The translations under genes and the position numbers were made by a program. Below are positions 1-64,000 of a stretch of DNA of 64,000 nt, piece after piece. Location: positions 19,526 to 83,525 of the IMG/VR virus record IMGVR_UViG_3300017963_005353; one strand, 5' to 3'. How positions within the stretch are numbered: position 1 is the stretch's first letter; each line of letters starts with the position of its first letter. The stretch comes from a virus. Below the pieces are notes generated by a model, which saw only the letters and a program-made list of their open reading frames with translations, was not told the origin of the DNA and ran no database searches.

Positions 1-12
1 GAAGAAGCCCGC

Positions 13-195
13 GTGCTGTCTGAGATGGCGTACAAGTACGACAAGGCATCCAAGACCTTGCGCTATCGCCCGCTGCCCATGCCGGCGTGGATGGCGGCCG
101 GTAAGGGGGAGCGCAAGACGTTCCGAATCCATAGAGACTACCTCCCCAAGGGAGAGGTCGTTGATCTGAGTAAGATGGCCCAGGGGAGCCGGTGA
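13..195 (+). CDS. 3' end of a tail-module gene (probably truncated by the window edge)
   Basis: Open frame from the window start; its stop overlaps the next gene; lies upstream of the chaperone and tape measure genes. Confidence 0.4.
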   Translation: MLSEMAYKYDKASKTLRYRPLPMPAWMAAGKGERKTFRIHRDYLPKGEVVDLSKMAQGSR

Positions 196-662
196 TGATT
201 TTCCGCAATGCACTGGCAAGGTTTCGACGCGCCAGAAACAACCACACAAATGGCTCGCCGTCCGTACAAATCGGCGACGAGCTCATCACTGTGCGTCCCC
301 TGGGCATCGAAGATACGATCAGGATCGCCATGCTGCTGGCCCCCTATCTGGTGAAATTTCAAAGCCACCTGCCACAGATAGCGACTGCGGTGGCCGGCGA
401 CAGGTTGCGGGTCTTGGGTGAGCGGTCCACGCTCCGGGCGTTCGTGGCGGCGATGATGGACGACACAGACCGCTTGCCCGGCGATGTGGTTAAAATGTTG
501 GCCCTTTTCCTGGGGCGCGAGCCTGGATGGGTGGCAGAGAACGCCACGGCCCATCAACTCGTGGCGGCCATACCGGCGATCGACAAGGCAAACGACCTGG
601 CCCGCTTGATTCACAGCACGGGGATGCTCGGCTTTGTCCCTGGAGATGACGACCATGGCTAA
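192..662 (+). CDS. putative tail assembly chaperone
   Basis: 156 aa helical protein immediately upstream of the tape measure gene; positional inference. Confidence 0.5.
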   Translation: MMIFRNALARFRRARNNHTNGSPSVQIGDELITVRPLGIEDTIRIAMLLAPYLVKFQSHLPQIATAVAGDRLRVLGERSTLRAFVAAMMDDTDRLPGDVVKMLALFLGREPGWVAENATAHQLVAAIPAIDKANDLARLIHSTGMLGFVPGDDDHG

Positions 663-3099
663 AAAAGGCGATACGGTCATTGAAAAACTGTTGGTCAGCA
701 TCGAGGCTGATATGGACAAGCTCCTGGAGCAAGCCAAAAAGGGCACTGAGGAAATCGAAGACGAGCTTGACGACATGGAGGGCAAGGGCAAGAGTGCGTT
801 CAAAGGCATAGGAGCCGCCGCTGCCAAATTTGCTGCCATTACCACCATCGTCCAAAAAGGACTTTCGCTCATCCTCGACACAATAGGCAAAGTTGCCAAG
901 GCGGGCATTGACTTTTTCAAAAACATGGTTGCCGAGGGGGTCCAGGCGAACATTGTTTTTGAGGACTATACCACACAGTTCACGACCCTGCTCGGGTCAG
1001 CAGACGCCGCCTATGAACGGATACGCGAGCTAACCATCTTTGCCGTAAAGACGCCCTTTGAACTGCCTGGTATTGTGGAGGCGTCTCGTGTGCTCCAGGT
1101 ATTCGGGGGAACCACACTGGCAACCGGCGACAACCTGACCATGGTGGGAGACATTGCGGCTGGCGTGGGCCGGGAGTTTAGTGAGGTTGCCTTGTGGGTC
1201 GGGCGTGTCTACGATGCCATGCAGTCAGGCCGTCCGTTTGGCATTGCTGCCTCACGGCTCCAGGTTATGGGTGCCATGACCGGCACCGCTCGCAACGAGC
1301 TCGAACGGATGCAGCAGGAGGGGGCAAGCGGGGCCGAGATGTGGGAGCGGTTCAACGAGCTCGTCGGCGACCGATGGGCGGGCAACATGGACCGGCTCTC
1401 TCGCACGTTGACCGGTCTCATCTCGAACATCAAAGACTTTGTGCAAAACCTGTTGCGGGTCGCCGGCCTACCCCTTTTTGAAGAACTCAGGGAGGACGCT
1501 GCCCAACTCCTGGCGGTGCTGGAGGAAAAGCGCCCCGAATTGGAGGCCATCGGGGAAGCGTTGTTTGAGATCGTGGCGAACGTGGCCGATTTCCTGGCGA
1601 CCGAGTTCATCGACCAGATCCAAAATCTTGACACCGACAACCTGCTCAAGATGACCGAGAGCCTGTGGAGTGCCGCCGAGCAAGCCCGGACCCTACTAGA
1701 GATCATCTTGCTTCTGGGAGAAGGGGTCAAACCGGTTGAGGCATTGGTGTGGGCATTTGATACACTTAACGATGCTCTAAGCCTGGCGCTAGAGCTCACT
1801 ACCGACTTTGCCAGGGCCACCATCGACGATGTGGATGTGTTGGCGCGGCTAGATGAGATTCTGGCGGAACACGATGCACGGGTTGAGGCACACAACAGGC
1901 GCAAGGAAGAGTCGGTTGAAGTTACCAAACAGGCCACCAAAGCCTTTGAGGAAGAGGCGGGCGCCCTGGAGCAGGTGACAGACGCCGAGCGGGATGCCAT
2001 CATGGGATTTGCCGAGAGCCTGATGGACCTGCAAGATGACGTCAACAAGCGGTTGGCCGACCTGGAGAAAGCCCACCTCAAGCGCATGGGCGAGATTGTA
2101 GCCGAGACCGCCAAGCGCAAAGCGGAGGCCCAGGCAGACGCCGAGAAAGACATTCTCAAGGTAGAGGAAGAGACACGGCGGGCGCGGGAGGAAGAGGCAG
2201 AGGACTATCACAGGGAGGAGCGCCGGTCAGAAGAGGACCACCAGACCGATATGCGCCGGCTCCGGCTTCAATACATGATGGACATGGCGGACGCGGTGCG
2301 AAGCCGGGACGCCAGGGCCATCGTGGAACTCCGCCGCAACTTCAAGGCGGAAAAACAGGAGCGGGAAGAGGACCACCGCACCCGCCAGCGACGGGAACGG
2401 GAGGACTATGAAAACCGGCTCCGGGACCTGGAGGAAAACGAGCGGCGGCGCAAGCAGGAGATCCAAGCCAGCCTGAGAGAGCAGCTTGCCGACCTGGACG
2501 CCGCCCAGCGGGAGGCGCTTGCCAAAGAGCGAACCAGCCACGCCGAACGTCAGGCAGAGCTCAACCGGGCCATGATGGAACGGTTGCAGACTATCGCCAA
2601 GGAATTGGCCGATGAGGACAGCATAAACGAGGAGGGTGCCCGCAAGATACTGGAGACACTCAACAAGACGTTTGGCGTGGGAGGGAGCATTGACGCTCTG
2701 ATGGAGGGCTTTGCTGCCCGGCGTCGGCAGCGCATGATCGTGCGCGTTACGTTTGAGCCAGAAGCGGCCACGCCCACAGTGTATTCCCCTCCTGCCAGTG
2801 CTGGCCCACCCGGATACAAGCAACCGGGGATGGGCGGATATGCTGGCAGTTTTCAGGCGGGTGGAGCGGTCATCGCCCGTCAACCTACCATCGCACAGTT
2901 TGGGGAGGTGCCAGAGCTGGCAACCTTCACGCCTCTGTCTCAGTTGGGCGGGGGACGGGGAGGTGCACAAACGCTCGACATCAACCTGAAACTGAGCGGG
3001 ACGGCTCCACCAGGTATCCGGAGTGCCGACAGGGACCACATCGCGGCCGTGCTCATGCAGGCCCTCCGCGAGTCGGGGGTTTTAAGGAGTCTGGGATGA
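655..3099 (+). CDS. tape measure protein
   Basis: ~815 aa; tape-measure motif (FTTLLGSADAA...FAVKTPFELPGI), long E/R coiled coil, C-terminal 'FQAGG...FGEVPE' motif; ATG 655 after GGAG. Confidence 0.85.
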   Translation: MAKKGDTVIEKLLVSIEADMDKLLEQAKKGTEEIEDELDDMEGKGKSAFKGIGAAAAKFAAITTIVQKGLSLILDTIGKVAKAGIDFFKNMVAEGVQANIVFEDYTTQFTTLLGSADAAYERIRELTIFAVKTPFELPGIVEASRVLQVFGGTTLATGDNLTMVGDIAAGVGREFSEVALWVGRVYDAMQSGRPFGIAASRLQVMGAMTGTARNELERMQQEGASGAEMWERFNELVGDRWAGNMDRLSRTLTGLISNIKDFVQNLLRVAGLPLFEELREDAAQLLAVLEEKRPELEAIGEALFEIVANVADFLATEFIDQIQNLDTDNLLKMTESLWSAAEQARTLLEIILLLGEGVKPVEALVWAFDTLNDALSLALELTTDFARATIDDVDVLARLDEILAEHDARVEAHNRRKEESVEVTKQATKAFEEEAGALEQVTDAERDAIMGFAESLMDLQDDVNKRLADLEKAHLKRMGEIVAETAKRKAEAQADAEKDILKVEEETRRAREEEAEDYHREERRSEEDHQTDMRRLRLQYMMDMADAVRSRDARAIVELRRNFKAEKQEREEDHRTRQRREREDYENRLRDLEENERRRKQEIQASLREQLADLDAAQREALAKERTSHAERQAELNRAMMERLQTIAKELADEDSINEEGARKILETLNKTFGVGGSIDALMEGFAARRRQRMIVRVTFEPEAATPTVYSPPASAGPPGYKQPGMGGYAGSFQAGGAVIARQPTIAQFGEVPELATFTPLSQLGGGRGGAQTLDINLKLSGTAPPGIRSADRDHIAAVLMQALRESGVLRSLG

Positions 3100-3464
3100 G
3101 CGGAACCTACAAATTGGACGGCGAGTTTTTCCCGGTCAACCCTATTGCCAAACGCTGGCGGCGTGAGGACGTGGGAAGCAGCGGAGAGGCGGAAACCATC
3201 TACTCCGGGTTTTGGCAAATCGAGCTTGATTTTCCCATGCTGGAAATGGAGGATGAGGCTGATTGGTTCTATGACAAATGGATCGCTGGCGGGTTGCATG
3301 AGGCCCAATTGCCCCATCCCCGAGATGGCACGCTGACCGGCTTCACGTCGGTGAATCTGAAGTCCTGGGAGTTTGAGTTCACCGACGTGGATGCCGATGC
3401 CTGGGCAGATGGGCCGCGCATGGTCTTGTCGCATATCAACATGGGAGCTACCGGGAACGTCTGA
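3096..3464 (+). CDS. putative distal tail / minor tail protein
   Basis: 122 aa beta-rich protein with ATGA overlap directly after the tape measure gene. Confidence 0.55.
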   Translation: MSGTYKLDGEFFPVNPIAKRWRREDVGSSGEAETIYSGFWQIELDFPMLEMEDEADWFYDKWIAGGLHEAQLPHPRDGTLTGFTSVNLKSWEFEFTDVDADAWADGPRMVLSHINMGATGNV

Positions 3465-6400
3465 TGCCTGAACTTTCACCACTGAGGTTTTACCTCATCA
3501 TTCACAAACCGGAGACCATCTTTGCCGGGCGGGTCAACGGGGACCCGACAGACCCTTACATGAGCATCACCTATGATGGCGTGACGACCAGTGCCGGACC
3601 CGTGGCCGGGCAGACCGTTTGGTTCGGCACGACGGCCGGCGGGCGCGAGCGGGGGATTCTCCGACTGCGAACGTCGAGCATTGCCACGGGCACAACGTCG
3701 GGCACCCTGAGCGTTGCCGAAAGCGACGACGTGGGGCCACAAATTGCAGACAATGACCACATCACCATCAAAGAGGAATTTCGCCTGTGGCCCATCTATC
3801 CCCGCGCAGTCCAGATCAGCGACGTGGATGCGGTGATGTATGAAGATTGGGATACCGTTTGGACCGACCAGACCGTTGACTGGCGACCGGTGGCCGTGGC
3901 AGGCCCGCCGGCGGTGGGTTGGCTAGAGGCCGGTCAGTGTGTGCTCCATTTTGTAGGGGATCGCTCTTTCGCGCTCGCCCCTGGAGCCACACTCAGCACG
4001 CACCTGTGGACCGCCGACGGGAGCGCGGAGGGCACCAGTGCCAGCCAGGGAACGACCGGCACGCCTGTGTCATTCACCTGGACAGAGGCGGGGGATTACC
4101 TGGTCAGCCTCCAGGAGACGGACAGCAATGCCAACGCCCAAACCAATTACACCAGGGCGTACGTGATCGATCCGGCCAGTCCCACCGACGTGGCGTTCGT
4201 GGACTTTGACGCCTACAACGACCACGGCGACCTGGAGGCGGGCGGTTGGGAGTGCTCGTTCACCGTGCGCGACGATTGCAGCATCACCGATTTTCCAGAG
4301 GGTGCCCAGGTCGTGCTCGTGGCCCGGGGCGACCTGACGACGCCGACCGCAAGCTGGCCCAACCGGGAGAACGTGCTGTTCGTGGGCTATCTCCTGGGCA
4401 ACACCGTGCGTCAAAATCCTGAGACGGGGCATGTCTCTTTCAGGGCAGGCACCATAGACGCGCTCATGTCGCAGTGTACCATGTGGCCGGTGAGCTTGAG
4501 AGACACCAAGGGACCATTTGAATGGATGACCTGCGAGAATCTCACGGTTGATCGCGCGTTGTCCTATCTGTGGCACTACCGGTCGACGCTCTCACTCATG
4601 GCGAGTATCCAGCGGTGCAGCTACACGCCAGAACTCGCTTCCCAGGACTTTCCACCTGAAAACCTGCTCGCTGCCACGCGCTCGCTGATGGAGGACGCCT
4701 TTGGGCGGGTGTGCTCCACACATCAGTCGGTGCTCTATCATTTCCTGGACCATCAGCTTATGCTCGATTCTGAGCGGGCAAGTGCAGTCACGCGCAAGAC
4801 CCTGAGCAAGAGTGTGTGGGTGGACACCGTGGACATTGAGGAGCGGGCGGATTACATGTGGCCTACGGACATTTTCAAAGCCAACGGTGTGTACTACCCG
4901 GGGGATGAGAGCAAGGTGGTGACGTTTTTTTCGGAAGCCCCTGGAGACGCGCCCAAAGCCTATGGACGGGAGGAAGGCAAGAGCGGGCTCATACTCGACA
5001 CACAAGCCAACCTCAACACCCGCTGCGGGCGGATGCTCGGGCAGCGGACACTGCGCTATCCCACCATGCGGGCTCTGTTTTTCAACGAGGGATCGTTCGG
5101 GCTCGCTCCCCAAGACGTGTTCCCGGCTAATGTGGAGCCGGCTGACAACTATCGGGGGCTGGATTGGGATCCGTCCCTGTTGGTGAAACGGGTCAATCGC
5201 ACGTTTGACAATGAGCATGGCTTGATCCGGGTCGAGGTGGAGTTTGAGCCCATCGCTACGGGCACGGCAGACGGAGCAACTGTGACCATGCCGGCAGAGC
5301 CTCCAGAACCGGAACGACCCAAGTGGGACGCCCCCCCAACGACGCCATGGACGCCCCCCGCAAACCCTATTGCGGAGGCAGCGGCTGCGGCTGATGGGAC
5401 CATGGGGCCATACTGGACCGACGATGGGGGTACATCGTGGGCAGCCCGCAATAATGGCCTGCTGACGACCCAATTGGATTTCAGTGATCTAATATGGGAC
5501 CCCTGGTGGCGGGACAAGACGGGCGGGCACAATCCGGAGCAGGCGATCGTGATCGGTTGCGGTGGGGGGTTCATTGCCAAAAGTGAGGATGCAGGCAAGA
5601 ATTGGGTAGACATGACGCCCAACCTGGGAGATCCGCCCAACAGTTGGGGAGACGCCACGGCCCCCACAGTCACGGACCTGACATTTGTGCAGATCCATGG
5701 CGACATTCACAACCGGGACATATTCTATGCCCTGGCGGAGTGGGAGAGCACCGGTTCAGCCTGGCGGGGTTGGCTTCTGTACACCGATGACAGTTTTCGG
5801 ACGGCCAGCTATACCGCCCTGAGCGCGTTGCCCTCCGGTTACGTTCCGGGGGCTACCTACACATTTGACTTCCCTACCAACGGGCAACAGAGTTGGGCGG
5901 CAAACTCAGCCTGGATAGCTGGGGCTTACCCCGACCCGACGTTTGTATATGCCGCGTCGCCCTGTGACAATGCCGTTCAATGGTTCCAAAACACTCAGAT
6001 CGCGGTTGGTGCAGATAACGAAAAACGCATCCCGATTTATTATCCCTACCGGATGACGTTCACCAGTTCGACCATTGAGTTTCGACGGCCGGCCAAAGCC
6101 CTGTTGACCGAGCGGGGTCGTTACCGATTATACACCAGTCCAGATTTGAGCACATGGACACAAGTGGGAACAACCCAGGGCACGCAAGGTAGCGCAATTT
6201 GCGAAACGCTGACGCTCAACGTGGCCGTCACCGGTTCCTATGTGATGGTGCACCACAACACCTATGGAAACCTTTGCGTGCCCGATGATGCGGTGCTGAC
6301 ATCCATCCAATTCGTAGACCTGACCATCGAGGGAGGTGTGGGGGCAGACATTCGGCCCATCCGCATGGACCTCGACACGGAGGCCGGGGCTCAACTCTAT

Positions 6401-7024
6401 GTGACTGTGTGGTATGATGACAATCTGTGCGTGCAACGCTGGAATGTTCCTGGGATGACCCTGGGAGGCACGGCCAGCTTTGGAGGGGCAACAGCAACGG
6501 AGCTTACAAACCGCACGAAATGGGTGGCCCCCCACTGCCCACACAAACCAGGGACAAGTGACTTTGGCGATCATCTTTATATCTACGGGCGGTTTGACCA
6601 CACAGGAGGCGTATCGCACCTGGCATACTCCACAGACAGCGCGGCGTCGTTTGCTCAAATCGGAAATTCTGCCTGGGGCACAGGCACGACCGCCTGGGTC
6701 GGAGCCCTGGAGACGCCGGCAGCATTGAACGTCTTGGCCTTTCTCAACAGCGTCTCGCCCGCCGAGCTTTGGGAAACGACCGATCACGCCGCCTGGTCCA
6801 AACTGAGCAACCTGCCTTTCAACGTGGACCCGGCCGGCGTCTCCAGACATTGGGGAAGTACCGCCGATCTGTTGATCGCCAACAGGGGGAGCACACCGGC
6901 CACCGGCACCGCAGCAGCGCAACAGGCCGACCCATACACGGGGGTTTGGACTGCGGCTGACGGGGCGAACCTGCCCAAAGCGGCTGACGGGGGCAGTGGG
7001 TTCCCGGCTATCGTCTGGGTATAA
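3464..7024 (+). CDS. large minor tail / hub protein with PKD-like domain and Asp-box (BNR) beta-propeller repeats
   Basis: 1186 aa; Asp-box-like motifs TDDGGTSW, SEDAGKNW, TDDSFRTA, STDSAASF; Pro/Thr linker; tail context. Confidence 0.7.
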   Translation: MPELSPLRFYLIIHKPETIFAGRVNGDPTDPYMSITYDGVTTSAGPVAGQTVWFGTTAGGRERGILRLRTSSIATGTTSGTLSVAESDDVGPQIADNDHITIKEEFRLWPIYPRAVQISDVDAVMYEDWDTVWTDQTVDWRPVAVAGPPAVGWLEAGQCVLHFVGDRSFALAPGATLSTHLWTADGSAEGTSASQGTTGTPVSFTWTEAGDYLVSLQETDSNANAQTNYTRAYVIDPASPTDVAFVDFDAYNDHGDLEAGGWECSFTVRDDCSITDFPEGAQVVLVARGDLTTPTASWPNRENVLFVGYLLGNTVRQNPETGHVSFRAGTIDALMSQCTMWPVSLRDTKGPFEWMTCENLTVDRALSYLWHYRSTLSLMASIQRCSYTPELASQDFPPENLLAATRSLMEDAFGRVCSTHQSVLYHFLDHQLMLDSERASAVTRKTLSKSVWVDTVDIEERADYMWPTDIFKANGVYYPGDESKVVTFFSEAPGDAPKAYGREEGKSGLILDTQANLNTRCGRMLGQRTLRYPTMRALFFNEGSFGLAPQDVFPANVEPADNYRGLDWDPSLLVKRVNRTFDNEHGLIRVEVEFEPIATGTADGATVTMPAEPPEPERPKWDAPPTTPWTPPANPIAEAAAAADGTMGPYWTDDGGTSWAARNNGLLTTQLDFSDLIWDPWWRDKTGGHNPEQAIVIGCGGGFIAKSEDAGKNWVDMTPNLGDPPNSWGDATAPTVTDLTFVQIHGDIHNRDIFYALAEWESTGSAWRGWLLYTDDSFRTASYTALSALPSGYVPGATYTFDFPTNGQQSWAANSAWIAGAYPDPTFVYAASPCDNAVQWFQNTQIAVGADNEKRIPIYYPYRMTFTSSTIEFRRPAKALLTERGRYRLYTSPDLSTWTQVGTTQGTQGSAICETLTLNVAVTGSYVMVHHNTYGNLCVPDDAVLTSIQFVDLTIEGGVGADIRPIRMDLDTEAGAQLYVTVWYDDNLCVQRWNVPGMTLGGTASFGGATATELTNRTKWVAPHCPHKPGTSDFGDHLYIYGRFDHTGGVSHLAYSTDSAASFAQIGNSAWGTGTTAWVGALETPAALNVLAFLNSVSPAELWETTDHAAWSKLSNLPFNVDPAGVSRHWGSTADLLIANRGSTPATGTAAAQQADPYTGVWTAADGANLPKAADGGSGFPAIVWV

Positions 7025-7026
7025 TC

Positions 7027-9495
7027 ATGGCAGACTATGAGGATCTGAGAACAGCATTGCGCTGGCTCCTGTTGAGCCAGGTGGCGCCGATGCCACGCTA
7101 CATGCGCGGCCTGCTCGGAAACGGGCAGGGCAAGGTCGCCGTTCCCGACCGGCCCGGGTTCTGCTACGTTCGCCCGTCGCGCTCGACCGACGACGTGATC
7201 GAGGTGTTCAACAAAGAGGTCTCAGGTGGAGATGGGACCCCGGTACTGGTGGGAGAACTGCCCTGGCAGCCCGGCCTCACCCAGATCGTGAGCGTGGATT
7301 GGGAGACCTACATACAGGTTGGTTGGGGCGATGGCTATGCTGGCGTTGCTCTCCACGGTAAGACCCACGAATGGAACGATGGGTTTGTGGGCACAGATGC
7401 CTTCAACGTGTTCAGGCGTCAAATTGCGCCCATGCGGACCTACCCTGTGGGGAGCGGTTCGCACTCGGTCAACATTGCTCCCTATGACTACATCTATGCT
7501 GGTTCGCCCATCTCGTGGTGCGGGCTACCCGGTCTCGACCTATCCCCGGCTGTGCCAGCAACAGGCACCGCCCGGCTCATGCTCACTTATCTGGACATGG
7601 AAAGCAATGTTGCCGGCGTGGTGACCGGTAGCATCGACGTGGATTCCGATGCCATAGAGCTTTCCCGCCCTGCCCTCCCGACTGGCACCTGGGCACCATC
7701 CGCTTACGTCAAACTCTATGGGGGGCAGCCCGGCATTTTGGAGCGGGACATTTCAGACGCCCGCCAGTTGTGGGCGGGTATGTCTGCTACGCCTTCCGGG
7801 CCGGCCGGTGGTGACTTGACCGGCTCCTATCCTAACCCGCTCGTCGTTGGATTAGATGGACAACCTATCCGCAGCACAACACCCGCTGAAGGCTACGGCC
7901 TGATGTATACGGGGAGCGCCTGGAGCCCCATCCCATGGCCGGGCACAACCGGGCCGGCCGGCGGTGACCTGACGGGCACCTACCCCAATCCGACTGTAAT
8001 AGGACTACAGACCTACCCGGTGCTCGACACTGTTCCGGCGGCGGGTTATGGTCTGATGTATACCGGTAGCATGTGGCGACCGATTCCCTGGCCGAGCGGT
8101 GGAGGGAGCCCCACAGGGCCAGCCGGGGGCGATCTGACGGGCACCTACCCCAATCCGCTTGTGGTGGGACTGTACGACCGGGAACTCTCGGCGGTTGCTC
8201 CCGGTGATGGGGATGCCTACATTTTCGATATAGGCACCAGTCTATGGACACCTGGCGACCACGGTGACCTGGGCGGCCTGGCAGATGACGACCACGCACA
8301 ATACCTGCTCGTAGATGGTACACGGGCCATGACCGGGGAATTGGAAGCGGATCTCGGGATCTCCATACCCACGGGGCAAGACCTCTGGCTCAACGATGGT
8401 GAGGATACGGGTATCGCGTGCCCTTCCCCGTATAACGACCGATTGCGCCTCACGATGGGCGGCAGCGGTATCGTGGATTTCTACGTCACCGGCTCCTATT
8501 TGCATGAGCACCTGCTGACCAACAGCGGCGGTTGGCAGTTGCGCGGTTATGATGCAGGCGGCAGCACGAAGCTCATGATTTTGGCACTTCCTGATACTAC
8601 TGTCCAGCTTCATTATGACGGGGCAACCAGGCTCAACACGTCTGCCGATGGCCTCCTGCTCCCGGCGACGACACGAATCGATTTCAACAGCAGCGACGAT
8701 AGCATCCGGGCGAGCGCCGCCGGTCAGTTGGATTTCGAGATCGCCGGCACGGACGTGGGATATTTTGAGGCAGACGGGCTCAACATCGAGGGTCGAATAC
8801 TCAAGACCGTCTGGTTTTTCCCAGGTCTGACGAGTGAATATGTAACCGGGCAATATTTCAACGATAACGATGCCTCTTACCCTGCCGGCTGGACAGAGGA
8901 TGATGCCGCAGCCGCAACCAACACCAACACATATTATGGATTCTGGTATTTGCGTGGGACATCGTCTGAAACGAGTTGGCAGTATAGCTATGATACGAGC
9001 TTTGATCTGGAGAACGATGCAGGGGCCAATGATTGGACTGCGTGGCTGTTTGGCCCGATTTTTTGGCAGGATGGGCAATATGGTGCCGACCTCGATTACC
9101 TGTTTGGCGTGTATGGTTCGACGGGCGGCGTCATGGACATCAACACATACAACCGTGTCCGGCTACATTGGGACAGCGGCACGAGCGTGTGGCAAATCCA
9201 AGGGGAGACACGGGCCGGGGCAACGGACAGCGAAACAGCCTCAGGTTATAGCACTTTCACTTTCTTGTTGCATCAGCCTATCTGGATAATAATGGTCATC
9301 CGGAACAACGCGGGGAGTAAGACGTGCAGGAACTATATCCAGACCGCCCCATTTGAGTACGTTGGCACCATCATGAGCAACGTGAATGAATCAACGACGT
9401 GGGGCAACCTGCACCTCATGTTGGAGATGGATCGTGGTGCGGGTATCAACAACACCCTGTATATCGGCATGTGGGACAGCTTCGATATGTCGTAA
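7027..9495 (+). CDS. tail fibre / receptor-binding protein
   Basis: 822 aa Gly/Thr-rich; three GPAGGDLTG(S/T)YPNP repeats; DHGDLGGLADDDHAQYL fibre motif; aromatic beta-rich C-terminal domain. Confidence 0.75.
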   Translation: MADYEDLRTALRWLLLSQVAPMPRYMRGLLGNGQGKVAVPDRPGFCYVRPSRSTDDVIEVFNKEVSGGDGTPVLVGELPWQPGLTQIVSVDWETYIQVGWGDGYAGVALHGKTHEWNDGFVGTDAFNVFRRQIAPMRTYPVGSGSHSVNIAPYDYIYAGSPISWCGLPGLDLSPAVPATGTARLMLTYLDMESNVAGVVTGSIDVDSDAIELSRPALPTGTWAPSAYVKLYGGQPGILERDISDARQLWAGMSATPSGPAGGDLTGSYPNPLVVGLDGQPIRSTTPAEGYGLMYTGSAWSPIPWPGTTGPAGGDLTGTYPNPTVIGLQTYPVLDTVPAAGYGLMYTGSMWRPIPWPSGGGSPTGPAGGDLTGTYPNPLVVGLYDRELSAVAPGDGDAYIFDIGTSLWTPGDHGDLGGLADDDHAQYLLVDGTRAMTGELEADLGISIPTGQDLWLNDGEDTGIACPSPYNDRLRLTMGGSGIVDFYVTGSYLHEHLLTNSGGWQLRGYDAGGSTKLMILALPDTTVQLHYDGATRLNTSADGLLLPATTRIDFNSSDDSIRASAAGQLDFEIAGTDVGYFEADGLNIEGRILKTVWFFPGLTSEYVTGQYFNDNDASYPAGWTEDDAAAATNTNTYYGFWYLRGTSSETSWQYSYDTSFDLENDAGANDWTAWLFGPIFWQDGQYGADLDYLFGVYGSTGGVMDINTYNRVRLHWDSGTSVWQIQGETRAGATDSETASGYSTFTFLLHQPIWIIMVIRNNAGSKTCRNYIQTAPFEYVGTIMSNVNESTTWGNLHLMLEMDRGAGINNTLYIGMWDSFDMS
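7798..8175 (+). repeat. three ~51-55 codon tandem repeats inside the tail fibre gene
   Basis: GPAGGDLTGxYPNP begins at 7798, 7951 and 8116; GYGLMYTGSxWxPIPWP occurs twice. Confidence 0.9.
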
Positions 9496-9509
9496 AGGAG
9501 AAAAAGGCA

Positions 9510-9905
9510 ATGAGAGCGACTATAACGCTCAAAGACCTTGAAACCATCTCAGGGGCACTGAACCGGTTGGCAGCGAAGGAACTGCCCATCCGGTTGGCCT
9601 TCAAGGTGTCCATGCTCATGAAAGCCTTCGGGCCGGGCATCCAGGCTTTCCAGGAGGCGCACACGGAACTGGTCAGCCGGTTCGCCACGCGCAAGCACAA
9701 CCAGTTGATCGTCGAAACGCCAAACATCCCGTTTTTCAACGCCGAGCGCAGTGCACTCTATGCAACCGAAACCACCGTCAAATTTGATCCCCTGCCCCTG
9801 GACGACCTGGTGGACAGCGGGATCACCATCTCGGCGATTGATTTGGGAGCCCTTGAGATGCTCTTGTCCACAGGGGAAGAAAAAAAGAAAGAGGCCGATG
9901 CCTGA
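9510..9905 (+). CDS. DUF1617-like protein following the tail fibre
   Basis: ATG 9510 after AAGGAG; 'LNRLAAKELPIRLAFKV' resembles the common post-fibre phage family. Confidence 0.5.
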   Translation: MRATITLKDLETISGALNRLAAKELPIRLAFKVSMLMKAFGPGIQAFQEAHTELVSRFATRKHNQLIVETPNIPFFNAERSALYATETTVKFDPLPLDDLVDSGITISAIDLGALEMLLSTGEEKKKEADA

Positions 9906-10458
9906 TTCAATCCTGGAGTTTCTGTCCAAAAACGGGCTCAACCTGCTGACCCTGGCACTGGTCCTGGTTTCGCTGTTCAAAGACCAGATCCGGTCATTTG
10001 TACAGTCACGTCTCGACCTGGCGACCAAGCAAAAGGAGCAAGAAGCGTCTGTGGAGGCCAAGGCATGGCAGCGCGTGTTTCAAAACGGGATGAAGGCAGA
10101 CGGGTACGTCGAGCGGTTATTGCTCCAGCAAGAGCACCACATGGCGCAAATGAGGGAGCGGGATACCCACATCGAACGATTGGCGACCATCACCGTGGAA
10201 GCGGTGCGAGACTCGGTTTCCGTGATGGACAGTGCCATGCAACAGCAGCAGGCGTCGAACCAGGCCATGATGACTATGTTGGCACAGTTCGAGGAAACCT
10301 TGATCTCCCTGCGGGAGCATACCGCCGCCATGGGGGTCGTGGTCAGCCTGTACTTGCACGACCGACAGGGCGTCACCTGGGACGAGCTTTTGGCAGCGGT
10401 AAGAAAAGACGAGACGATTGACCAAGGGGAAATCCCACAAACGGACAAGGAGGCATGA
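9898..10458 (+). CDS. membrane-anchored coiled-coil protein (holin-like)
   Basis: N-terminal TM (GLNLLTLALVLVSLF) then coiled coil; lysis-cassette position. Confidence 0.5.
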   Translation: MPDSILEFLSKNGLNLLTLALVLVSLFKDQIRSFVQSRLDLATKQKEQEASVEAKAWQRVFQNGMKADGYVERLLLQQEHHMAQMRERDTHIERLATITVEAVRDSVSVMDSAMQQQQASNQAMMTMLAQFEETLISLREHTAAMGVVVSLYLHDRQGVTWDELLAAVRKDETIDQGEIPQTDKEA

Positions 10459-10461
10459 CAA

Positions 10462-10980
10462 ATGTTGCAAACGTGGTTGGACCAATTGTTGAACAGTCCA
10501 TTCGGACCCATCGCCGTCACCCTGGGTATCGGCGGGCTCCTGATCCTGCTGGCTTATGGCGTCTATCAGTTCAACCTCTACCTGATCAGGAAGGGGACGC
10601 ACCCGGCCATCGTGGAGGCGCTGAACAAGGCCATTGCCCTGGCGTGGCAGGCGAGCGAGCGGGCCATCGACGGCGGCATGGACCGGCTGCATGGGCTGGA
10701 CAAAAAGAAAATCGCGGACAGCCTATACGACACGGGTGGGGATCTTCTGATGCATCTCCAACTAAAGTTCTTGCCCATCGCCATCGACCTGCGGCGGTTC
10801 ATCACCCGCGAGCAGTGGGCGGAGTTCGTGCAGGCGCGGTTCGACGACATGACGGGCGAGCTCCAGGAGATCCTCGACCGGATGGAAGAGGAGGGGCCGC
10901 CCTGGGCGGAAGAGATCGCCATCGCCCATTCTGTGCCGCGCCCGTCAGGGGGCTCTCTACCTGGGCCATGGAACCAATGA
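10462..10980 (+). CDS. putative holin
   Basis: N-terminal TM then helical domain (AIALAWQASE...GLDKKKIA) reminiscent of LL-H-type holins; AAGGAGG upstream. Confidence 0.5.
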   Translation: MLQTWLDQLLNSPFGPIAVTLGIGGLLILLAYGVYQFNLYLIRKGTHPAIVEALNKAIALAWQASERAIDGGMDRLHGLDKKKIADSLYDTGGDLLMHLQLKFLPIAIDLRRFITREQWAEFVQARFDDMTGELQEILDRMEEEGPPWAEEIAIAHSVPRPSGGSLPGPWNQ

Positions 10981-11366
10981 GGGTCGCCGCATCCGAGCAA
11001 GTTTTCGAGACGGCAAACCTAATATGGCTCGACGTGCACGGGGGCCTGATGTTCATGGTCCACGAGTATGGCACGTGGATTGGCTGCCCGGACAGATGGG
11101 CGGGACAGGCGTATGACCCGATCCAGGTGGGAGAGGGCCGATCGGCTGTGGTGCGCGGCTTTGGCTACCTTTTCCACCTGGCACGGGATGGGCGGTCGAT
11201 CGTCTCGCTGGGGCAAACTGGGCAGCCGATCTCAAAAGAGCAGGGATACAAGGCAGGCGTTGAAGAGCACGACGATGGTTGGACCATGACAGACAGCTAT
11301 GGGCGGGTGCTGGAGCTTAGGGTCAAACAGGGCGTTGCCCTGTGGAGCGCCTCTCACTGGCCTTAG
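10977..11366 (+). CDS. hypothetical protein
   Basis: ATGA overlap with the previous gene; MRVAASEQVFETANLIW... Confidence 0.5.
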   Translation: MRVAASEQVFETANLIWLDVHGGLMFMVHEYGTWIGCPDRWAGQAYDPIQVGEGRSAVVRGFGYLFHLARDGRSIVSLGQTGQPISKEQGYKAGVEEHDDGWTMTDSYGRVLELRVKQGVALWSASHWP

Positions 11367-11419
11367 AACGGAACCGCCCTGCGGCCCTGACAACAAACGA
11401 CACTAAAGGAGGTGCAACT

Positions 11420-12679
11420 GTGGAAGATCCAAGAATCTCTGTTATTGGCCTGGGCAAGTTGGGCACGCCCATGGCCGTGGCAATGGCGGCGCGGGGGTAT
11501 ACCGTCATTGGCACCGACAAAAACCCCCAGACGGTAGCAGCGTTCAAGGGAGGCTGGCTGCCACGGTCCCCAAAGGAGGAGCCCGGCCTGGCCGAGGCCC
11601 TGGCAGCGGCCAACGGACGATTGGCCGTCACGGACAGCACGGCTGACGCCGTGGCGAACACCGATGTAACGTTCATCATCGTGCCCACACCGAGCGGGGA
11701 CGATGGCACGTTCGTCAACGATTACGTTCTGGCGGCCTGCTGCGGGGTGGCCCAGGGCATGGCCCGCAAAGACGCTTGGCACTTGGTCGTGCTCACGTCC
11801 ACGGTCATGCCCGGCTCTGCCCCACTCATCATACAGGCTTTGGAGCAAACCGGTCTCAAGCAGGGCGAGCACTTTGGCTACTGCTACTCCCCTCTGTTCA
11901 TCGCCCTGGGCAACGTGCTAAACGGGTTTCTGCAACCCGACATGATCCTGGTCGGTGCGGCCAGCCCGCTTGCCGGCGCCGAGCTCTCGGAGCTATACCG
12001 TGGCATATGTAAGGACTGCCCCCCCATAGTGTTGACAGACCCACTAACGGCCGAGTTTGCCAAGCTCTTGCTCAACTCCTTCCTGACCACAAAGATCACC
12101 TTTGCCAACTACATCGGCTGGATCGCCCATGAGACAGGAGCAAAGGCAGCAGACATCACCAGGCTGATCGGGCTCGACAGTCGTGTGAGCCCGAAGTTTT
12201 TCTCCCATGGGCCGCCCTTTGGCGGTCCCTGCTTTCCCCGCGACAACGTGGCCCTGGCAGCCTACCTGGGAGAGCACGACCTCTCCAACTGCTTTCCCCT
12301 GTGTGTGGACGATTTGAACTTTGAGGGCGCAATGCGGCTGGCGAATGTGGTAGAGGAGCACTCAGGGCGAGATGGAACCGTCGCCATCCTGGGCATGAGC
12401 TACAAGACCGGCTCCCCGGTGATGAACGATTCTCCATCACTCATCGTCCAGGAGTTCTTGGACGTCAGGGGGATCAACGTGGTCACGACCGACCCGTGGT
12501 TGGATGGCCCATCCCCGGAGGAGGCCATACAGGGGGCGGACGTGGTGCTGGTCATGCACAGGGACGAGCGGTACACACGGCTGCCGTTCGAACCCGGGCA
12601 GGTCATCGTTGACCCATGGAACCAGTTTGAGTACCAGCCCCCAGGCACCCACCTGGTCAAGATTGGAGGCGGCCCGTGA
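11420..12679 (+). CDS. UDP-glucose/GDP-mannose 6-dehydrogenase family protein
   Basis: GLGKLG Rossmann motif, IIVPTP, STVMPG, AEFAKL, FGGPCFPRD catalytic Cys, GMSYK; GTG 11420 after AAGGAGG. Confidence 0.92.
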   Translation: MEDPRISVIGLGKLGTPMAVAMAARGYTVIGTDKNPQTVAAFKGGWLPRSPKEEPGLAEALAAANGRLAVTDSTADAVANTDVTFIIVPTPSGDDGTFVNDYVLAACCGVAQGMARKDAWHLVVLTSTVMPGSAPLIIQALEQTGLKQGEHFGYCYSPLFIALGNVLNGFLQPDMILVGAASPLAGAELSELYRGICKDCPPIVLTDPLTAEFAKLLLNSFLTTKITFANYIGWIAHETGAKAADITRLIGLDSRVSPKFFSHGPPFGGPCFPRDNVALAAYLGEHDLSNCFPLCVDDLNFEGAMRLANVVEEHSGRDGTVAILGMSYKTGSPVMNDSPSLIVQEFLDVRGINVVTTDPWLDGPSPEEAIQGADVVLVMHRDERYTRLPFEPGQVIVDPWNQFEYQPPGTHLVKIGGGP

Positions 12680-13659
12680 AAACCAAAGTTCTCGTCACCG
12701 GTGCAGGTGGATTTATTGGGTCCCACCTGGTCCGAAGGCTCAAGCGTGCAGGGTTTTGGGTGCGCGGGGTAGACCTGAAAAAGCCGCAGTGGTCGGTCTC
12801 GCTGGCCGACGATTTTTGGGTTGCCGACCTGCGCGACCCGGGCGTCGCCATGCGGGCGTTCAGTGGTATGCAGGATGCCTACTGCCTGGCGGCGGACATG
12901 GGGGGCATGGGGTTCATCAGCACGAACCATTGTACCGTTCTTCGGCACAATGCCCTGATCAACGTCAACTCCGCTGCGGCTGCTGCCGGGACCGGCCTGG
13001 CCCGGATGTTCTACTCCAGTTCCGCTTGTGTGTACCCTGAGTGCCTGCAAATGGAGACGGGGATCGTCGGCCTTAGGGAGTGTGATGCCTGGAAAGGGCG
13101 ACCGGATACCGCCTATGGCGTGGAGAAGCTGTTTGGCGAGGAGGTCTTTCGCCGGTTGGCCGGCGAGCATGGCGTAGACGTTCGGATCGCCCGGTTCCAC
13201 AACATCTATGGCCCACAGGGTAGCTGGAACGATGGGCGGGAAAAACTGCCTGCCGCTGCCTGTCGCAAGGTGGCCCTGGCGAAACTGAGCGGGAATCACA
13301 CTGTAGAGGTCTGGGGCGACGGGCAGGCCACCAGGAGCTTTTGCTACATCGACGACTGCCTGGACATGGTGCTCGGGCTCATGGATTCCGACCACGACCA
13401 ACCGATCAACGTAGGCTCTGACCGGGAGGTGAGCGTAGACGACATGTACCATATCGCCGCGCTTGCTGCCGGTATCGAGGTGGAGCTCAGGCATGTGGAA
13501 GGACCACAGGGGGTCCGGGGACGTAACGCTGACCTGGCCCTGGCCCGAAAGATCCTAAAATGGAATGGGGGCACTCCCCTCGAGGATGGCATGGCCCAGA
13601 CTTACCGGTGGATCGAGGCACAGGTCAGGGCATGGAAAGGGGGAGGAGAGGGGTGTTAG
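12676..13659 (+). CDS. NAD-dependent nucleotide-sugar epimerase (GDP-mannose 3',5'-epimerase-like)
   Basis: TGAGGFIG, LAADMGGMGFI, SSSACVYP, YGVEK, RFHNIYGP, GREKLPAAACRK, GPQGVRGRN. Confidence 0.9.
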   Translation: MKTKVLVTGAGGFIGSHLVRRLKRAGFWVRGVDLKKPQWSVSLADDFWVADLRDPGVAMRAFSGMQDAYCLAADMGGMGFISTNHCTVLRHNALINVNSAAAAAGTGLARMFYSSSACVYPECLQMETGIVGLRECDAWKGRPDTAYGVEKLFGEEVFRRLAGEHGVDVRIARFHNIYGPQGSWNDGREKLPAAACRKVALAKLSGNHTVEVWGDGQATRSFCYIDDCLDMVLGLMDSDHDQPINVGSDREVSVDDMYHIAALAAGIEVELRHVEGPQGVRGRNADLALARKILKWNGGTPLEDGMAQTYRWIEAQVRAWKGGGEGC

Positions 13660-13714
13660 ACACCAACTAAAAGTTAGAAATGGTTAGAAATTGTCCCATT
13701 CTGCCCTGTTTGTC

Positions 13715-13743
13715 TTGACAAAACGGGGCAGTTATGTTATACT
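13715..13743 (+). promoter_or_regulatory. sigma70-type promoter
   Basis: TTGACA-17-TATACT with extended TG, upstream of GAGGAG and ATG 13782. Confidence 0.8.
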
Positions 13744-13781
13744 GTAGTTGTGGACAGAATCACCGTTTGAGGAGACCAGAC

Positions 13782-14357
13782 ATGACCAGAGAAGAGACAC
13801 AAAGCAACAACATCCTTTCCGCATTGATCTTGGCAGTATCCAGAGGCTCCGGGCATTGGCGGGATCGCCAGCCCTTCCAGGCGTTCAAGCTCTTTAGCTC
13901 TGGAAAGTTTGAGCAAGTGGACGAGGCCAATTTCGACGCCGCCATTGAGTTCATGCGCGAGCGCCGGTTCCAGCCTTTTGGTTTCTGGATTCATGGAGGC
14001 CCGGCCATCGCCTTCTCTGTCGGGGCCAACGCCGTGGTTCAAGCCTGGCGCAAGGCGCATGGCGACGACCCGATCATGGCCGCCCCGCTCGCCTTCCATA
14101 GGCGCGACTGGTGGGAGGCCAAAAGGGGCCGGTCGGGATATGTCGGCACCAGCGCGATCGTGGTCGGGAATTGGGTGATCGCACCGACCAGGACCGGGGC
14201 AGAGATCGCCCGGCTGAGAAGCCAGTATCCCGGTTACGCCGGCGACCTGGCGCTCGTTCCTCTCTATGTCATCAGGCGCGAGCACGACGAGCGATGCGAG
14301 CGGGAGATCCGGGCCGGTGGGCGGGGCGCACTTGCCTGGGCCAGCACCAGAGGATGA
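13782..14357 (+). CDS. hypothetical protein
   Basis: Own promoter and RBS; ~191 aa. Confidence 0.65.
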   Translation: MTREETQSNNILSALILAVSRGSGHWRDRQPFQAFKLFSSGKFEQVDEANFDAAIEFMRERRFQPFGFWIHGGPAIAFSVGANAVVQAWRKAHGDDPIMAAPLAFHRRDWWEAKRGRSGYVGTSAIVVGNWVIAPTRTGAEIARLRSQYPGYAGDLALVPLYVIRREHDERCEREIRAGGRGALAWASTRG

Positions 14358-14363
14358 CAGACA

Positions 14364-14549
14364 ATGACCAGGAGAGCCGTGAGGATCAGGTGGCAAATGG
14401 GACCGGAGGACTATGGGTCCCTCGCCAATCAGGTCGTGACCAACATCCACATTGATGACCAGGGGTACGCCTTTGGCTCGTGGAACGGTCGCCTTGTGGG
14501 GGCCTACCACGTGGACAGCTTTGTGTGGTACGTGATCGACTGGCTGTAG
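14364..14549 (+). CDS. small hypothetical protein
   Basis: 61 aa; follows the previous gene and ends at the terminator. Confidence 0.5.
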   Translation: MTRRAVRIRWQMGPEDYGSLANQVVTNIHIDDQGYAFGSWNGRLVGAYHVDSFVWYVIDWL

Positions 14550-14603
14550 AAAAAAACAGAGCCGGCGCATCGGGAGTATCAACTCACCCCCTTGGCCGGC
14601 TCT
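14550..14603 (-). terminator. intrinsic terminator hairpin
   Basis: AGAGCCGGC/GCCGGCTCT stem followed by GTTTTTTT on the minus strand. Confidence 0.7.
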
Positions 14604-14619
14604 CGTCAGAGGAGGGACA
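14550..14619 (-). ncRNA. candidate ~70-nt small RNA
   Basis: Promoter 14625-14653 directly upstream and terminator directly downstream, with no credible ORF between. Confidence 0.5.
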
Positions 14620-14624
14620 AATCT

Positions 14625-14653
14625 ATTCTACCACAGGTTGTCTACTCTGTCAA
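14625..14653 (-). promoter_or_regulatory. sigma70-type promoter
   Basis: TTGACA-17-TAGAAT with TGTGG before the -10. Confidence 0.7.
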
Positions 14654-15121
14654 ATTGAGCCCTGTACTTGTCATACAGGACAAGTGCATGGGACAACCGC
14701 CCTCTAGCGAGCAAAAAGGACAATCCCCGCACTCCCCGATCCACGCCCACTGCCCAGGAATCCCATCGTTCTCCAGGCAACAGAGCATCATTTGAAACTG
14801 GCTTTGCACCACCCACCCTTGCCTCTCGACGTGCTTCAGGTGCCCGTCGAAAGGCTCCGGGTCTTGCTCGAGGGCGAACCCGAGCTCGGCCTGTAGCCCA
14901 TGCCCATGCCATGCCCGGCCCACCGCCCCGGTCGGTACGTGGAGCTCAGGCGGGGGCGTCACGTCCAGCAGGGGCACGTCGCCATCCGTGTCAAGATAAA
15001 GCGTCCACGTGTTTCGCCCCGTCAGCTTGTGGAACACGAACACGACGCCCTTGTCTGACCCCAGGGCATCGGGGTAGTGCAAGGCAAAGCCCCGCTCGAA
15101 ATTGACTTGAAACGCCCTCAC
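14642..15121 (-). CDS. hypothetical protein with Cys-rich C-terminus
   Basis: GTG 15121 after GGAGGT and a promoter at 15144-15171; CGDCPFC...CPMH. Confidence 0.55.
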   Translation of the reverse strand: MRAFQVNFERGFALHYPDALGSDKGVVFVFHKLTGRNTWTLYLDTDGDVPLLDVTPPPELHVPTGAVGRAWHGHGLQAELGFALEQDPEPFDGHLKHVERQGWVVQSQFQMMLCCLENDGIPGQWAWIGECGDCPFCSLEGGCPMHLSCMTSTGLNLTE

Positions 15122-15143
15122 TGGAATCACCTCCCTGGCTATA

Positions 15144-15171
15144 ATTCTACCAGGATAATGGAGGGCGTCAA
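15144..15171 (-). promoter_or_regulatory. sigma70-type promoter
   Basis: TTGACG-16-TAGAAT with extended TG. Confidence 0.55.
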
Positions 15172-16553
15172 GTGTCAAGTTCCCCTTGGGGAGCACTCCA
15201 GGTGAAAATCGTCTGTACCTTGTCCACGGCCGGCTCCCTACCCAGGGCGGCCAGCATCTCCGGGTAGCCCAGGTAGTCGTTGGGAATCTCGATCCCCGGC
15301 ACCCACTCGATGCGCTCCCGCTGGACCAGGCCGGCATCGGTCAGCCACGCCTCGATGATAAACCCGCCGATGACAACGTGCCAGCCTTTGCGCTTGGTCA
15401 GGGAGTTTGTCCCTTCGAAGCAGCCGCATTGCATCCCGGTGATGGGGCCGAAAACGCTCCAAAACGCGGTATGCAGGTGCCCGGCCAGCACGAACCGCAG
15501 GCTTGGGTTTTCCTTGAGCCCGTAGATCAGATTCATGAGCTCGCCGAAACTGTATTGCTCGATCCCCTTTTGCAGCTTGTAGGAAATGGCGTAGGCCCTG
15601 CCCCCGGTCATGTGCCACAGGCGGACGCTTGCCCGGTCTGTCAGGGGCACATCGGCCACGTCATACCCCAGGTAGACCACGTCGTCTCTGGACAAGGCAA
15701 AGACCTTCACGATGTCAGCCCCGCCCAACTTGAGATACGAAAAGTCGTGGTTTCCCCCGATGACATAGTAGGTCAAGCCTTCCAGGTGAGGGAGAGTCAT
15801 GTCGAGCACGATCAATTGCTGGTCTGCCCCCACCGCCCACAGGTCGTTTAACTGCCCCCTGTAGACGTTGTGCCCCGCCACCAGGTCGCCGGGCACAAAG
15901 ATGTGCCGGATACCGGCATCGTAACAGCACTGGATAAACGCCCGGGTATTGGTGATCTGTTGGGCGGTGCTGCCGGCGTGCAGGTCGGTGGCAACCCCAA
16001 AGGGGCAGTAATGCCCCGTCATTTCAGCCAGGGGAGTGGGGATCTGCTGCGCCACGTCTACAGTTGGGGCCGTCTCGGTGTCGAGCCGGACCGTGGTTTC
16101 CGTGGCGACGATGGGGAACCCCTCTGCTGCCAGTTCATCCACTATCGCCCTAATAGTCGGCTCCGAGCGGTCAAACTGGCGCGAGAGTTGCTCGAGCGTC
16201 ACATTCTCGTTCTTGATGATCCCCCTGATCTCCTCTTTCAAAAGCGCGTGGGTGTCCACGGCCTCATCGGGGGGGATCTCCAGGGGGACGACCGGTGCCC
16301 CGCTTGGCTTGGGGGCATCGTCCTGTTTGCCGTTCAGGTGTGCCTTGCCTGGCGGCTTGGCATACCCGTATCTGCGCCTTGCCCGTGTTACCGCTATCTT
16401 GGTGGCTTTGACGCCCGCTTTTTGGAGCATCTCGGCCACCTCCCGGTCAGAGTGGGTGCGATAAACTTTTCCGAGCCACTGGTGGAGAGCGATGACCTGC
16501 TCCCCGTGCCTTATAGTGGCTTCCCAATCAACGCCTTCCTTTCGTGTGAGCAT
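15168..16553 (-). CDS. calcineurin-like metallophosphoesterase with N-terminal HTH-like domains
   Basis: ATDLH, GDLVAG, GGNHD, LWH, LAGHLH motifs; HTH-like N-terminus. Confidence 0.85.
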   Translation of the reverse strand: MLTRKEGVDWEATIRHGEQVIALHQWLGKVYRTHSDREVAEMLQKAGVKATKIAVTRARRRYGYAKPPGKAHLNGKQDDAPKPSGAPVVPLEIPPDEAVDTHALLKEEIRGIIKNENVTLEQLSRQFDRSEPTIRAIVDELAAEGFPIVATETTVRLDTETAPTVDVAQQIPTPLAEMTGHYCPFGVATDLHAGSTAQQITNTRAFIQCCYDAGIRHIFVPGDLVAGHNVYRGQLNDLWAVGADQQLIVLDMTLPHLEGLTYYVIGGNHDFSYLKLGGADIVKVFALSRDDVVYLGYDVADVPLTDRASVRLWHMTGGRAYAISYKLQKGIEQYSFGELMNLIYGLKENPSLRFVLAGHLHTAFWSVFGPITGMQCGCFEGTNSLTKRKGWHVVIGGFIIEAWLTDAGLVQRERIEWVPGIEIPNDYLGYPEMLAALGREPAVDKVQTIFTWSAPQGELDT

Positions 16554-17361
16554 CCCTAGTCCCTCCTTGCTTTTCTGTGATGTTTAGGTTTGCGCTCATG
16601 GTCCACAGGCACGAATCGGTTGTCCCCTCCCCATGCCTGGGGCGCTCGGTTTGCCAAAGGTTGTTGTTGTAGTACCACAGCGCGTCCGGGGTCTGTGGGC
16701 TGTCTGCTTGGTGAACGGCCAGCACCGCGTCTGTGGCGTCCACGGTCTCAAACGCCTTGCGGCCGGCGGTCAACAGCAGGTAATTGTCCCATGCGGCCTT
16801 GCCGACGATGTAGGGGGCCAGGTCGGGCACCGTTCCCCTCCTGAACAAAAACCAGTCGAGCCCCGCCGGGCCGTGCAATGCCCCTGTGGACCTGGCATAC
16901 TGCTCTAGCCTCTCTTGCCAACGTGCCCCGAAATTGAGTGTCTGCCCAGTCAAGGTGGGCACATCCCATCGCTGCCCGACAACCATGAAGGGCGCGATCG
17001 TGAACCTGGCGTGCACCGCTTCTACCATCTCCATAAAGCCTCTGACCAGGATGATGTCGGCGTTGATATAGCATGCCAGGGAAGTAGTTGCCATGGCCTG
17101 GGCGTCTCTGAAAAGGGCGTGAAGGTAGGGAGGACCGTTTCGGTGCCGGGCCACGCCTGGGCGATGCAAGACCTCAAGCTCGCCGGTCATGCGTCGTGAG
17201 CCATAATCGTCGCCAAACACAACGATGGTCGGGCGCGGGTGAAGGAGGGTCCAACTTTTTATGGCGTTCCACTGTGCCGCCGCGTCATCGCCTCGCCAGG
17301 GCTTGCACGTGGTAAAGAGTGTGACGTTAGATTTCAATTTCAACGATGTCGGCATTGGCAA
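16528..17361 (-). CDS. glycosyltransferase-like protein (GT-A fold)
   Basis: FTTCKP, QWNAIKSW, YINADII, VGQRWD, WDN motifs. Confidence 0.7.
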   Translation of the reverse strand: MPMPTSLKLKSNVTLFTTCKPWRGDDAAAQWNAIKSWTLLHPRPTIVVFGDDYGSRRMTGELEVLHRPGVARHRNGPPYLHALFRDAQAMATTSLACYINADIILVRGFMEMVEAVHARFTIAPFMVVGQRWDVPTLTGQTLNFGARWQERLEQYARSTGALHGPAGLDWFLFRRGTVPDLAPYIVGKAAWDNYLLLTAGRKAFETVDATDAVLAVHQADSPQTPDALWYYNNNLWQTERPRHGEGTTDSCLWTMSANLNITEKQGGTRDAHTKGRR

Positions 17362-18244
17362 AGCCCCAATTTTCGTCGTTCGGCGTCCGGCTTTTCCCGG
17401 TCCGGAGCATCAGCTTTTTCCAGGGCTCAAATTCGGTCAACAGGTTGATGACCGGATAGGGGTATTCGGCCTTAACAGCGTCGAGCCCCACGAGTGCCTT
17501 GTCGTGGCACAGGTGGTACATGGGATGAGGGATGCAGTGCTCCCCATATCCCTCGGCACGGGCCATGAAGAGCAAAAGGCTATCAATGTGGGGGCTCCAG
17601 CGTCCTAATTCCGGGTAGCCCTTGAGGGCTGCCCAGGCGTCCCGGTGCAACATGGTAAAATCCCCACAGGCATCGGTGAAAACATCGTCCTTTCCGGGAG
17701 GTGCGTTGTGCTCCTCCGTTACATGCTCTCGCAAAGCCTCCAGCCATACGTCCACCATATAAGGATTGAGCAATTCGGGTGGATCGGAGACCCGTCGCAG
17801 GTTTGTGTCAAAGCGGGGGGCTCGATAGTACAGCCTCTCGTCCAGGTGCCCCTTGGCGTCAGCGGTTGCCAGCCATGCCACCAATTCGTGAGAGTAGAGC
17901 AGGTCGGCGTTGGTGCACAGCACCCACTTGCCTCTTGCCCGCCTAATCCCGCAGTTCTTGGCCTGCATCTGAAAGAACGGTATGATGTGGGAGTTCTCAA
18001 CCTGATCGTGGACCTCTTTGGGCACCAACAAGATCCGGATTTTGGCCTGCTTGCCCTTCGGCCAGCGAATGGCGTCTTTGAGCAACGGGCGGTCAGGGGG
18101 CGGGTTCCATTCCACGACCACAAGCTCCATGTCGAGCCCGTGCTTTTGTGCCTGCCACGTTATACCGGAGATGAATGCCTGGTTGCGATGCAGGCTGTCC
18201 CCATCATAGGCGTCATTGCGGGTCGCTGTCACGATGCTGATCAT
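17327..18244 (-). CDS. glycosyltransferase family 2-like protein
   Basis: ISIVTATRND, VVVEWNP, KNCGIRRARG, TNADLL, CGDF, W..LKGYPE. Confidence 0.8.
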   Translation of the reverse strand: MISIVTATRNDAYDGDSLHRNQAFISGITWQAQKHGLDMELVVVEWNPPPDRPLLKDAIRWPKGKQAKIRILLVPKEVHDQVENSHIIPFFQMQAKNCGIRRARGKWVLCTNADLLYSHELVAWLATADAKGHLDERLYYRAPRFDTNLRRVSDPPELLNPYMVDVWLEALREHVTEEHNAPPGKDDVFTDACGDFTMLHRDAWAALKGYPELGRWSPHIDSLLLFMARAEGYGEHCIPHPMYHLCHDKALVGLDAVKAEYPYPVINLLTEFEPWKKLMLRTGKSRTPNDENWGFANADIVEIEI

Positions 18245-18410
18245 TCGTTAGCTCCTGTGGGAATGGCGAGCGGATAATGGTTCCTTCGGTCGGGTCGTAA
18301 CGCACGACCTCCAGCCCCGTCTTACCGGTGGCCACGTGTATGGCGAAAATAGGTTCGTCGTCGGTCAGCACCAGATTAAGACCATCTCGAATTTGCTTCC
18401 AGGTCATCAT
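18213..18410 (-). CDS. small hypothetical protein
   Basis: Fills the gap between the MTase and the GT, overlapping both. Confidence 0.45.
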   Translation of the reverse strand: MMTWKQIRDGLNLVLTDDEPIFAIHVATGKTGLEVVRYDPTEGTIIRSPFPQELTNDQHRDSDPQ

Positions 18411-19318
18411 CACCCTATCCTCAAAGGCATCGGCTTCATAAGCCCCACGCGCTTGAGGCTTGGGTCTGCCACGGCGTCGATGAGCAAATGCCAGCCAAAA
18501 TGCCGTTCCAGCCAGCGAAAGACCGGGGGTGGGATCCGCTGCCAGTACCACTCTTTGACGTATTCCCCTCTGATGTAGGCGGGGATTTGATACGGGAAAA
18601 TGTGGTCAACGCGCATCCTTGTGACCCTGAGCCCGTGGTCCTCCAGGTAGAGACGGGCCTGTCGCTGGGTGTAGGTTCGCGTGATGGGACAGCCGGTCTG
18701 GGCCTCCGAATGTCGGGCCACGATCCGGTCGAGCGTTGCCAAGGGCAGGACCAGCCGCAACAGGTTCCATCCCCTGAGCAAGATCCAAAGCACCTTCCAT
18801 GAGACCTTGTGGTACAGCATCAGTTTCATGGTACTGTCAGGCCCCATGTACTCACGCAGGTTATAAAGTGCCGCCTGGGGATAGGGCGTGTGGTGGAGCA
18901 CCCCGAACGAGTATACCAGATCAAACGGTTCTTCTGGGGGGAAATAACGGGTGAGCTCCTCCAGAGGGAGCGTCATAAAGCGGATACTGCCCATCGTGTG
19001 TGTGACAACCGCCCGCTTTCTTGCGATCTCGATGGATTTCGGGGACAGATCCACGGCGACTACCTGGGCGCCCGCCTCAGCAAACGAGAGTGCCATAGTG
19101 CCAATGCCACAACCGGCGTCGAGCACCCTCTTGCCCTGCCACCTATCGAACTCGCTAAAGTCAACAATGTGGGGCTCGACCCGATATTTCCGGGCGGTCA
19201 CTGCCCGGCTGTACGCCAAGGGGTCGGTGTCAACGTCAATGTCGCCCCCGTGCCGCACGTTGCAGGGCCTTGCATCCCAATAGTCTCGCACGTCAACGAT
19301 GGTCGGGTGTCGTCTCAT
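18410..19318 (-). CDS. class I SAM-dependent methyltransferase
   Basis: VLDAGCGIG, VDLS, FDLVYSFGVLHH. Confidence 0.9.
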   Translation of the reverse strand: MRRHPTIVDVRDYWDARPCNVRHGGDIDVDTDPLAYSRAVTARKYRVEPHIVDFSEFDRWQGKRVLDAGCGIGTMALSFAEAGAQVVAVDLSPKSIEIARKRAVVTHTMGSIRFMTLPLEELTRYFPPEEPFDLVYSFGVLHHTPYPQAALYNLREYMGPDSTMKLMLYHKVSWKVLWILLRGWNLLRLVLPLATLDRIVARHSEAQTGCPITRTYTQRQARLYLEDHGLRVTRMRVDHIFPYQIPAYIRGEYVKEWYWQRIPPPVFRWLERHFGWHLLIDAVADPSLKRVGLMKPMPLRIG

Positions 19319-20193
19319 CTGTCTAGCCCTCCTGCCAGCACTTTGATAACCCGGTTTCTAAACTCCCTGTCAATGCCCCCGGGGTCATTTGCGGGGTTGA
19401 ACGGGTCGAACCACGGGTGCACCAGGAGCAAGTCAAGCATAAATTCATCCTCCGGTTGCTCTCCCCTGGCTTGCTCCACAAGCTGTCCAAAGGGCGTTGT
19501 GACTGACTGCCCGTCAGCACACAGCCCGCGCAAGAGCTTGTCGGGTGTGTACACCGCCCCCCTGTAGATCACCAGGTCGCCCCGTTCCTCTTTGCGGGGA
19601 GGCACCTGCCCGCCCGGAAAGAGAAAGGCCCGCTGCCTGGGATCCTCACCTTTTTTGATGACAAAGGGTCGTTCAAAGGGCTCGACGTGCATGGCGATGC
19701 TGCTGTAGCGTTTTTCAATGATGCGCCACAGGAGCTCGTCAAAGTTCAATGGGTCGCCTGTCTCGATGTCAATGTAGTAATAGCCCAAGTAAACGTCCAG
19801 CAAACGAAACCGGTTTGGGGCTTCGGGTATGGGAACGAATATGACCGTTGTGGCATGGGTGAGGCTGGTCTGGTGGTGGCCGTAGACGTATTCACAGGCC
19901 GGCAGGCCAATGCCCCGCAAGCAGGCGGCGAATATCCGGGCTGCCCCTCCACACCACGTACCCGCCTGCTCCCCAATGACCCGTTGAAACATGGTGGCGG
20001 CCGGCAGGTCGGGCGGCATGTTCGTGTGAGTGCCGGGGTAGGTCATGCGCCGGCCGAGCCAATGCCACAGGCAAAGGGCTGTTTCCCAGGTATCGAAGGG
20101 ATCGGTCATGCACAATTCTTGCAGCCCAGGGACAACAGCCTTGAGATAGTGCCCCAAGGTGTGTTCGTCTGTGATTTGCTCCAGGCTGATCAC
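19315..20193 (-). CDS. transglutaminase-like (Cys-His-Asp) protein
   Basis: GTWCGGAA...THAT...LLDVY spacing typical of the transglutaminase/NAT fold. Confidence 0.55.
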   Translation of the reverse strand: MISLEQITDEHTLGHYLKAVVPGLQELCMTDPFDTWETALCLWHWLGRRMTYPGTHTNMPPDLPAATMFQRVIGEQAGTWCGGAARIFAACLRGIGLPACEYVYGHHQTSLTHATTVIFVPIPEAPNRFRLLDVYLGYYYIDIETGDPLNFDELLWRIIEKRYSSIAMHVEPFERPFVIKKGEDPRQRAFLFPGGQVPPRKEERGDLVIYRGAVYTPDKLLRGLCADGQSVTTPFGQLVEQARGEQPEDEFMLDLLLVHPWFDPFNPANDPGGIDREFRNRVIKVLAGGLDR

Positions 20194-21194
20194 TGGTTTC
20201 TCCTGTGCAAGCTCTGGGCGCGTTCAATGGCCCGTTCCCACTCTGCCATGACAGGCTCCCGGCCAAACCGTTCCCGGGCCAGGGCTTTTGTCCTGTAGCT
20301 CATCCTGACGGCCCGATCGTAATCGTCGATCAGCCCTTGCGCTCTCGCCGTCAACTCTTGCAGGTTGCGGCAAACATAGCCCGTCACGCCGTCTCGAATG
20401 TGCGCCCTGTAGTCGTGTTGCTTCATGCCAACCACCAGGCAAGGAAGGCCGACCGCCAGGGCCTCGGTGAACGATAGCGACAGGTGCCGGCTCGATGCGT
20501 CACAGTCCAGGTTGACGTAGCAACGAAATGCCGCCATTTCCCCGGCGAGCTCCAGGGACGAGCGGTAGCGGTCCGCCGCGTCGAGGTGGAATCCCGGCAC
20601 GCTCTCGGTCAGTGCCAGCCAGTCGCGCAACCGTGGCTGGCTCTCCGGCCCGCCCCGCCATTTGTACGCACCGGCCAGCACGAAAAGAGCCCGGTTGTCC
20701 TGCCCCGTCCATTCCTGCTCGAAATACCAATCCCCAGGATACCAGGGCACAAAATAGGCATCGCGCACGCCGGCGGCGGTCCACTGGTCGGCAGCGACAA
20801 TGGAATCGGTTGCCACGACTGACCGGGCGAACATCTCCCTGTCCTGGGGCTCCAGGGGGATTGTGTGGGGCGTGTACCATGAAACCTTGATAATGCGGGG
20901 CACATCAAGCTCCCAGGACATTTCCCTCCAGGGGGGTTCCCATCCCCGCGCTTCCCAGGTGTCGATGACCACATCGTATTGCTGCCAATTTGCCCCATCC
21001 AGGGGTATCCAGGTGGTCTCGAAGCCAAGCTCTGGCCCCTCTTTCAGCAGCCGGGCTTTGTTGCTCTCCAGCTTGCTATGTGCCCCTCCATCCCCATGGG
21101 GAGCGGGAATCACGATCACGTCAAGCTCCCCAAACAGGGCGGCGGTTTTCTCGATGACCGAGACGTGAGCAGGGTACATCATGGCAACTTTCAT
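20190..21194 (-). CDS. glycosyltransferase (GT-B, GT4-like)
   Basis: SLSFTEALAVGLP, IRDGVTGY, ARERF..W C-terminal signature. Confidence 0.85.
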   Translation of the reverse strand: MKVAMMYPAHVSVIEKTAALFGELDVIVIPAPHGDGGAHSKLESNKARLLKEGPELGFETTWIPLDGANWQQYDVVIDTWEARGWEPPWREMSWELDVPRIIKVSWYTPHTIPLEPQDREMFARSVVATDSIVAADQWTAAGVRDAYFVPWYPGDWYFEQEWTGQDNRALFVLAGAYKWRGGPESQPRLRDWLALTESVPGFHLDAADRYRSSLELAGEMAAFRCYVNLDCDASSRHLSLSFTEALAVGLPCLVVGMKQHDYRAHIRDGVTGYVCRNLQELTARAQGLIDDYDRAVRMSYRTKALARERFGREPVMAEWERAIERAQSLHRRNQ

Positions 21195-21203
21195 AGCGAT
21201 CTC

Positions 21204-21467
21204 CTAACGCACTGGCGACCCGGTTTGTGGGTTGTCGTTGCTCTCTGTTACCCAAAGCACAGACCACCACGCCCAAACGATCCATGCCAGCCCGATGCTG
21301 ACAAAAAGGGCAACGCCGGCCGCTCCCTCTTTCCAGTTTTCCAGGGCGTTCATACCCAGGGCAACCAGGACAAAAAAGAGGACTGTCGCCGAGCTTGCAA
21401 TGGTGACTTTTACGGGCAGCACCCGTTTGTTCCAAAATGCTTTTATTTTATCCATCGTACCATCCAT
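21204..21467 (-). CDS. small two-TM membrane protein
   Basis: Two hydrophobic segments. Confidence 0.55.
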   Translation of the reverse strand: MDGTMDKIKAFWNKRVLPVKVTIASSATVLFFVLVALGMNALENWKEGAAGVALFVSIGLAWIVWAWWSVLWVTESNDNPQTGSPVR

Positions 21468-22248
21468 ATCCCAGGCGCAGCATGATGTCCTTGAAGTGGG
21501 TCAAAAAGATGCGCCTGTGCCATTCGCTCCAACCATCCCACCTCTTTGCAGGGAGGGGATCGTACAGCCAGCCGTGTTCATCCCACAAGCCATGTGGGGG
21601 CAGGTTCAAGGTCTCTTTTTCAACGCTGACGGGGTTTGGGAGCATGGTCTCGCGCACGATCCGAACGTGCTCCAGGTTCCAGGATACTTGTGTAAGGTGT
21701 TCCATGAGCCTCTGGAAATATCGCCCGTCAGTGCCGATGGACTGGTCAAGCGTCTCAATCTTGACCAGGGGCCAATCCTGGGGACGAACGTCCATCAGCC
21801 AGCGGTGCAACCGGGCAAGTTCAACCGTGTAACCTTCAAAGTGGTCCTCTTCGGTTTTCATGGGTCGGCCCAGGTGTTTTTCAACCGTTGCGACGTGTTG
21901 TGTCAGGTCGGGCGTGTTGGGGCCAGGCTGAACCAGGCTGTTCCAATACTGCACGGTCTTTTTCCCCACCACCTCGATGGGATTACGGACGAACCGGGCC
22001 ACGCGCCCATGCTCGGCACAGTATTTGACCACGCCCCCCGATTTGATAAACCCCAGGCTCTTGAACGCGCCTTGCTTGCGCTCGCGCTCGATGTAGTCCA
22101 CAAGCGATTCACCCGGTTTTAGTTCGGGCGAATACTTGTCGTTTGTCGGAGCTTCTGCCCAGGCCCACACGTCAGGGTGTGCCCGGCAGATGGACATGAA
22201 CCAAAAACCCCCACAGTGGCCCAGGTTGACTTGCGCCCAGACTTTCAT
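21448..22248 (-). CDS. sulfotransferase-fold protein (degenerate)
   Basis: GHCGGFWF..ICRAHPDV...E resembles the 5'-PSB/HP motif; FVRNPIEV resembles the 3'-PB motif; ends ...LGY. Confidence 0.5.
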   Translation of the reverse strand: MKVWAQVNLGHCGGFWFMSICRAHPDVWAWAEAPTNDKYSPELKPGESLVDYIERERKQGAFKSLGFIKSGGVVKYCAEHGRVARFVRNPIEVVGKKTVQYWNSLVQPGPNTPDLTQHVATVEKHLGRPMKTEEDHFEGYTVELARLHRWLMDVRPQDWPLVKIETLDQSIGTDGRYFQRLMEHLTQVSWNLEHVRIVRETMLPNPVSVEKETLNLPPHGLWDEHGWLYDPLPAKRWDGWSEWHRRIFLTHFKDIMLRLGYGWYDG

Positions 22249-22430
22249 CGGCAGCTCCCCAGGATGGCGACAAGGCTTTGCAGCATGCTCGAATCTGACA
22301 GCATAATAAGGGTAAGAAAGGCAAGAAGAAAATCGCACAGCATGGTGATGGCGACCAGGGCACCAATTGGAAGATCGTCGCTGCTCAGTTTGGTGATAGA
22401 CAAAAATAAACCTGCACAGATGGTCAACAC
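22245..22430 (-). CDS. small membrane protein
   Basis: 61 aa hydrophobic, coupled to the carbamoyltransferase; RBS GGAGAG. Confidence 0.45.
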   Translation of the reverse strand: MLTICAGLFLSITKLSSDDLPIGALVAITMLCDFLLAFLTLIMLSDSSMLQSLVAILGSCR

Positions 22431-24121
22431 GGCTCTCCCTCCTTCTCGAGCATGAACCAGCGCCCAAAGGCCAGGGTATCAATGCCCGACTGCTCAAATG
22501 TCTGCATGGCGTCGTAAGGGCTGCTGACGATGGGCTCCCCTCTCAGGTTAAACGACGTGTTCATAAGTAGGGGCACGTGGGTCAGGCGGTGAAACTCAGT
22601 GAGGATTTCAAACAAAAAGGGATTCTCGGTTTCGCTGACCGTTTGAATACGGCTCATCCCGTTGACGTGTACGACGGCCGGCACATGGTCGGGGTTGTAT
22701 GCTTGATGGGTGAGCATCATGTGGGCAGCGGATGGGCTGTTGAATGTCTCGAACCAGTATTTGGCATGTGTGTCCATCACAACCGGTGCAAACGGGCGGA
22801 AAGCCTCTCGAAACTTGACCTTGGCGTTCATGCGGTCTTTCATGCGGGCGTCTCGGGGGTCGGCCAGGATGGTGCGGTTGCCCAACGCCCGGTTGCCCCA
22901 TTCGTCTCTGCCCTGGTAGAGAGCCACGATCTTACCCTGGGCGAGTTGTCGTGCAATTTCTTGGGCATTTGATTCCTGTTGCGGGAACCAAGAACAATCT
23001 GCCAGGGTTTGTTCAATTATCCGGTCAGGATAGTCGATCCCCAGGTAGGGCGTGAAGGGATACCGACGCACGTTTGTTGGTGCACAATCGGCCAGATCGC
23101 CTATGATCGCCGCTCCCATGGCACAACCGGCGTCCCCTGCGGCCGGCTGTATCCACAGGGTCAGGTCGGGATTGCAGCGCAGTATCATGGCGTTCAACAC
23201 GCAATTGAGCGTCACGCCACCGGCCATGCACAGGTTTCGGTGGTTGCCCTGGCCCAGGAACAGTTGCACCATCCTGAGCACCGTCGTTTCCAGCGCATAT
23301 TGGACCGCTGCCGCCAGGTCCATGTGTTCCTGCTCGATGGGACCGCCCGGTTTTCGTGGGGGCACGCCCAACAGCTTTTCCAGGGCGGGCGTGTGGTGAC
23401 AATGGGGATTACACCAGTCGAAATACTTCTGGTCAAGCCCAAACGACCCATCGGCGTTGAGCAAGAGGATATTTTCCAGCAAGCGGTCAGCAAGCGGAAA
23501 CGCATCGCCCATGGCCGCCAGGCCCATGACCTTGAACTCCCCGTTGTTGGACCGGAAGCCCAGGTAGTTCGTCATGACCGAGTAGAGCAACCCTAGCGAG
23601 TGGGGAAAACTGATGGACTGGATCCGGTGCAAGTTGTTCCCTTCACCATTCCATACCGTCAACGTGTCCCACTCCCCAACGCCATCGATCACGAGCACCA
23701 ACGCCCGCTCAAAGGGAGACGTGAAAAACGTGGCAGCAGCGTGGCTCCTGTGGTGCTGCGCGTTGTAAATCGGTCCATTGTAACCGAGCAACCGCATGTG
23801 TGTCTCAATGCCCCGCTTGTGGTGATAGTGATAGGGTATCACATTGCGCCAATAATTCCAGGTGCCCGGCCAGCCATCGCGGGCCTGGGCGACAACACGC
23901 TCAAACTTAAAGTCGGGATCTTCGTGGAAGAAAACCTGGTCCACGTCGTCCCATTTCCAGCCACAATGCAGGAGCGCAGCTTGCAAGGCCAGTTGGGGGA
24001 ACCTGGCGTCGTGCTTGACACGGCTCAATCGCTCCTCCTGTATGGCAAACCGTATCTCGCCATTCTCTATCGCCACGACCGCCGAGTCGTGGTAAAAGCA
24101 CGACACGCCAATGGTTCTCAT
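22424..24121 (-). CDS. carbamoyltransferase (NodU/CmcH/TobZ family)
   Basis: HDSA, QEERLSRVKH, HHRSHAA, IDGVGE, GEFKVMGLA, AAGDAG, RALGNR, KFREAFRPFAP, NTSFN. Confidence 0.95.
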   Translation of the reverse strand: MRTIGVSCFYHDSAVVAIENGEIRFAIQEERLSRVKHDARFPQLALQAALLHCGWKWDDVDQVFFHEDPDFKFERVVAQARDGWPGTWNYWRNVIPYHYHHKRGIETHMRLLGYNGPIYNAQHHRSHAAATFFTSPFERALVLVIDGVGEWDTLTVWNGEGNNLHRIQSISFPHSLGLLYSVMTNYLGFRSNNGEFKVMGLAAMGDAFPLADRLLENILLLNADGSFGLDQKYFDWCNPHCHHTPALEKLLGVPPRKPGGPIEQEHMDLAAAVQYALETTVLRMVQLFLGQGNHRNLCMAGGVTLNCVLNAMILRCNPDLTLWIQPAAGDAGCAMGAAIIGDLADCAPTNVRRYPFTPYLGIDYPDRIIEQTLADCSWFPQQESNAQEIARQLAQGKIVALYQGRDEWGNRALGNRTILADPRDARMKDRMNAKVKFREAFRPFAPVVMDTHAKYWFETFNSPSAAHMMLTHQAYNPDHVPAVVHVNGMSRIQTVSETENPFLFEILTEFHRLTHVPLLMNTSFNLRGEPIVSSPYDAMQTFEQSGIDTLAFGRWFMLEKEGEPC

Positions 24122-24291
24122 CTGTGCCAGCCCCTCCTATCTTGCACGGGAAACAACAGACCGAGCCCCAGGTAGAGCACAGCCAGGAGCAAGGTTGCTA
24201 GGCAAGCGGGTAGACGATGACGCTTTCGCCCGGATTGGCGGGCACGTGCATGTTCTCCAGGGTCCATGAAAGAGAACGGGTGAATAACCAT
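24118..24291 (-). CDS. 57-aa single-TM protein (absent from the ORF track)
   Basis: AGGAGG then ATG 24291; MVIHPF...LATLLLAVLYLGLGLLF...; ATGA overlap with the carbamoyltransferase. Confidence 0.55.
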   Translation of the reverse strand: MVIHPFSFMDPGEHARARQSGRKRHRLPACLATLLLAVLYLGLGLLFPVQDRRGWHR

Positions 24292-24303
24292 GTCAAGAGC
24301 CTC

Positions 24304-25137
24304 CTAACAGTCCAGTTCATGTTTCAACGACCTCCACAAAATTTCAGCCATCCACGGATAGGCATCAGGCTCCGGGTGCCCCATGTCCTGGAAATAGGGC
24401 ACACCCTGGGCGAGTGTGTTGACCGCCATTCCCGCCCACATGTTGCACAGGGGCACATCTAACGCCTCTGCTGCCCGGCGGCAAACTTCGTTGCGCTTCA
24501 ATATCTTGTCCAGGTGTTTGGCGGCTGTAGCGTGAAAATCATCGTTGCCCCAGAACCGGCGCAAACAGCCCTCCAGGTGGGCGTTGCCGGGCCGTTCCCG
24601 GGAGCCACCGGCTGAGGGGAGAATATAAGAGGTCCAGTCCTCCTTGATCGTAAGCTCATTGAGCAGGCTAGGCATGGTCACAAACATGGGGCCGGGCAGG
24701 TCGGCAACCCGTTTCCACAAGCCGAGGTCTCGATCCCAACCTTGCCAACCGTGCCAGCCGGGCAGGGTGACGTTGTGGTCTATGGCGATCTCGGCGTTTC
24801 TCCGCTCCATCAGATCCACAAGCTCGTGAAACCGTATGCCCTCCACGCCCCCGTTGAAAAACTGGATGGACGGACAAAACTTCTCGAGCATGTCTACCCA
24901 GGTGCGCCGACCCTGTCCAAATACCACCGAGTCGCCCCACACCACAGCCAGGGGGCGGCTATAGTCTCGATCCTGGAGCGAGCGGAAACCCAGGTCGTTC
25001 ATGCGAAAAAGAGTGACAGCATCCTTGTAGCAGACGCGCACGTTCCGGGCGGTCTCCATTGCCACAGGGTCCCAATAGTGGCTTTTGGTGAATCGCCCGT
25101 CCGTTTCGCCTTTCCACATGCAGACTTTATCAGCCAT
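24304..25137 (-). CDS. SGNH/GDSL hydrolase or acyltransferase
   Basis: WGDSVVFG, NGGVEG, DMGHP. Confidence 0.8.
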   Translation of the reverse strand: MADKVCMWKGETDGRFTKSHYWDPVAMETARNVRVCYKDAVTLFRMNDLGFRSLQDRDYSRPLAVVWGDSVVFGQGRRTWVDMLEKFCPSIQFFNGGVEGIRFHELVDLMERRNAEIAIDHNVTLPGWHGWQGWDRDLGLWKRVADLPGPMFVTMPSLLNELTIKEDWTSYILPSAGGSRERPGNAHLEGCLRRFWGNDDFHATAAKHLDKILKRNEVCRRAAEALDVPLCNMWAGMAVNTLAQGVPYFQDMGHPEPDAYPWMAEILWRSLKHELDC

Positions 25138-25870
25138 GCTTGTGCCCTTCCTTGAGCCACCATTCGGCTGCGCTTGCATCGAGCAGGTTGTGAATATCCC
25201 GGCCGGCAAGCCAGGTGCGAACGATAGGCTTGCACTTTTCGCCCATCCACCACCAGGGGCTCACCGTGTCGTCCTTATGCCCCGCGCACCTGGCACGAAA
25301 GGCCCACAACCCTTGGTCGAAATAGTAGGCCAGGGGATAACTCTGACGGTTTGTAGATTGTTCCGGCGATGCTCCCGCAAGGTGCTCCCGCCCAGGGTAA
25401 ACAGTCAAAAGCCCGTTCTCACCTATGGCGAGCGACCGCAAGGGGTGATCGTCCTGTGCCTGCCACACACTCATCACGCTGTCCAATGTGGGATCATCCT
25501 CCAGCATCTCCAGGGCGCGATCCACGAGCGGGGCGTCAATCATCACCCCGTTGCCGATCATGATGACCACGTTTTCCAGGGCGTTGTGCTGTTCCCAAAC
25601 CTTTCTCACGGCAAAGGCAATGGCGTCTCCGTGGTTTGCATCCGGGGCGGTGAGCACTTCTGGCTCCCAGATGGTTTGTGCGCCATATTCACCGGCCAGG
25701 GCCGCGATGATATTGGAATCGGTGAGGCAAAACACACCTTCCACTCGATCAGCCGTTGCGGCAGCGGCTAGAGCATAGATCACGCAGGGAAGGCCGGCGA
25801 TGGGCATGATGTTCTTCCGGGGGATGCTCTGGCTCTGGCCTTTTGCAGTGATGATCGCCGCGTTTTTCAT
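25130..25870 (-). CDS. cytidylyltransferase (NeuA/KdsB-like CMP-sugar synthetase)
   Basis: IITAKGQSQSIPRKNI, LTDS, RDIH. Confidence 0.85.
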   Translation of the reverse strand: MKNAAIITAKGQSQSIPRKNIMPIAGLPCVIYALAAAATADRVEGVFCLTDSNIIAALAGEYGAQTIWEPEVLTAPDANHGDAIAFAVRKVWEQHNALENVVIMIGNGVMIDAPLVDRALEMLEDDPTLDSVMSVWQAQDDHPLRSLAIGENGLLTVYPGREHLAGASPEQSTNRQSYPLAYYFDQGLWAFRARCAGHKDDTVSPWWWMGEKCKPIVRTWLAGRDIHNLLDASAAEWWLKEGHKHG

Positions 25871-26847
25871 GCTGCCCCCTTTTGCAAACTGAAAGCCAGT
25901 TGCATGGCTCGTTTGGCATCTACAATGGACGCCATAGCAACGGGTTTTCCAGATTCAACCGCTTGACGAAACAGGTTCACTTCCCTGTGGAACGAATTGT
26001 TTGTCTCAAAAGTTTTTGTTTCAATGTCGGCGCTGGCGTCTCTCGGAATGGCAACGTAAGTGGCAGGGCTGTACCGCCCGGAGGGGGAGCAAAACCCGTT
26101 CAACTGAACGTTGCCGTTTGACAGGCCAATCTCGATACCATAGGACGGTTGGCTTGAGGCAGAAAAGTGGACAGAGGCCGATATGCCGGTTTTTGATCTC
26201 AGTAATGCGAATACGTTGTCGTCTACGGGGCAAGGGAAATGGTGGGTATCTACCAGGGAGGTCAAGCCCTGCAAGGTCTCGAACTCCTCACCGGTGAACC
26301 AGTAGAGGAGGTCCAGCACATGTATGCCCAGGTCGAGCAAAACACCGCCCCCTGACAGGAGCGGGATCTGTCGCCATAGGCCGGTGTGCCCGCTCGAGGT
26401 GTATTGCGCCCTGATCCATAGAGGTGTTCCATACCGGTGCTCCTGGATCGCCCGTTTCGCCAAAAGGACATGCTCATGCCAGCGGTGGTTAAAGCCGAAC
26501 ATGAGCACCAGGCCTGGATGAGACCCCAGGGTATCATCCATCAGTCTCAAGTCTGACAAGTTGCGACCTGGGGGCTTTTCGCAAAATACATGCTTGCCCT
26601 GGTCCAAGGCCCAGGCCACAACCGAGGCTTGCACGTTGTTGAACGCACAGGCAAACACGGCGTCAATGTCTCGGCGGGCGCACAGATCACGGTAGTCTGT
26701 GTGAAACTGTGAAGGAGCAATCATATGAAATCTCCCCAACTGCCTGGGGTCAATGTCGCAGACGGCGCCAATCTCAATGCCTACCTGCTGGCAGCATTGG
26801 GCGCGGATTTGTCCCATTTTGCCCAGGCCCACAATACCGACCCTCAC
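25867..26847 (-). CDS. Gfo/Idh/MocA oxidoreductase
   Basis: GLGKMG, KHVFCEKP, GFNHR, GGGVLLDLGIH. Confidence 0.92.
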   Translation of the reverse strand: MRVGIVGLGKMGQIRAQCCQQVGIEIGAVCDIDPRQLGRFHMIAPSQFHTDYRDLCARRDIDAVFACAFNNVQASVVAWALDQGKHVFCEKPPGRNLSDLRLMDDTLGSHPGLVLMFGFNHRWHEHVLLAKRAIQEHRYGTPLWIRAQYTSSGHTGLWRQIPLLSGGGVLLDLGIHVLDLLYWFTGEEFETLQGLTSLVDTHHFPCPVDDNVFALLRSKTGISASVHFSASSQPSYGIEIGLSNGNVQLNGFCSPSGRYSPATYVAIPRDASADIETKTFETNNSFHREVNLFRQAVESGKPVAMASIVDAKRAMQLAFSLQKGAA

Positions 26848-26865
26848 GGAAACCTCCTTGCCATA

Positions 26866-26894
26866 ATTATACCTGTTTGGCCGCTTTGCGTCAA
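26866..26894 (-). promoter_or_regulatory. sigma70-type promoter
   Basis: TTGACG-17-TATAAT upstream of AAGGAGG and GTG 26847. Confidence 0.7.
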
Positions 26895-27979
26895 GCCCCC
26901 AGGAATTCAGCGATCTCAGTTGTGCTCAGTTCGGTTTCAAACATCTCGCCCGGCCCGTGAGTGAGGATAGCGTTGACCACGCCCGGCTTGTTGCCCCGTT
27001 TTTTGTCCTGACCGAGAGCTTGAATCAAAGACTGGCCGGTCGGGAAGTCCACTCTAGAGCAAAACCCATGATAGACATTCCTGGCAATCTGTGTCATTTC
27101 ATGGCAGGTATCACGGCTCAGGTAGCCCTTTTCCCAGGAGATCTCACAGGCGATCTCAATGCCCCCGGCGACCGCGATGCCGTGGGGGATCTGTGGGTCA
27201 ACCGCCTCGATGGCATGGCCGAATGTATGCCCCCAATTGAGCAGTCGGCGCACGCCTGTGTCTCGCTCGTCTTGCATGATGTATTCGCGCTTGATCTGGA
27301 GCGTTGCCCTGGCAGCCTTGACAAGCTCATCGTGTGCATACTCCAGATCAGGGTCGAGCATGTTGCCCAAGGTGTCTTTGACCCATTTGTACCACTGTCC
27401 ACCCTGCACCATGAAAAAGTGGAGCATCTCGCCTATCCCTGATAGTTGCTCCAGGTGGGGGAGCGTCAGGAGAAATGAGCGGTCGATCAACACCACTTCA
27501 GGCGGCCAGATGGTGCCAATGATGTTTTTGTAGCCGCCCAGGTTGATGCTCGTTTTGCCCCCTATACAGCTATCGGCCTGGGCGAGCAAGGTCGTGGGGA
27601 AATAGACCCACTTGATGCCCCGCATATACACGCTGGCCGCAAACCCGCCCAGGTCCATAAGCGAGCCCCCACCGACGACAAAGAGCCTGTTTTGGCGGGA
27701 GACGCCCTTTTCCAGGAACTCTGTTAGCAGGGAAACAACGTGGGTCAGGGTTTTTATCTGTCTACCCAGGCCCTCGAATGGTGGGCAGATAAAGGCTCTC
27801 TCAGCCTGTATGAGATCGTCAATCTGCTCTGAGTATCCATGGTAGATTGCGGGGTCGATCATCACCGGGTCCCCAGGGGCGATCAGGCTTTCCAGTGCAT
27901 CGAGCCAATTGCCGGTTTCTTGTATGGTGTAGTCTTGCACCTGGCTTGAGATTGCCAGCTTGAACTCATTGTCGGACAT
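26891..27979 (-). CDS. sugar-phosphate cyclase (3-dehydroquinate synthase / AroB-related)
   Basis: GGGSLMDLGGF, PTTLLAQADSCIGGK, KNIIG, GEMLH, LNWGHTFGHAIE, HGIAV. Confidence 0.88.
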   Translation of the reverse strand: MSDNEFKLAISSQVQDYTIQETGNWLDALESLIAPGDPVMIDPAIYHGYSEQIDDLIQAERAFICPPFEGLGRQIKTLTHVVSLLTEFLEKGVSRQNRLFVVGGGSLMDLGGFAASVYMRGIKWVYFPTTLLAQADSCIGGKTSINLGGYKNIIGTIWPPEVVLIDRSFLLTLPHLEQLSGIGEMLHFFMVQGGQWYKWVKDTLGNMLDPDLEYAHDELVKAARATLQIKREYIMQDERDTGVRRLLNWGHTFGHAIEAVDPQIPHGIAVAGGIEIACEISWEKGYLSRDTCHEMTQIARNVYHGFCSRVDFPTGQSLIQALGQDKKRGNKPGVVNAILTHGPGEMFETELSTTEIAEFLGA

Positions 27980-28703
27980 TGTGAAACCCTCCATCTATAG
28001 TGATATTCTGTCCTGTGATGTACGTGTTCTCGTCGGAGCACAGCCAAACAACCAACCTGGCAATCTCCACTGGTTGAGCAAACCGACCAAGTGGGATCTG
28101 CAAGGCAAGTTCTCTTTGTTTCTGGGTCGTCAGGGTGCGGTCGGTGAGCTCTGTCTGAGTGAATCCAGGGCTGACCATGTTCACCAGCACCCCATGGGGA
28201 GCCATATCAGCGGCCATGGCTCGGATCATGCCCGCCAGCCCCGCCTTGGTGGCAGCGTACACACTCCGCCCCGTCTTACCGGTCTCTGCCCAGATGGAGC
28301 CAATGTTGACAATATGCCCACCATGCCCTTGGCGTTGCATGACCCGACACGCAGCCCTGGCGATGCTGAATGGGGCAATCAGATTGACGCGCATAAGCAT
28401 GTTGATCGTGTCGGTTTCGATTTTCCAGATGGGGGCATTGACGTTGGTGCCAGCGTTTTGGACCAGCACGTCTAACCGGTCGAGAGTATGTAAAAAGCCC
28501 TCACACATTTGCAGAATGTGTTGGGCGTTGTTGAAATCACATCTCACATACCTGTCGAGCCATGCTGGACATTTGGGAAACCTGATCTTTCCGGTGCCAA
28601 TAACCCGCGCTCCCCTCCCTTGGAGTTGGCTGGCGATGGCTTTACCTATACCCCTGGTCGCCCCGGTGACGATTGCCGTTTTACCGGTAAAATCCAGGCT
28701 CAT
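27966..28703 (-). CDS. short-chain dehydrogenase/reductase (FabG-like)
   Basis: TGATRGIG, NAG, YAATK, PG..T, IDGG. Confidence 0.92.
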   Translation of the reverse strand: MSLDFTGKTAIVTGATRGIGKAIASQLQGRGARVIGTGKIRFPKCPAWLDRYVRCDFNNAQHILQMCEGFLHTLDRLDVLVQNAGTNVNAPIWKIETDTINMLMRVNLIAPFSIARAACRVMQRQGHGGHIVNIGSIWAETGKTGRSVYAATKAGLAGMIRAMAADMAPHGVLVNMVSPGFTQTELTDRTLTTQKQRELALQIPLGRFAQPVEIARLVVWLCSDENTYITGQNITIDGGFHNVRQ

Positions 28704-29182
28704 GGTGCCCTCGCTGATTCCAGGGCGATCTCGTTGGCCTCGGGATTGGGGAACATCATAGACAACAGACTTGCCGCATCCTCGAAAAAGGAATCGTCCT
28801 CGGCCACCTCACCGGCCATCTTTTGCACAGCCCGGCCTAGGGCAACCGCCCGGCCCAGGGCATAGCAGAACTGGCGGGGTTCGGCCTCGGCCCGATCGTG
28901 GTACGGGGCAAAGGCCAGGGAATGACGCGCCCGCTCGAACACGGCAACGCCACAGAATTTGTCGCCCTGTGGGGTCGTCAGCAGGCAATAGGTTGCCCCG
29001 CCCATAGGGGAAACGTGGGCCGGTCTGGATTCGCGATCCTCCTTGCCGTTGCGGTAGTACCGCCTCAAGAGCCAGGGGCCTTCGGCTGAAACATCACTGA
29101 CCTGCCGGTAGTGGAAAAACCGCACGTCAATGCCCCGCTGTTGCAGAGCCTCCACCTCGGTGCCGACTTTCGATACTTTCAT
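28700..29182 (-). CDS. hypothetical phage protein
   Basis: ATG 29182 after AAGGA; GGATYC...GVA...F..ALGRAVALGRA. Confidence 0.6.
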   Translation of the reverse strand: MKVSKVGTEVEALQQRGIDVRFFHYRQVSDVSAEGPWLLRRYYRNGKEDRESRPAHVSPMGGATYCLLTTPQGDKFCGVAVFERARHSLAFAPYHDRAEAEPRQFCYALGRAVALGRAVQKMAGEVAEDDSFFEDAASLLSMMFPNPEANEIALESARAP

Positions 29183-29448
29183 TATTCTGTCCTTTCTTCT
29201 TGTAGTTCGTCTCTGACAAACGGGTCGGGATGGGTGCTCATGGACTGTGGGGGATGTGATTGACCAGCGGTGAACAACCACAGCTTTCCCCACAACAGGA
29301 ACATGATCCTATCTTTCCACGAGCCTTTCCAAAGGGCAACCCGGAGTCTGCCGGTGTCGTGAACGGGTAGGGGTTGCTCTGGCGATGGCGACATGTGTTC
29401 CGGCACCATCATGGTTCGCGTGGTTCCTGAAAAATTGACCGGCTTCAT
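29182..29448 (-). CDS. hypothetical phage protein
   Basis: 88 aa, coupled on both sides. Confidence 0.55.
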   Translation of the reverse strand: MKPVNFSGTTRTMMVPEHMSPSPEQPLPVHDTGRLRVALWKGSWKDRIMFLLWGKLWLFTAGQSHPPQSMSTHPDPFVRDELQEERTE

Positions 29449-29461
29449 TTTCTCATCCTTA

Positions 29462-29905
29462 TCAAGGCATCAACAGGGGCGATACAAGTGAAATTGTGGT
29501 CGCTGTCGGCGTCCGGGTTGGAGGTGCTGGTGTGCTGGTCGGTGTGTATGTTGGGAGATGGGGATCGGGTTGGGTTGGATAGGGTGTGTGGGTAGGAATA
29601 AGTGTGAAGGTGGGAATGACGATGGGTGTGTGAGTATGGCGACAAGTGGGAGATGGGGCGGGCGTGTATGGGGCCTGGGTGGGCTGCGGGGTCGGTGTGC
29701 GGGGATCAAACGGGCATCGGTCGAACCAGTCCGCCTGATCCCTGTTCGTCGCCCCTGTTGATCTCTTTATCTCTTGTGTCAGTGTGGCGATAGACTTGTC
29801 ATCCTCTTGGAGCGGGATGGCCGGGCTCACCACGAAAAAGGCCAGCACAGCCAGGAATACAGCAATGCACACTTTGCCTCCTCTAGGGAGCTTGTTCTGG
29901 GTCAT
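29462..29905 (-). CDS. exported Thr/Pro-rich (mucin-like) protein
   Basis: Signal peptide or TM then TPTPQPT/PTYTPTSTPAPPTRTPT low-complexity tail; GAGGTG RBS. Confidence 0.65.
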   Translation of the reverse strand: MTQNKLPRGGKVCIAVFLAVLAFFVVSPAIPLQEDDKSIATLTQEIKRSTGATNRDQADWFDRCPFDPRTPTPQPTQAPYTPAPSPTCRHTHTPIVIPTFTLIPTHTPYPTQPDPHLPTYTPTSTPAPPTRTPTATTISLVSPLLMP

Positions 29906-29914
29906 GCTTGCACC

Positions 29915-30883
29915 TCACACTACAAACTGCCATGAGTTACCGAGCAAAGTGGGCTCTTTCCTGCCCTCCAGGATAGCCTTCACACCCTCGACGGCTTGCC
30001 TTTCCATCTCCTGGCGCGTCTCGGCCGTCCACGATCCCAGGTGCCGGGTCAGGACCACATTTGGAAAAGCGGCCAACTGTCCCTGGTAGGGCTCTTGCTC
30101 GAACACGTCCAGCGCGGCGCCGGCGATGAGCCGTTCCTCCAGGGCCTTGACCAGAGCCTCTTCGTCCACCAGCCCACCCCTGGCAGTGTTGACCAGGTAG
30201 GCAGTCTCTTTCATGCGTGTGAGCTCATCGCGCCCGATCCAGCCCAGGGTTTCGTCGGTCAAGGGGAGATGGAGCAGCAAAAAATCTGACCGCCCGATCA
30301 ACTCATCCTTTGACACATACGTTAGGGCTGTACGCGCAGCCAGGTTTGTGTCTGGGGCCTTGTCATGTCCAAGCAGTTCGACATACCAGGGAAACAACAG
30401 CCTGGCGACCCTGGAGCCCACCTGTCCTACGCCAGCAATCCCGATGGCCTTGCCCCGAAGTAGGCTGCCAGCGAACGAAACAGCCGGGGGCCACTCGCCA
30501 CACCTGACCGCCCGGTCCGACAGGGAAATGCGCCGGGCCACGTCAACCATGAGCCCAATGGTGAGCTCTGCCACAGCAATGGCCGGGGCAGTGGGTGTGT
30601 TGAGCACCTTGATCCCCATTTGCTCACAAAGTTTCAGGTTCACGTTGTCTGTGCCGGTGCCGACCCTGGCGATGACTTTCAGTTGATTGTTGCCACTGAG
30701 CAGGGCTTCGTTCACAGGCTCAGTGCCAGCAATGTACCCATCGCAGTCCATCAGGGCGGCCCGCAATTCGTCGGGCCGCAGCTTGTCAAAGGTGGGTTCG
30801 TCAGGATAGAGCACCTCGAAACCGTAGCTTGTCAAAAAGGCCCGGGCCTCAAGTCCGACCCGGGTGTTGATCAGGATTCGCAT
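29915..30883 (-). CDS. D-isomer-specific 2-hydroxyacid dehydrogenase (SerA-like)
   Basis: RVGTGTDNV, GVGQVG, HLPLT, NTARGGLVDE, LDVFEQEP, HLG. Confidence 0.92.
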   Translation of the reverse strand: MRILINTRVGLEARAFLTSYGFEVLYPDEPTFDKLRPDELRAALMDCDGYIAGTEPVNEALLSGNNQLKVIARVGTGTDNVNLKLCEQMGIKVLNTPTAPAIAVAELTIGLMVDVARRISLSDRAVRCGEWPPAVSFAGSLLRGKAIGIAGVGQVGSRVARLLFPWYVELLGHDKAPDTNLAARTALTYVSKDELIGRSDFLLLHLPLTDETLGWIGRDELTRMKETAYLVNTARGGLVDEEALVKALEERLIAGAALDVFEQEPYQGQLAAFPNVVLTRHLGSWTAETRQEMERQAVEGVKAILEGRKEPTLLGNSWQFVV

Positions 30884-30885
30884 GG

Positions 30886-31404
30886 CTATTTCCCTCTGAG
30901 TTCCACACTCAAGGCAGTCAAGAGCCTGTCAACCGCCCAATTCGCAAAGGCTCTCCGGTCGTCCCAGTCAATGGTCGCCGTGGCGGGGTTGGCCTCCCGG
31001 TCGATGCCCACCAGGGCAGCAGAAATGCTTTCGCCATCTGGATAGGCAAGTGAGACGGTCGAATCATCGGGGGGCATGTCGGGATCGAACAGGAGAAAAT
31101 CAGGATGCAGGGCTCCCGACTTGAGGGCCTCTGTCAATTCATGGGCGTGCTCGCGCCCAACTGCCCCTTCCCACTTGGCACAATCGGGGCATACGTTCGC
31201 CCCAGGCAGCAGGTCGTGGGTCCAGCGCCCACACTCACAGCACCGGAACAGGCCAAGCCCCGCCAGGCCCTCTTTGACAACCCGGACCAGGAAGCGCCAG
31301 GGGTCCTCTTCCAGGGATTCAACCAGGTATTGCTCCAGGTTCCATTTCGTGCCCACCAGGGCAACTTCCAGCTTTTGCATCACTGTCGTCTGTCTCTCTG
31401 TCAT
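30886..31404 (-). CDS. hypothetical Zn-ribbon protein
   Basis: CCECG...CPDC; ATG 31404 after AGGAG. Confidence 0.55.
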   Translation of the reverse strand: MTERQTTVMQKLEVALVGTKWNLEQYLVESLEEDPWRFLVRVVKEGLAGLGLFRCCECGRWTHDLLPGANVCPDCAKWEGAVGREHAHELTEALKSGALHPDFLLFDPDMPPDDSTVSLAYPDGESISAALVGIDREANPATATIDWDDRRAFANWAVDRLLTALSVELRGK

Positions 31405-31436
31405 GTCGTGTCTGCTCCTTTCTTTTGGTAGATTTG

Positions 31437-32063
31437 TTAGCTCCTGCATCGGCCACAGGTGCAATCGGGCGGCTCCCCGCTGTCCCAAGCGGCCAGTACC
31501 ATCTTGGCCTTGGCGTCCAACGCTCGGCCGATGTTCTCGTCCGGGTAAACGTCGAACGTCCAAAACGGACAATGCTCCTGCCTGTCATTGGGAATGTCGC
31601 GGGCCATGTAGACCAGGACTGCGGATTGCCAGGGGCCATGCTGTAGGTATGCCTGGACCTGGGCGTGGTGGGTGTCGGGGAACACATTGTCTATGCGGAG
31701 GCGGGTGAAGGCTTGCCAGGTGACGGTCTTGATCTCGATGAGCAGTTGCCCGTCAAGGGTTTGAAAATCCACATGGCCCTTGTACCGGGCGTCAAACCCG
31801 GCGACGAGCTCCCCAGGGGGATACCGCTCGATCTCGGCCTGGAGCAGTTCGCCAATCGCGCCTTCTAGCATCACCCCAAGCCAGCTACGCCAATGCTCCC
31901 CATCGCGCAGGTCGGGACGGGGATTGGTCAACTCTCGGTACAATTGGCGGGGACAGTATCCGATCCTGGACATGCCCAGGTAGTCACGCTGGCGGACAAA
32001 ACCCGACTGATTGCGGATGGCCTCGACCAGGGCCGCTTTCAAATCTCTGGCTTGTCTGATCAC
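31437..32063 (-). CDS. Cas4-like PD-(D/E)XK exonuclease
   Basis: YCPRQLY, GHVD, IEIKT, QVQAY, C-terminal CTCGRC (1+3 Cys Fe-S pattern). Confidence 0.8.
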   Translation of the reverse strand: MIRQARDLKAALVEAIRNQSGFVRQRDYLGMSRIGYCPRQLYRELTNPRPDLRDGEHWRSWLGVMLEGAIGELLQAEIERYPPGELVAGFDARYKGHVDFQTLDGQLLIEIKTVTWQAFTRLRIDNVFPDTHHAQVQAYLQHGPWQSAVLVYMARDIPNDRQEHCPFWTFDVYPDENIGRALDAKAKMVLAAWDSGEPPDCTCGRCRS

Positions 32064-32086
32064 GCTGATGCTCCTCTCTGCCCCCA

Positions 32087-32115
32087 ATTATACCCTAAAA
32101 CGGCTGTTTTGTCAA
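32087..32115 (-). promoter_or_regulatory. sigma70-type promoter
   Basis: TTGACA-17-TATAAT. Confidence 0.75.
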
Positions 32116-32624
32116 AGTGCCGGATCGTATTTGACCCATGCTTTGGAATAAGGCTGCCCAGCAAAAAGACCCGCCAGCCCCGTCATCTGTTTTAATCGCA
32201 AGACCTCTTCAGCCTCCATGCCCAATTCCTTGGCAATGTCAATATCTGTCCAGCCAAGTTTTATCAGCTTAGTAACCAGCATTGACATCAAGTCTACGTT
32301 ATGGACTCCCCGTGCCCGATTCATTTCGATGGTGGCGGCCATCCGTTCTTTCATGTCCTTATCAATAACGACAACGGGGATCTCTTTGCATTTGAACCTG
32401 TCGCGTAGAAGCACAAACCGATGGAAGCCGTCCACAACTATATAGATATCCTGAATCTCATCATAAAAAACCGTGATCGCGTACACAAGCCCGTTGTTTT
32501 CGATAGACCGTGCCAGGAGTTCCATTTCCGGGGTGGCAACACGGTTTGGGTTGTAATCATTGGCGATCACTTTTTCAGTCGGCACAAACTTTGGTGCCAT
32601 ACAGGGAAAAGAAATCTTCGTCAT
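32112..32624 (-). CDS. ibrB: ParB/Srx-domain protein, IbrB-like
   Basis: ANDYNPN, VVDGFHR, ATIEMNRARG, IAKELGM. Confidence 0.8.
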   Translation of the reverse strand: MTKISFPCMAPKFVPTEKVIANDYNPNRVATPEMELLARSIENNGLVYAITVFYDEIQDIYIVVDGFHRFVLLRDRFKCKEIPVVVIDKDMKERMAATIEMNRARGVHNVDLMSMLVTKLIKLGWTDIDIAKELGMEAEEVLRLKQMTGLAGLFAGQPYSKAWVKYDPAL

Positions 32625-33718
32625 AGTATTTCCATCCATTTCTCTAACGGGTTCTCTTTCTTCTTGACATTTGCGACCGGGACGTTGTTCTCCCAGTCAT
32701 TGATCTGTAACTGATGTACCTGTTGTCGATATACTCTCTCGTTTTCATTTTGCCCGGCAAACCTCTTGATAAATACCTCCCTTGTTTCTTGTGGGATTGG
32801 CAGTGTATCGAGCAGAAAATCCCGATATGCTTTCCAGGTCTCGAAGCCGTGCGGCAACTTTCGTGCAGCAAAGACCTGAGGCGATTTCCCATACCGCGCT
32901 GCAATGTGAACCCCCTTGACGCGCCGCACGATTCTCTCATAAGTATCGGGCTCAAACTCTTGCAGCGTCGCAAGGCATTTGTAAGCCTTCTCGTGGATGA
33001 GATTGGATACCCGCATCTCCGGGATATTGAACCCCTTCACGTACATCCAGTCATAGACGGGGTTGTATCTCAATTTCTCTGTCCCAATAAACGTCCAGAC
33101 ATCCTCAAATGTCCAGTCATAGATTGGGTACAGTTTCATGCACTCGCCACCGGTCGTCCTGGACGACCAATTGACACCTGGAATGGCTGGATTGCGCGTC
33201 ACTGCGCTGTACCGATTCAGGCTTTCCTCAGAACGCAACCCCACCAGACTACATGAGTTTGGCCCCCAGTTGTTATCTACCCACTCCATGATGCGGTAGA
33301 ATCTATCTACCGGCAACGGATCTTTAATGGAAATGTCCACCTTCGGATGTATCCAATCAGCGCCAGGTTCCCAAGCATAGAGCCACTCATCTTCATACGA
33401 GGTGGCGTTCGTCATCCTGCAAGGAACCTGGTACCAGCAGGGCACGATGAGTTCCTTAGCCATAATGTCCTTGATGATCTCGATTGTGGCAGCATATTCT
33501 GCCTCCTGATCGAGGAAAAAGACGTTGATTTTCCTGCCGCGCCTGATGGCCTCACGGTGGGCCAATTCAAACAGCACCGTGCTGTCTTTGCCGCCAGAAA
33601 TGCTAACACTGATCGTTTCGAAAGTATCAAAAATCCATTCGATGCGCTCTGTGGTAGCCTCCACGACGGTTTTTTGGAGATAGAGTTTACACGCATTGGG
33701 GCTATGTCCTAGTTGCAC
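32621..33718 (-). CDS. ibrA: PAPS-reductase-like PP-loop protein (DUF3440), IbrA-like
   Basis: SISGGKDS, FLDQEAEY, GLRSEESLNR, YPIYDW..EDVW, MRVSNL. Confidence 0.8.
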   Translation of the reverse strand: MQLGHSPNACKLYLQKTVVEATTERIEWIFDTFETISVSISGGKDSTVLFELAHREAIRRGRKINVFFLDQEAEYAATIEIIKDIMAKELIVPCWYQVPCRMTNATSYEDEWLYAWEPGADWIHPKVDISIKDPLPVDRFYRIMEWVDNNWGPNSCSLVGLRSEESLNRYSAVTRNPAIPGVNWSSRTTGGECMKLYPIYDWTFEDVWTFIGTEKLRYNPVYDWMYVKGFNIPEMRVSNLIHEKAYKCLATLQEFEPDTYERIVRRVKGVHIAARYGKSPQVFAARKLPHGFETWKAYRDFLLDTLPIPQETREVFIKRFAGQNENERVYRQQVHQLQINDWENNVPVANVKKKENPLEKWMEIL

Positions 33719-34808
33719 GATAGAGCTCCTTTGTCAATCCATCTATTTGTCGCAACTCGTGGTCGAGTTGTTCAAATAGATACCTATCAACTTTCATGTC
33801 GCTCCTGAAGTGGAAAACCTTGCACTTAGGGGATAACAAAGATTCAACGTCTAAGAGGAAATAGCTCTTGACGATTGGCGATTCAAAATAGACACAGTTC
33901 TGGTATTCTATCTTGGGTATGGGCAAGCCCAACTGTCCGACTTTTGGCTTGGGCCTCGGCATGCCCTGCTGATATGACGTGACCCTAAGCTGCTTTATCC
34001 CTGCATCGCGCAGCTTTTTTCGTAACCTCTTGGCATAAGTACCGAGGTTAGTCAAGATAAGCGTTCTGCCACGCAATGTATTTAGAAGCTCGATAAGCCG
34101 ATCCGAACGGCTATCAAACGCATGGGTCAAATCGGCAAGCCGCGTCACTATCGGCTGCGGTGTGGTATATTGAGCAAAGAGTTGCTCTTTTTTCTCCGCG
34201 TAAGCTTGACGCTCGCTGCCTGTTGATTCAACTTCAATGAGTTCCCTGTTCTGACACAGAAAGGCTGGATAGGTTATTTGGCAAGCACGCTTCATTTTGT
34301 CGGCCACGATGTCAAAATCATGAGAAGAATGAACGGTGCCGCTGGTGTCTTGCTCATAGTAGTTTTCGCGCCAAGCGTAATAATGAGCATATCCCAGAAT
34401 GGCGCGGCCCAGGTAGGCCAGTGGGACATAGAGGTATTGAATGTCCAACGTGAACGGCACGATGTCCACGATGGCCTTGTGCCCGATTTGCATTGACAGC
34501 CGCTTGAGCCGGGCGAATTTTGTTGAAGTGATCTTTGGATACCGGGACGGGTTCTCTAGAATGAGAACGCTATCTTCATTCGTGATGGAATTGATGTATA
34601 ACCATTCATCGCGTTTGGAAATGTCTTCAAACGTGACGGGATGTACATGCTCAAGCTGTGGCCGCTCTGCCTCCCTGTTTTTGGGATAGACATAGATTGC
34701 CGTGCTGCCCTTGGCGCGGCGCAGAAAATCTCGGATGAATTTATCTTTTTCCTCTCTACTTTTGGAATATAGGGCGGCAATCATAACTCTAGCCTCATCC
34801 AATGCCAT
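33702..34808 (-). CDS. catalytically degenerate SNF2-helicase paralog
   Basis: Aligns by eye to the neighbouring helicase (LILENPSRY vs VIVDESSY; YLYVPLAYLGRAILGY vs DLYAQMRFLSPKILGY) but lacks GKT and DE. Confidence 0.55.
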   Translation of the reverse strand: MALDEARVMIAALYSKSREEKDKFIRDFLRRAKGSTAIYVYPKNREAERPQLEHVHPVTFEDISKRDEWLYINSITNEDSVLILENPSRYPKITSTKFARLKRLSMQIGHKAIVDIVPFTLDIQYLYVPLAYLGRAILGYAHYYAWRENYYEQDTSGTVHSSHDFDIVADKMKRACQITYPAFLCQNRELIEVESTGSERQAYAEKKEQLFAQYTTPQPIVTRLADLTHAFDSRSDRLIELLNTLRGRTLILTNLGTYAKRLRKKLRDAGIKQLRVTSYQQGMPRPKPKVGQLGLPIPKIEYQNCVYFESPIVKSYFLLDVESLLSPKCKVFHFRSDMKVDRYLFEQLDHELRQIDGLTKELYRATRT

Positions 34809-35179
34809 TTGCCACGGATATACAATTCTGTGAACCCACGGGCCTCATAATGTTTCACGCGGCCAGGCCTGACCGCCACCTTGAGATGCGACAGCCCAAG
34901 CGACCTTGCCAACCCGATGCGCCGCTCTATCAATTCTCTGGCGATTCCCCGCCGCCTGAATTCTGGAAAGACATAGAGGTGGCAAAGCATTTTTCTCTTT
35001 GTCTTCAAAGCAGCGAATCCAGCAACGTCGGGGCCAGATATTGCCACAATCCAATAGGTAGAATCATCGCTGGACATGATCCCGCCAAGCTCTGAACGAA
35101 TCCCAGGATCGTAGCCATATCTACCTATATATTGCCACAAAGCATTGTCATTGTGATGCAAAGTGAGATATTTTATCAC
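34781..35179 (-). CDS. GNAT acetyltransferase
   Basis: LYVFPEFRRRGIA motif A; YEARGF. Confidence 0.85.
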   Translation of the reverse strand: MIKYLTLHHNDNALWQYIGRYGYDPGIRSELGGIMSSDDSTYWIVAISGPDVAGFAALKTKRKMLCHLYVFPEFRRRGIARELIERRIGLARSLGLSHLKVAVRPGRVKHYEARGFTELYIRGKWHWMRLEL

Positions 35180-36901
35180 AGTTTTCTTACCAGTTCTCTG
35201 ATCTTCTCTTTGCCGCCATCCTTGACCCTATCGATTTCCCGTTTGAAAGCGCTGACGACACTTCCTTTTTCTTGCATGGCCCTGGCAATCCGAATATCAA
35301 TGCTGTCGTTGCAAACGATATCGATGTAGGTCACAGGCCGATCTTGTCCAATGCGGTGACAGCGATCCTCCGCCTGCAACCGCTCAGAATATTTAAAGCT
35401 ATTGCTGTAAAAAATCACATGGTTGGCCTCATTAAGCGTGAGACCATGCCCCCCGCTGGATTGAGTGGCGACCAGGAATCGCGCACCATCTCTGAACCGT
35501 GCAATCTCAGCGTTGCGCTCTTGTTCACCGAGGCCGCCATGAAATTGGGCGACTGCACCTCGGCCATATTCATCTGCCAGCGCCGCAACGATTTGGCAGA
35601 TACTATAACGGTATTTGCTCCAAACAATGATCTTTTCGCTCGCAGGAATATTGGCGACAATGTTCAACAAAACGTCGATCCGTTCGTGACCGCCAAATTC
35701 TAGAAGCTCAAATTGCGGTTCCCGAGACCTGTTTCTGGAAAAGGGGCTGTCCAACCGCCGATTCCAGAATCCACACGTGATCTGTTGCAGGGCGTTGAAC
35801 AGCCTGAAGATCACATAGCTGTCCAGGCCATCACTGTCTGGTATATCCATGAGCAACTCCCACTTGGCCCGTTCGTAATTCTCTCTCTGCTCATCGGTCA
35901 TGGAAAAATAGCGGGCGTCGTAGAGCTTTGGCGGCAAGTCCAGGCACTCATCTTTCGTTATTTGATACACGTATGGGCCTATCTTCGCCGCCAGCCAGCC
36001 CGTGTTGTGTGCTCGGACGATCAGGCCGGGATATTTCTCACTGTATTCCAGGTGATTGTGGGCAAATGAGTAGAACGAATTATAACCTAAAATCTTTGGG
36101 GACAAAAAGCGCATTTGGGCATAGAGATCGACAACGCCTTGAGTTAAGGGGGTCCCGGTCAGGATGGCCCGATACCGCGCTCGTTGAGCCATGTAGGTAA
36201 TACGCTTGGTGCGCTTGGCATTATGGCCCTTGATGTAGCTCGATTCGTCTACAATAACGAATGAGTCAGGGCCAATGATTTGATTGGTTTGCCAATACCA
36301 TTCTGTCGCTTGAGCTCATCGATTCTATGCCCACGATGTACCAACGAGTCGTGGGCTCATACAATGGCATCTTGCCGTCGAGGATGGCGATCGCACTGTC
36401 TGGTGTGTCAGTATGTTTCTGTATCTCATAGCGTATGGTCTCTTTGAGCGAAACGGGACAGAACCACACCACATTGCTAATGCGGCCCCGGCGCAGATGG
36501 GCCAATTCGATGGCGACGCGCGTCTTGCCTGTCCCCATCTCCATGAACAGGCCACAAACCCGCAGGCCAAGCAGCTTGTCCACGGCCCGCTGTTGGAAAT
36601 CATAGAGGCTCGTCTTTAAGTTCATCATGTTTTCAATGTCTGGGTTCGCAAATTCTACGCAATATCCGCCCTCAATCAAGGTGTGCCCGGTTTCCGCACA
36701 TCGATGCGCTGGATCTCCAGCCAATTTACCGATCTTTCTCTGCCAGCGCTTATTGGAGTGGCTCCAATAAAATCCGAGCCCCTTGATTAGAGTGCGGAAA
36801 TCGTCACGATATTCGGGGAATCTGACAAAGACGGTTTCCTCGGCTATTGACAGCATCGCTACCGTTTTTGTCTTTGGAGAGGGGGGCTTGATGATTGACA
36901 C
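35176..36901 (-). pseudogene. SNF2-family helicase split by a 1-nt frameshift near 36288-36290
   Basis: Q motif and Walker A (MGTGKT) in 36266-36901; Walker B (VIVDES), TGTP and QAEDRCHRIGQ in the next frame; removing one A from GCAAACC restores one ORF. Confidence 0.75.
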
Positions 36902-36954
36902 TTTATCTTCCTGTTCTCTTCTGTTCTGTCTATAAACCGTCCAAATTCACCATT

Positions 36955-36983
36955 ATTATACCACAACGTGTTGATTCTGTCAA
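36955..36983 (-). promoter_or_regulatory. sigma70-type promoter (divergent pair, leftward)
   Basis: TTGACA-17-TATAAT with TGTGG. Confidence 0.85.
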
Positions 36984-36999
36984 ATAAAACCGCCCTGAT

Positions 37000-37028
37000 T
37001 TGACACCATAGACTTGTTGTGGTATAAT
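37000..37028 (+). promoter_or_regulatory. sigma70-type promoter (divergent pair, rightward)
   Basis: TTGACA-17-TATAAT with TGTGG. Confidence 0.85.
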
Positions 37029-37079
37029 AACGTTGTAACTTCTTGGGCGATCCAGCACGATTTCAAGCGAGGGAGTACC

Positions 37080-37283
37080 ATGCCAGACTATAAAAATGTC
37101 GCAATACCCTTAAGCCTACATAGACGGGTAGCAATTCTCACCGCGAGACTTGGTAGGACAATCGGCGGGAAAGGGGGCATTGCTGCGGAGCTTTTGGAAA
37201 ATTGGTTAGACGAGAACAGACAAGAGGAGAGACGAGATGCACCAACTATTGAGCGAGATCGAGGGGCTGCTGATCCTGACTAA
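37080..37283 (+). CDS. small ribbon-helix-helix-like regulator
   Basis: KNVAIPLSLHRRV strand-helix pattern; first gene after the promoter. Confidence 0.5.
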   Translation: MPDYKNVAIPLSLHRRVAILTARLGRTIGGKGGIAAELLENWLDENRQEERRDAPTIERDRGAADPD

Positions 37284-37563
37284 CATGCTTGTGGCTTTCA
37301 TTGGCGGCGTGCTGTTCCTCACGGGATGGCACATGACGGGAAAGCCCCGGTGCAGGGCCATGGCGATGGTGCAGGAGATGTCGCCGTTGCTGGCCCGGAT
37401 CGAGCGGGCCGTGCGGGAAGGCAACCAGGGCGTCACGGTATTGCGCGGGCGCGTTCTACCAAACGGTCGGGCGTACATGTCGCACGGGGAGACCTTCAGT
37501 CTCCCCAGGGGCGTCGTACTCGAACCGGGGCGCGAGGTCGTGTTGTCGGCGGGGGCGGTATGA
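37237..37563 (+). CDS. single-TM protein
   Basis: N-terminal TM; GAGGAG RBS. Confidence 0.55.
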   Translation: MHQLLSEIEGLLILTNMLVAFIGGVLFLTGWHMTGKPRCRAMAMVQEMSPLLARIERAVREGNQGVTVLRGRVLPNGRAYMSHGETFSLPRGVVLEPGREVVLSAGAV

Positions 37564-38384
37564 TCCAAGACAGTCTTGAAAAGATGGGAAAGAGATTCGG
37601 GGAGTTGGCAAACTCCCTGTCGCAAAGAGCACCGCTGTTCGGCGTGTTCGCCTTTTCCGCGTGCTCGGTGCACGCCCTGGCGCACATGCTTTTGAAATAC
37701 GCCCGGCACGACACGCCCTTGTTTTGGGGTGCCAGCGCAATGATCGAATTGGCGACCGCGTGGTTGGCAACGCGCATCGTCGAGCAGGTGCGAGAGGCTA
37801 CCCGGTCAGTCGGTGGCCGGTATGGGACCACAAAGCAAAACCGGCGTTTCGCCATCTTCGCCCTAATCGTCTACTCTTCGCTGGCGGCACCGAGTTTTGC
37901 CACGAGCGTGGTCGCCAATTACATGGAGTTCAGCGACAACGGTCTCCTGGCGTTCCTGTTCCCGGTCCTGACCATTGCCTGTGCGGTAGGCGCGGCCATG
38001 CCGGGGATCATCAGCGCCCGCAAACAGAAGGAGAAAGCCGAAGAGGAACAGTCGAAACGGGACGATGCAGCGCAAAAAGCCGAAGAGGAACAGTCGAGGG
38101 CCGCAAAGGCCGCGCAAAAGGCCATACAAGAGGCCGAAGAAAGCGCGAAGAAACGCGAAAAAACAGCGCAAACGCTAGAAGATTTGGGACGAACGACCGA
38201 CTTCCTCCGCCAATTGGTCGCAGACCCGGCGCAAAGCCGCGCAGATTTGGCGCAAACGCTGGACGTCGCTCCGCAAACGGTCTCTTACCATCTGCAAAAG
38301 GCCGAAGAGGCGGGGCTCATTGACAGGAGCAATGGGGAGGTTAAGTTTGCTGATGGGGTAGTTGAATTGTTGGCAGCGAAATGA
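37560..38384 (+). CDS. four-TM + coiled-coil + C-terminal winged-HTH protein
   Basis: Four hydrophobic segments; SRADLAQTLDVAPQTVSYHLQKAEEAGLI HTH. Confidence 0.7.
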   Translation: MIQDSLEKMGKRFGELANSLSQRAPLFGVFAFSACSVHALAHMLLKYARHDTPLFWGASAMIELATAWLATRIVEQVREATRSVGGRYGTTKQNRRFAIFALIVYSSLAAPSFATSVVANYMEFSDNGLLAFLFPVLTIACAVGAAMPGIISARKQKEKAEEEQSKRDDAAQKAEEEQSRAAKAAQKAIQEAEESAKKREKTAQTLEDLGRTTDFLRQLVADPAQSRADLAQTLDVAPQTVSYHLQKAEEAGLIDRSNGEVKFADGVVELLAAK

Positions 38385-38899
38385 GCGAGCACAAGCGGGC
38401 AACGATCACAACCATCTTTTGCATCACAATTCTGGTCTTTTTGGTCGCATGGGACCAGCCGGAAGTGGATGCAATTGCCCTCGTCAATCTGGAGCGCGAG
38501 CAGCGCGGGTTACAACCGCTCCTGCTCAACGCATCCCTGATGCACGCCGCTGATGGCCATTCCCGGGACATGGCAACTAACGGCTTTCTCGGTCACACAG
38601 GCAGCGACGGGTCAACGCCTTGGGAACGGATGAGACGTGAGGGTTATACGGACTGGTTTGCCGCCGGCGAGGTGATTGTAGTAGCTGCGACAGCCAAGGC
38701 CGCGGTCTACCATCTCATGCAGGATCAGGCACACAGGGACATTCTGCTAAAGCCGGTGTTCAACGAAATGGGGGTTGGATACGTCCACGACCCCAACAGT
38801 CCCTATAGGCATTATTGGACCATGGACCTGGGCGGGCGCCATTTGTGTGAGAATTGTAACATCAAAACCTATTTACCAACAGTGAGGAAAAAGGGCTGA
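38381..38899 (+). CDS. secreted CAP/SCP-domain protein
   Basis: LVNLER..GLQPL, AADGHSRDMA, HTGSDGS, HRDILL, GVGY..YWT; ends YLPTVRKKG. Confidence 0.9.
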   Translation: MSEHKRATITTIFCITILVFLVAWDQPEVDAIALVNLEREQRGLQPLLLNASLMHAADGHSRDMATNGFLGHTGSDGSTPWERMRREGYTDWFAAGEVIVVAATAKAAVYHLMQDQAHRDILLKPVFNEMGVGYVHDPNSPYRHYWTMDLGGRHLCENCNIKTYLPTVRKKG

Positions 38900-38900
38900 C

Positions 38901-39971
38901 ATGTTTGGACAGGATAGCGGCGGCCAGAAAGGGGGCGGGGGATTCATGCCCTTTTTCTCCCCATGGTATTTCGTGGGGCGGATGCTCGGCGGCGGCCCGA
39001 CCGAAAAAGTAGATCACAATCCCGTCACGCAGATTCTTATCCCGGCCTTGCGTGCCCTGATGGGCGGGGCGGGGATCTGCATCATCATCGTGGGCTACAT
39101 CTCGGCGTCCTACGTCTGGCACGCCAATGTTGCGCTCACCGACCTGGGCAGGATGGCGTTGCCGGCGCTCGTGTTTGGGCTGCCTGCTATCATCGGGGCG
39201 GCAATCGGGCTGCTCAACCCGTCACCCGAGCGGTATTGGGGCTCCAGGCAAAGCATGTTCTTCCTGTTCGGCCTGGGCTCTGCCGGTCTGTGTTGGGCCT
39301 TTGGCGGGCTCGCTCTGAAAGATCCGCAGGGGATTCTCTTCTGGGAGGTCGTCAAGACAAGCTGTTTCATCGGCCTGGCGGTCGTGGGATTTCTCCTGGC
39401 GATCTGGGGCATTGTGGAACAGTTGATCGTCTACCAGATGACCGAGAGCCAGAAAGTGGGCTGGAGTGTTATCAAAGGGCGACTGGACGAAAAGATTCCC
39501 ACAGGTATTGCCCAGGAGGTCGAGGGCGAGCCGGTCATTCAGGAATGGCGTATCAGTGTCACCATGATACCCAAGAACGAGAACGGGACGAACGGCCGGC
39601 CCATCGGTCCCAAGCTCTTGCACTTTGACCCGGACATTGTGCGAGACGATGAGGTGGCATTTTGGGCGGCGTCGGTGCTCAAGGGGGCCGCCCTGTCATA
39701 TGCTGAGTGGGTGGACAAAGGGAAATTCGGGAGAAGGCAGTATGATCACATCTGGGAGGTGCTGGCGGAGAAGCGATACGCTGCCAAGCGCGGGTCTGCC
39801 CGCAACGCCCGGTGGTATCTCACCGATGAGGGCAAGCGGGTGCTCGCCCTGTGGTTGACAGCTTTCGATGGATGGGACAGGGGAGAAACCGATACTGGAG
39901 ACCTGGAGCTTTCAGATGAGCAATTTGACTACGAAGGGGAATGGGAGCTTGACGAATACGACGCGCCCTAG
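38901..39971 (+). CDS. multi-TM protein with C-terminal winged-helix-like domain
   Basis: Four TM segments; WYLTDEGKRVL wing motif; acidic tail. Confidence 0.6.
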   Translation: MFGQDSGGQKGGGGFMPFFSPWYFVGRMLGGGPTEKVDHNPVTQILIPALRALMGGAGICIIIVGYISASYVWHANVALTDLGRMALPALVFGLPAIIGAAIGLLNPSPERYWGSRQSMFFLFGLGSAGLCWAFGGLALKDPQGILFWEVVKTSCFIGLAVVGFLLAIWGIVEQLIVYQMTESQKVGWSVIKGRLDEKIPTGIAQEVEGEPVIQEWRISVTMIPKNENGTNGRPIGPKLLHFDPDIVRDDEVAFWAASVLKGAALSYAEWVDKGKFGRRQYDHIWEVLAEKRYAAKRGSARNARWYLTDEGKRVLALWLTAFDGWDRGETDTGDLELSDEQFDYEGEWELDEYDAP

Positions 39972-40091
39972 TCCTGACCGACTAGGACAGGGCCCTGAGT
40001 TCGACATAACTTATGTGTGTATGTATATGTGTGTGTGAACTGTCGGCCTCTACATAGGTATGTAAGGCCAGAGAGTAGGGGAGAGGTTGCA

Positions 40092-40589
40092 ATGAGACAG
40101 ACAGCAACAGCACAAGCCCAACCGCAAGAGCAGTTGACCGGTGTACAGCCCCTGCCCGGCGGCCAGGGGTATCTCGATTTTCAACGCCAGGAATGGAAGT
40201 GCCCTGGATGTGGCATGGTCAACAGCATGGAAGTCTACACCTGCCCAGGGTGTGGCGTGTCTGCCCTGGACATACTGGAGAGGCTCAACAAGCCACAAGG
40301 CAAACTGAGCAGGAAACGGGCCGGGCGACCTATCGGCCTCAAGGCCGGGTTCAAGTTTGTCATCGGCGCGGCGTGGCTGGTCGCACTCATTGTCACGGCC
40401 TATCTATTGCTGGCGCTCTCGCCGGTCATCATCTACCTGGCACCGGCGTTCCTGGTGCTGACGGTGTTGGTGTGCATCATGTACCCAAGCAAGAGGAAGA
40501 AAAAGGCGGCCGCCAAGGATTTGCAGGAGAAGCTCAGCCAGGGATTGATCGAATTGGCGGCACTGATTGAAGAGCAAGCAGGACTATAG
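40092..40589 (+). CDS. Zn-ribbon + two-TM protein
   Basis: WKCPGCG..N...CPGCG then two hydrophobic helices. Confidence 0.6.
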   Translation: MRQTATAQAQPQEQLTGVQPLPGGQGYLDFQRQEWKCPGCGMVNSMEVYTCPGCGVSALDILERLNKPQGKLSRKRAGRPIGLKAGFKFVIGAAWLVALIVTAYLLLALSPVIIYLAPAFLVLTVLVCIMYPSKRKKKAAAKDLQEKLSQGLIELAALIEEQAGL

Positions 40590-40608
40590 CGAAAGGAGAG
40601 ACGAGAAC

Positions 40609-40920
40609 ATGGAACTTTATCAAGTGGTCATTGTCGGATTGGTTGGACTGCTGTTGACACTCATGCTCCTGGAGAATGAGCGCGTCAACAAGATTGTTTG
40701 GGATGACCTGATAGAGACGGGCTATCACATCGAATCGGTACTCCACCCAAGCCGCTGGAAATTTCTACCGGCAGATCAGGTCACAATGCTCGAGCTGCCA
40801 GCGGGCGATGGGTTTCCGGCTTGTCGGTGGGGTGTCTCGAAACCCGATCCAAACGCCCGGTGGGCCATAAGCTCAGAGCCTTACGACATTGATAGCCCGT
40901 ATTATGGGCATAGAAACTAG
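40609..40920 (+). CDS. single-TM protein
   Basis: AAGGAG RBS; N-terminal TM. Confidence 0.55.
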   Translation: MELYQVVIVGLVGLLLTLMLLENERVNKIVWDDLIETGYHIESVLHPSRWKFLPADQVTMLELPAGDGFPACRWGVSKPDPNARWAISSEPYDIDSPYYGHRN

Positions 40921-40930
40921 GAGGGAAACC

Positions 40931-41266
40931 ATGAAAAAGTTGATTGTGGTACTATCGGTGGTATCACTGTTGCTCCTGTCCGGCTGTCAGGACATCGCAG
41001 CGGCTCTGACCGAGCGGCAACGCTTGGAGATGGAGACGGCACGCCAGGAGGCAGCCGCAGCCCAGGCGCGGGCTTTGGAGGCTCAAGCCAGGGCCGATCA
41101 GGTCAAAAACGAATGGGACGGCCGGGCGTTCTTTGTGGGGGTCCTGAGCACAGCGGGGATGCCCTACTATTTCGGCTCCCTGTGTTTTCTCGCCGGCCTG
41201 TTCATGTTTGTGGCGATCGCGTTCCCAGAGGTCTTTAGGCGGGGGAGGGAGCAAGATGCAAGGTAG
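40931..41266 (+). CDS. lipoprotein with coiled coil and C-terminal TM
   Basis: MKK...LLLSGC lipobox; C-terminal hydrophobic helix. Confidence 0.65.
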   Translation: MKKLIVVLSVVSLLLLSGCQDIAAALTERQRLEMETARQEAAAAQARALEAQARADQVKNEWDGRAFFVGVLSTAGMPYYFGSLCFLAGLFMFVAIAFPEVFRRGREQDAR

Positions 41267-41471
41267 AACCCTTTTGATTCTGGCTGCTTTGCTGCTGTTC
41301 GCTCCGCCCCTGTTGTTCACCTGCATCAGCCTGTTTTTGCTGTTCATGGTGCTGACCGAACCCTGGGGTTGGCTTGCCCTGTTCCTGCTCCTGGCGCTCC
41401 CCCTGGGGACATTGCTGGTGGGGCTCATCATTCGCTATGGGGGGACGATCAAATGGCCGGTTGGCAGGTAA
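41256..41471 (+). CDS. small hydrophobic membrane protein
   Basis: Leu-rich, two to three TM segments. Confidence 0.55.
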   Translation: MQGRTLLILAALLLFAPPLLFTCISLFLLFMVLTEPWGWLALFLLLALPLGTLLVGLIIRYGGTIKWPVGR

Positions 41472-42013
41472 TTGAGGAGCGGGTTCTGGTTGATCAACCG
41501 CCCTGGCTCACGGTCAGGGAACAAGATATCAAGTTTCCCGGGGGCCAAATCCTACAAAACTACATTTTGCTCGACGAACGGGACGGCTGCCTGGTCTTTG
41601 CCGTCACCCAGGATGGGCGAGCTATCCTCCTGGAGCAATACCGCCACGGGCGGGGCACTCGTGAAGTGGGGCTCCCGTCAGGCTTTCTCGACGAGGGGGA
41701 AGATCCGCTCGCTGCGGCAAGGCGGGAGCTCATGGAAGAAACGGGCTATGCTGGTCACAATTGGACGTCTCTGGGGGCACTGTTCACCAACAGCAACAGG
41801 GGACGTCAATTGTTTCACTTTTTCTTGGCTCGAGATGTGAGGCTAGTCCAGGGACCAGAGCGCGAGGTCAGTGAGAGAGATATAACGATCAGCCTGATGC
41901 GCCTGGATGAACTCAAGGCGTACTTGGCACAATCCAACGGCGACATTGGCATGGCGGCCATGGCCGGGATTCTCCTGGGCTTGGCGGAACTAGAGAGGGA
42001 AAGGGAAAGATGA
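41453..42013 (+). CDS. NUDIX hydrolase (ADP-ribose pyrophosphatase-like)
   Basis: QYRH, GFLDEGEDPLAAARRELMEETGY Nudix box. Confidence 0.9.
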   Translation: MAGWQVIEERVLVDQPPWLTVREQDIKFPGGQILQNYILLDERDGCLVFAVTQDGRAILLEQYRHGRGTREVGLPSGFLDEGEDPLAAARRELMEETGYAGHNWTSLGALFTNSNRGRQLFHFFLARDVRLVQGPEREVSERDITISLMRLDELKAYLAQSNGDIGMAAMAGILLGLAELERERER

Positions 42014-42354
42014 ACGCTGGAAAACTATGGGCGGCGATCAAAGCGTTGCTCAAGATGGATCGCTGCGTCTTTTGTCGAAAACGAAGGCGCGATGGGGAAG
42101 AGCTCTCGTTTGTCCGGAGGTGGAACGCCTATTGGGGAAAGAGGCATCACTATCACGAAAGTTGCCTTCGTGACGTCGTGAGCGACCCAGAGGGCCACGG
42201 TCACAGGAAAGTTGATCTCGTGCTTGACATTTACAATTGTAAAAAGCATGAAGAGCAGCAGGAGAGGCTCAATGCCGAGTGGCAGGAGATGAAGCTTCGA
42301 CAGATCAGGGCCATTCGGGCTCGGACATCTCAAGATGGCAAAAAGCGACCTTGA
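42010..42354 (+). CDS. hypothetical Zn-binding protein
   Basis: CVFC...YHESC. Confidence 0.55.
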   Translation: MNAGKLWAAIKALLKMDRCVFCRKRRRDGEELSFVRRWNAYWGKRHHYHESCLRDVVSDPEGHGHRKVDLVLDIYNCKKHEEQQERLNAEWQEMKLRQIRAIRARTSQDGKKRP

Positions 42355-42574
42355 GGCCAAACTGGCCAAACAGATCGCCAAGGCCGGCCTCCCGGCCGGC
42401 GTGAATGAAGCTCCCCAACCTGTGGCCGGGGAGCTCTCAGTGAAGGGGCCAAGGGCTGACTAGCTCCGACAAACACGGGTCCATCTTCCCCCATGAGCCC
42501 TGCCAGTTTTCTTACACGTTCTTGCTGGAGAGCATCAAAGGTCTCATTTGCATTGTCTCGGTCAGCTCGTCTTT

Positions 42575-43300
42575 TCATCCGGTATACTCCTGGGCCTCGT
42601 TGAGCACCAGCACACTACCCCTGTGGCTGATACGAGACCTGATCCGATCCTCCAACTCACTGATGGGACAATTGCTGGTGAACAAAGTTGGCTTGTCCCG
42701 CTCCAACCTGTGATCCACGAGCAGGTACATTTGCTCGTCTGTCCAGGCGGTGCGCTTCTCCACGCCCAGGTCGTCCACGATCAGGATGGGCACCGCCTGG
42801 AGCTTTGCCATGAGCGTGTTGACGGTCTCGTCCTCCCGGTCGTAACAGCCGCGCAGCATCGCCAGGAGTTCGACTGCCTTGCAAAAGAGCACAATCTCGC
42901 CCTTGCCGATCAGGTAGTTTGCAGCAGCGGCGGCCAGGTGGGTTTTACCGTTGCCCTTTGTCGGAGAATGGATCGTGAGGAAACCCTGGGGCTCTTGCGC
43001 CCATGCCAGTGCCGCGTTGAAGGCTTTCGTGGCGTATTTCGTCTCAGGGCCGTTCGTGTCGAACGTGTCAAACGTGCAGGTGGTCAGCCGGCCGTGCAGG
43101 GCAGACAGTCGGGACATGGATTGCCCCTCCATTTCCCTGGCGCGAACGAGCCCACAGGGACACGCCCGGAGGCCCTCTTCGGTGTACAGGTAGCCCATGC
43201 CCAGGCAGCGGTCGCACACCTGGCCGGTGCCGTTGCAGCGGGGACAGGAGAGGTCGAGTTGTCCGAGTGCCTGGCAGCGGGGGCAGCGTGTTTGGGTCAT
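42575..43300 (-). CDS. DnaC/IstB-like helicase loader ATPase
   Basis: Cys-rich N-terminus, GNGKTHLA, LIVDDLG, TSN, RIRSRI. Confidence 0.9.
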   Translation of the reverse strand: MTQTRCPRCQALGQLDLSCPRCNGTGQVCDRCLGMGYLYTEEGLRACPCGLVRAREMEGQSMSRLSALHGRLTTCTFDTFDTNGPETKYATKAFNAALAWAQEPQGFLTIHSPTKGNGKTHLAAAAANYLIGKGEIVLFCKAVELLAMLRGCYDREDETVNTLMAKLQAVPILIVDDLGVEKRTAWTDEQMYLLVDHRLERDKPTLFTSNCPISELEDRIRSRISHRGSVLVLNEAQEYTG

Positions 43301-43812
43301 TGCGCCCGCTCCGGCTCTTCAGTCTGATCCCGCCCAAAAAACTCGGACGCCCACATGAAATGACACCCGGCGTTCTCGGCGGCTTGCCTATCACTCTCCA
43401 TATCACCGACGTATAGTGTTTCATCTGGCGTCAGAGACCAGGATCTCATCAGTCGTTGGAGCATAAGGGGTTCTGGCTTCCGACACTTACAGTCCGCACC
43501 TGGGGCATGGGGACAAATCTGAAGAGCGCCTGTTGGGGGCCAACCATCGAAGACTTCCACAGCCATATCTTTGAGCAATTGATAAGCCATCTCTTCGGTC
43601 ATGTAGCCGAGGGCAATCCCGGCCTGATTGCTGGCGATTCCATACGCAATTCCACCAGCGTGAGGGGTGCCCCAAGGGATTCTTGCCAGGGTTGCTCTAA
43701 CATTGGGCAATAGCTCCCACTCATCTGGTGCATTAGGACATGGCTGTCCTTCCACTGTACAACGGCGCAATGTACCATCTGCATCAAAGATGATTAATTT
43801 GTAGTCTTTCAT
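43297..43812 (-). CDS. HAD-IIIA phosphatase (GmhB/HisB-like)
   Basis: FDADGTL, SNQAG, CPH..CKCRKP, GDMESD. Confidence 0.85.
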   Translation of the reverse strand: MKDYKLIIFDADGTLRRCTVEGQPCPNAPDEWELLPNVRATLARIPWGTPHAGGIAYGIASNQAGIALGYMTEEMAYQLLKDMAVEVFDGWPPTGALQICPHAPGADCKCRKPEPLMLQRLMRSWSLTPDETLYVGDMESDRQAAENAGCHFMWASEFFGRDQTEEPERAQ

Positions 43813-44441
43813 TGTCTAATCTCCTTAAATGTAACGACCCATACCCAAGGGTTGGTCTCCCAGCCAAAACCACGCTTGGCGTTCAGGCTGTTCCACAGAT
43901 TCACAAACAAAGGAATATGCCAACTTCCATACTCTTCAGGGGTAGGCAAAACATTAGGGTCGGGCGGGTGATGGAGATTACAACCCTCGGCAAATACGTC
44001 TTCTTCGGTGATATTCTGCAATCTCTCTACCCTCACGCCCGCCACCTCTAGCGTGAGCCGGGACGCCCAGCGGGGCATGTGGATGGATGGTCGCCATTTG
44101 CCGCGCAAAGGATTGATGCCATCGCAAGAATCCGCACGATAGTAGATCGTGCTTTTTGGAAAGTCGGGATTGGCGGTCAGGAACTCCAATTTGCGCGGGG
44201 GTAGCCTGTCCAGTCGTTGGCTCCTCGCCCACGCTTCTCTTACCCAAAGCTGATCGCCTGGCACGCCATAAGGACATTTGAGATGTGTCCCATCCCCATC
44301 GCGCCATTCTCGGTCGTCCACATAGAATAGAAGCGATGGGCACTTTGGCTGTGGCTTTATCACTCGTCGCGTCTGCGTTTTCTTGCCCTCCAAAATGGCC
44401 CGTACCATCGGGGCTGAAAACAGAATCGGGTGTTCGTTCAT
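43809..44441 (-). CDS. ASCH/PUA-like phage protein
   Basis: PILFSAPMVRAILEGKKTQTRR, LWVRE, WRPSIHMPRWASR, NPWVWV. Confidence 0.8.
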   Translation of the reverse strand: MNEHPILFSAPMVRAILEGKKTQTRRVIKPQPKCPSLLFYVDDREWRDGDGTHLKCPYGVPGDQLWVREAWARSQRLDRLPPRKLEFLTANPDFPKSTIYYRADSCDGINPLRGKWRPSIHMPRWASRLTLEVAGVRVERLQNITEEDVFAEGCNLHHPPDPNVLPTPEEYGSWHIPLFVNLWNSLNAKRGFGWETNPWVWVVTFKEIRQ

Positions 44442-45293
44442 TCAAATCTCCAATCTTGTGAACAGCTTCGCTTGATGCAGTCTATTTCTATTCAGTGCTT
44501 CAGTAGTGCGCGGCGACAGCCACACGCTCTCGATCCGCTTGCCGCCGCTGGTCTGTGCTTCCTTGTCGAACCGCTGCCAGCCATGGGCCTCGTAAAGCTC
44601 AGTGTACAATGGGCAGGCGTAGCCAGAAATGACAACGTAGCCTTGGCATTGGCGCAATAAGGTGGCAGCCTGAGCATGTTGGGCGACAGACCAGTCAAAA
44701 ATGTAGCGCCCCTGTCTCTCCCGTTCATCAGGGACATAAGGTGGGTCTAAATAATGCAGTGCGGCGGGATTGTCATATCGCCTTACGATCACATCGTAAT
44801 CATCGTGTTCGATCTGTACAGCTTGGAATCTCTCAGCTACTAATGACAAATGAGATATATTAAGCAAATCCTGTGGCCAATCCACTCCGTTTCTCGATGA
44901 TATATCTGTGATCGTCCGCCACCCGCCCCATTTTCCGCCAATGCCCATCCAGCACCATGAAAAGAAGCGCCTCGCTCTCTCTATTTCATCTTCGCAAGGC
45001 TCAAGGCTCAATTCATACCCGACTCTGGCCCACGGCGTCAACCGAATCTTACGGATCAATTCGTCTAGCCTATCTCTCAGCACGCGAAAGAAGTTGACCA
45101 CGTTGCCGTCAAGGTCGTTATAGGTTTCCAGCGGCGACCGTGGCTTTTGCAGCAGCACCGAGGCTGCTCCGCCGCATGGCTCGACGTAGTTCTGGTGTGG
45201 CGGAAAGAAGGAGATGATCCATGGCGCAAGCCGCCACTTTCCACCGTAGTAGCGCAATGCTGGTCGCTTCGGTGCATCTGGTGCTACCTTCAT
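44442..45293 (-). CDS. Dam-like (D12 class) N6-adenine DNA methyltransferase
   Basis: YYGGK, YVEPCGG, YNDLD, YLDPPY. Confidence 0.9.
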   Translation of the reverse strand: MKVAPDAPKRPALRYYGGKWRLAPWIISFFPPHQNYVEPCGGAASVLLQKPRSPLETYNDLDGNVVNFFRVLRDRLDELIRKIRLTPWARVGYELSLEPCEDEIERARRFFSWCWMGIGGKWGGWRTITDISSRNGVDWPQDLLNISHLSLVAERFQAVQIEHDDYDVIVRRYDNPAALHYLDPPYVPDERERQGRYIFDWSVAQHAQAATLLRQCQGYVVISGYACPLYTELYEAHGWQRFDKEAQTSGGKRIESVWLSPRTTEALNRNRLHQAKLFTRLEI

Positions 45294-45294
45294 A

Positions 45295-46353
45295 TCAAAC
45301 CTCCAATCTCGGCGGTGGCTCTTCCCGCTCTACCGCCACATTCTGATCTGGCCTACGCTCCAGGTCCAGGTCGGTCAGTCCATGCTCCATACCCCATTCG
45401 AGGAGGGGGGCCAGGAGCGATGACAAGCCCCTGAGCGGATCTCTCCTGTGGGCAAACAGACTGTCGGGCGTTGGATTCATCCAGGCGATGTTGCCCGGTA
45501 TCCACACACGGCGACCGTTGTCTTTGTTCAAAGCATAGGCGACAATCGCCCTACCCCACTGGTGCAATGCCCAGGCCAGTGTCTCGGCATTTGTGCCCCT
45601 GAGCTCTGCCAACCTTCGGAGCTCACGCGCCCAAGCCGTTTCTTCTGCTGAGGTCAGGTTGGCACGCTGGCGACCGATCAGATGGCACCATTGGGTCAGC
45701 GGGCCGTCTTTGTAGGCATCAGCACCGCCGGCCGTCTCAGGGACTGTGAAGGAGGTGGCGTCATTGGCTTTTCTGGCATGGGCAAGGAGCATACCCTCGG
45801 CAGGGTCTTTTCCAAACCTGGCTACTTGTCGTTCTTTCTGATTTTCCTGTTTTTGGGTTGGGGGGGAGGGTATAATTGACGGATCTTCTAACGGATCAAT
45901 GACGGATCTTGACGGATCATGCGACATAGCTGTGTCACTTATTTGGCCCTGGGTGTCACTTACCGTGGACAAATCTTGTTCATCCACAGTAGAAATGTCA
46001 CTTATCTGCTCCTGCACACTAAGTGACATTTTGTCACTTAGTGATTGGCCGGTGAACGCGACAACCCGTTTGTCGGCTTCCCTAAACCGCTGCTTGGTCA
46101 ATCCGACTAGTACCACATAAACATTGCCGCTGTTGCGACGATGAACGGCAGCAAGCTCTTCGGTTTCCTCAAGGCGTTGAATCAGCCGCTTGGTTTGTCG
46201 TTTGGACATTCGGATTTTTTGGGCCAGTGTATCAATGCTGGGCCAGCAAAATCCATTATCATCAGCAAAATCAGCGAAGGCGAGTAATAGCAGTAAGGGA
46301 GAACCCTTCATTTTGCTTTGTTCCCAAACGCGATTCATGCAGGCAATACTCAT
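45295..46353 (-). CDS. phage replication initiator (N-terminal winged HTH)
   Basis: LLLLAFADFADDNGFCWPSIDTLA..; internal iteron repeats; upstream of the DnaC-like gene. Confidence 0.8.
   Translation of the reverse strand: MSIACMNRVWEQSKMKGSPLLLLLAFADFADDNGFCWPSIDTLAQKIRMSKRQTKRLIQRLEETEELAAVHRRNSGNVYVVLVGLTKQRFREADKRVVAFTGQSLSDKMSLSVQEQISDISTVDEQDLSTVSDTQGQISDTAMSHDPSRSVIDPLEDPSIIPSPPTQKQENQKERQVARFGKDPAEGMLLAHARKANDATSFTVPETAGGADAYKDGPLTQWCHLIGRQRANLTSAEETAWARELRRLAELRGTNAETLAWALHQWGRAIVAYALNKDNGRRVWIPGNIAWMNPTPDSLFAHRRDPLRGLSSLLAPLLEWGMEHGLTDLDLERRPDQNVAVEREEPPPRLEV
45879..46043. repeat. putative replication origin (iterons)
   Basis: TGTCACTTA at 45933, 45954, 45996, 46032 plus an inverted copy at 46020; ACGGATC at 45879, 45891, 45902, 45912. 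Confidence 0.75.
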
Positions 46354-46390
46354 GTTGCTTGTTCCTTTCAAAACACGGTTGGTCTTTGTT

Positions 46391-46969
46391 TCATTCCGTG
46401 TAGGTCGCAATCATCCATTGCACGTCTTTTTCGTCCAGGGCAAACCACTCCCCCTTTGACCTTTTAGCTGAAAACCTGTTATGGAGGACGGTTTCAGTAG
46501 CAACACAATCATCAACAAATGCTGTATGAACGAGTGCTGTGTCGTACGGTATCATTTTATCAATTTGTGCCACGCGCTCCCTTGGCTCCTGTGTGGTCCG
46601 TCCAATCTTAAACAGGTCGTTGCAGCGTAGCAGGTAGATATATCCAGGGATTGGTTTATTGTTATTTGGTTCTCTTGGTGATATGCCCCATCTTTTTTCA
46701 AGGGTTTCATTGTCGGCCACGCTTATGTACCAAGCACTATCATAAAAAATGTACAAGGTACATACTTCTGCCAGAGCAACTTCCTTGACTAATGGGAATT
46801 GGTCCAGAATTCTAGCTGCTATGGCTTGCTTGCTATTTGGAAGGTTTTGACGATCCCAGCAAAAGCGAAAGCTTTCTCTGGCAGGACAGTCGGTTAGCTT
46901 TCCAGTATTACATTCTGTACAAAGCCAATCCGTTTTCTCCTTATAACGATCGAGTTGTCGCCCCCCCAT
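46391..46969 (-). CDS. GIY-YIG / T5orf172-domain protein
   Basis: GYIYLL...FKIGRT...E..LH..F...GEWF. Confidence 0.85.
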   Translation of the reverse strand: MGGRQLDRYKEKTDWLCTECNTGKLTDCPARESFRFCWDRQNLPNSKQAIAARILDQFPLVKEVALAEVCTLYIFYDSAWYISVADNETLEKRWGISPREPNNNKPIPGYIYLLRCNDLFKIGRTTQEPRERVAQIDKMIPYDTALVHTAFVDDCVATETVLHNRFSAKRSKGEWFALDEKDVQWMIATYTE

Positions 46970-46970
46970 T

Positions 46971-47240
46971 TTAGTCTAGGAGGGTGCCAACAAAGCTCAC
47001 TCCTCGGGCATTGGGTATGTTAAATACACCGCTTAATTCTGTTTCTATTATGTAAGCAACTCTATCGGCGGGCAATATGGTAGCTGAACAGAATGGGCAC
47101 TCCTCGAGAGGTAGTTTTTCTAGCTTATCTAGGGCCGCATCAATGAGGGGCAAGCTGCGGCGTATTTCCTTCCTGACCTCTGTTTCATAGGCAATCAGTT
47201 TGCGACGGTAAGCTTTGACACTTGCGATGCAGTCATTCAC
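46971..47240 (-). CDS. hypothetical protein
   Basis: First ORF after the structured leader; CPFC. Confidence 0.5.
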   Translation of the reverse strand: MNDCIASVKAYRRKLIAYETEVRKEIRRSLPLIDAALDKLEKLPLEECPFCSATILPADRVAYIIETELSGVFNIPNARGVSFVGTLLD

Positions 47241-47263
47241 GTCATTTCCTTTCTAAAAACAAA

Positions 47264-47399
47264 GACGCACTCTGTCCCGTGTCGGTTTGCCGGCTGGCGG
47301 GCTCCTGGGATAGAAAAGGCTTGGATACAGGAATACGGCAACCGGCACGAGACAAAATGCGCCTCTGCTTTTCTATCCTTCTATTGGGAGGCCGCCAGC
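47264..47399 (-). ncRNA. candidate structured leader RNA with two interleaved ~28-nt inverted repeats
   Basis: 47264-47292 pairs with 47336-47363; 47293-47318 pairs with 47368-47399; G-U-biased mismatches on the minus strand. Confidence 0.65.
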
Positions 47400-47420
47400 A
47401 TCCCCGCTTGTTATGATACA

Positions 47421-47449
47421 ATTATACCACAAACGGGGATCCCTGTCAA
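47421..47449 (-). promoter_or_regulatory. sigma70-type promoter
   Basis: TTGACA-17-TATAAT with TGTGG. Confidence 0.85.
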
Positions 47450-47450
47450 A

Positions 47451-47651
47451 TCAAGATCGAACAAAGGACACCACGATGCGGTGATAGTTCTGGCGGATCG
47501 CCCCATCGTATGTCCATTGGTCAAGCTTCCCACGCTCTTTCAGCAGGTTCTCGGCAAATTCCCTTGCTTGACCAAATAGCAGATCTTCATTAACCCCTGT
47601 CTGTTCAACGGTCAGTTTCAGTATTTCTGTCTCATATGCGATTCTCAACAT
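47451..47651 (-). CDS. small hypothetical protein
   Basis: GGAGG RBS; coupled to the upstream gene. Confidence 0.5.
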   Translation of the reverse strand: MLRIAYETEILKLTVEQTGVNEDLLFGQAREFAENLLKERGKLDQWTYDGAIRQNYHRIVVSFVRS

Positions 47652-47913
47652 GATTTCCTCCATCTGTAAATAATGGCCGAAACCACGCACCGGGCATATT
47701 CTCATCTATCCAGCACAAAGCAATATCCTTTATCGATAGCCATAGGACACTCGTAAACTGCGACGGATATTCTTCAGTCTTATCATCCCATCGCCCTTCC
47801 ATATGCTTGAAATCTTCCTGTTTTACGGCTTGTTCCATAATGGCCGTTGCTTGGTCCTCGAAAAGCCCGTGCTCGAAGAGCATTTCTTCCATCTTTTCAC
47901 GGATAGTTGTCAT
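47632..47913 (-). CDS. hypothetical protein
   Basis: 93 aa; AAGGAG RBS. Confidence 0.6.
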   Translation of the reverse strand: MTTIREKMEEMLFEHGLFEDQATAIMEQAVKQEDFKHMEGRWDDKTEEYPSQFTSVLWLSIKDIALCWIDENMPGAWFRPLFTDGGNHVENRI

Positions 47914-47937
47914 TGTCGTCTCCTTGTGATTTTCTCC

Positions 47938-49086
47938 TCAATTCGGCATACTTCTCAAGCTCATAGGCATGAGCACATGCCTGAAGCTGTCGCCCTCCAC
48001 ACCGGCCGGCCTCATCAGCGCCGGGCTCGTGCTCTCCGTCGTGAGCAACTCCACGTGCTCGCTGCTCATCACGCCCAGCGCCTCCAGGAAAAACCGGGCG
48101 TTGAACGCGATGTCCAACTCGCGGTCCTTGTCCCCATGGGCCTCGACCTGGGCAGGGATGGTGGCGTTTGTGCCGCCCATCTCGTCGGTATTGGCTATGA
48201 CCGTCAGGTGGTCGTCCCGTATCTCCAGGCGCATGATCTCGGCCTGGAGCCTGGCGAAAATGCGGGCCGTCTTGCAGACGCGCTCCAGGTCGGCAGTCTT
48301 GACCACCGTTTTCATGTCGTACCCGGAGGGGACGATTTGGTTGTAGTCCGGGAACTTGCCAGCGATGGCTTGCGCCACCAGGTCCACGGAGGCCATACGG
48401 AAGGCGATCCGGGTGTCGGTGTCAACGTAGATTTGCACCTCCTCGTCTCTGGGTATCCTGAGCTTGGAAAAGCCCCACGCCGGCACGATCACCGCCTGCG
48501 GCTCCCAGGCTTTGCCGTCGAAGTGCTCTTTCACGACCGACAGACGAAACCCGTCGGCGGCGGCCATCGTGAGTTCGTCCCCGTCGAATCTCATCAGCAC
48601 GCCGGTCAAGGTCGGGCGTCCGCTGTCACGATCCGCCGTGGCGATCAGGCACCGGCCCGTCATGGTTTCCAACACATCGCCCGGCAATGTGGCGAGGTGG
48701 CTCCCCTGGGCGAACTCTGGGGCCAGGGGGAACTCCTCGGCGGGGACGCACTGGATCGTGGCTTTGTTGTTGGCGCATTGGACAGAGAGTTCGCTTTGGG
48801 CGAGGTTGAGCTCAAAGTCAACGCGCTCTTTGGGCAGGCTGTTCACCAGGTCCAGGAACAGCTTGGCGGGCACGGTCGTCTCGCCGGGCGCGTCCACTTT
48901 TTTCGCCCCGACCCTGCAATCCAGCCTAATCTCCAGGTCGGTGCCGGCCAGCGTCACATGGTCGGATTCGGTCGCTTGCAGATAGACGTTGCTCAGGACC
49001 GGGGGATGATAGGCTCCCCGCTCAATGGCCGGAGAAACGGTTCTCAGGCCGGCGGCCAGGTTCTCTTGCAACACTTGGAATTTCAT
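47938..49086 (-). CDS. dnaN: DNA polymerase III beta sliding clamp
   Basis: QENL, TDLE, RPTLTG, AADGFRL, GKFPDY, IAFNARF, HVLMPM. Confidence 0.95.
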   Translation of the reverse strand: MKFQVLQENLAAGLRTVSPAIERGAYHPPVLSNVYLQATESDHVTLAGTDLEIRLDCRVGAKKVDAPGETTVPAKLFLDLVNSLPKERVDFELNLAQSELSVQCANNKATIQCVPAEEFPLAPEFAQGSHLATLPGDVLETMTGRCLIATADRDSGRPTLTGVLMRFDGDELTMAAADGFRLSVVKEHFDGKAWEPQAVIVPAWGFSKLRIPRDEEVQIYVDTDTRIAFRMASVDLVAQAIAGKFPDYNQIVPSGYDMKTVVKTADLERVCKTARIFARLQAEIMRLEIRDDHLTVIANTDEMGGTNATIPAQVEAHGDKDRELDIAFNARFFLEALGVMSSEHVELLTTESTSPALMRPAGVEGDSFRHVLMPMSLRSMPN

Positions 49087-49112
49087 GTCATGTCCTTTCT
49101 GTCTGTGATTGA

Positions 49113-50159
49113 TTACTTTGTCGTCGCCAGCTCAAAATATCGGCGCCCAAGGTCCGTCGGCACGTCGTCCTCGATCAGGAGCGTGTTTTCTGGAAATAAC
49201 TTCTTGTTCCCCGAAGGCCACCAGGCCCACAGAGCGATCCCCAGGTCGTTGTCCATCAGCCAGGGGATGAGCTCGTCCATCAACCGTAAGCCCTCCTCAG
49301 TGGGACAGGGGACCTCCCAGGAGGGCAGGCCAAACTCGGTCAGCCAGTATTCGCGCCCGCTCTCCCACCGCCAATGCTTTCCGTTCTGGGCGTTGAGCCA
49401 ACCAATCCACCGCTCCAGCTTTTGGACCTCCTCGTTGAGTCGGAAGCCGGGCCGGGGATAGTGATGAATGGGGAAAAAGTCAACGCGCATCGGTGTGCCA
49501 CCTGATAGGGCCATGAACTCTATCCACACGGAGGCCAGGAACTCGCGGGTGTGATATCCTGCCGGCCCGTAGCTCCCGATCCGTGCGGTTGGATCGCACT
49601 GGCGCACCAGGGCGTAAGCATCTCGATACCAGCGGGCATATTGGGCCGGGGTAAGACCATCGCCGACCGGATCGGGATCGTTGGTCTCGTTCCCCACGAT
49701 GTAGGCTTTCCCCGGGTGCGCTTTCATCCAGGCGCACAAAGCCTCGCCGTCGAGCCAGCCAATGTCCACATCCGCTATGAAAAGCGGCCTGGCGCACAAG
49801 TCGGGCTTGCCGTCGAACCGATAGGCCCCCAGGCACCAACGGCTCGCATTTCTCGAGCGGTGCGCGGTCCGGAGGAAGATCACAGGGCTATCCTCCTCTT
49901 GCGACCGCCATTGCCTGGCGTGGAACCGCCCATCGTTGGGAAAACCCAGGAGGGCCATTTCTTCCAGGCTGTGCTCTGCTATGCCAAATCGCTTGTCGGG
50001 TGTGGCGTGGGCGTTTGTGCACAGAGGGAGCCAGGCGAGGTGCTGGACGGTCTGGAATCGGGCGAGCCTGGGTCCCTTGGTCGGGAATGAGGCAAGGGCC
50101 GCAAGCAGGAGCAGGAGGACGGTGATGAAGGCTTTGGCGGGTGATGGGTCTCGTTTCAT
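49113..50159 (-). CDS. secreted clan GH-A glycoside hydrolase
   Basis: Signal peptide; VGNE acid/base, IHHY, WLTEFG nucleophile, WAWW. Confidence 0.75.
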   Translation of the reverse strand: MKRDPSPAKAFITVLLLLLAALASFPTKGPRLARFQTVQHLAWLPLCTNAHATPDKRFGIAEHSLEEMALLGFPNDGRFHARQWRSQEEDSPVIFLRTAHRSRNASRWCLGAYRFDGKPDLCARPLFIADVDIGWLDGEALCAWMKAHPGKAYIVGNETNDPDPVGDGLTPAQYARWYRDAYALVRQCDPTARIGSYGPAGYHTREFLASVWIEFMALSGGTPMRVDFFPIHHYPRPGFRLNEEVQKLERWIGWLNAQNGKHWRWESGREYWLTEFGLPSWEVPCPTEEGLRLMDELIPWLMDNDLGIALWAWWPSGNKKLFPENTLLIEDDVPTDLGRRYFELATTK

Positions 50160-50172
50160 TGTGGCGGCTCCA

Positions 50173-50463
50173 TCAGCGGGTTGCGCTTCTCGCGTCGAGG
50201 CACAAGCCTGCCATTTTGCTTGACGGCATGACGTTGATTAGGCCAACGGTGAACAGGCGCTTGACTTCCCCAACCTGGGCAGCGGTGAGCTCGCCAAAGA
50301 ACTTGATTTGGCTTTCAGGGAGGCCAAATTGGTCGGCATAGTGCCGCTTTTTCCCATCGGCCCGTTCTGCCCGCAACCGCTCCCCGGCACATGCCAAGCA
50401 GCCCTTGCCGCCACAGAAACGACAGTCAGCGTAAGCCCCAGGCTTTTGGAACATGCTTCTCAC
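50173..50463 (-). CDS. hypothetical protein (CxxCxGxGC)
   Basis: AGGAGG RBS; CRFCGGKGCLAC. Confidence 0.5.
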   Translation of the reverse strand: MRSMFQKPGAYADCRFCGGKGCLACAGERLRAERADGKKRHYADQFGLPESQIKFFGELTAAQVGEVKRLFTVGLINVMPSSKMAGLCLDARSATR

Positions 50464-51089
50464 GTTGTCTCCTCCTGTCTCGCCTGGATGATACGAGCCC
50501 GGCAATCTGCAATCTCGGAAACAATCCACAGGGCAACGTCCAGGGGTAGCGATCTCACATCCAGGTGCGCTCTTTCCCCATCACTGTTGATCGCCACCTC
50601 GACGTGGCCGCTTGGCAGGTCGCCATCTCTGTGGCGGAAATACGCCTTGCACCCATCCACACTTGAGACGCCAGCTTGCTCGAACATGGCAAGTATCTCT
50701 TTCAGCCGGGCCAGTTCGGCCAGCTTCTCCTCGCGCTTGCGAACCATCTCGGCGTACTGCTGTCCATAGTCTGGCAGAAACCGGCGCTCGATGTCCCGTG
50801 CCAGGTCCCCGGGATCGCGGTTTGGATTGCATGTGATCCGAGGGGCATCAAGACCGTGGTTATGGGGGTCAAAGAGATGGTTGTATTTTGGTCCTTGCAC
50901 CGGCATGGGCCACATGCCCGTCACCACTAGCCGCTGGTCCTGGATTCGCAAGCGTATCCCACGATCACCATCGTGCAAGATGGCGTAATAGTGCTCGGTG
51001 CTCTCATCGGGCGAATACTGCCAGTCTTGCGGCATATGGTCGGCAATTTGCTTTGCCAGGTTGTGGATCGATAGGCCGTTGTCTGTCAT
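50460..51089 (-). CDS. hypothetical protein
   Basis: Coupled ORF in the early operon. Confidence 0.6.
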   Translation of the reverse strand: MTDNGLSIHNLAKQIADHMPQDWQYSPDESTEHYYAILHDGDRGIRLRIQDQRLVVTGMWPMPVQGPKYNHLFDPHNHGLDAPRITCNPNRDPGDLARDIERRFLPDYGQQYAEMVRKREEKLAELARLKEILAMFEQAGVSSVDGCKAYFRHRDGDLPSGHVEVAINSDGERAHLDVRSLPLDVALWIVSEIADCRARIIQARQEETT

Positions 51090-51292
51090 GTCTTGTCCCC
51101 ATTTTTCTTGCTCTCCAGGTCGGCTGCGGTAAGCGGGCCGGCCAGCACCGCGCCGCCGTTGCGCCTCACCTCTTGCGGCTCGTGTCCGAATCGCTCGACA
51201 AACATGGCCCGTGCCCGGTCGTCTGTGGTACTGGCACTGTAGGCTTGCCAAGACAGGTCTTTGTGTTCCTTTGGTAGCTGTAATTGTTTCAT
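51086..51292 (-). CDS. small hypothetical protein
   Basis: Coupled ORF. Confidence 0.5.
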   Translation of the reverse strand: MKQLQLPKEHKDLSWQAYSASTTDDRARAMFVERFGHEPQEVRRNGGAVLAGPLTAADLESKKNGDKT

Positions 51293-51297
51293 GCTGC

Positions 51298-51801
51298 TTA
51301 CCCGTCTGTTTCTATCTTTTCTATGATGGCGTCCCACTCGTCAGCGATGGCTTGCATTTCGGTTTCATGCTCTCGATGGGCCCAATAGCCGATGGCTTGT
51401 GCCCGCTCGGTCAAGGTGTTCAATGCCTTTGCGATCTTGGGCGGCCCGATGAGCACGTGCTGCGGATCCGCACAAGAGGCGCGCCCAGCGATGAGCAGGA
51501 CGGCCAGCGGCCAGTGTTCGAGCCATGTCCGCTCTGCTAGGCGGTGGACAGATGCGCTGCTCAAGAATCTCTCAGTCGTTTCGCCGGCCTCATAGAATCC
51601 GGCGATCCCTTCTTTCTCGCTCAACGCCTCAGCCTCTTCCGCTGTCATCTGCCGGGTCAGCACCACAGAGTCACAACCCCGCGCCTGGAGCTTGCCCATC
51701 CAGTGCGTGGCCCCGATGGACATGCCTCGCCAGGTATAGACGTGGGCGTAGACTACTCGCACCCGCAAGTGTTCCGCGCTAAACCCTCTCACATCTGCCA
51801 T
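51298..51801 (-). CDS. hypothetical protein
   Basis: 167 aa ORF in the operon. Confidence 0.55.
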   Translation of the reverse strand: MADVRGFSAEHLRVRVVYAHVYTWRGMSIGATHWMGKLQARGCDSVVLTRQMTAEEAEALSEKEGIAGFYEAGETTERFLSSASVHRLAERTWLEHWPLAVLLIAGRASCADPQHVLIGPPKIAKALNTLTERAQAIGYWAHREHETEMQAIADEWDAIIEKIETDG

Positions 51802-51890
51802 TACTCATCTTCTGATCCAAATGATTGGCCGGTGCTCCCTCACCGAAGGGATGCGCTTTGCAGAGGTGAGGGAGCCCTGAACCCGGCCTT

Positions 51891-53189
51891 CTAAAAGGGA
51901 ATGTCAAATTCTTCTTGCTCAGGCGGATTGTCGTCAAGCTCGCCATCACCGTTCACGCTCTCGTTATAGGCTGCCTGGATAAAGATCCATGCTTCTTTGA
52001 CGGTGGTGCGAGTGGCCCAATCCTCGCCAATCTCATCTACCAGAAAGTCTACCACTGCCTGGGTGCCGTCAAACTCAAAGACCTCTTGGGCCTTCTCGAG
52101 AAAGCTCCCATCGTCCAGGTTGAGCCCGTCCACAAAGCCGGGGATTTCAATGTCTCCACCATCCGGGGCGTTCTCTTCCAAAGTTGCCCACAGGTCGCGC
52201 AGGCCGAACTTTGCCCAACCGGGGTCCATCTCTTCGTTCAACGCCTGGATCACGTGTTCCCTGCTGATGTAGCCCAACTGCTCACAAGCCGCGTCATGGA
52301 ACGACCAGTCGGCAATGTTTACGCTGTCCAGCCACAACATGGGATCGTCTTGCCAGTCGCTATCACCATTCGGCTCCTGGGCCTCATCGCCGCTTTGCCC
52401 CTGGGGATTGTCGTCAGGCTTTGCCACAGGCATAGTAAATCCGGGCGTGGCCTCTTGCTGAATCTCCTGGAACAACCGGGTGGCCCATTCCTCGGTGGGC
52501 TCGATGGAGATGAGCGACTTTTCCTCTCTGTACCGCTTGCCATCGGGCCGGCTGGTCGTGATTTCCTGCCACCGTCGCCTGAGCACCAGCGGGATACCCT
52601 TCAGGCTCCCGCGCAACTGGTACAGGCCGTTCAACTGGCGCGTGATGTTGCGCCGGTCATTCCATGAGCCGGTGCGGACCTCCATGTACACGACCCGGCG
52701 CAATGCAGGCACCATGACCCGCAGCCGGCAGTTGAGCTTGGGAAAAACGTGCTTGATCGAGTTGTCCTTGGTTGACCGGTAGGTGTAGGCAGGGCTCTCC
52801 CCATCCCACACGGCAGGCTCGCCCGTTTGCATGTCCAGGCCGTTGCGGACGATCACTTTCATCTCGTGGGGATCGAACCAGTAGAGGATCTCGCTGGTGT
52901 CGGGCTCGACCAGCATCACGCGGATGCCTTTTCCCGTATAGGCTTCCATCCCGCTCCACCAGACCCGATCCGGCTCATCGAACGGGAATGTGACCTCGAT
53001 CTCGGTCGGCTGCTTGCCAAAGACTTGCTCGAACAGGGCGGCACTCTCTTCCTCGCCCCGTTGAAACACAGCCCGAAAGTGCTCGCCAAGGTCGGGGCCT
53101 ATCTTCCCTCTCTGCTTGGCGGCCCCCTTGCGGATTTGTCCGATGCAGTCAAAGCCCGCATCGGTATAGGGGTCATTGCTCATGGTCAT
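51891..53189 (-). CDS. Gp3-like (recombination-directionality-factor-like) protein with SSB-type acidic tail
   Basis: IGQIRKG, HFR, RTGSWN, GIPLVLRR; ends EEFDIPF. Confidence 0.6.
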   Translation of the reverse strand: MTMSNDPYTDAGFDCIGQIRKGAAKQRGKIGPDLGEHFRAVFQRGEEESAALFEQVFGKQPTEIEVTFPFDEPDRVWWSGMEAYTGKGIRVMLVEPDTSEILYWFDPHEMKVIVRNGLDMQTGEPAVWDGESPAYTYRSTKDNSIKHVFPKLNCRLRVMVPALRRVVYMEVRTGSWNDRRNITRQLNGLYQLRGSLKGIPLVLRRRWQEITTSRPDGKRYREEKSLISIEPTEEWATRLFQEIQQEATPGFTMPVAKPDDNPQGQSGDEAQEPNGDSDWQDDPMLWLDSVNIADWSFHDAACEQLGYISREHVIQALNEEMDPGWAKFGLRDLWATLEENAPDGGDIEIPGFVDGLNLDDGSFLEKAQEVFEFDGTQAVVDFLVDEIGEDWATRTTVKEAWIFIQAAYNESVNGDGELDDNPPEQEEFDIPF

Positions 53190-53212
53190 TGTCCTACTCC
53201 TCTCTGGCCTCA

Positions 53213-53404
53213 TTATACTGGCAACTCCCAGGCTGTGATTCTCAGGCTTTGAGAATCGTGGTCGGTCACCTCGTCCAGTCTTTCACAAATGGCGATCAGT
53301 GCCCAAGCAATAGCAAGGCTGGCGTTGGTCTTGCCTTCTTGTACTTCTGCCCTCTTGGCGAAATATTTCGCTTGATTCAATGCCTCTGGTGTATATTCGG
53401 GCAT
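53213..53404 (-). CDS. small hypothetical protein
   Basis: GAGG RBS. Confidence 0.5.
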   Translation of the reverse strand: MPEYTPEALNQAKYFAKRAEVQEGKTNASLAIAWALIAICERLDEVTDHDSQSLRITAWELPV

Positions 53405-53421
53405 CCTCTCTCACCTCCTCT

Positions 53422-53715
53422 CTAATCTCCATACAAATCTGCCATGGCTTCAGCAGTGGTCATGGACTCCGGTTGTGGTAGCCAGGGGAAAAGCTCTCTC
53501 AGGAGGGGGTCGTGGACGATCTCCACGAATTCGACCCGCTGCTGGTGCAACCTGCGCTCCAGGTAGCCTTTTCTCCAGGCTCCAAAGTGGGACGGGTCGG
53601 CGGCACAAACGATTGACCACGCTCCAGTCTCAGGGTCTCGCTCGAGCCTCAAATTGCTGTGGCAGACCCGGCAGACGTAGTTGTCGATGTAGTACCGCAA
53701 TGATTTTGCTGCCAT
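53422..53715 (-). CDS. hypothetical Zn-finger protein
   Basis: CRVC...C....H; first gene of the leftward early operon. Confidence 0.6.
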   Translation of the reverse strand: MAAKSLRYYIDNYVCRVCHSNLRLERDPETGAWSIVCAADPSHFGAWRKGYLERRLHQQRVEFVEIVHDPLLRELFPWLPQPESMTTAEAMADLYGD

Positions 53716-53884
53716 CTTGTCCCTCTCTGGTCTTTGGGTCCGGGCGGGATACTAGAGGATTGCCACCCTGTACTTGTCGTCCAGGACAAGTGCCCTCTCC
53801 CCAGGCTGCTATGCCAGTGTGTCGGCTTCCATCAGCCCCCATGTCCCATGCTCCCTCTCCCGAGCGGACCCGTATCATGGTTAG

Positions 53885-53913
53885 ATTATACCACAAAAGC
53901 CCTGTTCTGTCAA
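53885..53913 (-). promoter_or_regulatory. sigma70-type promoter (divergent, leftward)
   Basis: TTGACA-17-TATAAT with TGTGG. Confidence 0.85.
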
Positions 53914-53944
53914 GCGAAACACACAACCAATTTTAGCTCTCGGT

Positions 53945-53973
53945 TTGACAGAACACAGATTTTATGGTATCAT
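53945..53973 (+). promoter_or_regulatory. sigma70-type promoter (divergent, rightward; repressor)
   Basis: TTGACA-17-TATCAT; shares TTGACAGAACA with the leftward promoter. Confidence 0.75.
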
Positions 53974-53993
53974 AATGACAAGGAGGATACACC

Positions 53994-54275
53994 ATGCCGA
54001 TCACGATCCAATTGCAACGCCACATGCAGGAACACGAAAACGATCACAATGTCAGGTACACCATCCGGGAGTGGGCCAAGGTGCTCACCACCTGGGCAGA
54101 GGACAATCACCCTGAGGTGGCTGAGCCCGGTCTGAGCGTGAACTTTTTGCACCGCATGAAGCACAACGAGGTGGACTACCTGTCGCTGGAAAAGCTGGGC
54201 CTGTTGTGTGAGTTCTTCGATTGCACGCCCAACGACCTGCTCTGGCAGTCCAACGGTGATGAATCCCCGCAATAA
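53994..54275 (+). CDS. Cro/CI-type (XRE) HTH regulator
   Basis: LSVNFLHRM...SLEKLGLLCEFFDCTPNDLL; AAGGAGG RBS. Confidence 0.85.
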   Translation: MPITIQLQRHMQEHENDHNVRYTIREWAKVLTTWAEDNHPEVAEPGLSVNFLHRMKHNEVDYLSLEKLGLLCEFFDCTPNDLLWQSNGDESPQ

Positions 54276-54302
54276 AAAAGGGGCGGGTGATTAGCCTGCC
54301 CC
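54274..54302 (-). terminator. intrinsic terminator (possibly bidirectional)
   Basis: GGGGCGGG/CCTGCCCC stem with a T6 run on the minus strand, between convergent genes. Confidence 0.65.
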
Positions 54303-54317
54303 ATCTCTGGACCGTTT

Positions 54318-54524
54318 CTACAGTCCCATCCCCATGGGGATCTCCTGCTCGGGATGCTGTACTATTTGCACCCGCTCCACTCCCAGGTCAACCCCCACGA
54401 CCGTGTTGGTCTCCAATGCGTCGGCCGCAGCGGTCAATGCCTTGTCCTCTGGGGAGCCGCGCCTGTAATCCAGGGCGATCTCTCGCAGCAGTGCCGCAAC
54501 TTCCATAGAGCTCATTCTGCTCAT
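54318..54524 (-). CDS. small hypothetical protein
   Basis: AAGGAGG RBS. Confidence 0.5.
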   Translation of the reverse strand: MSRMSSMEVAALLREIALDYRRGSPEDKALTAAADALETNTVVGVDLGVERVQIVQHPEQEIPMGMGL

Positions 54525-54555
54525 CTTGCCACCCTCCCTTTCTATTCTCTACTGA

Positions 54556-54789
54556 TCATGCCGGTGCCAGGGCGCACTCCAGCATGGGATTAACGAACAC
54601 GACCTCGGCCTGGCGAAAGGCTTCCACGATCTGTCGGGCCTCTCGTTGTGTCAACCGGAAAGCTGCTGCGATGGTTGCCACGTCAACCGGCCCAAACCGG
54701 TCGAGGTAGTCCAACACCTCGCACTCTAACCTGGCCCGCTCAAACAATGTTTCCCGGTGCCGCTCTCCTTGTCCTCTGATACCGCCCAT
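54556..54789 (-). CDS. small winged-HTH protein
   Basis: VLDYLDRFGPVDVATIAAAFRLTQREARQIV. Confidence 0.6.
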   Translation of the reverse strand: MGGIRGQGERHRETLFERARLECEVLDYLDRFGPVDVATIAAAFRLTQREARQIVEAFRQAEVVFVNPMLECALAPA

Positions 54790-54810
54790 CAGGTCCCTCC
54801 CTCCCCTCGT

Positions 54811-54987
54811 CTATCGCCTCGCTCGTTTCCTTGCTTTCCTGGCCGCCTTGCGCTTCTTGCGTCGGTTATCTCTCTGTTGGTCGCCTGCCCGCTTCTTGGC
54901 CCTTGCCTTGCGTCGCTTGTCCTGGAGGAACTGGCGCATGTACGTCCTGTACGCGGCCAGGGTTTCTGCTGTCTGGGGAATATTCAT
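54811..54987 (-). CDS. 58-aa highly basic Arg/Lys-rich protein (absent from the ORF track)
   Basis: MNIPQ...KRRKARAKKRAGDQQRDNRRKKRKAARKARKRARR; fills the gap between two same-strand genes. Confidence 0.55.
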   Translation of the reverse strand: MNIPQTAETLAAYRTYMRQFLQDKRRKARAKKRAGDQQRDNRRKKRKAARKARKRARR

Positions 54988-54993
54988 GGGGTT

Positions 54994-55398
54994 CTAGTCC
55001 AGCACATTGACTTCTTCATACCCGCATTTGCACCATATGCGATAGATGGGGTATCCATCATCTGTGCGGCGCACCCGCTTTTCATGCATGAGCTTATCGC
55101 AGACTGGGCAATGCTGGTGAAACCTTCGGGGATGAACGACATAGCCACACACATTGCAATAGTAACAGGTCAAGAATTCCCAGGAAACCATGACATGATA
55201 ATCTGCTCGCTCAATGTTATTGTTACGCTGGATTTCGTCTTGGGTTGCTCCAGTGTTGAGCCTGGCAGCAGACTGGCGCCAGCGCTTTTGTGTGTCGCTG
55301 GCCCTGCCGAATGGATCGCATTTGATTTTGTCACCGGGTCCCCATTCCAGACCAAGTGTTTTCACGGCGTCGTCAATGTTTCTGATTCCGTTGTTCAT
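54994..55398 (-). CDS. Cys-rich Zn-finger protein
   Basis: CNVCG, CPVC, CKCG. Confidence 0.6.
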   Translation of the reverse strand: MNNGIRNIDDAVKTLGLEWGPGDKIKCDPFGRASDTQKRWRQSAARLNTGATQDEIQRNNNIERADYHVMVSWEFLTCYYCNVCGYVVHPRRFHQHCPVCDKLMHEKRVRRTDDGYPIYRIWCKCGYEEVNVLD

Positions 55399-55703
55399 TC
55401 TTCTTTTCCTTCTCGCAGTTCTTTTCTTGCCCGCTTGATACGTTCGACTTGCGCCCCGGTCAGCCTGTCGCTGTGGTCCAGCACCTTGGTCAGCCGGCCG
55501 ATGTTGGTGTCCGGGTCGCCATTGTCCCACCCCTCGGCCACCTGCTCGATTACAGAGGCCAACTGTGGCTCTTGCTCACTGAGGTCTTTGGCGATGGCCC
55601 GCAGCATCGTGGGGAATATGATGATGATTTGGGGCCTATCGTCTGCCCACTCGTATGGGCGGGGGGCAAACAGGCGGTTACCATAGCTCACTCGGGTTTT
55701 CAT
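55395..55703 (-). CDS. hypothetical protein
   Basis: Coupled ORF. Confidence 0.5.
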   Translation of the reverse strand: MKTRVSYGNRLFAPRPYEWADDRPQIIIIFPTMLRAIAKDLSEQEPQLASVIEQVAEGWDNGDPDTNIGRLTKVLDHSDRLTGAQVERIKRARKELREGKEE

Positions 55704-55716
55704 GCCGTTGCCCCTG

Positions 55717-56016
55717 CTAGTCGCTGCCCTCGGCACGGGCCAGGGCAGCGAGGGCTTTGTCTCGGACCTGCCGCGCTCGCTCTGAGTGCTCATCTTGAAT
55801 ATTTGCCCAAGCCAGCAAGATTTTCAGCGCCCCCGCCAGCTCGTCCGCTTGGCGGCGGAGGGTGGTGAGTTGCTGGCTATGATTACCATTAAGGAAGTGG
55901 ATGCGCTCCGCCGCTTCAGCAGGTCTGTCGTGGTCACTGTCTGTTATCCACCTACCATCGGGGGTATAAAAGCCCACCGTCCACAAACTCGGTTCACTCT
56001 GTCTATAAACGTACAT
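55717..56016 (-). CDS. hypothetical phage protein
   Basis: MYVY..SEP.LWTVGFY.PDG.W...SDH...FLNG, a recurrent phage small-protein motif. Confidence 0.6.
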   Translation of the reverse strand: MYVYRQSEPSLWTVGFYTPDGRWITDSDHDRPAEAAERIHFLNGNHSQQLTTLRRQADELAGALKILLAWANIQDEHSERARQVRDKALAALARAEGSD

Positions 56017-56222
56017 CACTCTCCCTCCTGTTCCCTGTAGCAATCAGGGCAGAGATAGGTTGATACGTATGCCAGGCCATTCCACCGGACGCTGACCTGG
56101 AATCCTGCCTCCTCTGCCAAGGTTATGGCCTCTTGCCTGATCGTGCTGCCCGGGGCGGTGTTTCCACATTCGTCACAGATGACTTGGTAGAATTTGGCTG
56201 TCGTGGATTTTTCGTCTATCAT
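56016..56222 (-). CDS. small Zn-finger protein
   Basis: CDECG...CPDC; AGGAGG RBS. Confidence 0.6.
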   Translation of the reverse strand: MIDEKSTTAKFYQVICDECGNTAPGSTIRQEAITLAEEAGFQVSVRWNGLAYVSTYLCPDCYREQEGE

Positions 56223-56274
56223 GGCAGGTTCCTCCTGGGGTGTCCCTCCCTGCGGGGAGGTCAATTCTGAGCTT

Positions 56275-56371
56275 GCTTTGCCACTCTTGCCCGCCCCGGA
56301 GCTTACCACGTTCGCTCCGGCTGCTCCTCTTTTGGTGTCGTGGTCGGGCTGGCGGGCAGGAAAGGCAAAGC
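56275..56371. ncRNA. candidate structured RNA with possible pseudoknot
   Basis: Long outer stem, inner 7-bp hairpin, loop ACCACG complementary to CGTGGT. Confidence 0.45.
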
Positions 56372-56427
56372 CCTTGCTGTTACCCATCCTGTGGGGCAAT
56401 CAGATTATAAATCTTGCTTCTTGGATA

Positions 56428-56805
56428 CTACCCGCGATCAACGTATTTCAGTGTCCATCCCTCGCTGACTAACCTATCGATGACTACTATTGTACCGTCT
56501 TCGCTATAACGAGAGATGCCGCGAATCTCGGCGCTGTCGTCCGAGTAGATCGTGCATTGCAACCGGGTGTGCTTGATCGCTTCGGTATATTGGCGCTCAA
56601 TTGCGGCCAGAACCTTTGCATCCCTAGCCGCCTTGTACGTTAGCCAATCCTGATCGTGGATGTGGCGATGCACACATTCACTGCCGTAGATACCGCCATC
56701 CTCGGTGTGGTACTCATAGCGCAAGGCGATGCCACAATCGTCGCAACTCTGGCCTCGCTTGCCTGAACCGTTGTCTATGATGGTAATAATCTTGGTCTTG
56801 GTCAT
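56428..56805 (-). CDS. hypothetical Zn-finger protein
   Basis: CDDCG...YGSEC; GAGGAGG RBS; own promoter. Confidence 0.6.
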   Translation of the reverse strand: MTKTKIITIIDNGSGKRGQSCDDCGIALRYEYHTEDGGIYGSECVHRHIHDQDWLTYKAARDAKVLAAIERQYTEAIKHTRLQCTIYSDDSAEIRGISRYSEDGTIVVIDRLVSEGWTLKYVDRG

Positions 56806-56826
56806 GGGGTTGCCTCCTCTAAACAG

Positions 56827-56855
56827 ATTATACCACAAAACTGCTCTTTTGTCAA
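56827..56855 (-). promoter_or_regulatory. sigma70-type promoter (leftward early)
   Basis: TTGACA-17-TATAAT with TGTGG. Confidence 0.85.
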
Positions 56856-56932
56856 GCAAAACAAGAGGCAAAAAGGGGATTGGTGTGGATTTCTAACCTT
56901 TTTCTAACCTTCTTATTGTGGGTCGGGAAAGG

Positions 56933-56961
56933 TTGACGGGGAGCCTGTTTTATGCTAAAAT
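56933..56961 (+). promoter_or_regulatory. sigma70-type promoter (rightward, packaging genes)
   Basis: TTGACG-17-TAAAAT with extended TG. Confidence 0.65.
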
Positions 56962-57026
56962 AGGGAGAACAGGTTTATTGCCGCCTGGGATGATACCACC
57001 ATACATACTACATAGGGGCTCAACAC

Positions 57027-57818
57027 ATGACCGAGCAATCGGCCCTTGCAGGAATCGATCCATCTCTTCTCGAGTTCAACGATCCTCCACAAATCCTGTG
57101 GGTCAGGGTACAAGATGCCATCAACCTGATCTGGCGCGACAACCCCAAACTCCACGACATTGGAGGGTTGTCCAGGAGCATGGTTGAGCACGGATACAAA
57201 GAGCCGGCCATATTCAGTGCCCGGCTCTTTAGGGTTACACAGGACGAGGCAGACGGCGAGCCCCAGGGGGCGTTCGTCGTGGGCAACGGGCGCATCGAGG
57301 CACTGACCCGACTGGAACGAGGTGGCGACGTTGACCTGCCCCGGGGACTGGCCGTCGAGCCTGAGACCGGCGCGTGGGTCGTGTGGATCATCGCCGGCAC
57401 CGATGCCAAGAGCCAGGCCATGGCTCAGGCGTATGGCGTGGACTCGAACTTGCTGGGCATGATGGGCGGCTCGATGTCGCATGTGGACATGTCTCGGGTA
57501 TGGGACGAGCGGGCATACCTTCGACTGCTGGACGACCTGGCCCGCCAGGATGCCCTACCAGTCTCGATGGACGGGGACGATTACGAGTTGCTCAAGGCGG
57601 TGCTAGAGGGAGAACTACCCGGCCAGGGCAGCACAACGGATCAATCTGGCTCGCAAGACCCATGGCCTGAGATCAGGCTGCGGGTTGACCCGGAGACGTT
57701 CGTGCTCTATACCCGGCTGATGGGACAGGCCGAGGGTGCAGACGAGGTTGCTCAATTTCGCAACGTTTTGCTCCTGGCGAAAGACTACCTGGAGCAAATG
57801 GAAGGTGCGAAACCGTAA
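57027..57818 (+). CDS. ParB/Srx-like protein upstream of the terminase
   Basis: NPKLHD..L..S..EHGY..P; VVGNGRIEAL; A...DSN. Confidence 0.7.
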   Translation: MTEQSALAGIDPSLLEFNDPPQILWVRVQDAINLIWRDNPKLHDIGGLSRSMVEHGYKEPAIFSARLFRVTQDEADGEPQGAFVVGNGRIEALTRLERGGDVDLPRGLAVEPETGAWVVWIIAGTDAKSQAMAQAYGVDSNLLGMMGGSMSHVDMSRVWDERAYLRLLDDLARQDALPVSMDGDDYELLKAVLEGELPGQGSTTDQSGSQDPWPEIRLRVDPETFVLYTRLMGQAEGADEVAQFRNVLLLAKDYLEQMEGAKP

Positions 57819-58021
57819 GATAATCGGGGCCGAAAAACGCGCCCTGTAATCGTTTCTGCCAGCGAATTTGTTTTATTCTCTCGAACAGAAAAGGCGCACA
57901 AAAATGCCTTAAATCCATCCTTGCACCACAACAGGTAGTGGTGGGCGGGAGTTGAGGCACAAGGCTGCGCTGAAAATATCCCTTGAGAGCCGCTGGACGG
58001 CCATAGCGTTAGGAGGATTTT

Positions 58022-58402
58022 ATGGCTGACCAGCCGGACCTGCAATACAAGAGGGAGTTCCAAAACGCGGGAGTGCTCACATCACGGATGCCGTGGGAGG
58101 GCATTGGCTCCAGCACGATCACCGTCAGCGGAACGGCCACGTCTATCACCGCTACGGCCTTTGGCTGGACGGGCACCATGGTGGCCGATGCCCAGGTCGT
58201 CGCTTTGTCGTGTGCCAACACGGGCACCAGCGCCGGCGTGCGGTTTTTCTGGGACGGCAGTGTGCCCACCCAGATGAATGGCCATCTCGTCATGAACGAC
58301 GAGAAACCGTTCTACCTGTATGGCGTGATCAACATCGAGCGCCTGCAATTCATCAGCGAGGATGGATCGCCCGTGGCATTGACCGTCACACTGGAGCGGT
58401 AG
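58022..58402 (+). CDS. hypothetical beta-rich protein
   Basis: AGGAGG RBS; VRFFWDGSVPT..NG. Confidence 0.6.
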   Translation: MADQPDLQYKREFQNAGVLTSRMPWEGIGSSTITVSGTATSITATAFGWTGTMVADAQVVALSCANTGTSAGVRFFWDGSVPTQMNGHLVMNDEKPFYLYGVINIERLQFISEDGSPVALTVTLER

Positions 58403-58406
58403 CACG

Positions 58407-59141
58407 ATGACCGAGAAAGCTGAGAGTTTCAAATGGGATGCCAACGAACCGCTTGGACGGGCGGCGGGTGAACGGGCCAAGACCAACCGGGCGCTCAATG
58501 ATTACTACCTGATGGGCGCTGGTCGGTCGATCCGTAAGCTGTGCGCTCTCTATAGAGAACGGTATCAGGCCGCAATCGAGGGGGAATCGAAAACGGGCTT
58601 TCCGCCCACGCGCCGGTTGACCACGCTGTTGAATTGGTCGAGACATTTTCACTGGCAGGAACGCGTCAAGGCGGCCATGGCCCAGGCCGATGCAGAGCGC
58701 CGGCGCATACGACTTGAGCGACAGGCCGAGGTAGACGAGGCCGATTGGGCGACGGGTGAGGAACTCCGGGAACTGGCCCAACAGATATTGGCCGAGGGAC
58801 CCAAGTACCTCAAGACGACGCGCCGGTTGGTCAAGGGGCAGCAGGAGATCGTCACCGGGGCGGACGGCAAGCAATACGTTGTGCAAAAAGAGCCCGACCG
58901 GGAGATCATCACCGTGGCCCTCAACGCCCCGGTCGCCATCCGGGCGGCCAAGCTTGCCAGCGACCTACAGCGGGCCGCAGCCGGTACCACCGGGCGGGAC
59001 AGGCATGAGACGTGGAACGTGGACTTGTCCACATTGACGACCGACCAGCTTACCCGTCTCGCCGCTGGAGAGGATTTGATCAATGTGCTCCTTGCGGCTG
59101 GCAGCGGCAGCGGAACTGGAGCGCCGGCAGAGGATAGCTGA
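58407..59141 (+). CDS. terminase small subunit (putative)
   Basis: GAGRS..KL, WS..F.W.ER; DLSTLTTDQL tail; directly upstream of terL. Confidence 0.7.
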   Translation: MTEKAESFKWDANEPLGRAAGERAKTNRALNDYYLMGAGRSIRKLCALYRERYQAAIEGESKTGFPPTRRLTTLLNWSRHFHWQERVKAAMAQADAERRRIRLERQAEVDEADWATGEELRELAQQILAEGPKYLKTTRRLVKGQQEIVTGADGKQYVVQKEPDREIITVALNAPVAIRAAKLASDLQRAAAGTTGRDRHETWNVDLSTLTTDQLTRLAAGEDLINVLLAAGSGSGTGAPAEDS

Positions 59142-60714
59142 TCGCCCAGAGCTTGACCTGCGAACCTACCAGCACGACCCGGTGGGTTTTGCAGAAGAGG
59201 TCCTGGGCTCCGAATTGACAGATGATGTCAAGACCATTCTTGTCAGCGTGCGCGATGCACAGGTTACCGTCGCGCAATCTGCGACAGACGTGGGCAAGAC
59301 CCATGGGGCGGCGCACGCTGCGATTTGGTTTTACAAGGTCTTTCCAGACAGCCAGGTTTTTACTGCGGCGGCCCCGCCGCTGCCAAACCTCCGACGGTTG
59401 CTATGGGGTGAGATTGGGAAGATCGTCAGGGCACGGCCGGCGCTGTTCGCCAATGATGTGTTGAGGATCATGAACATCGCGCCGCCCATGCCGCAGGGAG
59501 TCGAGCCGAGCCATTTCGTGACCGGTCTCACCATCCCCTTGTCAGGGACGCCAGAGGAGCGGGAGGCGAAGTTCTCAGGAAAGCACGCGCCCCACATGCT
59601 TTTCATCGTGGACGAGGGCGATGCGGTGCCAGAGGAGATCTACAAGGGCATAGAGGGCTGCATGTCGGGCGGGCACGTTCGCCTGCTCATCATGCACAAC
59701 CCCAGGCGCAAGGCCGGCCCGGTGTACATCATGCAACGGGACAACCTGGCTAAAGTGGTGCAATTGTCTGCTTTTGACCACCCGAACGTCAAAACGGGGC
59801 GAAACGTGATACCGGGAGCCGTCTCAAGGGACGTGACAGTCAGGCGCGTCAATCTGTGGACCGACCCGCTTGCCGAGAGCGAGCGCCCAGACAATGAGTG
59901 TTTCAAGGTCCCTGATTTTCTGGCCGGTTGCACGGCGAACATGCCCGATGGGAGCCAATCGGAACCGCTGACGGCCGGCTGGCGACGGGTGCGGGTGGCT
60001 GCCTTTTGGTACATGGTGCTTGGGGTTTACCCGCCCCAGGCAGAGCAGCAACTCATCAGCGAATCGTGGGTCTCTGAGGCCCGGTCCAGGTGGGACATGT
60101 ACGTGGCCCGCCACGGGCGAAAGCCCCCCCAGGGAGTGAGGCCCATAGGCGGGCTCGACGTGGCGGAATTTGGCACGGATGAAAACTGCTATTGCGTCCG
60201 TTACGGGGGATGGGTGGCCCCCCTCGACAGGTGGTCGGGTCTCGACCCGGATGCGACGGCGATCCGGGCGACCAGGAAGCACCAGGAGATTGGCGCACAA
60301 GTGACTTTTGTGGACGCCCTGGGGGTCGGGGCCGGCGTTGCCCCAAGAATGAACCGGTTGGATCCTGATACAGAGGCTTATGGCGTCAAGGTCAGCGAGA
60401 GCCCAACCGAGCAGGCCAAAGACGTCCAGGAGATATATGGGGAGTTCGCTCAACTGCGGGACCAACTTTACTGGCGCGTCCGTGAGTGGCTCCGCACCGA
60501 CCCAGGGGCGATGCTCCCACCCGACGACAGGCTGACCGAATCGCTGACCTGTCCGACCTATGAGACCGATTCAAAAGGCCGGATCAAGGTCAGCAAGAAA
60601 GCGGATATGCGGGAGATGTTGGGCCGGTCGCCCGATGACTTGGACGCGCTGGCGTTGACGTTTGCCGATGTGTCAGATCGGCAGTGGCGAGACATTGAGT
60701 TTATCCGGTATTGA
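59083..60714 (+). CDS. terL: terminase large subunit
   Basis: SATDVGKTH Walker A, IVDEG Walker B, GLDVAEFGTD and SPDDLDALAL nuclease motifs. Confidence 0.92.
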   Translation: MCSLRLAAAAELERRQRIADRPELDLRTYQHDPVGFAEEVLGSELTDDVKTILVSVRDAQVTVAQSATDVGKTHGAAHAAIWFYKVFPDSQVFTAAAPPLPNLRRLLWGEIGKIVRARPALFANDVLRIMNIAPPMPQGVEPSHFVTGLTIPLSGTPEEREAKFSGKHAPHMLFIVDEGDAVPEEIYKGIEGCMSGGHVRLLIMHNPRRKAGPVYIMQRDNLAKVVQLSAFDHPNVKTGRNVIPGAVSRDVTVRRVNLWTDPLAESERPDNECFKVPDFLAGCTANMPDGSQSEPLTAGWRRVRVAAFWYMVLGVYPPQAEQQLISESWVSEARSRWDMYVARHGRKPPQGVRPIGGLDVAEFGTDENCYCVRYGGWVAPLDRWSGLDPDATAIRATRKHQEIGAQVTFVDALGVGAGVAPRMNRLDPDTEAYGVKVSESPTEQAKDVQEIYGEFAQLRDQLYWRVREWLRTDPGAMLPPDDRLTESLTCPTYETDSKGRIKVSKKADMREMLGRSPDDLDALALTFADVSDRQWRDIEFIRY

Positions 60715-60718
60715 GCTT

Positions 60719-60988
60719 ATGACTGCCCTTTTTGTCCAATCCCTGGCAACCTGGAGACTGACCGCCTTGCTGGTCTACGAGGATGGGCCGACCGGCGTGT
60801 TTCACGCCTTGAGAGCGGCGAGCGAGACGGTGAACGGGCCGTTGCACTGTTTTTGGTGCACGAGCGTCTGGGCTGCGGCTGTGATCGTGTTGGTTGTTCG
60901 CAAGCCTTCCCTGACCTTGTGGCTTGCGCTGTCTGCGGTCGCCATCTTTCTCGAAGAGGCAAAAACGCGGCTCGTTTCGCCTTATTAG
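60719..60988 (+). CDS. DUF1360-like membrane protein
   Basis: LATWRLT.L...D.P; CFWCTSVW. Confidence 0.7.
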   Translation: MTALFVQSLATWRLTALLVYEDGPTGVFHALRAASETVNGPLHCFWCTSVWAAAVIVLVVRKPSLTLWLALSAVAIFLEEAKTRLVSPY

Positions 60989-61000
60989 GAGGTCATCGCT

Positions 61001-63577
61001 ATGGCCGAACCCAAGCAAAAATCCCTCACCGTACCGCCCTTTCTCGTGCGGTTTGTTCCCCAATGGCAGACCCCTTTGTGGCTGGAGGCCGAGCGGTGGC
61101 GCAACGTGGTCAGGAATCAGCCCATCGCCATGGACGCCCGGAGCGCGATCGTCACCGACCTGGTGACCACGCCCTGGGAGGTGCGGGCCAAGCAGCCTGG
61201 TGAGCAGGAGAAGCATCAGGCGGCCATAGACTATTACACCGAAGAAGTGTTGAACGACATTGACATGCTGTTCGACACGAAACTGGAGAAAGTGACAGAG
61301 GACCTGCTTGACCTGCCCATCGGCGGCAACGCCGAGTTGGTCAGGTGGCAGCCGGGCAACGATCCCCTCGGTTTCGAGCCCCATCCCCTGGGGCACGTCC
61401 ATCGCATAGTGCCCGTGGATGGGGCAAGCCTCTTTCCGACATATGATCCGCAATTCCCCATGGGGCAGCGCATCAAAGGCGACCCTGTGCGCGTCGTCTA
61501 TTTTGGCCCATCCGAGATGATGCACATGATCCTTGAGGCCCGCCCAGAACTCCAGCGCAAGGGCTATGGCATGGCCCCTCCAGAGCGCATATACCTGGCG
61601 ATGGTACTCCTGTCCCGGGGTGACACCTACTATGCCAACCTCTTGCTCGACACGCCGGAGGCAGGTGTCCTTGACCTGATGGACATGAGCAAGAAGGCGG
61701 CGACCGAGTGGGTGCAGACGTTCCGGACGTTGCTCCAGGGCGTGGATCCGCAGAAGATTGGCATCCTGTACGAGCACGAAAACGCGGCAAACTACATCGC
61801 CTTTGGCCGGCCGCCGACCGAGATGATGTATGACACGACCACGCTCAAGTATGCCCGTGTCGCAGTGTCCGCCTACGGCCTATCGCTGGTAGATGTCAAC
61901 CTGGAGCCTGGCGGGGAGACGCTGGCCGGCGAGATCCGCAAGGAGCAAAAAGCCCGTCGCACCGGTTACGCCCTGGTGAAAGAGAAATGGGCGACATACC
62001 TCAATCGCCTGGTGCTCCCGCCCTACCTACAATTCGTCTGGCTGGAAAAGAGCGAAGAGGCCAGCGTTTTGAAGTACCGGGCGCTGCTATTCGCCTCCAA
62101 TGCCTTCAAGAACCTGGTGGGTTCCAGGATCATGACCCAGGAGGACGCGCTTGAGCAGTTGAAACAGGACGGGCTGGTGACCGTGGAAGCGGAAACCCCG
62201 GATGAGCCTGAGCCGTTGCCTGCGCCGGCGTTTCCCTTTGGCGGGGGTGGGAACCAGGGCCAGCAGGACAAGGTGCCTCCTGAAGAGGGTGGGCACGGGG
62301 AGATGACGGGCCAGGAGACAGGACCTATGGGCAGGGCCGAAACAGACCCGGAAACGGGCGAGGACAAAAAGCCTGTGGTCGCCGGAGATGAGCGGGTCTC
62401 CTCTGTTCCTGAGCGTTCGCCCACTTTCGGCCAGTTGCAGTCCATCATGACCAACGCCTTTGCCGAGGTCTCGCAGGCGGCCGGCGACCCGCAGATCCTC
62501 CGGTTGGTCAAGGCGACGACCCGGGAACTGTTCCCGACCGTGGAGCGGGCGGCCATCGCCCTGAGCGATTATGAGCTCGGCTTTTGGCGCGAACAGCGGT
62601 TGCTCATGTGGTTCAGCGAGCCAAGCGCGTTTGATGACCTGGTGGAGCTTGCCAACAGTGTCCAGTGCGAGTGCCTGGATTGCGGGACTGTCATCGAGTT
62701 GAAAGAAGGGGAGCGCTGCAACGAGACGCCTTGTCCCGATTGCGGGGGCGAGATGAGGCGCAAAGACGGCCCGAGCGTGGGCAGGGCCGCCGCCGTCTTA
62801 CGGGCCGACCAAAGCACGCTCGACCTGTTGGACGAGATGCTCCTGGCCGACCAGTGGTGGACGATGCCGGAGGGCCTGGACGAGCAGTTGTTCTATGTCC
62901 TGACGGAGGCGTTCAGCGAGGGCGCGGCCTGGGCCGGCGAGGAGGCCATGGAGTATCTGTACACCGAGGGGCTTGGGCCGGCACCCATAGGCATTGGGAT
63001 CAACTTCAAGCTGACCAACCCCACCACATTGAGCCGGTTGGAGCAATATTCTGCCCAGCTTGTGACGCGCATCAACGATGGCACGCGGTACTATCTCAAG
63101 CGGATGCTCGTCAGTGGTGTGGAGGAGGGCCTGTCCAGTCCCGGTATCGCCCAGATGATCCGGGACGGGGAGGACGTGGAGGCCGTGCTCAGGGAGGCCG
63201 GGTTCACCGACAAGGTGATCCAACGGGTCAAGAACGAGATCCTGGGCATGAGCGAATACCGCACAAACTCCATCGTCAACACGGAGATCGCCAAGGCAGA
63301 GACAGAGGGGCGCGTAAAGCAGTGGCGGCAGATGGGGCTCACGAAAAAGCGGTGGGTCCACACCGGCTCGACCGGCGCCGACTGTCCCTGCCCGGTTTGC
63401 TCGACGAACATCGAGTATGGGTTCGTGGACATCGATTACCTATTCGACAGCGTGTTTGGGGACGCCAGTATCGAAGGGCCGCCGGCGCACCCGACTGTGT
63501 GCCACTGCCACATCGAGTTTAGCGAAAAGGAACTGGTAGGCAATGCGGAAGATTTGAATGTGTGGATGGGGGAATGA
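61001..63577 (+). CDS. portal protein fused to a head-morphogenesis (Mu gpF / SPP1 gp7-like) domain
   Basis: Portal-like N-terminal ~400 aa (GYGMAPPE, P.GVL); C-terminal IVNTEIAKA, KKRW, CPVC, PPAHP.CHC; internal Zn ribbon. Confidence 0.8.
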   Translation: MAEPKQKSLTVPPFLVRFVPQWQTPLWLEAERWRNVVRNQPIAMDARSAIVTDLVTTPWEVRAKQPGEQEKHQAAIDYYTEEVLNDIDMLFDTKLEKVTEDLLDLPIGGNAELVRWQPGNDPLGFEPHPLGHVHRIVPVDGASLFPTYDPQFPMGQRIKGDPVRVVYFGPSEMMHMILEARPELQRKGYGMAPPERIYLAMVLLSRGDTYYANLLLDTPEAGVLDLMDMSKKAATEWVQTFRTLLQGVDPQKIGILYEHENAANYIAFGRPPTEMMYDTTTLKYARVAVSAYGLSLVDVNLEPGGETLAGEIRKEQKARRTGYALVKEKWATYLNRLVLPPYLQFVWLEKSEEASVLKYRALLFASNAFKNLVGSRIMTQEDALEQLKQDGLVTVEAETPDEPEPLPAPAFPFGGGGNQGQQDKVPPEEGGHGEMTGQETGPMGRAETDPETGEDKKPVVAGDERVSSVPERSPTFGQLQSIMTNAFAEVSQAAGDPQILRLVKATTRELFPTVERAAIALSDYELGFWREQRLLMWFSEPSAFDDLVELANSVQCECLDCGTVIELKEGERCNETPCPDCGGEMRRKDGPSVGRAAAVLRADQSTLDLLDEMLLADQWWTMPEGLDEQLFYVLTEAFSEGAAWAGEEAMEYLYTEGLGPAPIGIGINFKLTNPTTLSRLEQYSAQLVTRINDGTRYYLKRMLVSGVEEGLSSPGIAQMIRDGEDVEAVLREAGFTDKVIQRVKNEILGMSEYRTNSIVNTEIAKAETEGRVKQWRQMGLTKKRWVHTGSTGADCPCPVCSTNIEYGFVDIDYLFDSVFGDASIEGPPAHPTVCHCHIEFSEKELVGNAEDLNVWMGE

Positions 63578-63579
63578 CC

Positions 63580-63771
63580 ATGGATTCTTGCCCTCCCGCC
63601 TGGCTCGAGCGTCTCCGGCGTCGTCTGGAGCACTTGACACCCGGGCGATATTTTGCTATAATAGAGGTCAAGAAACGGGGCGTTATCTACACCCTTTCCC
63701 TGTGGACCCCTGCCAAGGTCGAAGTATTGGACAAGGAGAGCGATTCCTCGACCCCTGATGACGCCCCGTAA
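63580..63771 (+). CDS. small hypothetical protein
   Basis: ATG just after the portal stop. Confidence 0.45.
   Translation: MDSCPPAWLERLRRRLEHLTPGRYFAIIEVKKRGVIYTLSLWTPAKVEVLDKESDSSTPDDAP
63634..63662 (+). promoter_or_regulatory. sigma70-type promoter
   Basis: TTGACA-17-TATAAT with extended TG. Confidence 0.8.
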
Positions 63772-63840
63772 CACAAAACTCCATATCGCACCCGCCTAGC
63801 AGCGGGGAGGCGCACAGGAACTTGCTTGACAAGGGAACAC

Positions 63841-63874
63841 GGCGCAAACGAGATGGCTCGTTTGCGCCTTTTTT
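63841..63874 (+). terminator. intrinsic terminator
   Basis: Perfect 12-bp stem GGCGCAAACGAG/CTCGTTTGCGCC followed by T6. Confidence 0.85.
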
Positions 63875-63916
63875 ATCCACCACCGACAGCGCAAGCTGCA
63901 AAGGAGAACGGACCGC

Positions 63917-64000
63917 ATGGCGAAGAAAAAGTCAGAACCCTATATCCGCGTCGTGGTTCGCAGGCTCGCCGGCGCCTCCATTCCGGGGGCAGATCCAGAA
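63917..64000 (+). CDS. 5' end of the next head-module gene (truncated)
   Basis: AAGGAG RBS, ATG 63917, open to the window end. Confidence 0.5.
   Translation, partial: MAKKKSEPYIRVVVRRLAGASIPGADPE

Follow-up and report, generated by a model that had tools for sequence, protein, structure and literature searches.

A complete tailed phage encodes an uncharacterised pathway, possibly for a CMP-activated seven-carbon acidic sugar or cyclitol

What would a tailed phage make with a long array of sugar-modifying genes, and to what would it attach the product? The window analysed here, a stretch of 64,000 nucleotides (positions 19,526 to 83,525 of IMG/VR record IMGVR_UViG_3300017963_005353), carries such an array, which the preliminary description read as a self-contained viral glycosylation system acting on virion proteins, phage DNA or the host surface. 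Coordinates below are those of the window unless stated otherwise.

Three glycan blocks in a complete phage genome

The element is a complete environmental tailed phage of 83.5 kb (completeness 100%; 123-bp terminal repeat), with terminase, portal, major-capsid-like protein, adaptor and tape measure all found. Three glycan-related blocks make up ~28 kb of its 83.5 kb, about one third of the genome: block A (genome positions 4342-15576, outside the window and left out of the preliminary description), block B+ (11342-13659) and block B- (16528-30883).

The record is metagenome-derived, and the X1 and X2 read data may come from its source sample or related samples, which leaves some room for an artefact, be it a chimeric assembly or host contamination fused to a phage contig. 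Against this, a single contig of 83,431 bp with uniform ~78x depth covers both the tail genes and the glycan cluster; depth is flat (78x and 72x), with 0 differences over these regions, and every sampled word from 24000-32500 was found in X1 and X2. Pieces of the tail genes and of the cluster, at low depth and 100% identical, also occur in runs from two other studies, one such piece bridging 10914-11963. The terminal repeat, a block GC (0.56-0.60) equal to that of the structural genes, and the presence of the dehydrogenase-epimerase pair after the tail genes in a relative phage (G001) point the same way. The artefact reading is close to excluded, and the claim that the cluster is virus-encoded, with no chimeric join to host DNA, is borne out.

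Block A, 11 kb long, encodes six glycosyltransferases along with an RmlD-like reductase and a DegT aminotransferase (Pfam and PHROG matches), and has the capsid gene on one side and the head-tail adaptor gene on the other. Two relatives show synteny with it: in G001 it is complete, at 52-74% identity, while in G005, a complete relative of 70.7 kb and 35% GC whose capsid protein is 62% identical, the genes likewise lie between capsid and adaptor (29-42% identity). Block A is conserved in this phage lineage. The cyclase of block B- is absent from G005, and the other B- proteins have no match there. With block A located in the capsid module, virion proteins gain weight over the other two proposed targets. 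The statement that phages usually carry one to three glycosyltransferases understates the marine myophages known to carry many LPS-type genes (PMC7029224).

Gene content of blocks B+ and B-

Block B+ sits just after the tail genes and is listed here with the small ORF that follows it:

11342-12679, plus strand: NDP-sugar 6-dehydrogenase, UDP-Glc/GDP-Man dehydrogenase family (three Pfam domains; TIGR03026 247 bits, cut-off 190; PDB 3vtf 192 bits, AlgD 136 bits)
12676-13659, plus strand: GDP-mannose 3,5-epimerase-like SDR (PDB 2c59, E 6e-88, residues 3-324, 298 bits vs 84 for the next family)
13715-13743: sigma-70-like site ahead of the following ORF (promoter scan)
13734-14357, plus strand: small ORF (GC3 0.73; no Pfam or PHROG family)

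The probable product of the first two genes, whose G001 copies are 48% and 65% identical respectively, is an L-configured GDP-hexose or GDP-hexuronate. Block B- and its borders are as follows, all on the minus strand:

15168-16553: SbcD/Mre11-like exonuclease, N-terminal HTH (PHROG 7339, E 7e-8; Metallophos 21.9 bits)
16528-17361: GT-A-like glycosyltransferase (Atlas features 0.99; structure TM 0.85-0.87 to glycosyltransferase clusters; no match in the Pfam search)
17327-18244: probable GT2 glycosyltransferase, weak (Glycos_transf_2 20.2 bits, cut-off 23.3; no match in the PDB sequence search)
18410-19318: class I SAM methyltransferase (Methyltransf_23/25/12/11, 59-63 bits)
19315-20193: transglutaminase-fold Cys-His-Asp enzyme (predicted model, pLDDT 94.5)
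20190-21194: probable GT-B glycosyltransferase (GT1/GT4-like), weak (Glyco_trans_1_4 19.2 and Glycos_transf_1 17.9 bits, both below cut-off, GT1 at 19 vs 27 bits; no support in the PDB sequence search)
21448-22248: sulfotransferase-fold protein (Atlas features 0.96; TM 0.62-0.72 to Sulfotransfer_1/3 clusters; no match in the Pfam search)
22424-24121: O-carbamoyltransferase, NodU/CmcH/TobZ family (Carbam_trans_N 224, Carbam_trans_C 200 bits; closest solved PDB structures NovN 263, GdmN 249, TobZ 222 bits)
24304-25137: SGNH-motif protein, by motifs only (GDS at residues 68-70, DxxH at 251-254; Lipase_GDSL E 0.16)
25130-25870: cytidylyltransferase, CMP-sugar synthetase family (CTP_transf_3 32.5 bits, cut-off 22.6; PseF model 60 bits; best PDB matches NeuA proteins, E 2e-12)
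25867-26847: Gfo/Idh/MocA oxidoreductase (three Pfam domains; IolG model 104 bits; PDB inositol 2-dehydrogenase 93 bits)
26891-27994: AroB-like NAD/Zn sugar-phosphate lyase or cyclase with ExxH signature (profile matches, both below cut-off: TIGR04425 293 bits, cut-off 400; aroB 245 bits)
27966-28703: classical SDR ketoreductase, overlapping the cyclase gene (adh_short_C2 180 bits)
28700-29182: 160-aa ORF within the cassette (no Pfam or PHROG match)
29462-29905: uncertain ORF (hydrophobic N-terminal segment, residues 6-24; Pro/Thr-rich tail; weak coding signal, GC3 0.60)
29915-30883: D-2-hydroxyacid dehydrogenase (HADH), phosphoglycerate dehydrogenase/2-ketoaldonate reductase-like (2-Hacid_dh_C 175 bits; PDB PGDH 1wwk 192 bits, 2-ketogluconate reductase 156 bits)
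31437-32087: Cas4/RecE-like exonuclease (PHROG 1706, E 5e-10; PHROG 1990, E 6e-8)
32115-32087: perfect sigma-70 consensus promoter TTGACA-17-TATAAT (12/12 matches), pointing leftward into the block

At the family level the enzyme inventory of the preliminary description stands, nearly all the families it named being present, with evidence of varying strength: the strong calls come from Pfam, NCBIfam or PDB sequence searches, the others from Atlas features, structure comparison or motifs. Among its three glycosyltransferases in the window, the one at 16528-17361 is supported and those at 17327-18244 and 20190-21194 fall below the Pfam cut-off. The transglutaminase-fold protein (VIA-align Z 8.9 to TG2/FXIII, 8.2 to PNGase and 7.3 to arylamine N-acetyltransferase) has 74 remote homologs and conserved C81, H113 and D133, and is predicted from its model to be an acyl or amide transferase, or a hydrolase. 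The SGNH-motif protein has just three homologs, 70-80% identical, with GDS and DxxH invariant in the four sequences; its gene starts 7 nt from the stop of the CMP-transferase gene. The gene at 15168-16553 encodes no sugar enzyme but an SbcD-like nuclease at the left boundary; the exonuclease at 31437-32087 forms the right boundary, outside the glycan gene set. Flanked by these two nucleases, the minus-strand glycan block spans 16528-30883.

Setting of block B- and the case for DNA as target

Sigma-70-like promoters are in excess (14 observed vs 7.0 +/- 2.9 expected). Block B- lies outside the late operon, after the perfect host-type promoter, and its neighbours are a split SNF2 helicase, an IbrA/IbrB-like PAPS-reductase and ParB pair, and the Cas4-like and SbcD-like nucleases. 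It is an accessory insertion into a DNA-metabolism operon. The promoter and the helicase and nuclease setting fit early expression, and possibly a host- or DNA-directed role. Sugars added to phage DNA bases, evading restriction or CRISPR, would suit a block embedded among such genes, and DNA hypermodification with varied glycans is a known activity of phage glycosyltransferases (preprint 10.1101/2023.12.21.572611). However, no known route to an acceptor base with a hydroxymethyl group is represented: the genome encodes no thymidylate-synthase-family hydroxymethylase, TET/JBP dioxygenase or C5 cytosine methyltransferase, and the only DNA methylase found is of the Dam type. Moreover, the IbrA/IbrB-helicase module occurs in relatives that have no glycan block, and the known DNA-glycosylation sets are far smaller than nine glycosyltransferases plus six tailoring enzymes. 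DNA hypermodification seems highly improbable.

A core pathway shared with bacteria

Five genes (HADH, SDR, AroB-like enzyme, Gfo/Idh/MocA and CMP-transferase) form the phage core. From sequence comparison, this core is no viral invention but one form of a cassette widespread in bacteria. The bacterial cassette has six genes, the additional one encoding an SIS protein that matches GmhA phosphoheptose isomerases and is missing from the phage; the 160-aa ORF at 28700-29182 has no similarity to it. The six-gene core recurs in 19-26 of 27 loci. MAGs of Gemmatimonadota, Omnitrophota, Bacteroidota, Planctomycetota, Margulisiibacteriota and Acidobacteriota carry the cassette, and its neighbours in a polysaccharide locus include a Wzx flippase gene. 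In 72 of 84 fetched loci the gene immediately upstream of the cyclase is an SDR homolog, and Gfo homologs (27-39% identical) are syntenic in cellular cassettes. On a second viral contig (G002), the cassette is flanked by a sialyltransferase-like GT29 and a sulfotransferase-GT2 fusion. To our knowledge, the cassette is uncharacterised in any organism.

The phage copies of the core are 27-47% identical to the cellular ones. The cyclase shares no more than 39-42% identity with any cellular protein and branches as a deep clade of its own (support 100/99); it is therefore not a recent capture. It keeps the DHQS residues that bind carboxylate and phosphate. Of 13 DHQS active-site positions, 12 are kept, with Lys replaced by His at the ExxK position; the resulting ExxH is common to cassette-type enzymes only.

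We infer substrates and step order from the chemistry of these families. The Gfo-family enzyme would oxidise C1 of a host heptose 7-phosphate to the aldonate, and the 2-hydroxyacid dehydrogenase would then oxidise C2, giving hept-2-ulosonate 7-phosphate, the 3-hydroxy analogue of DAHP. The AroB-like enzyme would next eliminate phosphate through NAD chemistry of the DHQS type, in which a carbocyclic ring may or may not be closed; the SDR would reduce the resulting ketone, and the cytidylyltransferase would make the CMP-activated donor. Transfer and decoration would fall to the three glycosyltransferases and the methyl-, carbamoyl-, sulfo-, SGNH-type and transglutaminase-fold enzymes.

The cyclase, aminotransferase, glycosyltransferases, carbamoyltransferase and methyltransferase could instead yield a free pseudo-oligosaccharide that resembles aminocyclitol or C7-cyclitol natural products and is directed at competitors or the host. 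Gene content does resemble aminoglycoside or C7N-cyclitol clusters (DHQS-like cyclase, DegT, inositol-dehydrogenase-like Gfo, GT4s, TobZ/NovN-like carbamoyltransferase), but the cyclase retains the DHQS carboxylate-binding residues, which cyclases acting on neutral substrates are not known to keep. Its linkage to a CMP-transferase of sialic acid/Kdo type, the flippase gene beside the cellular homologs and the lack of any visible exporter or resistance gene also make a small-molecule product improbable.

Host surface or virion

The phage encodes no primary NDP-sugar pyrophosphorylase, and this, together with the missing GmhA-like isomerase, means that the system is not self-contained as had been proposed; the host has to supply GDP-mannose, heptose phosphate, PAPS, carbamoyl phosphate and SAM. 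Nor is it an intact captured LPS locus, as already recognised in the preliminary description, since Wzx, Wzy_C and Bac_transf have no match anywhere in the 83.5-kb genome (flippase, polymerase and initiating transferase). No multi-pass membrane protein is encoded in any of the three blocks.

The phage enzymes might nonetheless act at the cytoplasmic face on undecaprenyl-linked or lipid A-core intermediates of the host, whose own flippases and ligases would display the product and so block superinfection or the sticking of progeny to debris. Such envelope remodelling has been proposed for the many LPS-type genes of pelagimyophages (PMC7029224). The Wzx-type surface-polysaccharide loci of the cellular homologs and the strong host-type promoter of an early-looking operon favour it, and hijacked host export is compatible with the missing flippase. 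However, neither a tyrosine nor a serine integrase is found in the genome, so that classical lysogenic conversion is unlikely, and a ligase is lacking along with the initiating transferase, flippase and polymerase. Moreover, two relatives with GC contents of 35% and 58%, whose hosts presumably differ, both have block A within the capsid-tail module, which is hard to reconcile with a host-specific surface chemistry. Envelope remodelling is thus an unlikely reading, though one that retains real weight.

All glycosyltransferases being soluble and export machinery being absent, we infer that a virion protein in the cytoplasm is the most likely acceptor. Glycosylation of virion proteins there, with block B- supplying rare decorated sugars, is the best explanation as a whole, and we give it about an even chance; the outcome would be a decorated acidic glycan coat on the phage particle. 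The lack of an SIS gene, the cyclase score (293 vs 400 bits), the two sub-threshold glycosyltransferases of block B- and the position of that block outside the late operon count against it. Capsid and tail-tube subunits of mycobacteriophages bear glycans, according to work cited in PMC12619734. Ser/Thr-rich C-terminal tails have been described in those phages, whereas the capsid and tube proteins here have no such tails. The motif [S/T]-G-[S/T], a lead picked after the fact, occurs 30 times in virion proteins vs 10.0 expected (obs/exp 3.0), and 24 times vs 16.2 expected (obs/exp 1.5) in other proteins; a high Gly/Ser/Thr content is common in tail fibres. Of the three capsid sites, two are conserved across all four capsid homologs.

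Integrity and host of the phage genome

The record carrying the glycan-related genes (83,525 bp, of which bases 19526-83525 are the window) has direct terminal repeats, measured at 123 bp, and an estimated completeness of 100%. Its packaging and structural genes were recognized by PHROG and Pfam matches.

Packaging and structural genes (PHROG/Pfam)
Genome 2699-3991: capsid-like protein (weak match to a major head protein)
Genome 15534-16298: head-tail adaptor
Window 634-3099: tape measure protein
Window 58407-59141: small terminase
Window 59083-60714: large terminase
Window 61001-63577: portal/head-morphogenesis protein

No tRNA gene was found within the window, and no tyrosine or serine integrase in the genome. 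The large terminase is 42% identical to terminases of Salinibacter ruber phages; despite this match, strong sigma-70-type promoters argue against a Bacteroidota-like host, and the host is probably Gram-negative-like, with promoters of the sigma-70 type. Between 13000 and 32900, sigma-70-like sites occur at about twice the expected frequency.

The sequence occurs in metagenome runs from sediment, seawater and estuaries. Two of them, possibly the source sample or related samples, each yield one 83,431-bp contig, with zero differences over window 7000-26999 and even coverage (78x and 72x); both runs also contain every word sampled from 24000-32500, a range that takes in the right edge. Runs of two other studies hold low-depth, 100%-identical pieces of the tail genes and of the cluster (one piece spanning 10914-11963), and the GC content of the cluster (0.56-0.60) is that of the structural genes. 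The preliminary description had allowed for a chimeric join with host DNA, which the flat coverage, the identical pieces elsewhere and the matching GC make very unlikely; chimeric assembly or host contamination can for practical purposes be discounted. A direct-repeat search around the block found no att-like or insertion-boundary repeats, and there is no near-identical DNA among 50,697 phage records.

Conservation of a glycosyltransferase island in the capsid module

Glycan-related genes make up about 28 kb of the 83.5 kb (about a third), with nine predicted glycosyltransferases (GTs), and lie in three blocks.

Blocks of glycan-related genes
Genome 4342-15576, plus strand: block A (locus L112; between the capsid-like and adaptor genes, 3.9-15.2 kb before the window start)
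Window 11342-13659: block B+
Window 16528-30883, minus strand: block B-

Block A encodes a RmlD-like reductase, a DegT aminotransferase, two GT2 proteins, a Glyco_trans_1_2 protein, two GT4 proteins and a GT2-like protein. The whole block is found in the same order in a 47 kb fragment of a relative phage (G001), at 52-74% identity, like its structural proteins; this relative also has a dehydrogenase-epimerase pair after its tail genes. A second relative (G005), complete with 70.7 kb and terminal repeats, has 35% GC and a capsid protein 62% identical to that of our phage; block A genes are again located between capsid and adaptor, at 29-42% identity and with 9 kb of extra genes, in segments of 3 kb (G005 43.8-46.8 kb) and 6.3 kb (G005 51.6-58.0 kb). 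The capsid-module island, kept in both relatives, is therefore an old trait of the lineage. Block B- is an accessory addition. G005 lacks the cyclase and matches none of the other B- proteins; its genome is 12.8 kb smaller than that of our phage, a difference close to the length of B- (14.4 kb).

The tail protein at window 7027-9495 aligns with its G001 counterpart (L086:9995-13096) in the N-terminal half only, at 67% identity; its C-terminal half is replaced, as expected of a host-range determinant.

Gene content of blocks B+ and B-

Most of the enzymes listed in the preliminary description of a viral glycan pathway at 11420-30883 have strong sequence support: the NDP-sugar 6-dehydrogenase, epimerase, SAM methyltransferase, carbamoyltransferase, CMP-transferase, Gfo/Idh/MocA oxidoreductase, AroB-like cyclase, classical SDR and D-2-hydroxyacid dehydrogenase (HADH). 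The B+ SDR is predicted to be a GDP-mannose 3,5-epimerase by its full-length similarity to the Arabidopsis enzyme (298 bits), GDP-fucose synthase coming next with 84 bits. The O-carbamoyltransferase exceeds the cut-offs for both Carbam_trans_N (224 bits) and Carbam_trans_C (200 bits) and is closest to NovN, GdmN and TobZ (222-263 bits); it is not NodU itself, as it scores 155 bits against the NodU equivalog model, the cut-off of which is 1000. The CMP-transferase is a cytidylyltransferase of the NeuA/KdsB family (CTP_transf_3, 32.5 bits, Pfam cut-off 22.6), far under the cut-offs of the PseF and KdsB equivalog models. Inositol 2-dehydrogenases are closest to the Gfo/Idh/MocA oxidoreductase, and phosphoglycerate dehydrogenase and 2-ketogluconate reductase to the HADH.

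Further predicted glycan genes of block B- (window coordinates, minus strand)
16528-17361: GT-A-like transferase (no significant Pfam match; resolved by another route)
17327-18244: probable GT (sub-threshold Pfam score only)
19315-20193: transglutaminase-fold protein (no significant Pfam match; model pLDDT 94.5; conserved Cys-His-Asp triad)
20190-21194: probable GT (sub-threshold Pfam score only)
21448-22248: sulfotransferase-fold protein (no significant Pfam match; resolved by another route)
24304-25137: SGNH-motif protein (no significant Pfam match; GDS and DxxH motifs; three known homologs only)

One of the three GTs initially claimed in the block (16528-17361) thus stands; the other two remain below threshold, and PDB sequence searches with them gave no meaningful match. 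The model of the transglutaminase-fold protein aligns to transglutaminase cores (Z 8.9), PNGase (Z 8.2) and arylamine N-acetyltransferases. The AlphaFold model of the SGNH-motif protein, based on a 4-sequence alignment, had a pLDDT of 37 and was left unused. Block B- is bracketed by two nuclease genes, coding for a SbcD/Mre11-like exonuclease (15168-16553) and a Cas4-like exonuclease (31437-32087), which confines the glycan genes to 16528-30883; the former may have been counted as a sugar gene initially and is an exonuclease instead.

A widespread bacterial cassette in a phage

Five genes of block B- form its core.

Core genes of block B- (window coordinates, minus strand)
25130-25870: CMP-transferase
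25867-26847: Gfo/Idh/MocA oxidoreductase
26891-27994: AroB-like cyclase
27966-28703: SDR
29915-30883: HADH

This core is a version of a widespread, uncharacterised bacterial cassette organized around TIGR04425 cyclases. The same families recur in a fixed order around the cyclase homologs that we fetched from metagenomes and MAGs: within 27 well-covered loci, we found the cyclase (26/27), the CMP-transferase (23/27), the HADH (21/27), the Gfo/Idh/MocA oxidoreductase (20/27), the SDR (20/27) and a protein of about 187 aa of the SIS family (19/27), with no further conserved gene around the cassette. The cellular SIS protein matches GmhA phosphoheptose isomerases; this partner has no counterpart in the phage, the whole genome of which gave no SIS_2 match. 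MAGs carrying the cassette belong to the Gemmatimonadota, Omnitrophota, Bacteroidota, Planctomycetota, Margulisiibacteriota and Acidobacteriota, and at one locus (L039) it is part of a single co-directional array with a Wzx flippase, a hexapeptide acyltransferase and methyltransferases. Our search of the literature for this cassette, or for phage-borne genes resembling 3-dehydroquinate synthase (DHQS), found no description.

Phage and cellular versions have in common the five families, a cyclase with an ExxH motif and the link to a CMP-transferase, and over the five genes, identity between phage and cellular proteins is 27-47%. In the phage, the SDR, HADH, Gfo/Idh/MocA and CMP-transferase genes share one strand and fit into 4 kb; the SDR gene immediately precedes that of the cyclase, as it does in cells, whereas those for the Gfo/Idh/MocA oxidoreductase and the CMP-transferase are placed differently. 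The cellular cassettes are found in polysaccharide loci, whereas the phage version is located in a virus and joined to carbamoyl-, sulfo- and methyltransferases.

Two ORFs within the phage cassette deserve mention. A 160-aa ORF has no similarity to the cellular SIS protein. The other (29462-29905, minus strand), with a weak coding signal, has an N-terminal hydrophobic segment and a Pro/Thr-rich, mucin-like tail; a genuine protein of this kind could be an acceptor of glycan, anchored in the membrane.

Among viral contigs, an ExxH-type cassette was found in only one other (G002, putatively viral, 34% GC, 22% complete). Its SIS, SDR, His-type cyclase and CMP-transferase genes (L002:7914-16560) are flanked by those for a GT29-like sialyltransferase and a sulfotransferase-GT2 fusion, which fits a sulfated glycan made from a CMP donor; a PIG-L deacetylase and, upstream, a PRK/aldolase fusion are encoded as well. 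A separate cluster in a 167-kb viral record (L118, G003:C1:147000-166912) comprises genes for a DegT protein, an SDR, a Lys-type AroB-like cyclase, a TPP-dependent enzyme and a methyltransferase, with one unassigned gene; it may represent a pathway like those for aminocyclitols, carried by a large phage.

Phylogeny and active site of the cyclase

The best NCBIfam model for the phage cyclase is TIGR04425 (292.8 bits, under the curated cut-off of 400). Both Pfam DHQS domains are present, and the best solved relatives are DHQS (130-142 bits). We rejected its identification as an AroB 3-dehydroquinate synthase, as it remains under the cut-off of the aroB model (TIGR01357, 245 bits versus 305) and has a histidine replacing the lysine of the ExxK motif. 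With the AroB/sugar-phosphate cyclase superfamily it shares the NAD/Zn site and the residues binding phosphate and carboxylate; in contrast to AroB, the gene stands in a CMP-sugar context, with no other shikimate-pathway gene noticed and no DAHP synthase present.

The nearest relatives of the cyclase (P0002-P0006, on short contigs) are 49-81% identical to it, and all others at most 42%. In a maximum-likelihood tree, these five and the phage enzyme form one clade on a long stem (support 100/99), located among SDR-linked enzymes, apart from the AroB-like sequences without a cassette and nested in no cellular group. This position on a long stem, along with the low identities, rules out recent capture from a host, an origin that the preliminary description had proposed to examine by phylogeny. 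A tblastn search of 50,697 phage records returned matches of at most 40% identity and no comparable cyclase; these matches look like host aroB genes on contaminated or prophage-bearing records. Viral contigs, scanned with the cyclase as a single-protein pattern, gave no match.

Located by motif, 12 of 13 DHQS active-site residues are kept in the phage cyclase, their numbering and carboxylate- or phosphate-binding roles being presumed to be those of Aspergillus DHQS. The lysine-to-histidine change (ExxK to ExxH) is shared by the phage enzyme, P0002-P0006 and 15/16 sampled Gfo/HADH-linked homologs; four loci without the cassette have lysine at this position. The ExxH signature was derived here, with the other active-site residues kept, and is not a curated one. 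As the binding residues of DHQS are kept, the substrate is probably a DAHP-like phosphorylated ulosonic acid rather than a neutral sugar phosphate.

A possible route to a CMP-activated acid

The cassette could act on heptose 7-phosphate, which would be supplied by the GmhA-like protein in cells and by the host in the case of the phage. The Gfo-family enzyme would oxidise C1 and the HADH C2, giving hept-2-ulosonate 7-phosphate, from which the AroB-like enzyme would remove the phosphate by DHQS-type redox chemistry. The SDR, presumably tightly coupled to this step, might either trap a 6-keto intermediate, yielding a 7-deoxy-ulosonate, or reduce the ketone of a carbocyclic product; the resulting acid would then be activated by the cytidylyltransferase. 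No DAHP/Kdo8P-synthase (KdsA-type) family match was obtained in the genome and no NeuB-type synthase among the proteins scanned, and the absence of such condensing enzymes is in keeping with oxidation, not aldol condensation, as the route.

Pathways to CMP-sialic acid and CMP-Kdo (NeuA, KdsB, PseF) use a cytidylyltransferase of the same Pfam family; they differ in that the acid here would apparently arise by heptose oxidation instead of aldol condensation. NeuA of Escherichia coli K1 has a fused SGNH esterase domain; the phage is reminiscent of this in having an SGNH-type gene immediately downstream of the cytidylyltransferase gene.

That the AroB-like enzyme cyclises its substrate, leading to a CMP-activated carbocyclic 'carba-ulosonic' acid and to a sulfated, carbamoylated and methylated glycan on capsid and tail, seems to us rather unlikely. 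If true, it would be the first carbasugar in any virus-made glycoconjugate, and would give a cassette spread over many bacterial phyla its first assigned function. The phage version with its five genes is compact, directly expressible and assayable, which makes the chemistry of the cassette testable.

Candidate acceptors of the glycan

A profile search of the whole genome agrees with the initial impression that no flippase, polymerase or Bac_transf-type initiating transferase, as expected of a Wzx/Wzy-dependent O-antigen or capsule locus, is encoded: Polysacc_synt (Wzx), Wzy_C and Bac_transf gave no match, with positive controls. As the blocks also hold no multi-pass membrane protein, assembly of the glycan should be cytoplasmic. 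Virion proteins are the acceptor that best agrees with the kept place of the island in the morphogenesis module of relatives with widely differing GC, with six GTs inside the capsid-adaptor interval and syntenic in both G001 and G005; we give virion proteins about an even chance of being the target. Counting against them, block B- lies amid genes for helicases and nucleases and is preceded by a host-type promoter without a mismatch. Modification of the host envelope, as an alternative, is a doubtful reading of a gene set that is without Wzx, Wzy and Bac_transf proteins, and release of a free small molecule as the product is very improbable.

DNA is a highly improbable target, as the enzymes that would make a hydroxymethyl pyrimidine acceptor (a ThyA-family hydroxymethylase, or a C5 methyltransferase with TET/JBP) are missing; Thymidylat_synt, Tet_JBP and DNA_methylase gave no match, so that none of the known routes to a DNA base open to glycosylation is present.

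Returning to virion proteins, these contain 30 [S/T]-G-[S/T] sites where shuffled sequences predict 10.0 (a three-fold excess), compared with 24 for 16.2 predicted in the remaining proteins of the genome. Of the tail proteins, the one at window 3464-7024 has 8 sites (about 2.8 expected) and the one at 7027-9495 has 11 (about 2.7 expected); the capsid-like protein has three (residues 128, 266 and 351), two of them invariant in four homologs. This enrichment is suggestive only, as fibres are often rich in Gly, Ser and Thr and the motif was picked after the fact.

Comparison with known viral glycosylation systems

Virus-encoded glycosylation of particles is established for giant viruses and a few mycobacteriophages, and is held to be rare and simple in phages; mycobacteriophages of that kind carry few GT genes. 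Our phage has genes for nine predicted GTs, nucleotide-sugar synthesis and four kinds of decoration, and none of the Ser/Thr-rich C-terminal tails of the mycobacteriophages was seen in its capsid and tube proteins (the latter at genome 18387-19016). As in our phage, mycobacteriophage virion glycosylation relies on soluble GTs and a methyltransferase that the phage itself encodes, capsid or tail proteins being the presumed acceptors (Freeman et al. 2023, as cited in PMC12619734). The Megavirinae possess clade-specific glycosylation clusters of 6-33 genes that decorate the particle and, like the blocks described here, combine GTs with nucleotide-sugar pathways for rare sugars of bacterial type (PMC10117803); they are, however, giant viruses of eukaryotes, about a megabase in genome size, whereas here about a third of an 83.5-kb phage genome is concerned, with a CMP-sugar/cyclitol route. 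Pelagimyophages and cyanomyophages have many GTs, LPS-type genes and a UDP-glucose 6-dehydrogenase near their tail-fibre genes (PMC7029224), so that the one to three GTs given as usual for phages in the preliminary description is too low a figure. These larger, T4-like phages carry such genes in a hypervariable region of 34-45 kb on average (PMC7029224), unlike the GT island described here, which is syntenic in the capsid-adaptor interval across divergent relatives.

What we regard as new is the scale of the glycan genes relative to genome size, the conservation of a GT island inside the capsid-tail module, and a phage-borne CMP-sugar cassette with carbamoyl-, sulfo-, methyl-, SGNH- and transglutaminase-type tailoring genes. 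To the island of its lineage, this phage adds a further 16.7 kb (B+ and B-), apparently devoted to sugars that are rare and heavily decorated. Should such a coat exist, shielding or adhesion by means of glycans would seem to be a strategy in wide use among environmental phages.

Other genes of the genome

A lower-GC island (0.49-0.50) at window 32112-36901 (minus strand) encodes a ParB_N protein, a PAPS_reduct+DUF3440 protein (IbrA/IbrB-like), two unassigned ORFs and a SNF2 helicase split in two ORFs. The IbrA/IbrB-helicase module is also present in viral contigs L106-L111 (42-60% identity), without the glycan block. Between the ParB gene and that of the Cas4-like exonuclease lies a perfect TTGACA-17-TATAAT promoter (window 32087-32115, minus strand). 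Elsewhere in the window are genes for a NUDIX hydrolase (41369-42013), a Dam-type N6-adenine methyltransferase (44442-45293) and a Gp3-like 'recombination directionality factor' (51891-53213). A rightward operon at window 37326-41266 (plus strand) codes for six proteins, assigned to no family, with 1-3 hydrophobic segments each, the first with a C-terminal winged-helix domain, and could be a lysis or membrane-remodelling module.

Follow-up and report, generated by a model that had tools for sequence, protein, structure and literature searches.

The closest described counterparts of the phage locus analysed here are bacterial cassettes built around TIGR04425, an NCBI hypothetical equivalog named 'AroB-related putative sugar phosphate phospholyase (cyclizing)'. 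They comprise a GmhA-like isomerase, a Gfo/Idh/MocA oxidoreductase, a PGDH-like D-2-hydroxyacid dehydrogenase (2HADH), an SDR, the AroB-like protein and a CMP-transferase. The AroB-like protein shares its fold family with 3-dehydroquinate synthase (DHQS; PDB 5hvn, 3okf and 1dqs) and its superfamily, at much lower similarity, with the cyclitol synthases EEVS (ValA, 4p53), DOIS (BtrC, 2d2x) and DDGS (5tpr). GDP-valienol-type carbasugars provide a precedent for a nucleotide-activated carbocycle; in the EEVS, DOIS, DDGS and GDP-valienol pathways the NDP-transferases are of GlgC type and the substrates carry no carboxylate. The CMP-Kdo and CMP-nonulosonic acid pathways end, like the phage cassette, in a CTP_transf_3 enzyme of the NeuA/PseF/KdsB family. 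Finally, ThDP/aldolase cassettes for long-branched sugars of the caryophyllose/erwiniose type (PMC9306805) fit the gene logic put forward there for branched sugars that are acyclic and terminal-deoxy, in which a DHQS-like gene is given no role.

The window, a stretch of 64,000 nucleotides, belongs to a complete tailed phage genome of 83.5 kb that harbours an AroB-like/CMP-transferase cassette. As the sequence-only reading had claimed, the interval 25130-28703 on the minus strand holds an SDR, an AroB-like protein, a Gfo/Idh/MocA oxidoreductase and a cytidylyltransferase, encoded by four ORFs in one direction and each recognised by Pfam. The 2HADH at 29915-30883, which lies outside the interval considered in that reading, is part of the same module.

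25130-25870, minus strand: NeuA/PseF-type cytidylyltransferase, P0122 (CTP_transf_3, 32.5 bits)
25867-26847, minus strand: Gfo/Idh/MocA oxidoreductase (Pfam GFO_IDH_MocA and C-terminal domains)
26891-27994, minus strand: AroB-like protein, P0001, 367 aa (DHQ_synthase, 8e-35; DHQS_C, 1e-25)
27966-28703, minus strand: classical SDR (adh_short_C2, 9.2e-53)
28700-29293, minus strand: phage ORFan of about 160 aa counted from the first ATG, in the slot of the bacterial GmhA-like SIS protein
29462-29905, minus strand: Pro/Thr-rich ORF of 147 aa with an N-terminal hydrophobic stretch, splitting the cassette
29915-30883, minus strand: PGDH-like 2HADH (2-Hacid_dh_C, 8.6e-52)

The window carries a CMP-type cassette with the enzyme families of the bacterial TIGR04425 cassette minus the GmhA-like isomerase. 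Profiles of cassette-neighbour clusters matched the SDR (cluster 1, 4.8e-42), the CMP-transferase (2.1e-20), the 2HADH (cluster 16, 1.3e-81) and the Gfo/Idh/MocA protein (cluster 18, 1.3e-70), that is, four of the five neighbour families; the CMP-transferase differs in subtype, and no GmhA-like SIS isomerase was found anywhere in the phage genome. Two phage ORFans are inserted, neither with a match in Pfam or NCBIfam. The one at 28700-29293 was considered as a GmhA-like SIS isomerase and rejected as unrelated (hhalign against the SIS cluster, probability 0.1); its Atlas neighbours are all viral hypotheticals, with scores below 0.9. Shikimate kinase (SKI), type II dehydroquinase and DAHP synthase were not found in the complete 83.5-kb genome, in agreement with the earlier statement that other shikimate genes are missing. 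The NeuB/KdsA family (PF03102, PF00793) likewise had no match in the phage genome, while control genomes do match.

The translation of P0001, which other gene callers begin at Met6, reads VGGGSLMD, FPTTLLAQADSCIGGK, GIGEMLH, NWGHTFGH and PHGIAV. Alignment to solved DHQS structures places GEMLH opposite AEVVK/AEVIK and HGIAV opposite HGEAV, so that the motif changes reported from the sequence, with NAD and Zn motifs including GGG..D retained, are borne out; a further change turns DSS(V)GGK into DSCIGGK. The residues of DHQS that bind NAD, Zn, phosphate and carboxylate are all kept in P0001 and are invariant in both the cassette and the aroK-linked clades (residue table). They are G108-G110, D114, R125, D141, K147, N157, E189, K235, R249, N253, H256, H260, H271 and K331/K332, which, by their match to the A. 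nidulans numbering, we take to be the DHQS binding sites. Among them are the Zn ligands E189, H256 and H271, and the phosphate and carboxylate residues K147, N157, K235, R249, N253, H260, K331 and R125. This invariance suggests that the substrate is phosphorylated, probably carboxylated and DAHP-like, and P0001 likely shares with DHQS the chemistry of oxidation, phosphate elimination and reduction.

Family models and phylogeny separate P0001 from the shikimate enzyme. Its best-scoring family is TIGR04425 (292.8 bits, below the cut-off of 400), and its score against aroB TIGR01357 (245.2 bits) falls below the equivalog cut-off of 305. In the tree, a single clade with local support 99 unites all 95 homologues linked to cassettes, among them every one of the 80 viral loci examined, and excludes aroK-linked AroB. 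Its signature is DSC instead of DSS and HG-I/L/V/Q instead of HGE: C143 is present in 95 of 95 members and position 273 is non-acidic (I, L, V or Q), features also found in TIGR04425, which belongs to the same clade. By comparison, the 27 aroK-linked AroB proteins carry S or A at position 143, K at position 192 in every case and E at position 273 in 24. P0001 lies within the cassette clade on a long branch, with five close relatives only (49-81% identity). Bacteria that bear the cassette also retain a separate canonical AroB. P0001 is therefore a DHQS paralogue and not a shikimate enzyme, as first supposed; its separate clade, its DSC/HG-I signature and its sub-threshold aroB score all point the same way. 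The K-to-H replacement in GEMLH, which had been read as a diagnostic change, follows CMP-type cassettes, yet K and H variants both occur within the same Gfo/2HADH/CMP gene set and the replacement is therefore not diagnostic of new chemistry. Nor did the supposed kinship with natural-product cyclitol synthases hold, since in a PDB search EEVS 4p53 (88.8 bits), DOIS 2d2x (85.2 bits) and DDGS 5tpr (61.4 bits) proved far more distant than DHQS (118-142 bits).

The cassette clade is restricted to glycan gene cassettes, where the AroB-like gene almost always lies immediately 3' of a short SDR gene; the SDR is directly upstream in 82 loci, with an overlap of mostly 4-26 nt. Two main cassette types were distinguished. 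The ThDP-enzyme/aldolase type (44 loci) contains an SDR/AroB-like pair of the same clade with K at position 192, a YerE-like ThDP enzyme and an HpcH-like aldolase, without a CMP-transferase. The CMP-transferase type has a CTP_transf_3 gene, found in 43 of the non-ThDP loci. At least 30 of the 43 CMP-type loci have a GT29-like (sialyltransferase-like) or Maf-like transferase within 6 kb, a further likeness to the CMP-Kdo and CMP-nonulosonic acid pathways; the 44 ThDP-type loci have none in that range. Six bacterial loci (L082, L084-L087 and L090) contain the window's gene set plus a SIS_2/GmhA-like protein, and their AroB-like genes score 421-482 bits, above the TIGR04425 cut-off. The cassette of CMP type seen most often in viruses lacks both Gfo and 2HADH but encodes a class-III aminotransferase and a cupin. 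The phage copy is a diverged version of a widespread gene cassette, and the suggestion that the AroB-like protein is tied to the CMP-transferase and reductases by function rather than by chance gains support from the recurrence of the gene set in bacteria and many viral contigs.

P0122 exceeds the Pfam PF02348 (CTP_transf_3) cut-off of 22.6 bits. It matched the NeuA structure 9ftb (2.4e-12), with its N-terminal IITAKGQSQSIPRKNI aligned to the NeuA motif IIPARGGSKRIPRKNI (IIxAxGxSxxIPRKN) and the RQ motif aligned further downstream. Scores against PseF TIGR03584 (60.2 bits; cut-off 205.7) and the KdsB models (at most 38 bits; cut-offs at least 193) remained below threshold. We propose that P0122 is a putative CMP-ulosonic acid synthetase. 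The cassette is served by two CMP-transferase types, KdsB-type in L084 (257.8 bits, cut-off 255) and NeuA-type in the phage.

Among the oxidoreductases, the SDR has the catalytic tetrad N107, S136, Y149 and K153, invariant in the family alignment, and is proposed to be an obligate partner of the AroB-like gene, with a predicted role as ketoreductase for the AroB-like product. The top PDB matches of the Gfo/Idh/MocA protein are inositol dehydrogenases, along with glucose-fructose, aldose-aldose, L-arabinose and xylose 1-dehydrogenases; it is a putative aldose-phosphate C1 dehydrogenase or ketoreductase. Among solved structures, the 2HADH comes closest to phosphoglycerate dehydrogenase (1wwk, 1e-55), an oxidase of phospho-2-hydroxyacids, followed by 2-ketogluconate reductase (9m0t, 1e-44), and its score against PGDH TIGR01327 (231.7 bits) is below the cut-off. 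We propose that it oxidises the C2 hydroxyl of a phospho-aldonic acid to yield the 2-keto acid.

Based on these findings, the cassette most likely builds an unusual CMP-activated sugar acid. For its route we tentatively favour, at somewhat less than an even chance, a scheme in which a 2-keto sugar acid phosphate derived from a heptose phosphate is stripped of its terminal phosphate by the AroB-like enzyme and is then reduced and CMP-activated, without a NeuB/KdsA synthase. The starting point would be a heptose 7-phosphate from the host, or else sedoheptulose 7-phosphate once isomerised, and either the Gfo enzyme or the SDR would oxidise its C1. The 2HADH would then oxidise C2 to give hept-2-ulosonate 7-phosphate, the 3-hydroxy analogue of DAHP. 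On this substrate the AroB-like enzyme would perform the first half of DHQS chemistry, namely transient NAD+ oxidation at C5, β-elimination of phosphate and re-reduction, leaving a 7-deoxy-6-keto acid. A reductase, for which the coupled SDR is the simplest choice, would reduce the 6-ketone, and the product could close to a pyranose 7-deoxy-heptulosonic acid that the NeuA-type enzyme would convert into a CMP-sugar. Both the starting sugar and the sequence in which the oxidoreductases act are inferred. Such a product would bear a terminal deoxy group, as in Pse and Leg; unlike the CMP-Kdo and nonulosonic pathways with their PEP-condensing synthase (NeuB/KdsA), its keto acid would arise by oxidation of a sugar phosphate and its deoxy end by phosphate elimination.

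Evidence counted for this open-chain route comprises the clade and its signature, the matching gene set, the PGDH-like 2HADH, the two CMP-transferase types, the GT29-like and Maf-like transferases nearby, the lack of NeuB, KdsA and DAHP synthase in the phage, and the sister ThDP/aldolase cassettes. Other observations count against it. The final steps of DHQS are said, from the work of Knowles and Bartlett, to proceed spontaneously if need be, and with all active-site residues conserved this leaves room for cyclisation. Gfo and 2HADH are missing from the commonest viral CMP-type cassette, so the proposed acid-forming steps are not universal. The inositol-dehydrogenase likeness of the Gfo protein, the missing SIS, the long branch and sub-cut-off TIGR04425 score of P0001, and the failure to recognise a CMP-sugar transferase in the window weigh in the same direction.

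The carbocyclic product favoured by the sequence-only reading would arise if the AroB-like enzyme finished the DHQS reaction to give a carboxy-cyclitol, a hydroxylated dehydroquinate, that is reduced and CMP-activated on its tertiary C1 hydroxyl. This hydroxyl would imitate an ulosonic acid's anomeric centre, and the CMP-carbasugar would be either a donor or an inhibitory mimic. The invariance of every DHQS residue, including those near substrate C1/C2, is compatible with such a product, as are the Gfo likeness to inositol dehydrogenases, which fits a cyclitol, and the word 'cyclizing' in the TIGR04425 name. Moreover, a quinate-type C1 with its hydroxyl and carboxyl groups geometrically resembles C2 of Kdo and Neu5Ac, and nucleotide-activated carbasugars such as GDP-valienol exist. 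Against this, saturated tertiary carbons that lack a ring oxygen make very poor glycosyl donors, and the GT29-like and Maf-like transferases of related CMP-type cassettes belong to families that, to our knowledge, require a true anomeric centre. A PGDH-like 2HADH cannot oxidise the tertiary carbinol of a DHQ-like ring; with no substrate on the cyclised product it must act before ring closure and fits better upstream, producing a 2-keto acid phosphate. EEVS, DOIS and DDGS are far more distant from P0001 than DHQS is, and the sister ThDP/aldolase cassettes require an acyclic 2-keto acid donor (PMC9306805). We consider a CMP-carbasugar unlikely, and less likely than the open-chain sugar. Because cyclised and open products would be isomers, mass alone cannot discriminate between them.

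It is also conceivable, if similarly unlikely, that the SDR/AroB-like pair and the cytidylyltransferase act on different molecules, the pair making a terminal-deoxy aldehyde, keto acid or cyclitol for use as a side chain or substituent while the NeuA-like enzyme activates an ordinary host-derived ulosonic acid, e.g., Kdo, Pse or Leg. The pair does behave as a portable module, being joined to a ThDP enzyme in place of the CMP-transferase in 44 loci, and the window's transferase is weakly NeuA/PseF-like and reaches no specific equivalog. However, the recurrence of CTP_transf_3 in 43 non-ThDP loci and the use of non-orthologous KdsB-type and NeuA-type enzymes argue that selection favours attaching CMP to what the module itself makes, and the phage lacks NeuB/KdsA to supply another ulosonic acid, although the host could. 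Far less probable is an ordinary 3-dehydroquinate synthase acting as an auxiliary metabolic gene that boosts host aromatic amino-acid synthesis. The intact catalytic residues and the aroB score of 245 bits would suit it, but that score is below 305, P0001 falls outside the aroK-linked AroB clade, it bears the DSC/HG-hydrophobic signature and sits in a glycan operon beside cassette partners, and cassette-bearing bacteria hold their own canonical AroB.

In the open-chain route, the CMP-sugar would be transferred and tailored by downstream genes adding carbamoyl, methyl and perhaps acyl or sulfate groups. The surrounding glycan region contains the following features.

24304-25209, minus strand: candidate SGNH/GDSL-type esterase or acyltransferase for sugar tailoring (GDS motif visible; sole Pfam match a faint Lipase_GDSL, E 0.16)
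22424-24121, minus strand: NodU/CmcH-type O-carbamoyltransferase for sugar tailoring (Carbam_trans_N, 4.5e-66; Carbam_trans_C, 2.9e-59)
21448-22497, minus strand: protein of 349 aa, a sulfotransferase-like lead only (Atlas feature neighbours at 0.94 include Sulfotransfer_3/Sulfotransfer_1 clusters; zero matches in a Pfam search)
20190-21194, minus strand: GT-B fold glycosyltransferase, GT4 type (weak Glycos_transf_1 match)
18410-19318, minus strand: SAM-dependent methyltransferase for tailoring (Methyltransf_23/25/12/11, 1e-16 to 1e-17)
17327-18244, minus strand: possible GT2 glycosyltransferase (Glycos_transf_2, 20.2 bits, below cut-off)
12676-13659, plus strand: NAD-dependent epimerase/dehydratase (Epimerase, 2e-36)
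11342-12679, plus strand: UDP-glucose/GDP-mannose dehydrogenase (phrog_9148 UDP-glucose dehydrogenase, 1.7e-63)

Profile and structure searches recognised no CMP-sugar transferase in the window, and a role of the sugar in a virion coat is unsupported. The AlphaFold model of the GT-B protein at 20190-21194 (pLDDT 61.5) gave BshA, MshA, PimA and Gtf3 as best Foldseek matches (E ~2e-6); as modelled, it appears to resemble UDP/GDP-sugar users rather than a recognisable CMP-sugar transferase. The gene pair at 11342-13659 is a second nucleotide-sugar arm within the same glycan region.

The window covers bases 19526-83525 of a complete IMG/VR virus record (83.5 kb, with direct terminal repeats). The virus is a tailed phage: its recognisable proteins include a tape measure, a large terminase, portal/head-morphogenesis proteins and a replication initiator, as well as a Dam methylase and a DnaC-like loader. 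Its sugar-modifying enzymes are encoded by a run of minus-strand genes from ~31.5 kb down to 17.3 kb, upstream of which the plus strand carries genes for a UDP-glucose dehydrogenase and an epimerase. The four co-directional genes at 25130-28703 singled out in the sequence-only reading, and the motifs quoted from them, including GEMLH and HGIAV, are all present in the translation; a PGDH-like 2-hydroxyacid dehydrogenase (2HADH) lies outside that interval.

27966-28703, minus strand: classical SDR
26891-27994, minus strand: AroB-like protein, 367 aa
25867-26847, minus strand: Gfo/Idh/MocA oxidoreductase (Gfo)
25130-25870, minus strand: CTP_transf_3 cytidylyltransferase
29915-30883: PGDH-like 2HADH, matched by the HMM of a type-D cassette neighbour

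In line with the statement that other shikimate genes are absent, genes for shikimate kinase, type II dehydroquinase and DAHP synthase were all missing from the complete phage genome. The operon also encodes two or three glycosyltransferases, a carbamoyltransferase, a methyltransferase, a possible SGNH enzyme and possibly a sulfotransferase-like protein, and these tailoring genes therefore suggest a decorated glycan as the product, which may be destined for the virion, for the host surface or for another structure. A 349-aa protein (21448-22497, minus strand) has no Pfam match, and sulfotransferase families are among the Atlas clusters closest to it (0.94), making it a possible sugar sulfotransferase of the operon.

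The best NCBIfam model for the AroB-like protein (P0001) was TIGR04425, a hypothetical family named 'AroB-related putative sugar phosphate phospholyase (cyclizing)'; the score was 292.8 bits against a cut-off of 400, compared with 245.2 bits for the aroB model (cut-off 305). Against solved structures, 3-dehydroquinate synthase (DHQS) entries scored 118-142 bits and the cyclitol synthases EEVS ValA, DOIS BtrC and DDGS 88.8, 85.2 and 61.4 bits, respectively, on which ground membership in the latter three families was rejected. Database searching returned only five close relatives (49-81% identity), followed by a large population at 35-38% identity, part of which NCBI names TIGR04425. P0001 as the sole query retrieved no related loci from IMG/VR; an alignment-based scan did, yielding 80 viral and 80 genomic loci. 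In a FastTree phylogeny of 164 sequences, built from stop-to-stop ORFs with EEVS, DOIS and DDGS sequences left out, the glycan-cassette homologues formed one clade (local support 99) apart from aroK-linked canonical AroB, with P0001 and its five relatives on a long branch inside it. This placement agrees with the earlier proposal of a non-shikimate DHQS paralogue, and together with the score below the aroB cut-off it led us to reject an ordinary AroB carried as a metabolic gene. All 80 viral homologues (L002-L081, on IMG/VR contigs, some of which may be prophage-flanking host DNA) fell in the cassette clade and none with canonical AroB; therefore, phage-borne pathways for unusual sugars seem common in metagenomes. 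Among isolated phages, megablast with the operon gave no match and tblastn with P0001 matched nothing but canonical aroB, in records that look bacterial or contaminated, so that no cultured phage carrying the cassette was found by these searches. Nor did literature searches turn up published work on the TIGR04425 family, and papers on the Mycobacterium marinum LOS locus contained no annotation of any DHQS-like gene.

The NAD-, zinc-, phosphate- and carboxylate-binding positions of DHQS, placed by reference to the A. nidulans DHQS structure, are invariant in both the cassette clade and the aroK-linked group; K197, K250 and R264 are among the residues with roles in DHQS. The AroB-like enzyme is therefore very probably active, and its substrate is probably phosphorylated and DAHP-like. 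The two groups differ elsewhere. P0001 reads DSCIGGK where DHQS reads DSS(V)GGK, and position 143 is Cys in 95 of 95 cassette sequences but Ser or Ala in each of the 27 aroK-linked sequences; at position 273, the cassette clade has I, L, V or Q in place of the Glu of canonical HGEAV. His192 (of GEMLH) stands beside a CMP-transferase in 37 of 40 cases and never beside a ThDP enzyme, and all 44 ThDP-type loci have Lys192; GEMLH is thus a real subfamily marker. The claim that this K-to-H exchange is diagnostic of new chemistry was not borne out, since loci of equal gene content (type D, below) carry either His192 (L082, L084, L087) or Lys192 (L085, L086, L090). We accordingly reject it as the determinant of a novel chemistry, and the exchange alone is unlikely to act as a switch.

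Clustering the neighbours of the 160 homologues defined several cassette types. In 82 loci the AroB-like gene is immediately preceded by a short SDR gene, in most cases with an overlap of 4-26 nt, and the window shows the same arrangement. Type B (44 loci) adds a YerE-like ThDP enzyme, an HpcH-like aldolase and RfbH-like DegT proteins, and type C (~36 loci) a CTP_transf_3 protein, often cupin-fused, a GmhA-like isomerase (SIS), a class-III aminotransferase and GT29-like or Maf-like transferases. The nine type-D loci, of which seven are bacterial, encode CTP_transf_3, GmhA-like SIS, Gfo/Idh/MocA and PGDH-like 2HADH proteins. HMMs of type-D neighbours matched the 2HADH (1e-81) and Gfo (1e-70) of the window, which thus appears to carry a type-D cassette that includes the 2HADH. 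Bacterial type-D AroB-like proteins score 421-482 bits, above the TIGR04425 cut-off, in genomes that retain a separate canonical AroB; one of these loci, L082, is from Joostella and includes a GmhA-like protein. Of 401 Pseudomonadota species genomes sampled, 7 (~2%) had a protein above this cut-off, as against none of 14 control genomes. On the 80 viral contigs, 40 cassettes are of the ThDP/aldolase type and 36 of the CMP type. The commonest viral CMP-type cassette (L012 6390-7511, L020 2881-4005 and similar) encodes a cytidylyltransferase with a C-terminal cupin domain next to an L-lysine-6-transaminase-like class-III aminotransferase, which points to an amino variant of the sugar. Six ThDP-type SDR/AroB-like cassettes (L013, L015, L019, L024, L059, L089) also contain a NeuB-family synthase (PF03102, 1.9e-40), and two routes to a keto sugar acid coexist there.

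The phage copy departs from the bacterial type-D cassette in several respects. The SIS isomerase of the latter is absent from the entire phage genome, and two small unrelated ORFs, one of them a 197-aa phage ORFan in the SIS slot, separate the 2HADH from the SDR, unlike in bacteria. By hhalign and phmmer, the SIS, aldolase, GT29-like, Maf-like and GT10/11-like clusters had no match among the window ORFs compared. The phage cytidylyltransferase is NeuA/PseF-like (PDB NeuA, 2.4e-12), whereas its counterpart in the type-D locus L084 is KdsB-type and meets a KdsB subfamily cut-off; the two are barely similar. Predicted CMP activation is hence supplied by non-orthologous enzymes within one kind of cassette, which argues that activation of the module's own product is what selection favours.

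These gene contents suggest a route to an open sugar acid. PGDH-like 2HADHs are expected to act on phosphorylated hydroxy acids, oxidising the hydroxyl at C2. The Gfo/Idh/MocA family contains both aldose 1-dehydrogenases and inositol dehydrogenases, and GmhA interconverts sedoheptulose 7-phosphate and heptose 7-phosphate. Activities of these three types could convert a heptose phosphate to hept-2-ulosonate 7-phosphate, a 3-hydroxy analogue of DAHP, which would suit the carboxylate and phosphate sites that the AroB-like enzyme retains. C5 oxidation, phosphate elimination and re-reduction, as in DHQS chemistry, would then give a 7-deoxy-6-keto compound. Reduction of its ketone by the partner reductase would allow closure to a pyranose 7-deoxy-heptulosonic acid, which would be a natural substrate for a NeuA/KdsB-type enzyme.

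Less probably, the 7-deoxy-6-keto compound would cyclise as in DHQS, giving a carboxy-cyclitol whose reduced form has the same formula, C7H12O7, as the open 7-deoxy-heptulosonate. Several points speak against the open product: all DHQS residues are conserved in the enzyme, the last steps of DHQS catalysis reportedly proceed spontaneously, and the enzymes most similar to Gfo have inositols as substrates. In addition, type C cassettes lack the acid-forming pair (Gfo and 2HADH), and no CMP-sugar transferase was found in the window, where the single candidate folded, a 334-aa ORF, has a GT4-type GT-B fold and not that of a sialyl- or Kdo-transferase. However, a cyclised product would leave the 2HADH without a possible substrate, so the keto acid must be built first, before any ring closure. 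GT29-like and Maf-like transferases are not known to work without an anomeric centre, and at least 30 of the 43 CMP-type loci have one or the other nearby, as against no ThDP-type locus. The same SDR/AroB-like pair also serves the ThDP/aldolase cassettes, for which the published scheme calls for a hydroxylated, acyclic 2-keto acid ending in a methyl group (PMC9306805). Strict pairing with an SDR is, in addition, what would be expected of a deoxygenation module of the kind 'phosphate out, ketone reduced'. For these reasons the open product is favoured, and we consider it improbable that cyclisation leads to a CMP-activated carba-ulosonic acid, a carbocyclic counterpart of a Kdo- or sialic-acid-type sugar that would either be built in as a decoration resistant to hydrolases or, as a dead-end mimic, block the CMP-sugar transferases of the host. 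Were it to do so, the product would be the first CMP-carbasugar known.

If the open-acid route is correct, CMP-activated sialic-acid-like sugar acids would be made without a NeuB- or KdsA-type aldol synthase, and a DHQS paralogue with its partner reductase would form a portable module converting a terminal CH2-O-phosphate to methyl. The SDR/AroB-like module is common to CMP-type and ThDP-type glycan cassettes and occurs on at least 80 uncultivated viral contigs. A solution would give the hypothetical family TIGR04425 a function, account for an unassigned gene in branched-sugar clusters, and show that phages carry entire pathways for unusual acidic sugars.

Several other regions of the window were recorded. 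Two genes overlap at 32112-33718 (minus strand), one for a 175-aa ParB_N-like protein and one for a 365-aa PAPS_reduct and DUF3440 protein, in a stretch with a GC content of 0.49 versus ~0.58-0.60 in neighbours. With the genes that come next, for a GNAT acetyltransferase (34781-35179) and part of an SNF2-type helicase (35176-36192), this region resembles a module for DNA modification or anti-defence that was acquired separately. A CAP/SCP-domain protein (38381-38899, plus strand; 1.7e-16) directly follows a 352-aa protein (37326-38384) with a C-terminal winged-helix domain, whose weak matches include haloarchaeal HTH families. A second low-GC island (0.47) spans 46001-48000, flanked by the replication module and by an ORF of 552 aa that lacks a PHROG match, and a 440-aa protein at 51891-53213 (minus strand) contains a Gp3-like 'recombination directionality factor-like' domain (3e-19).
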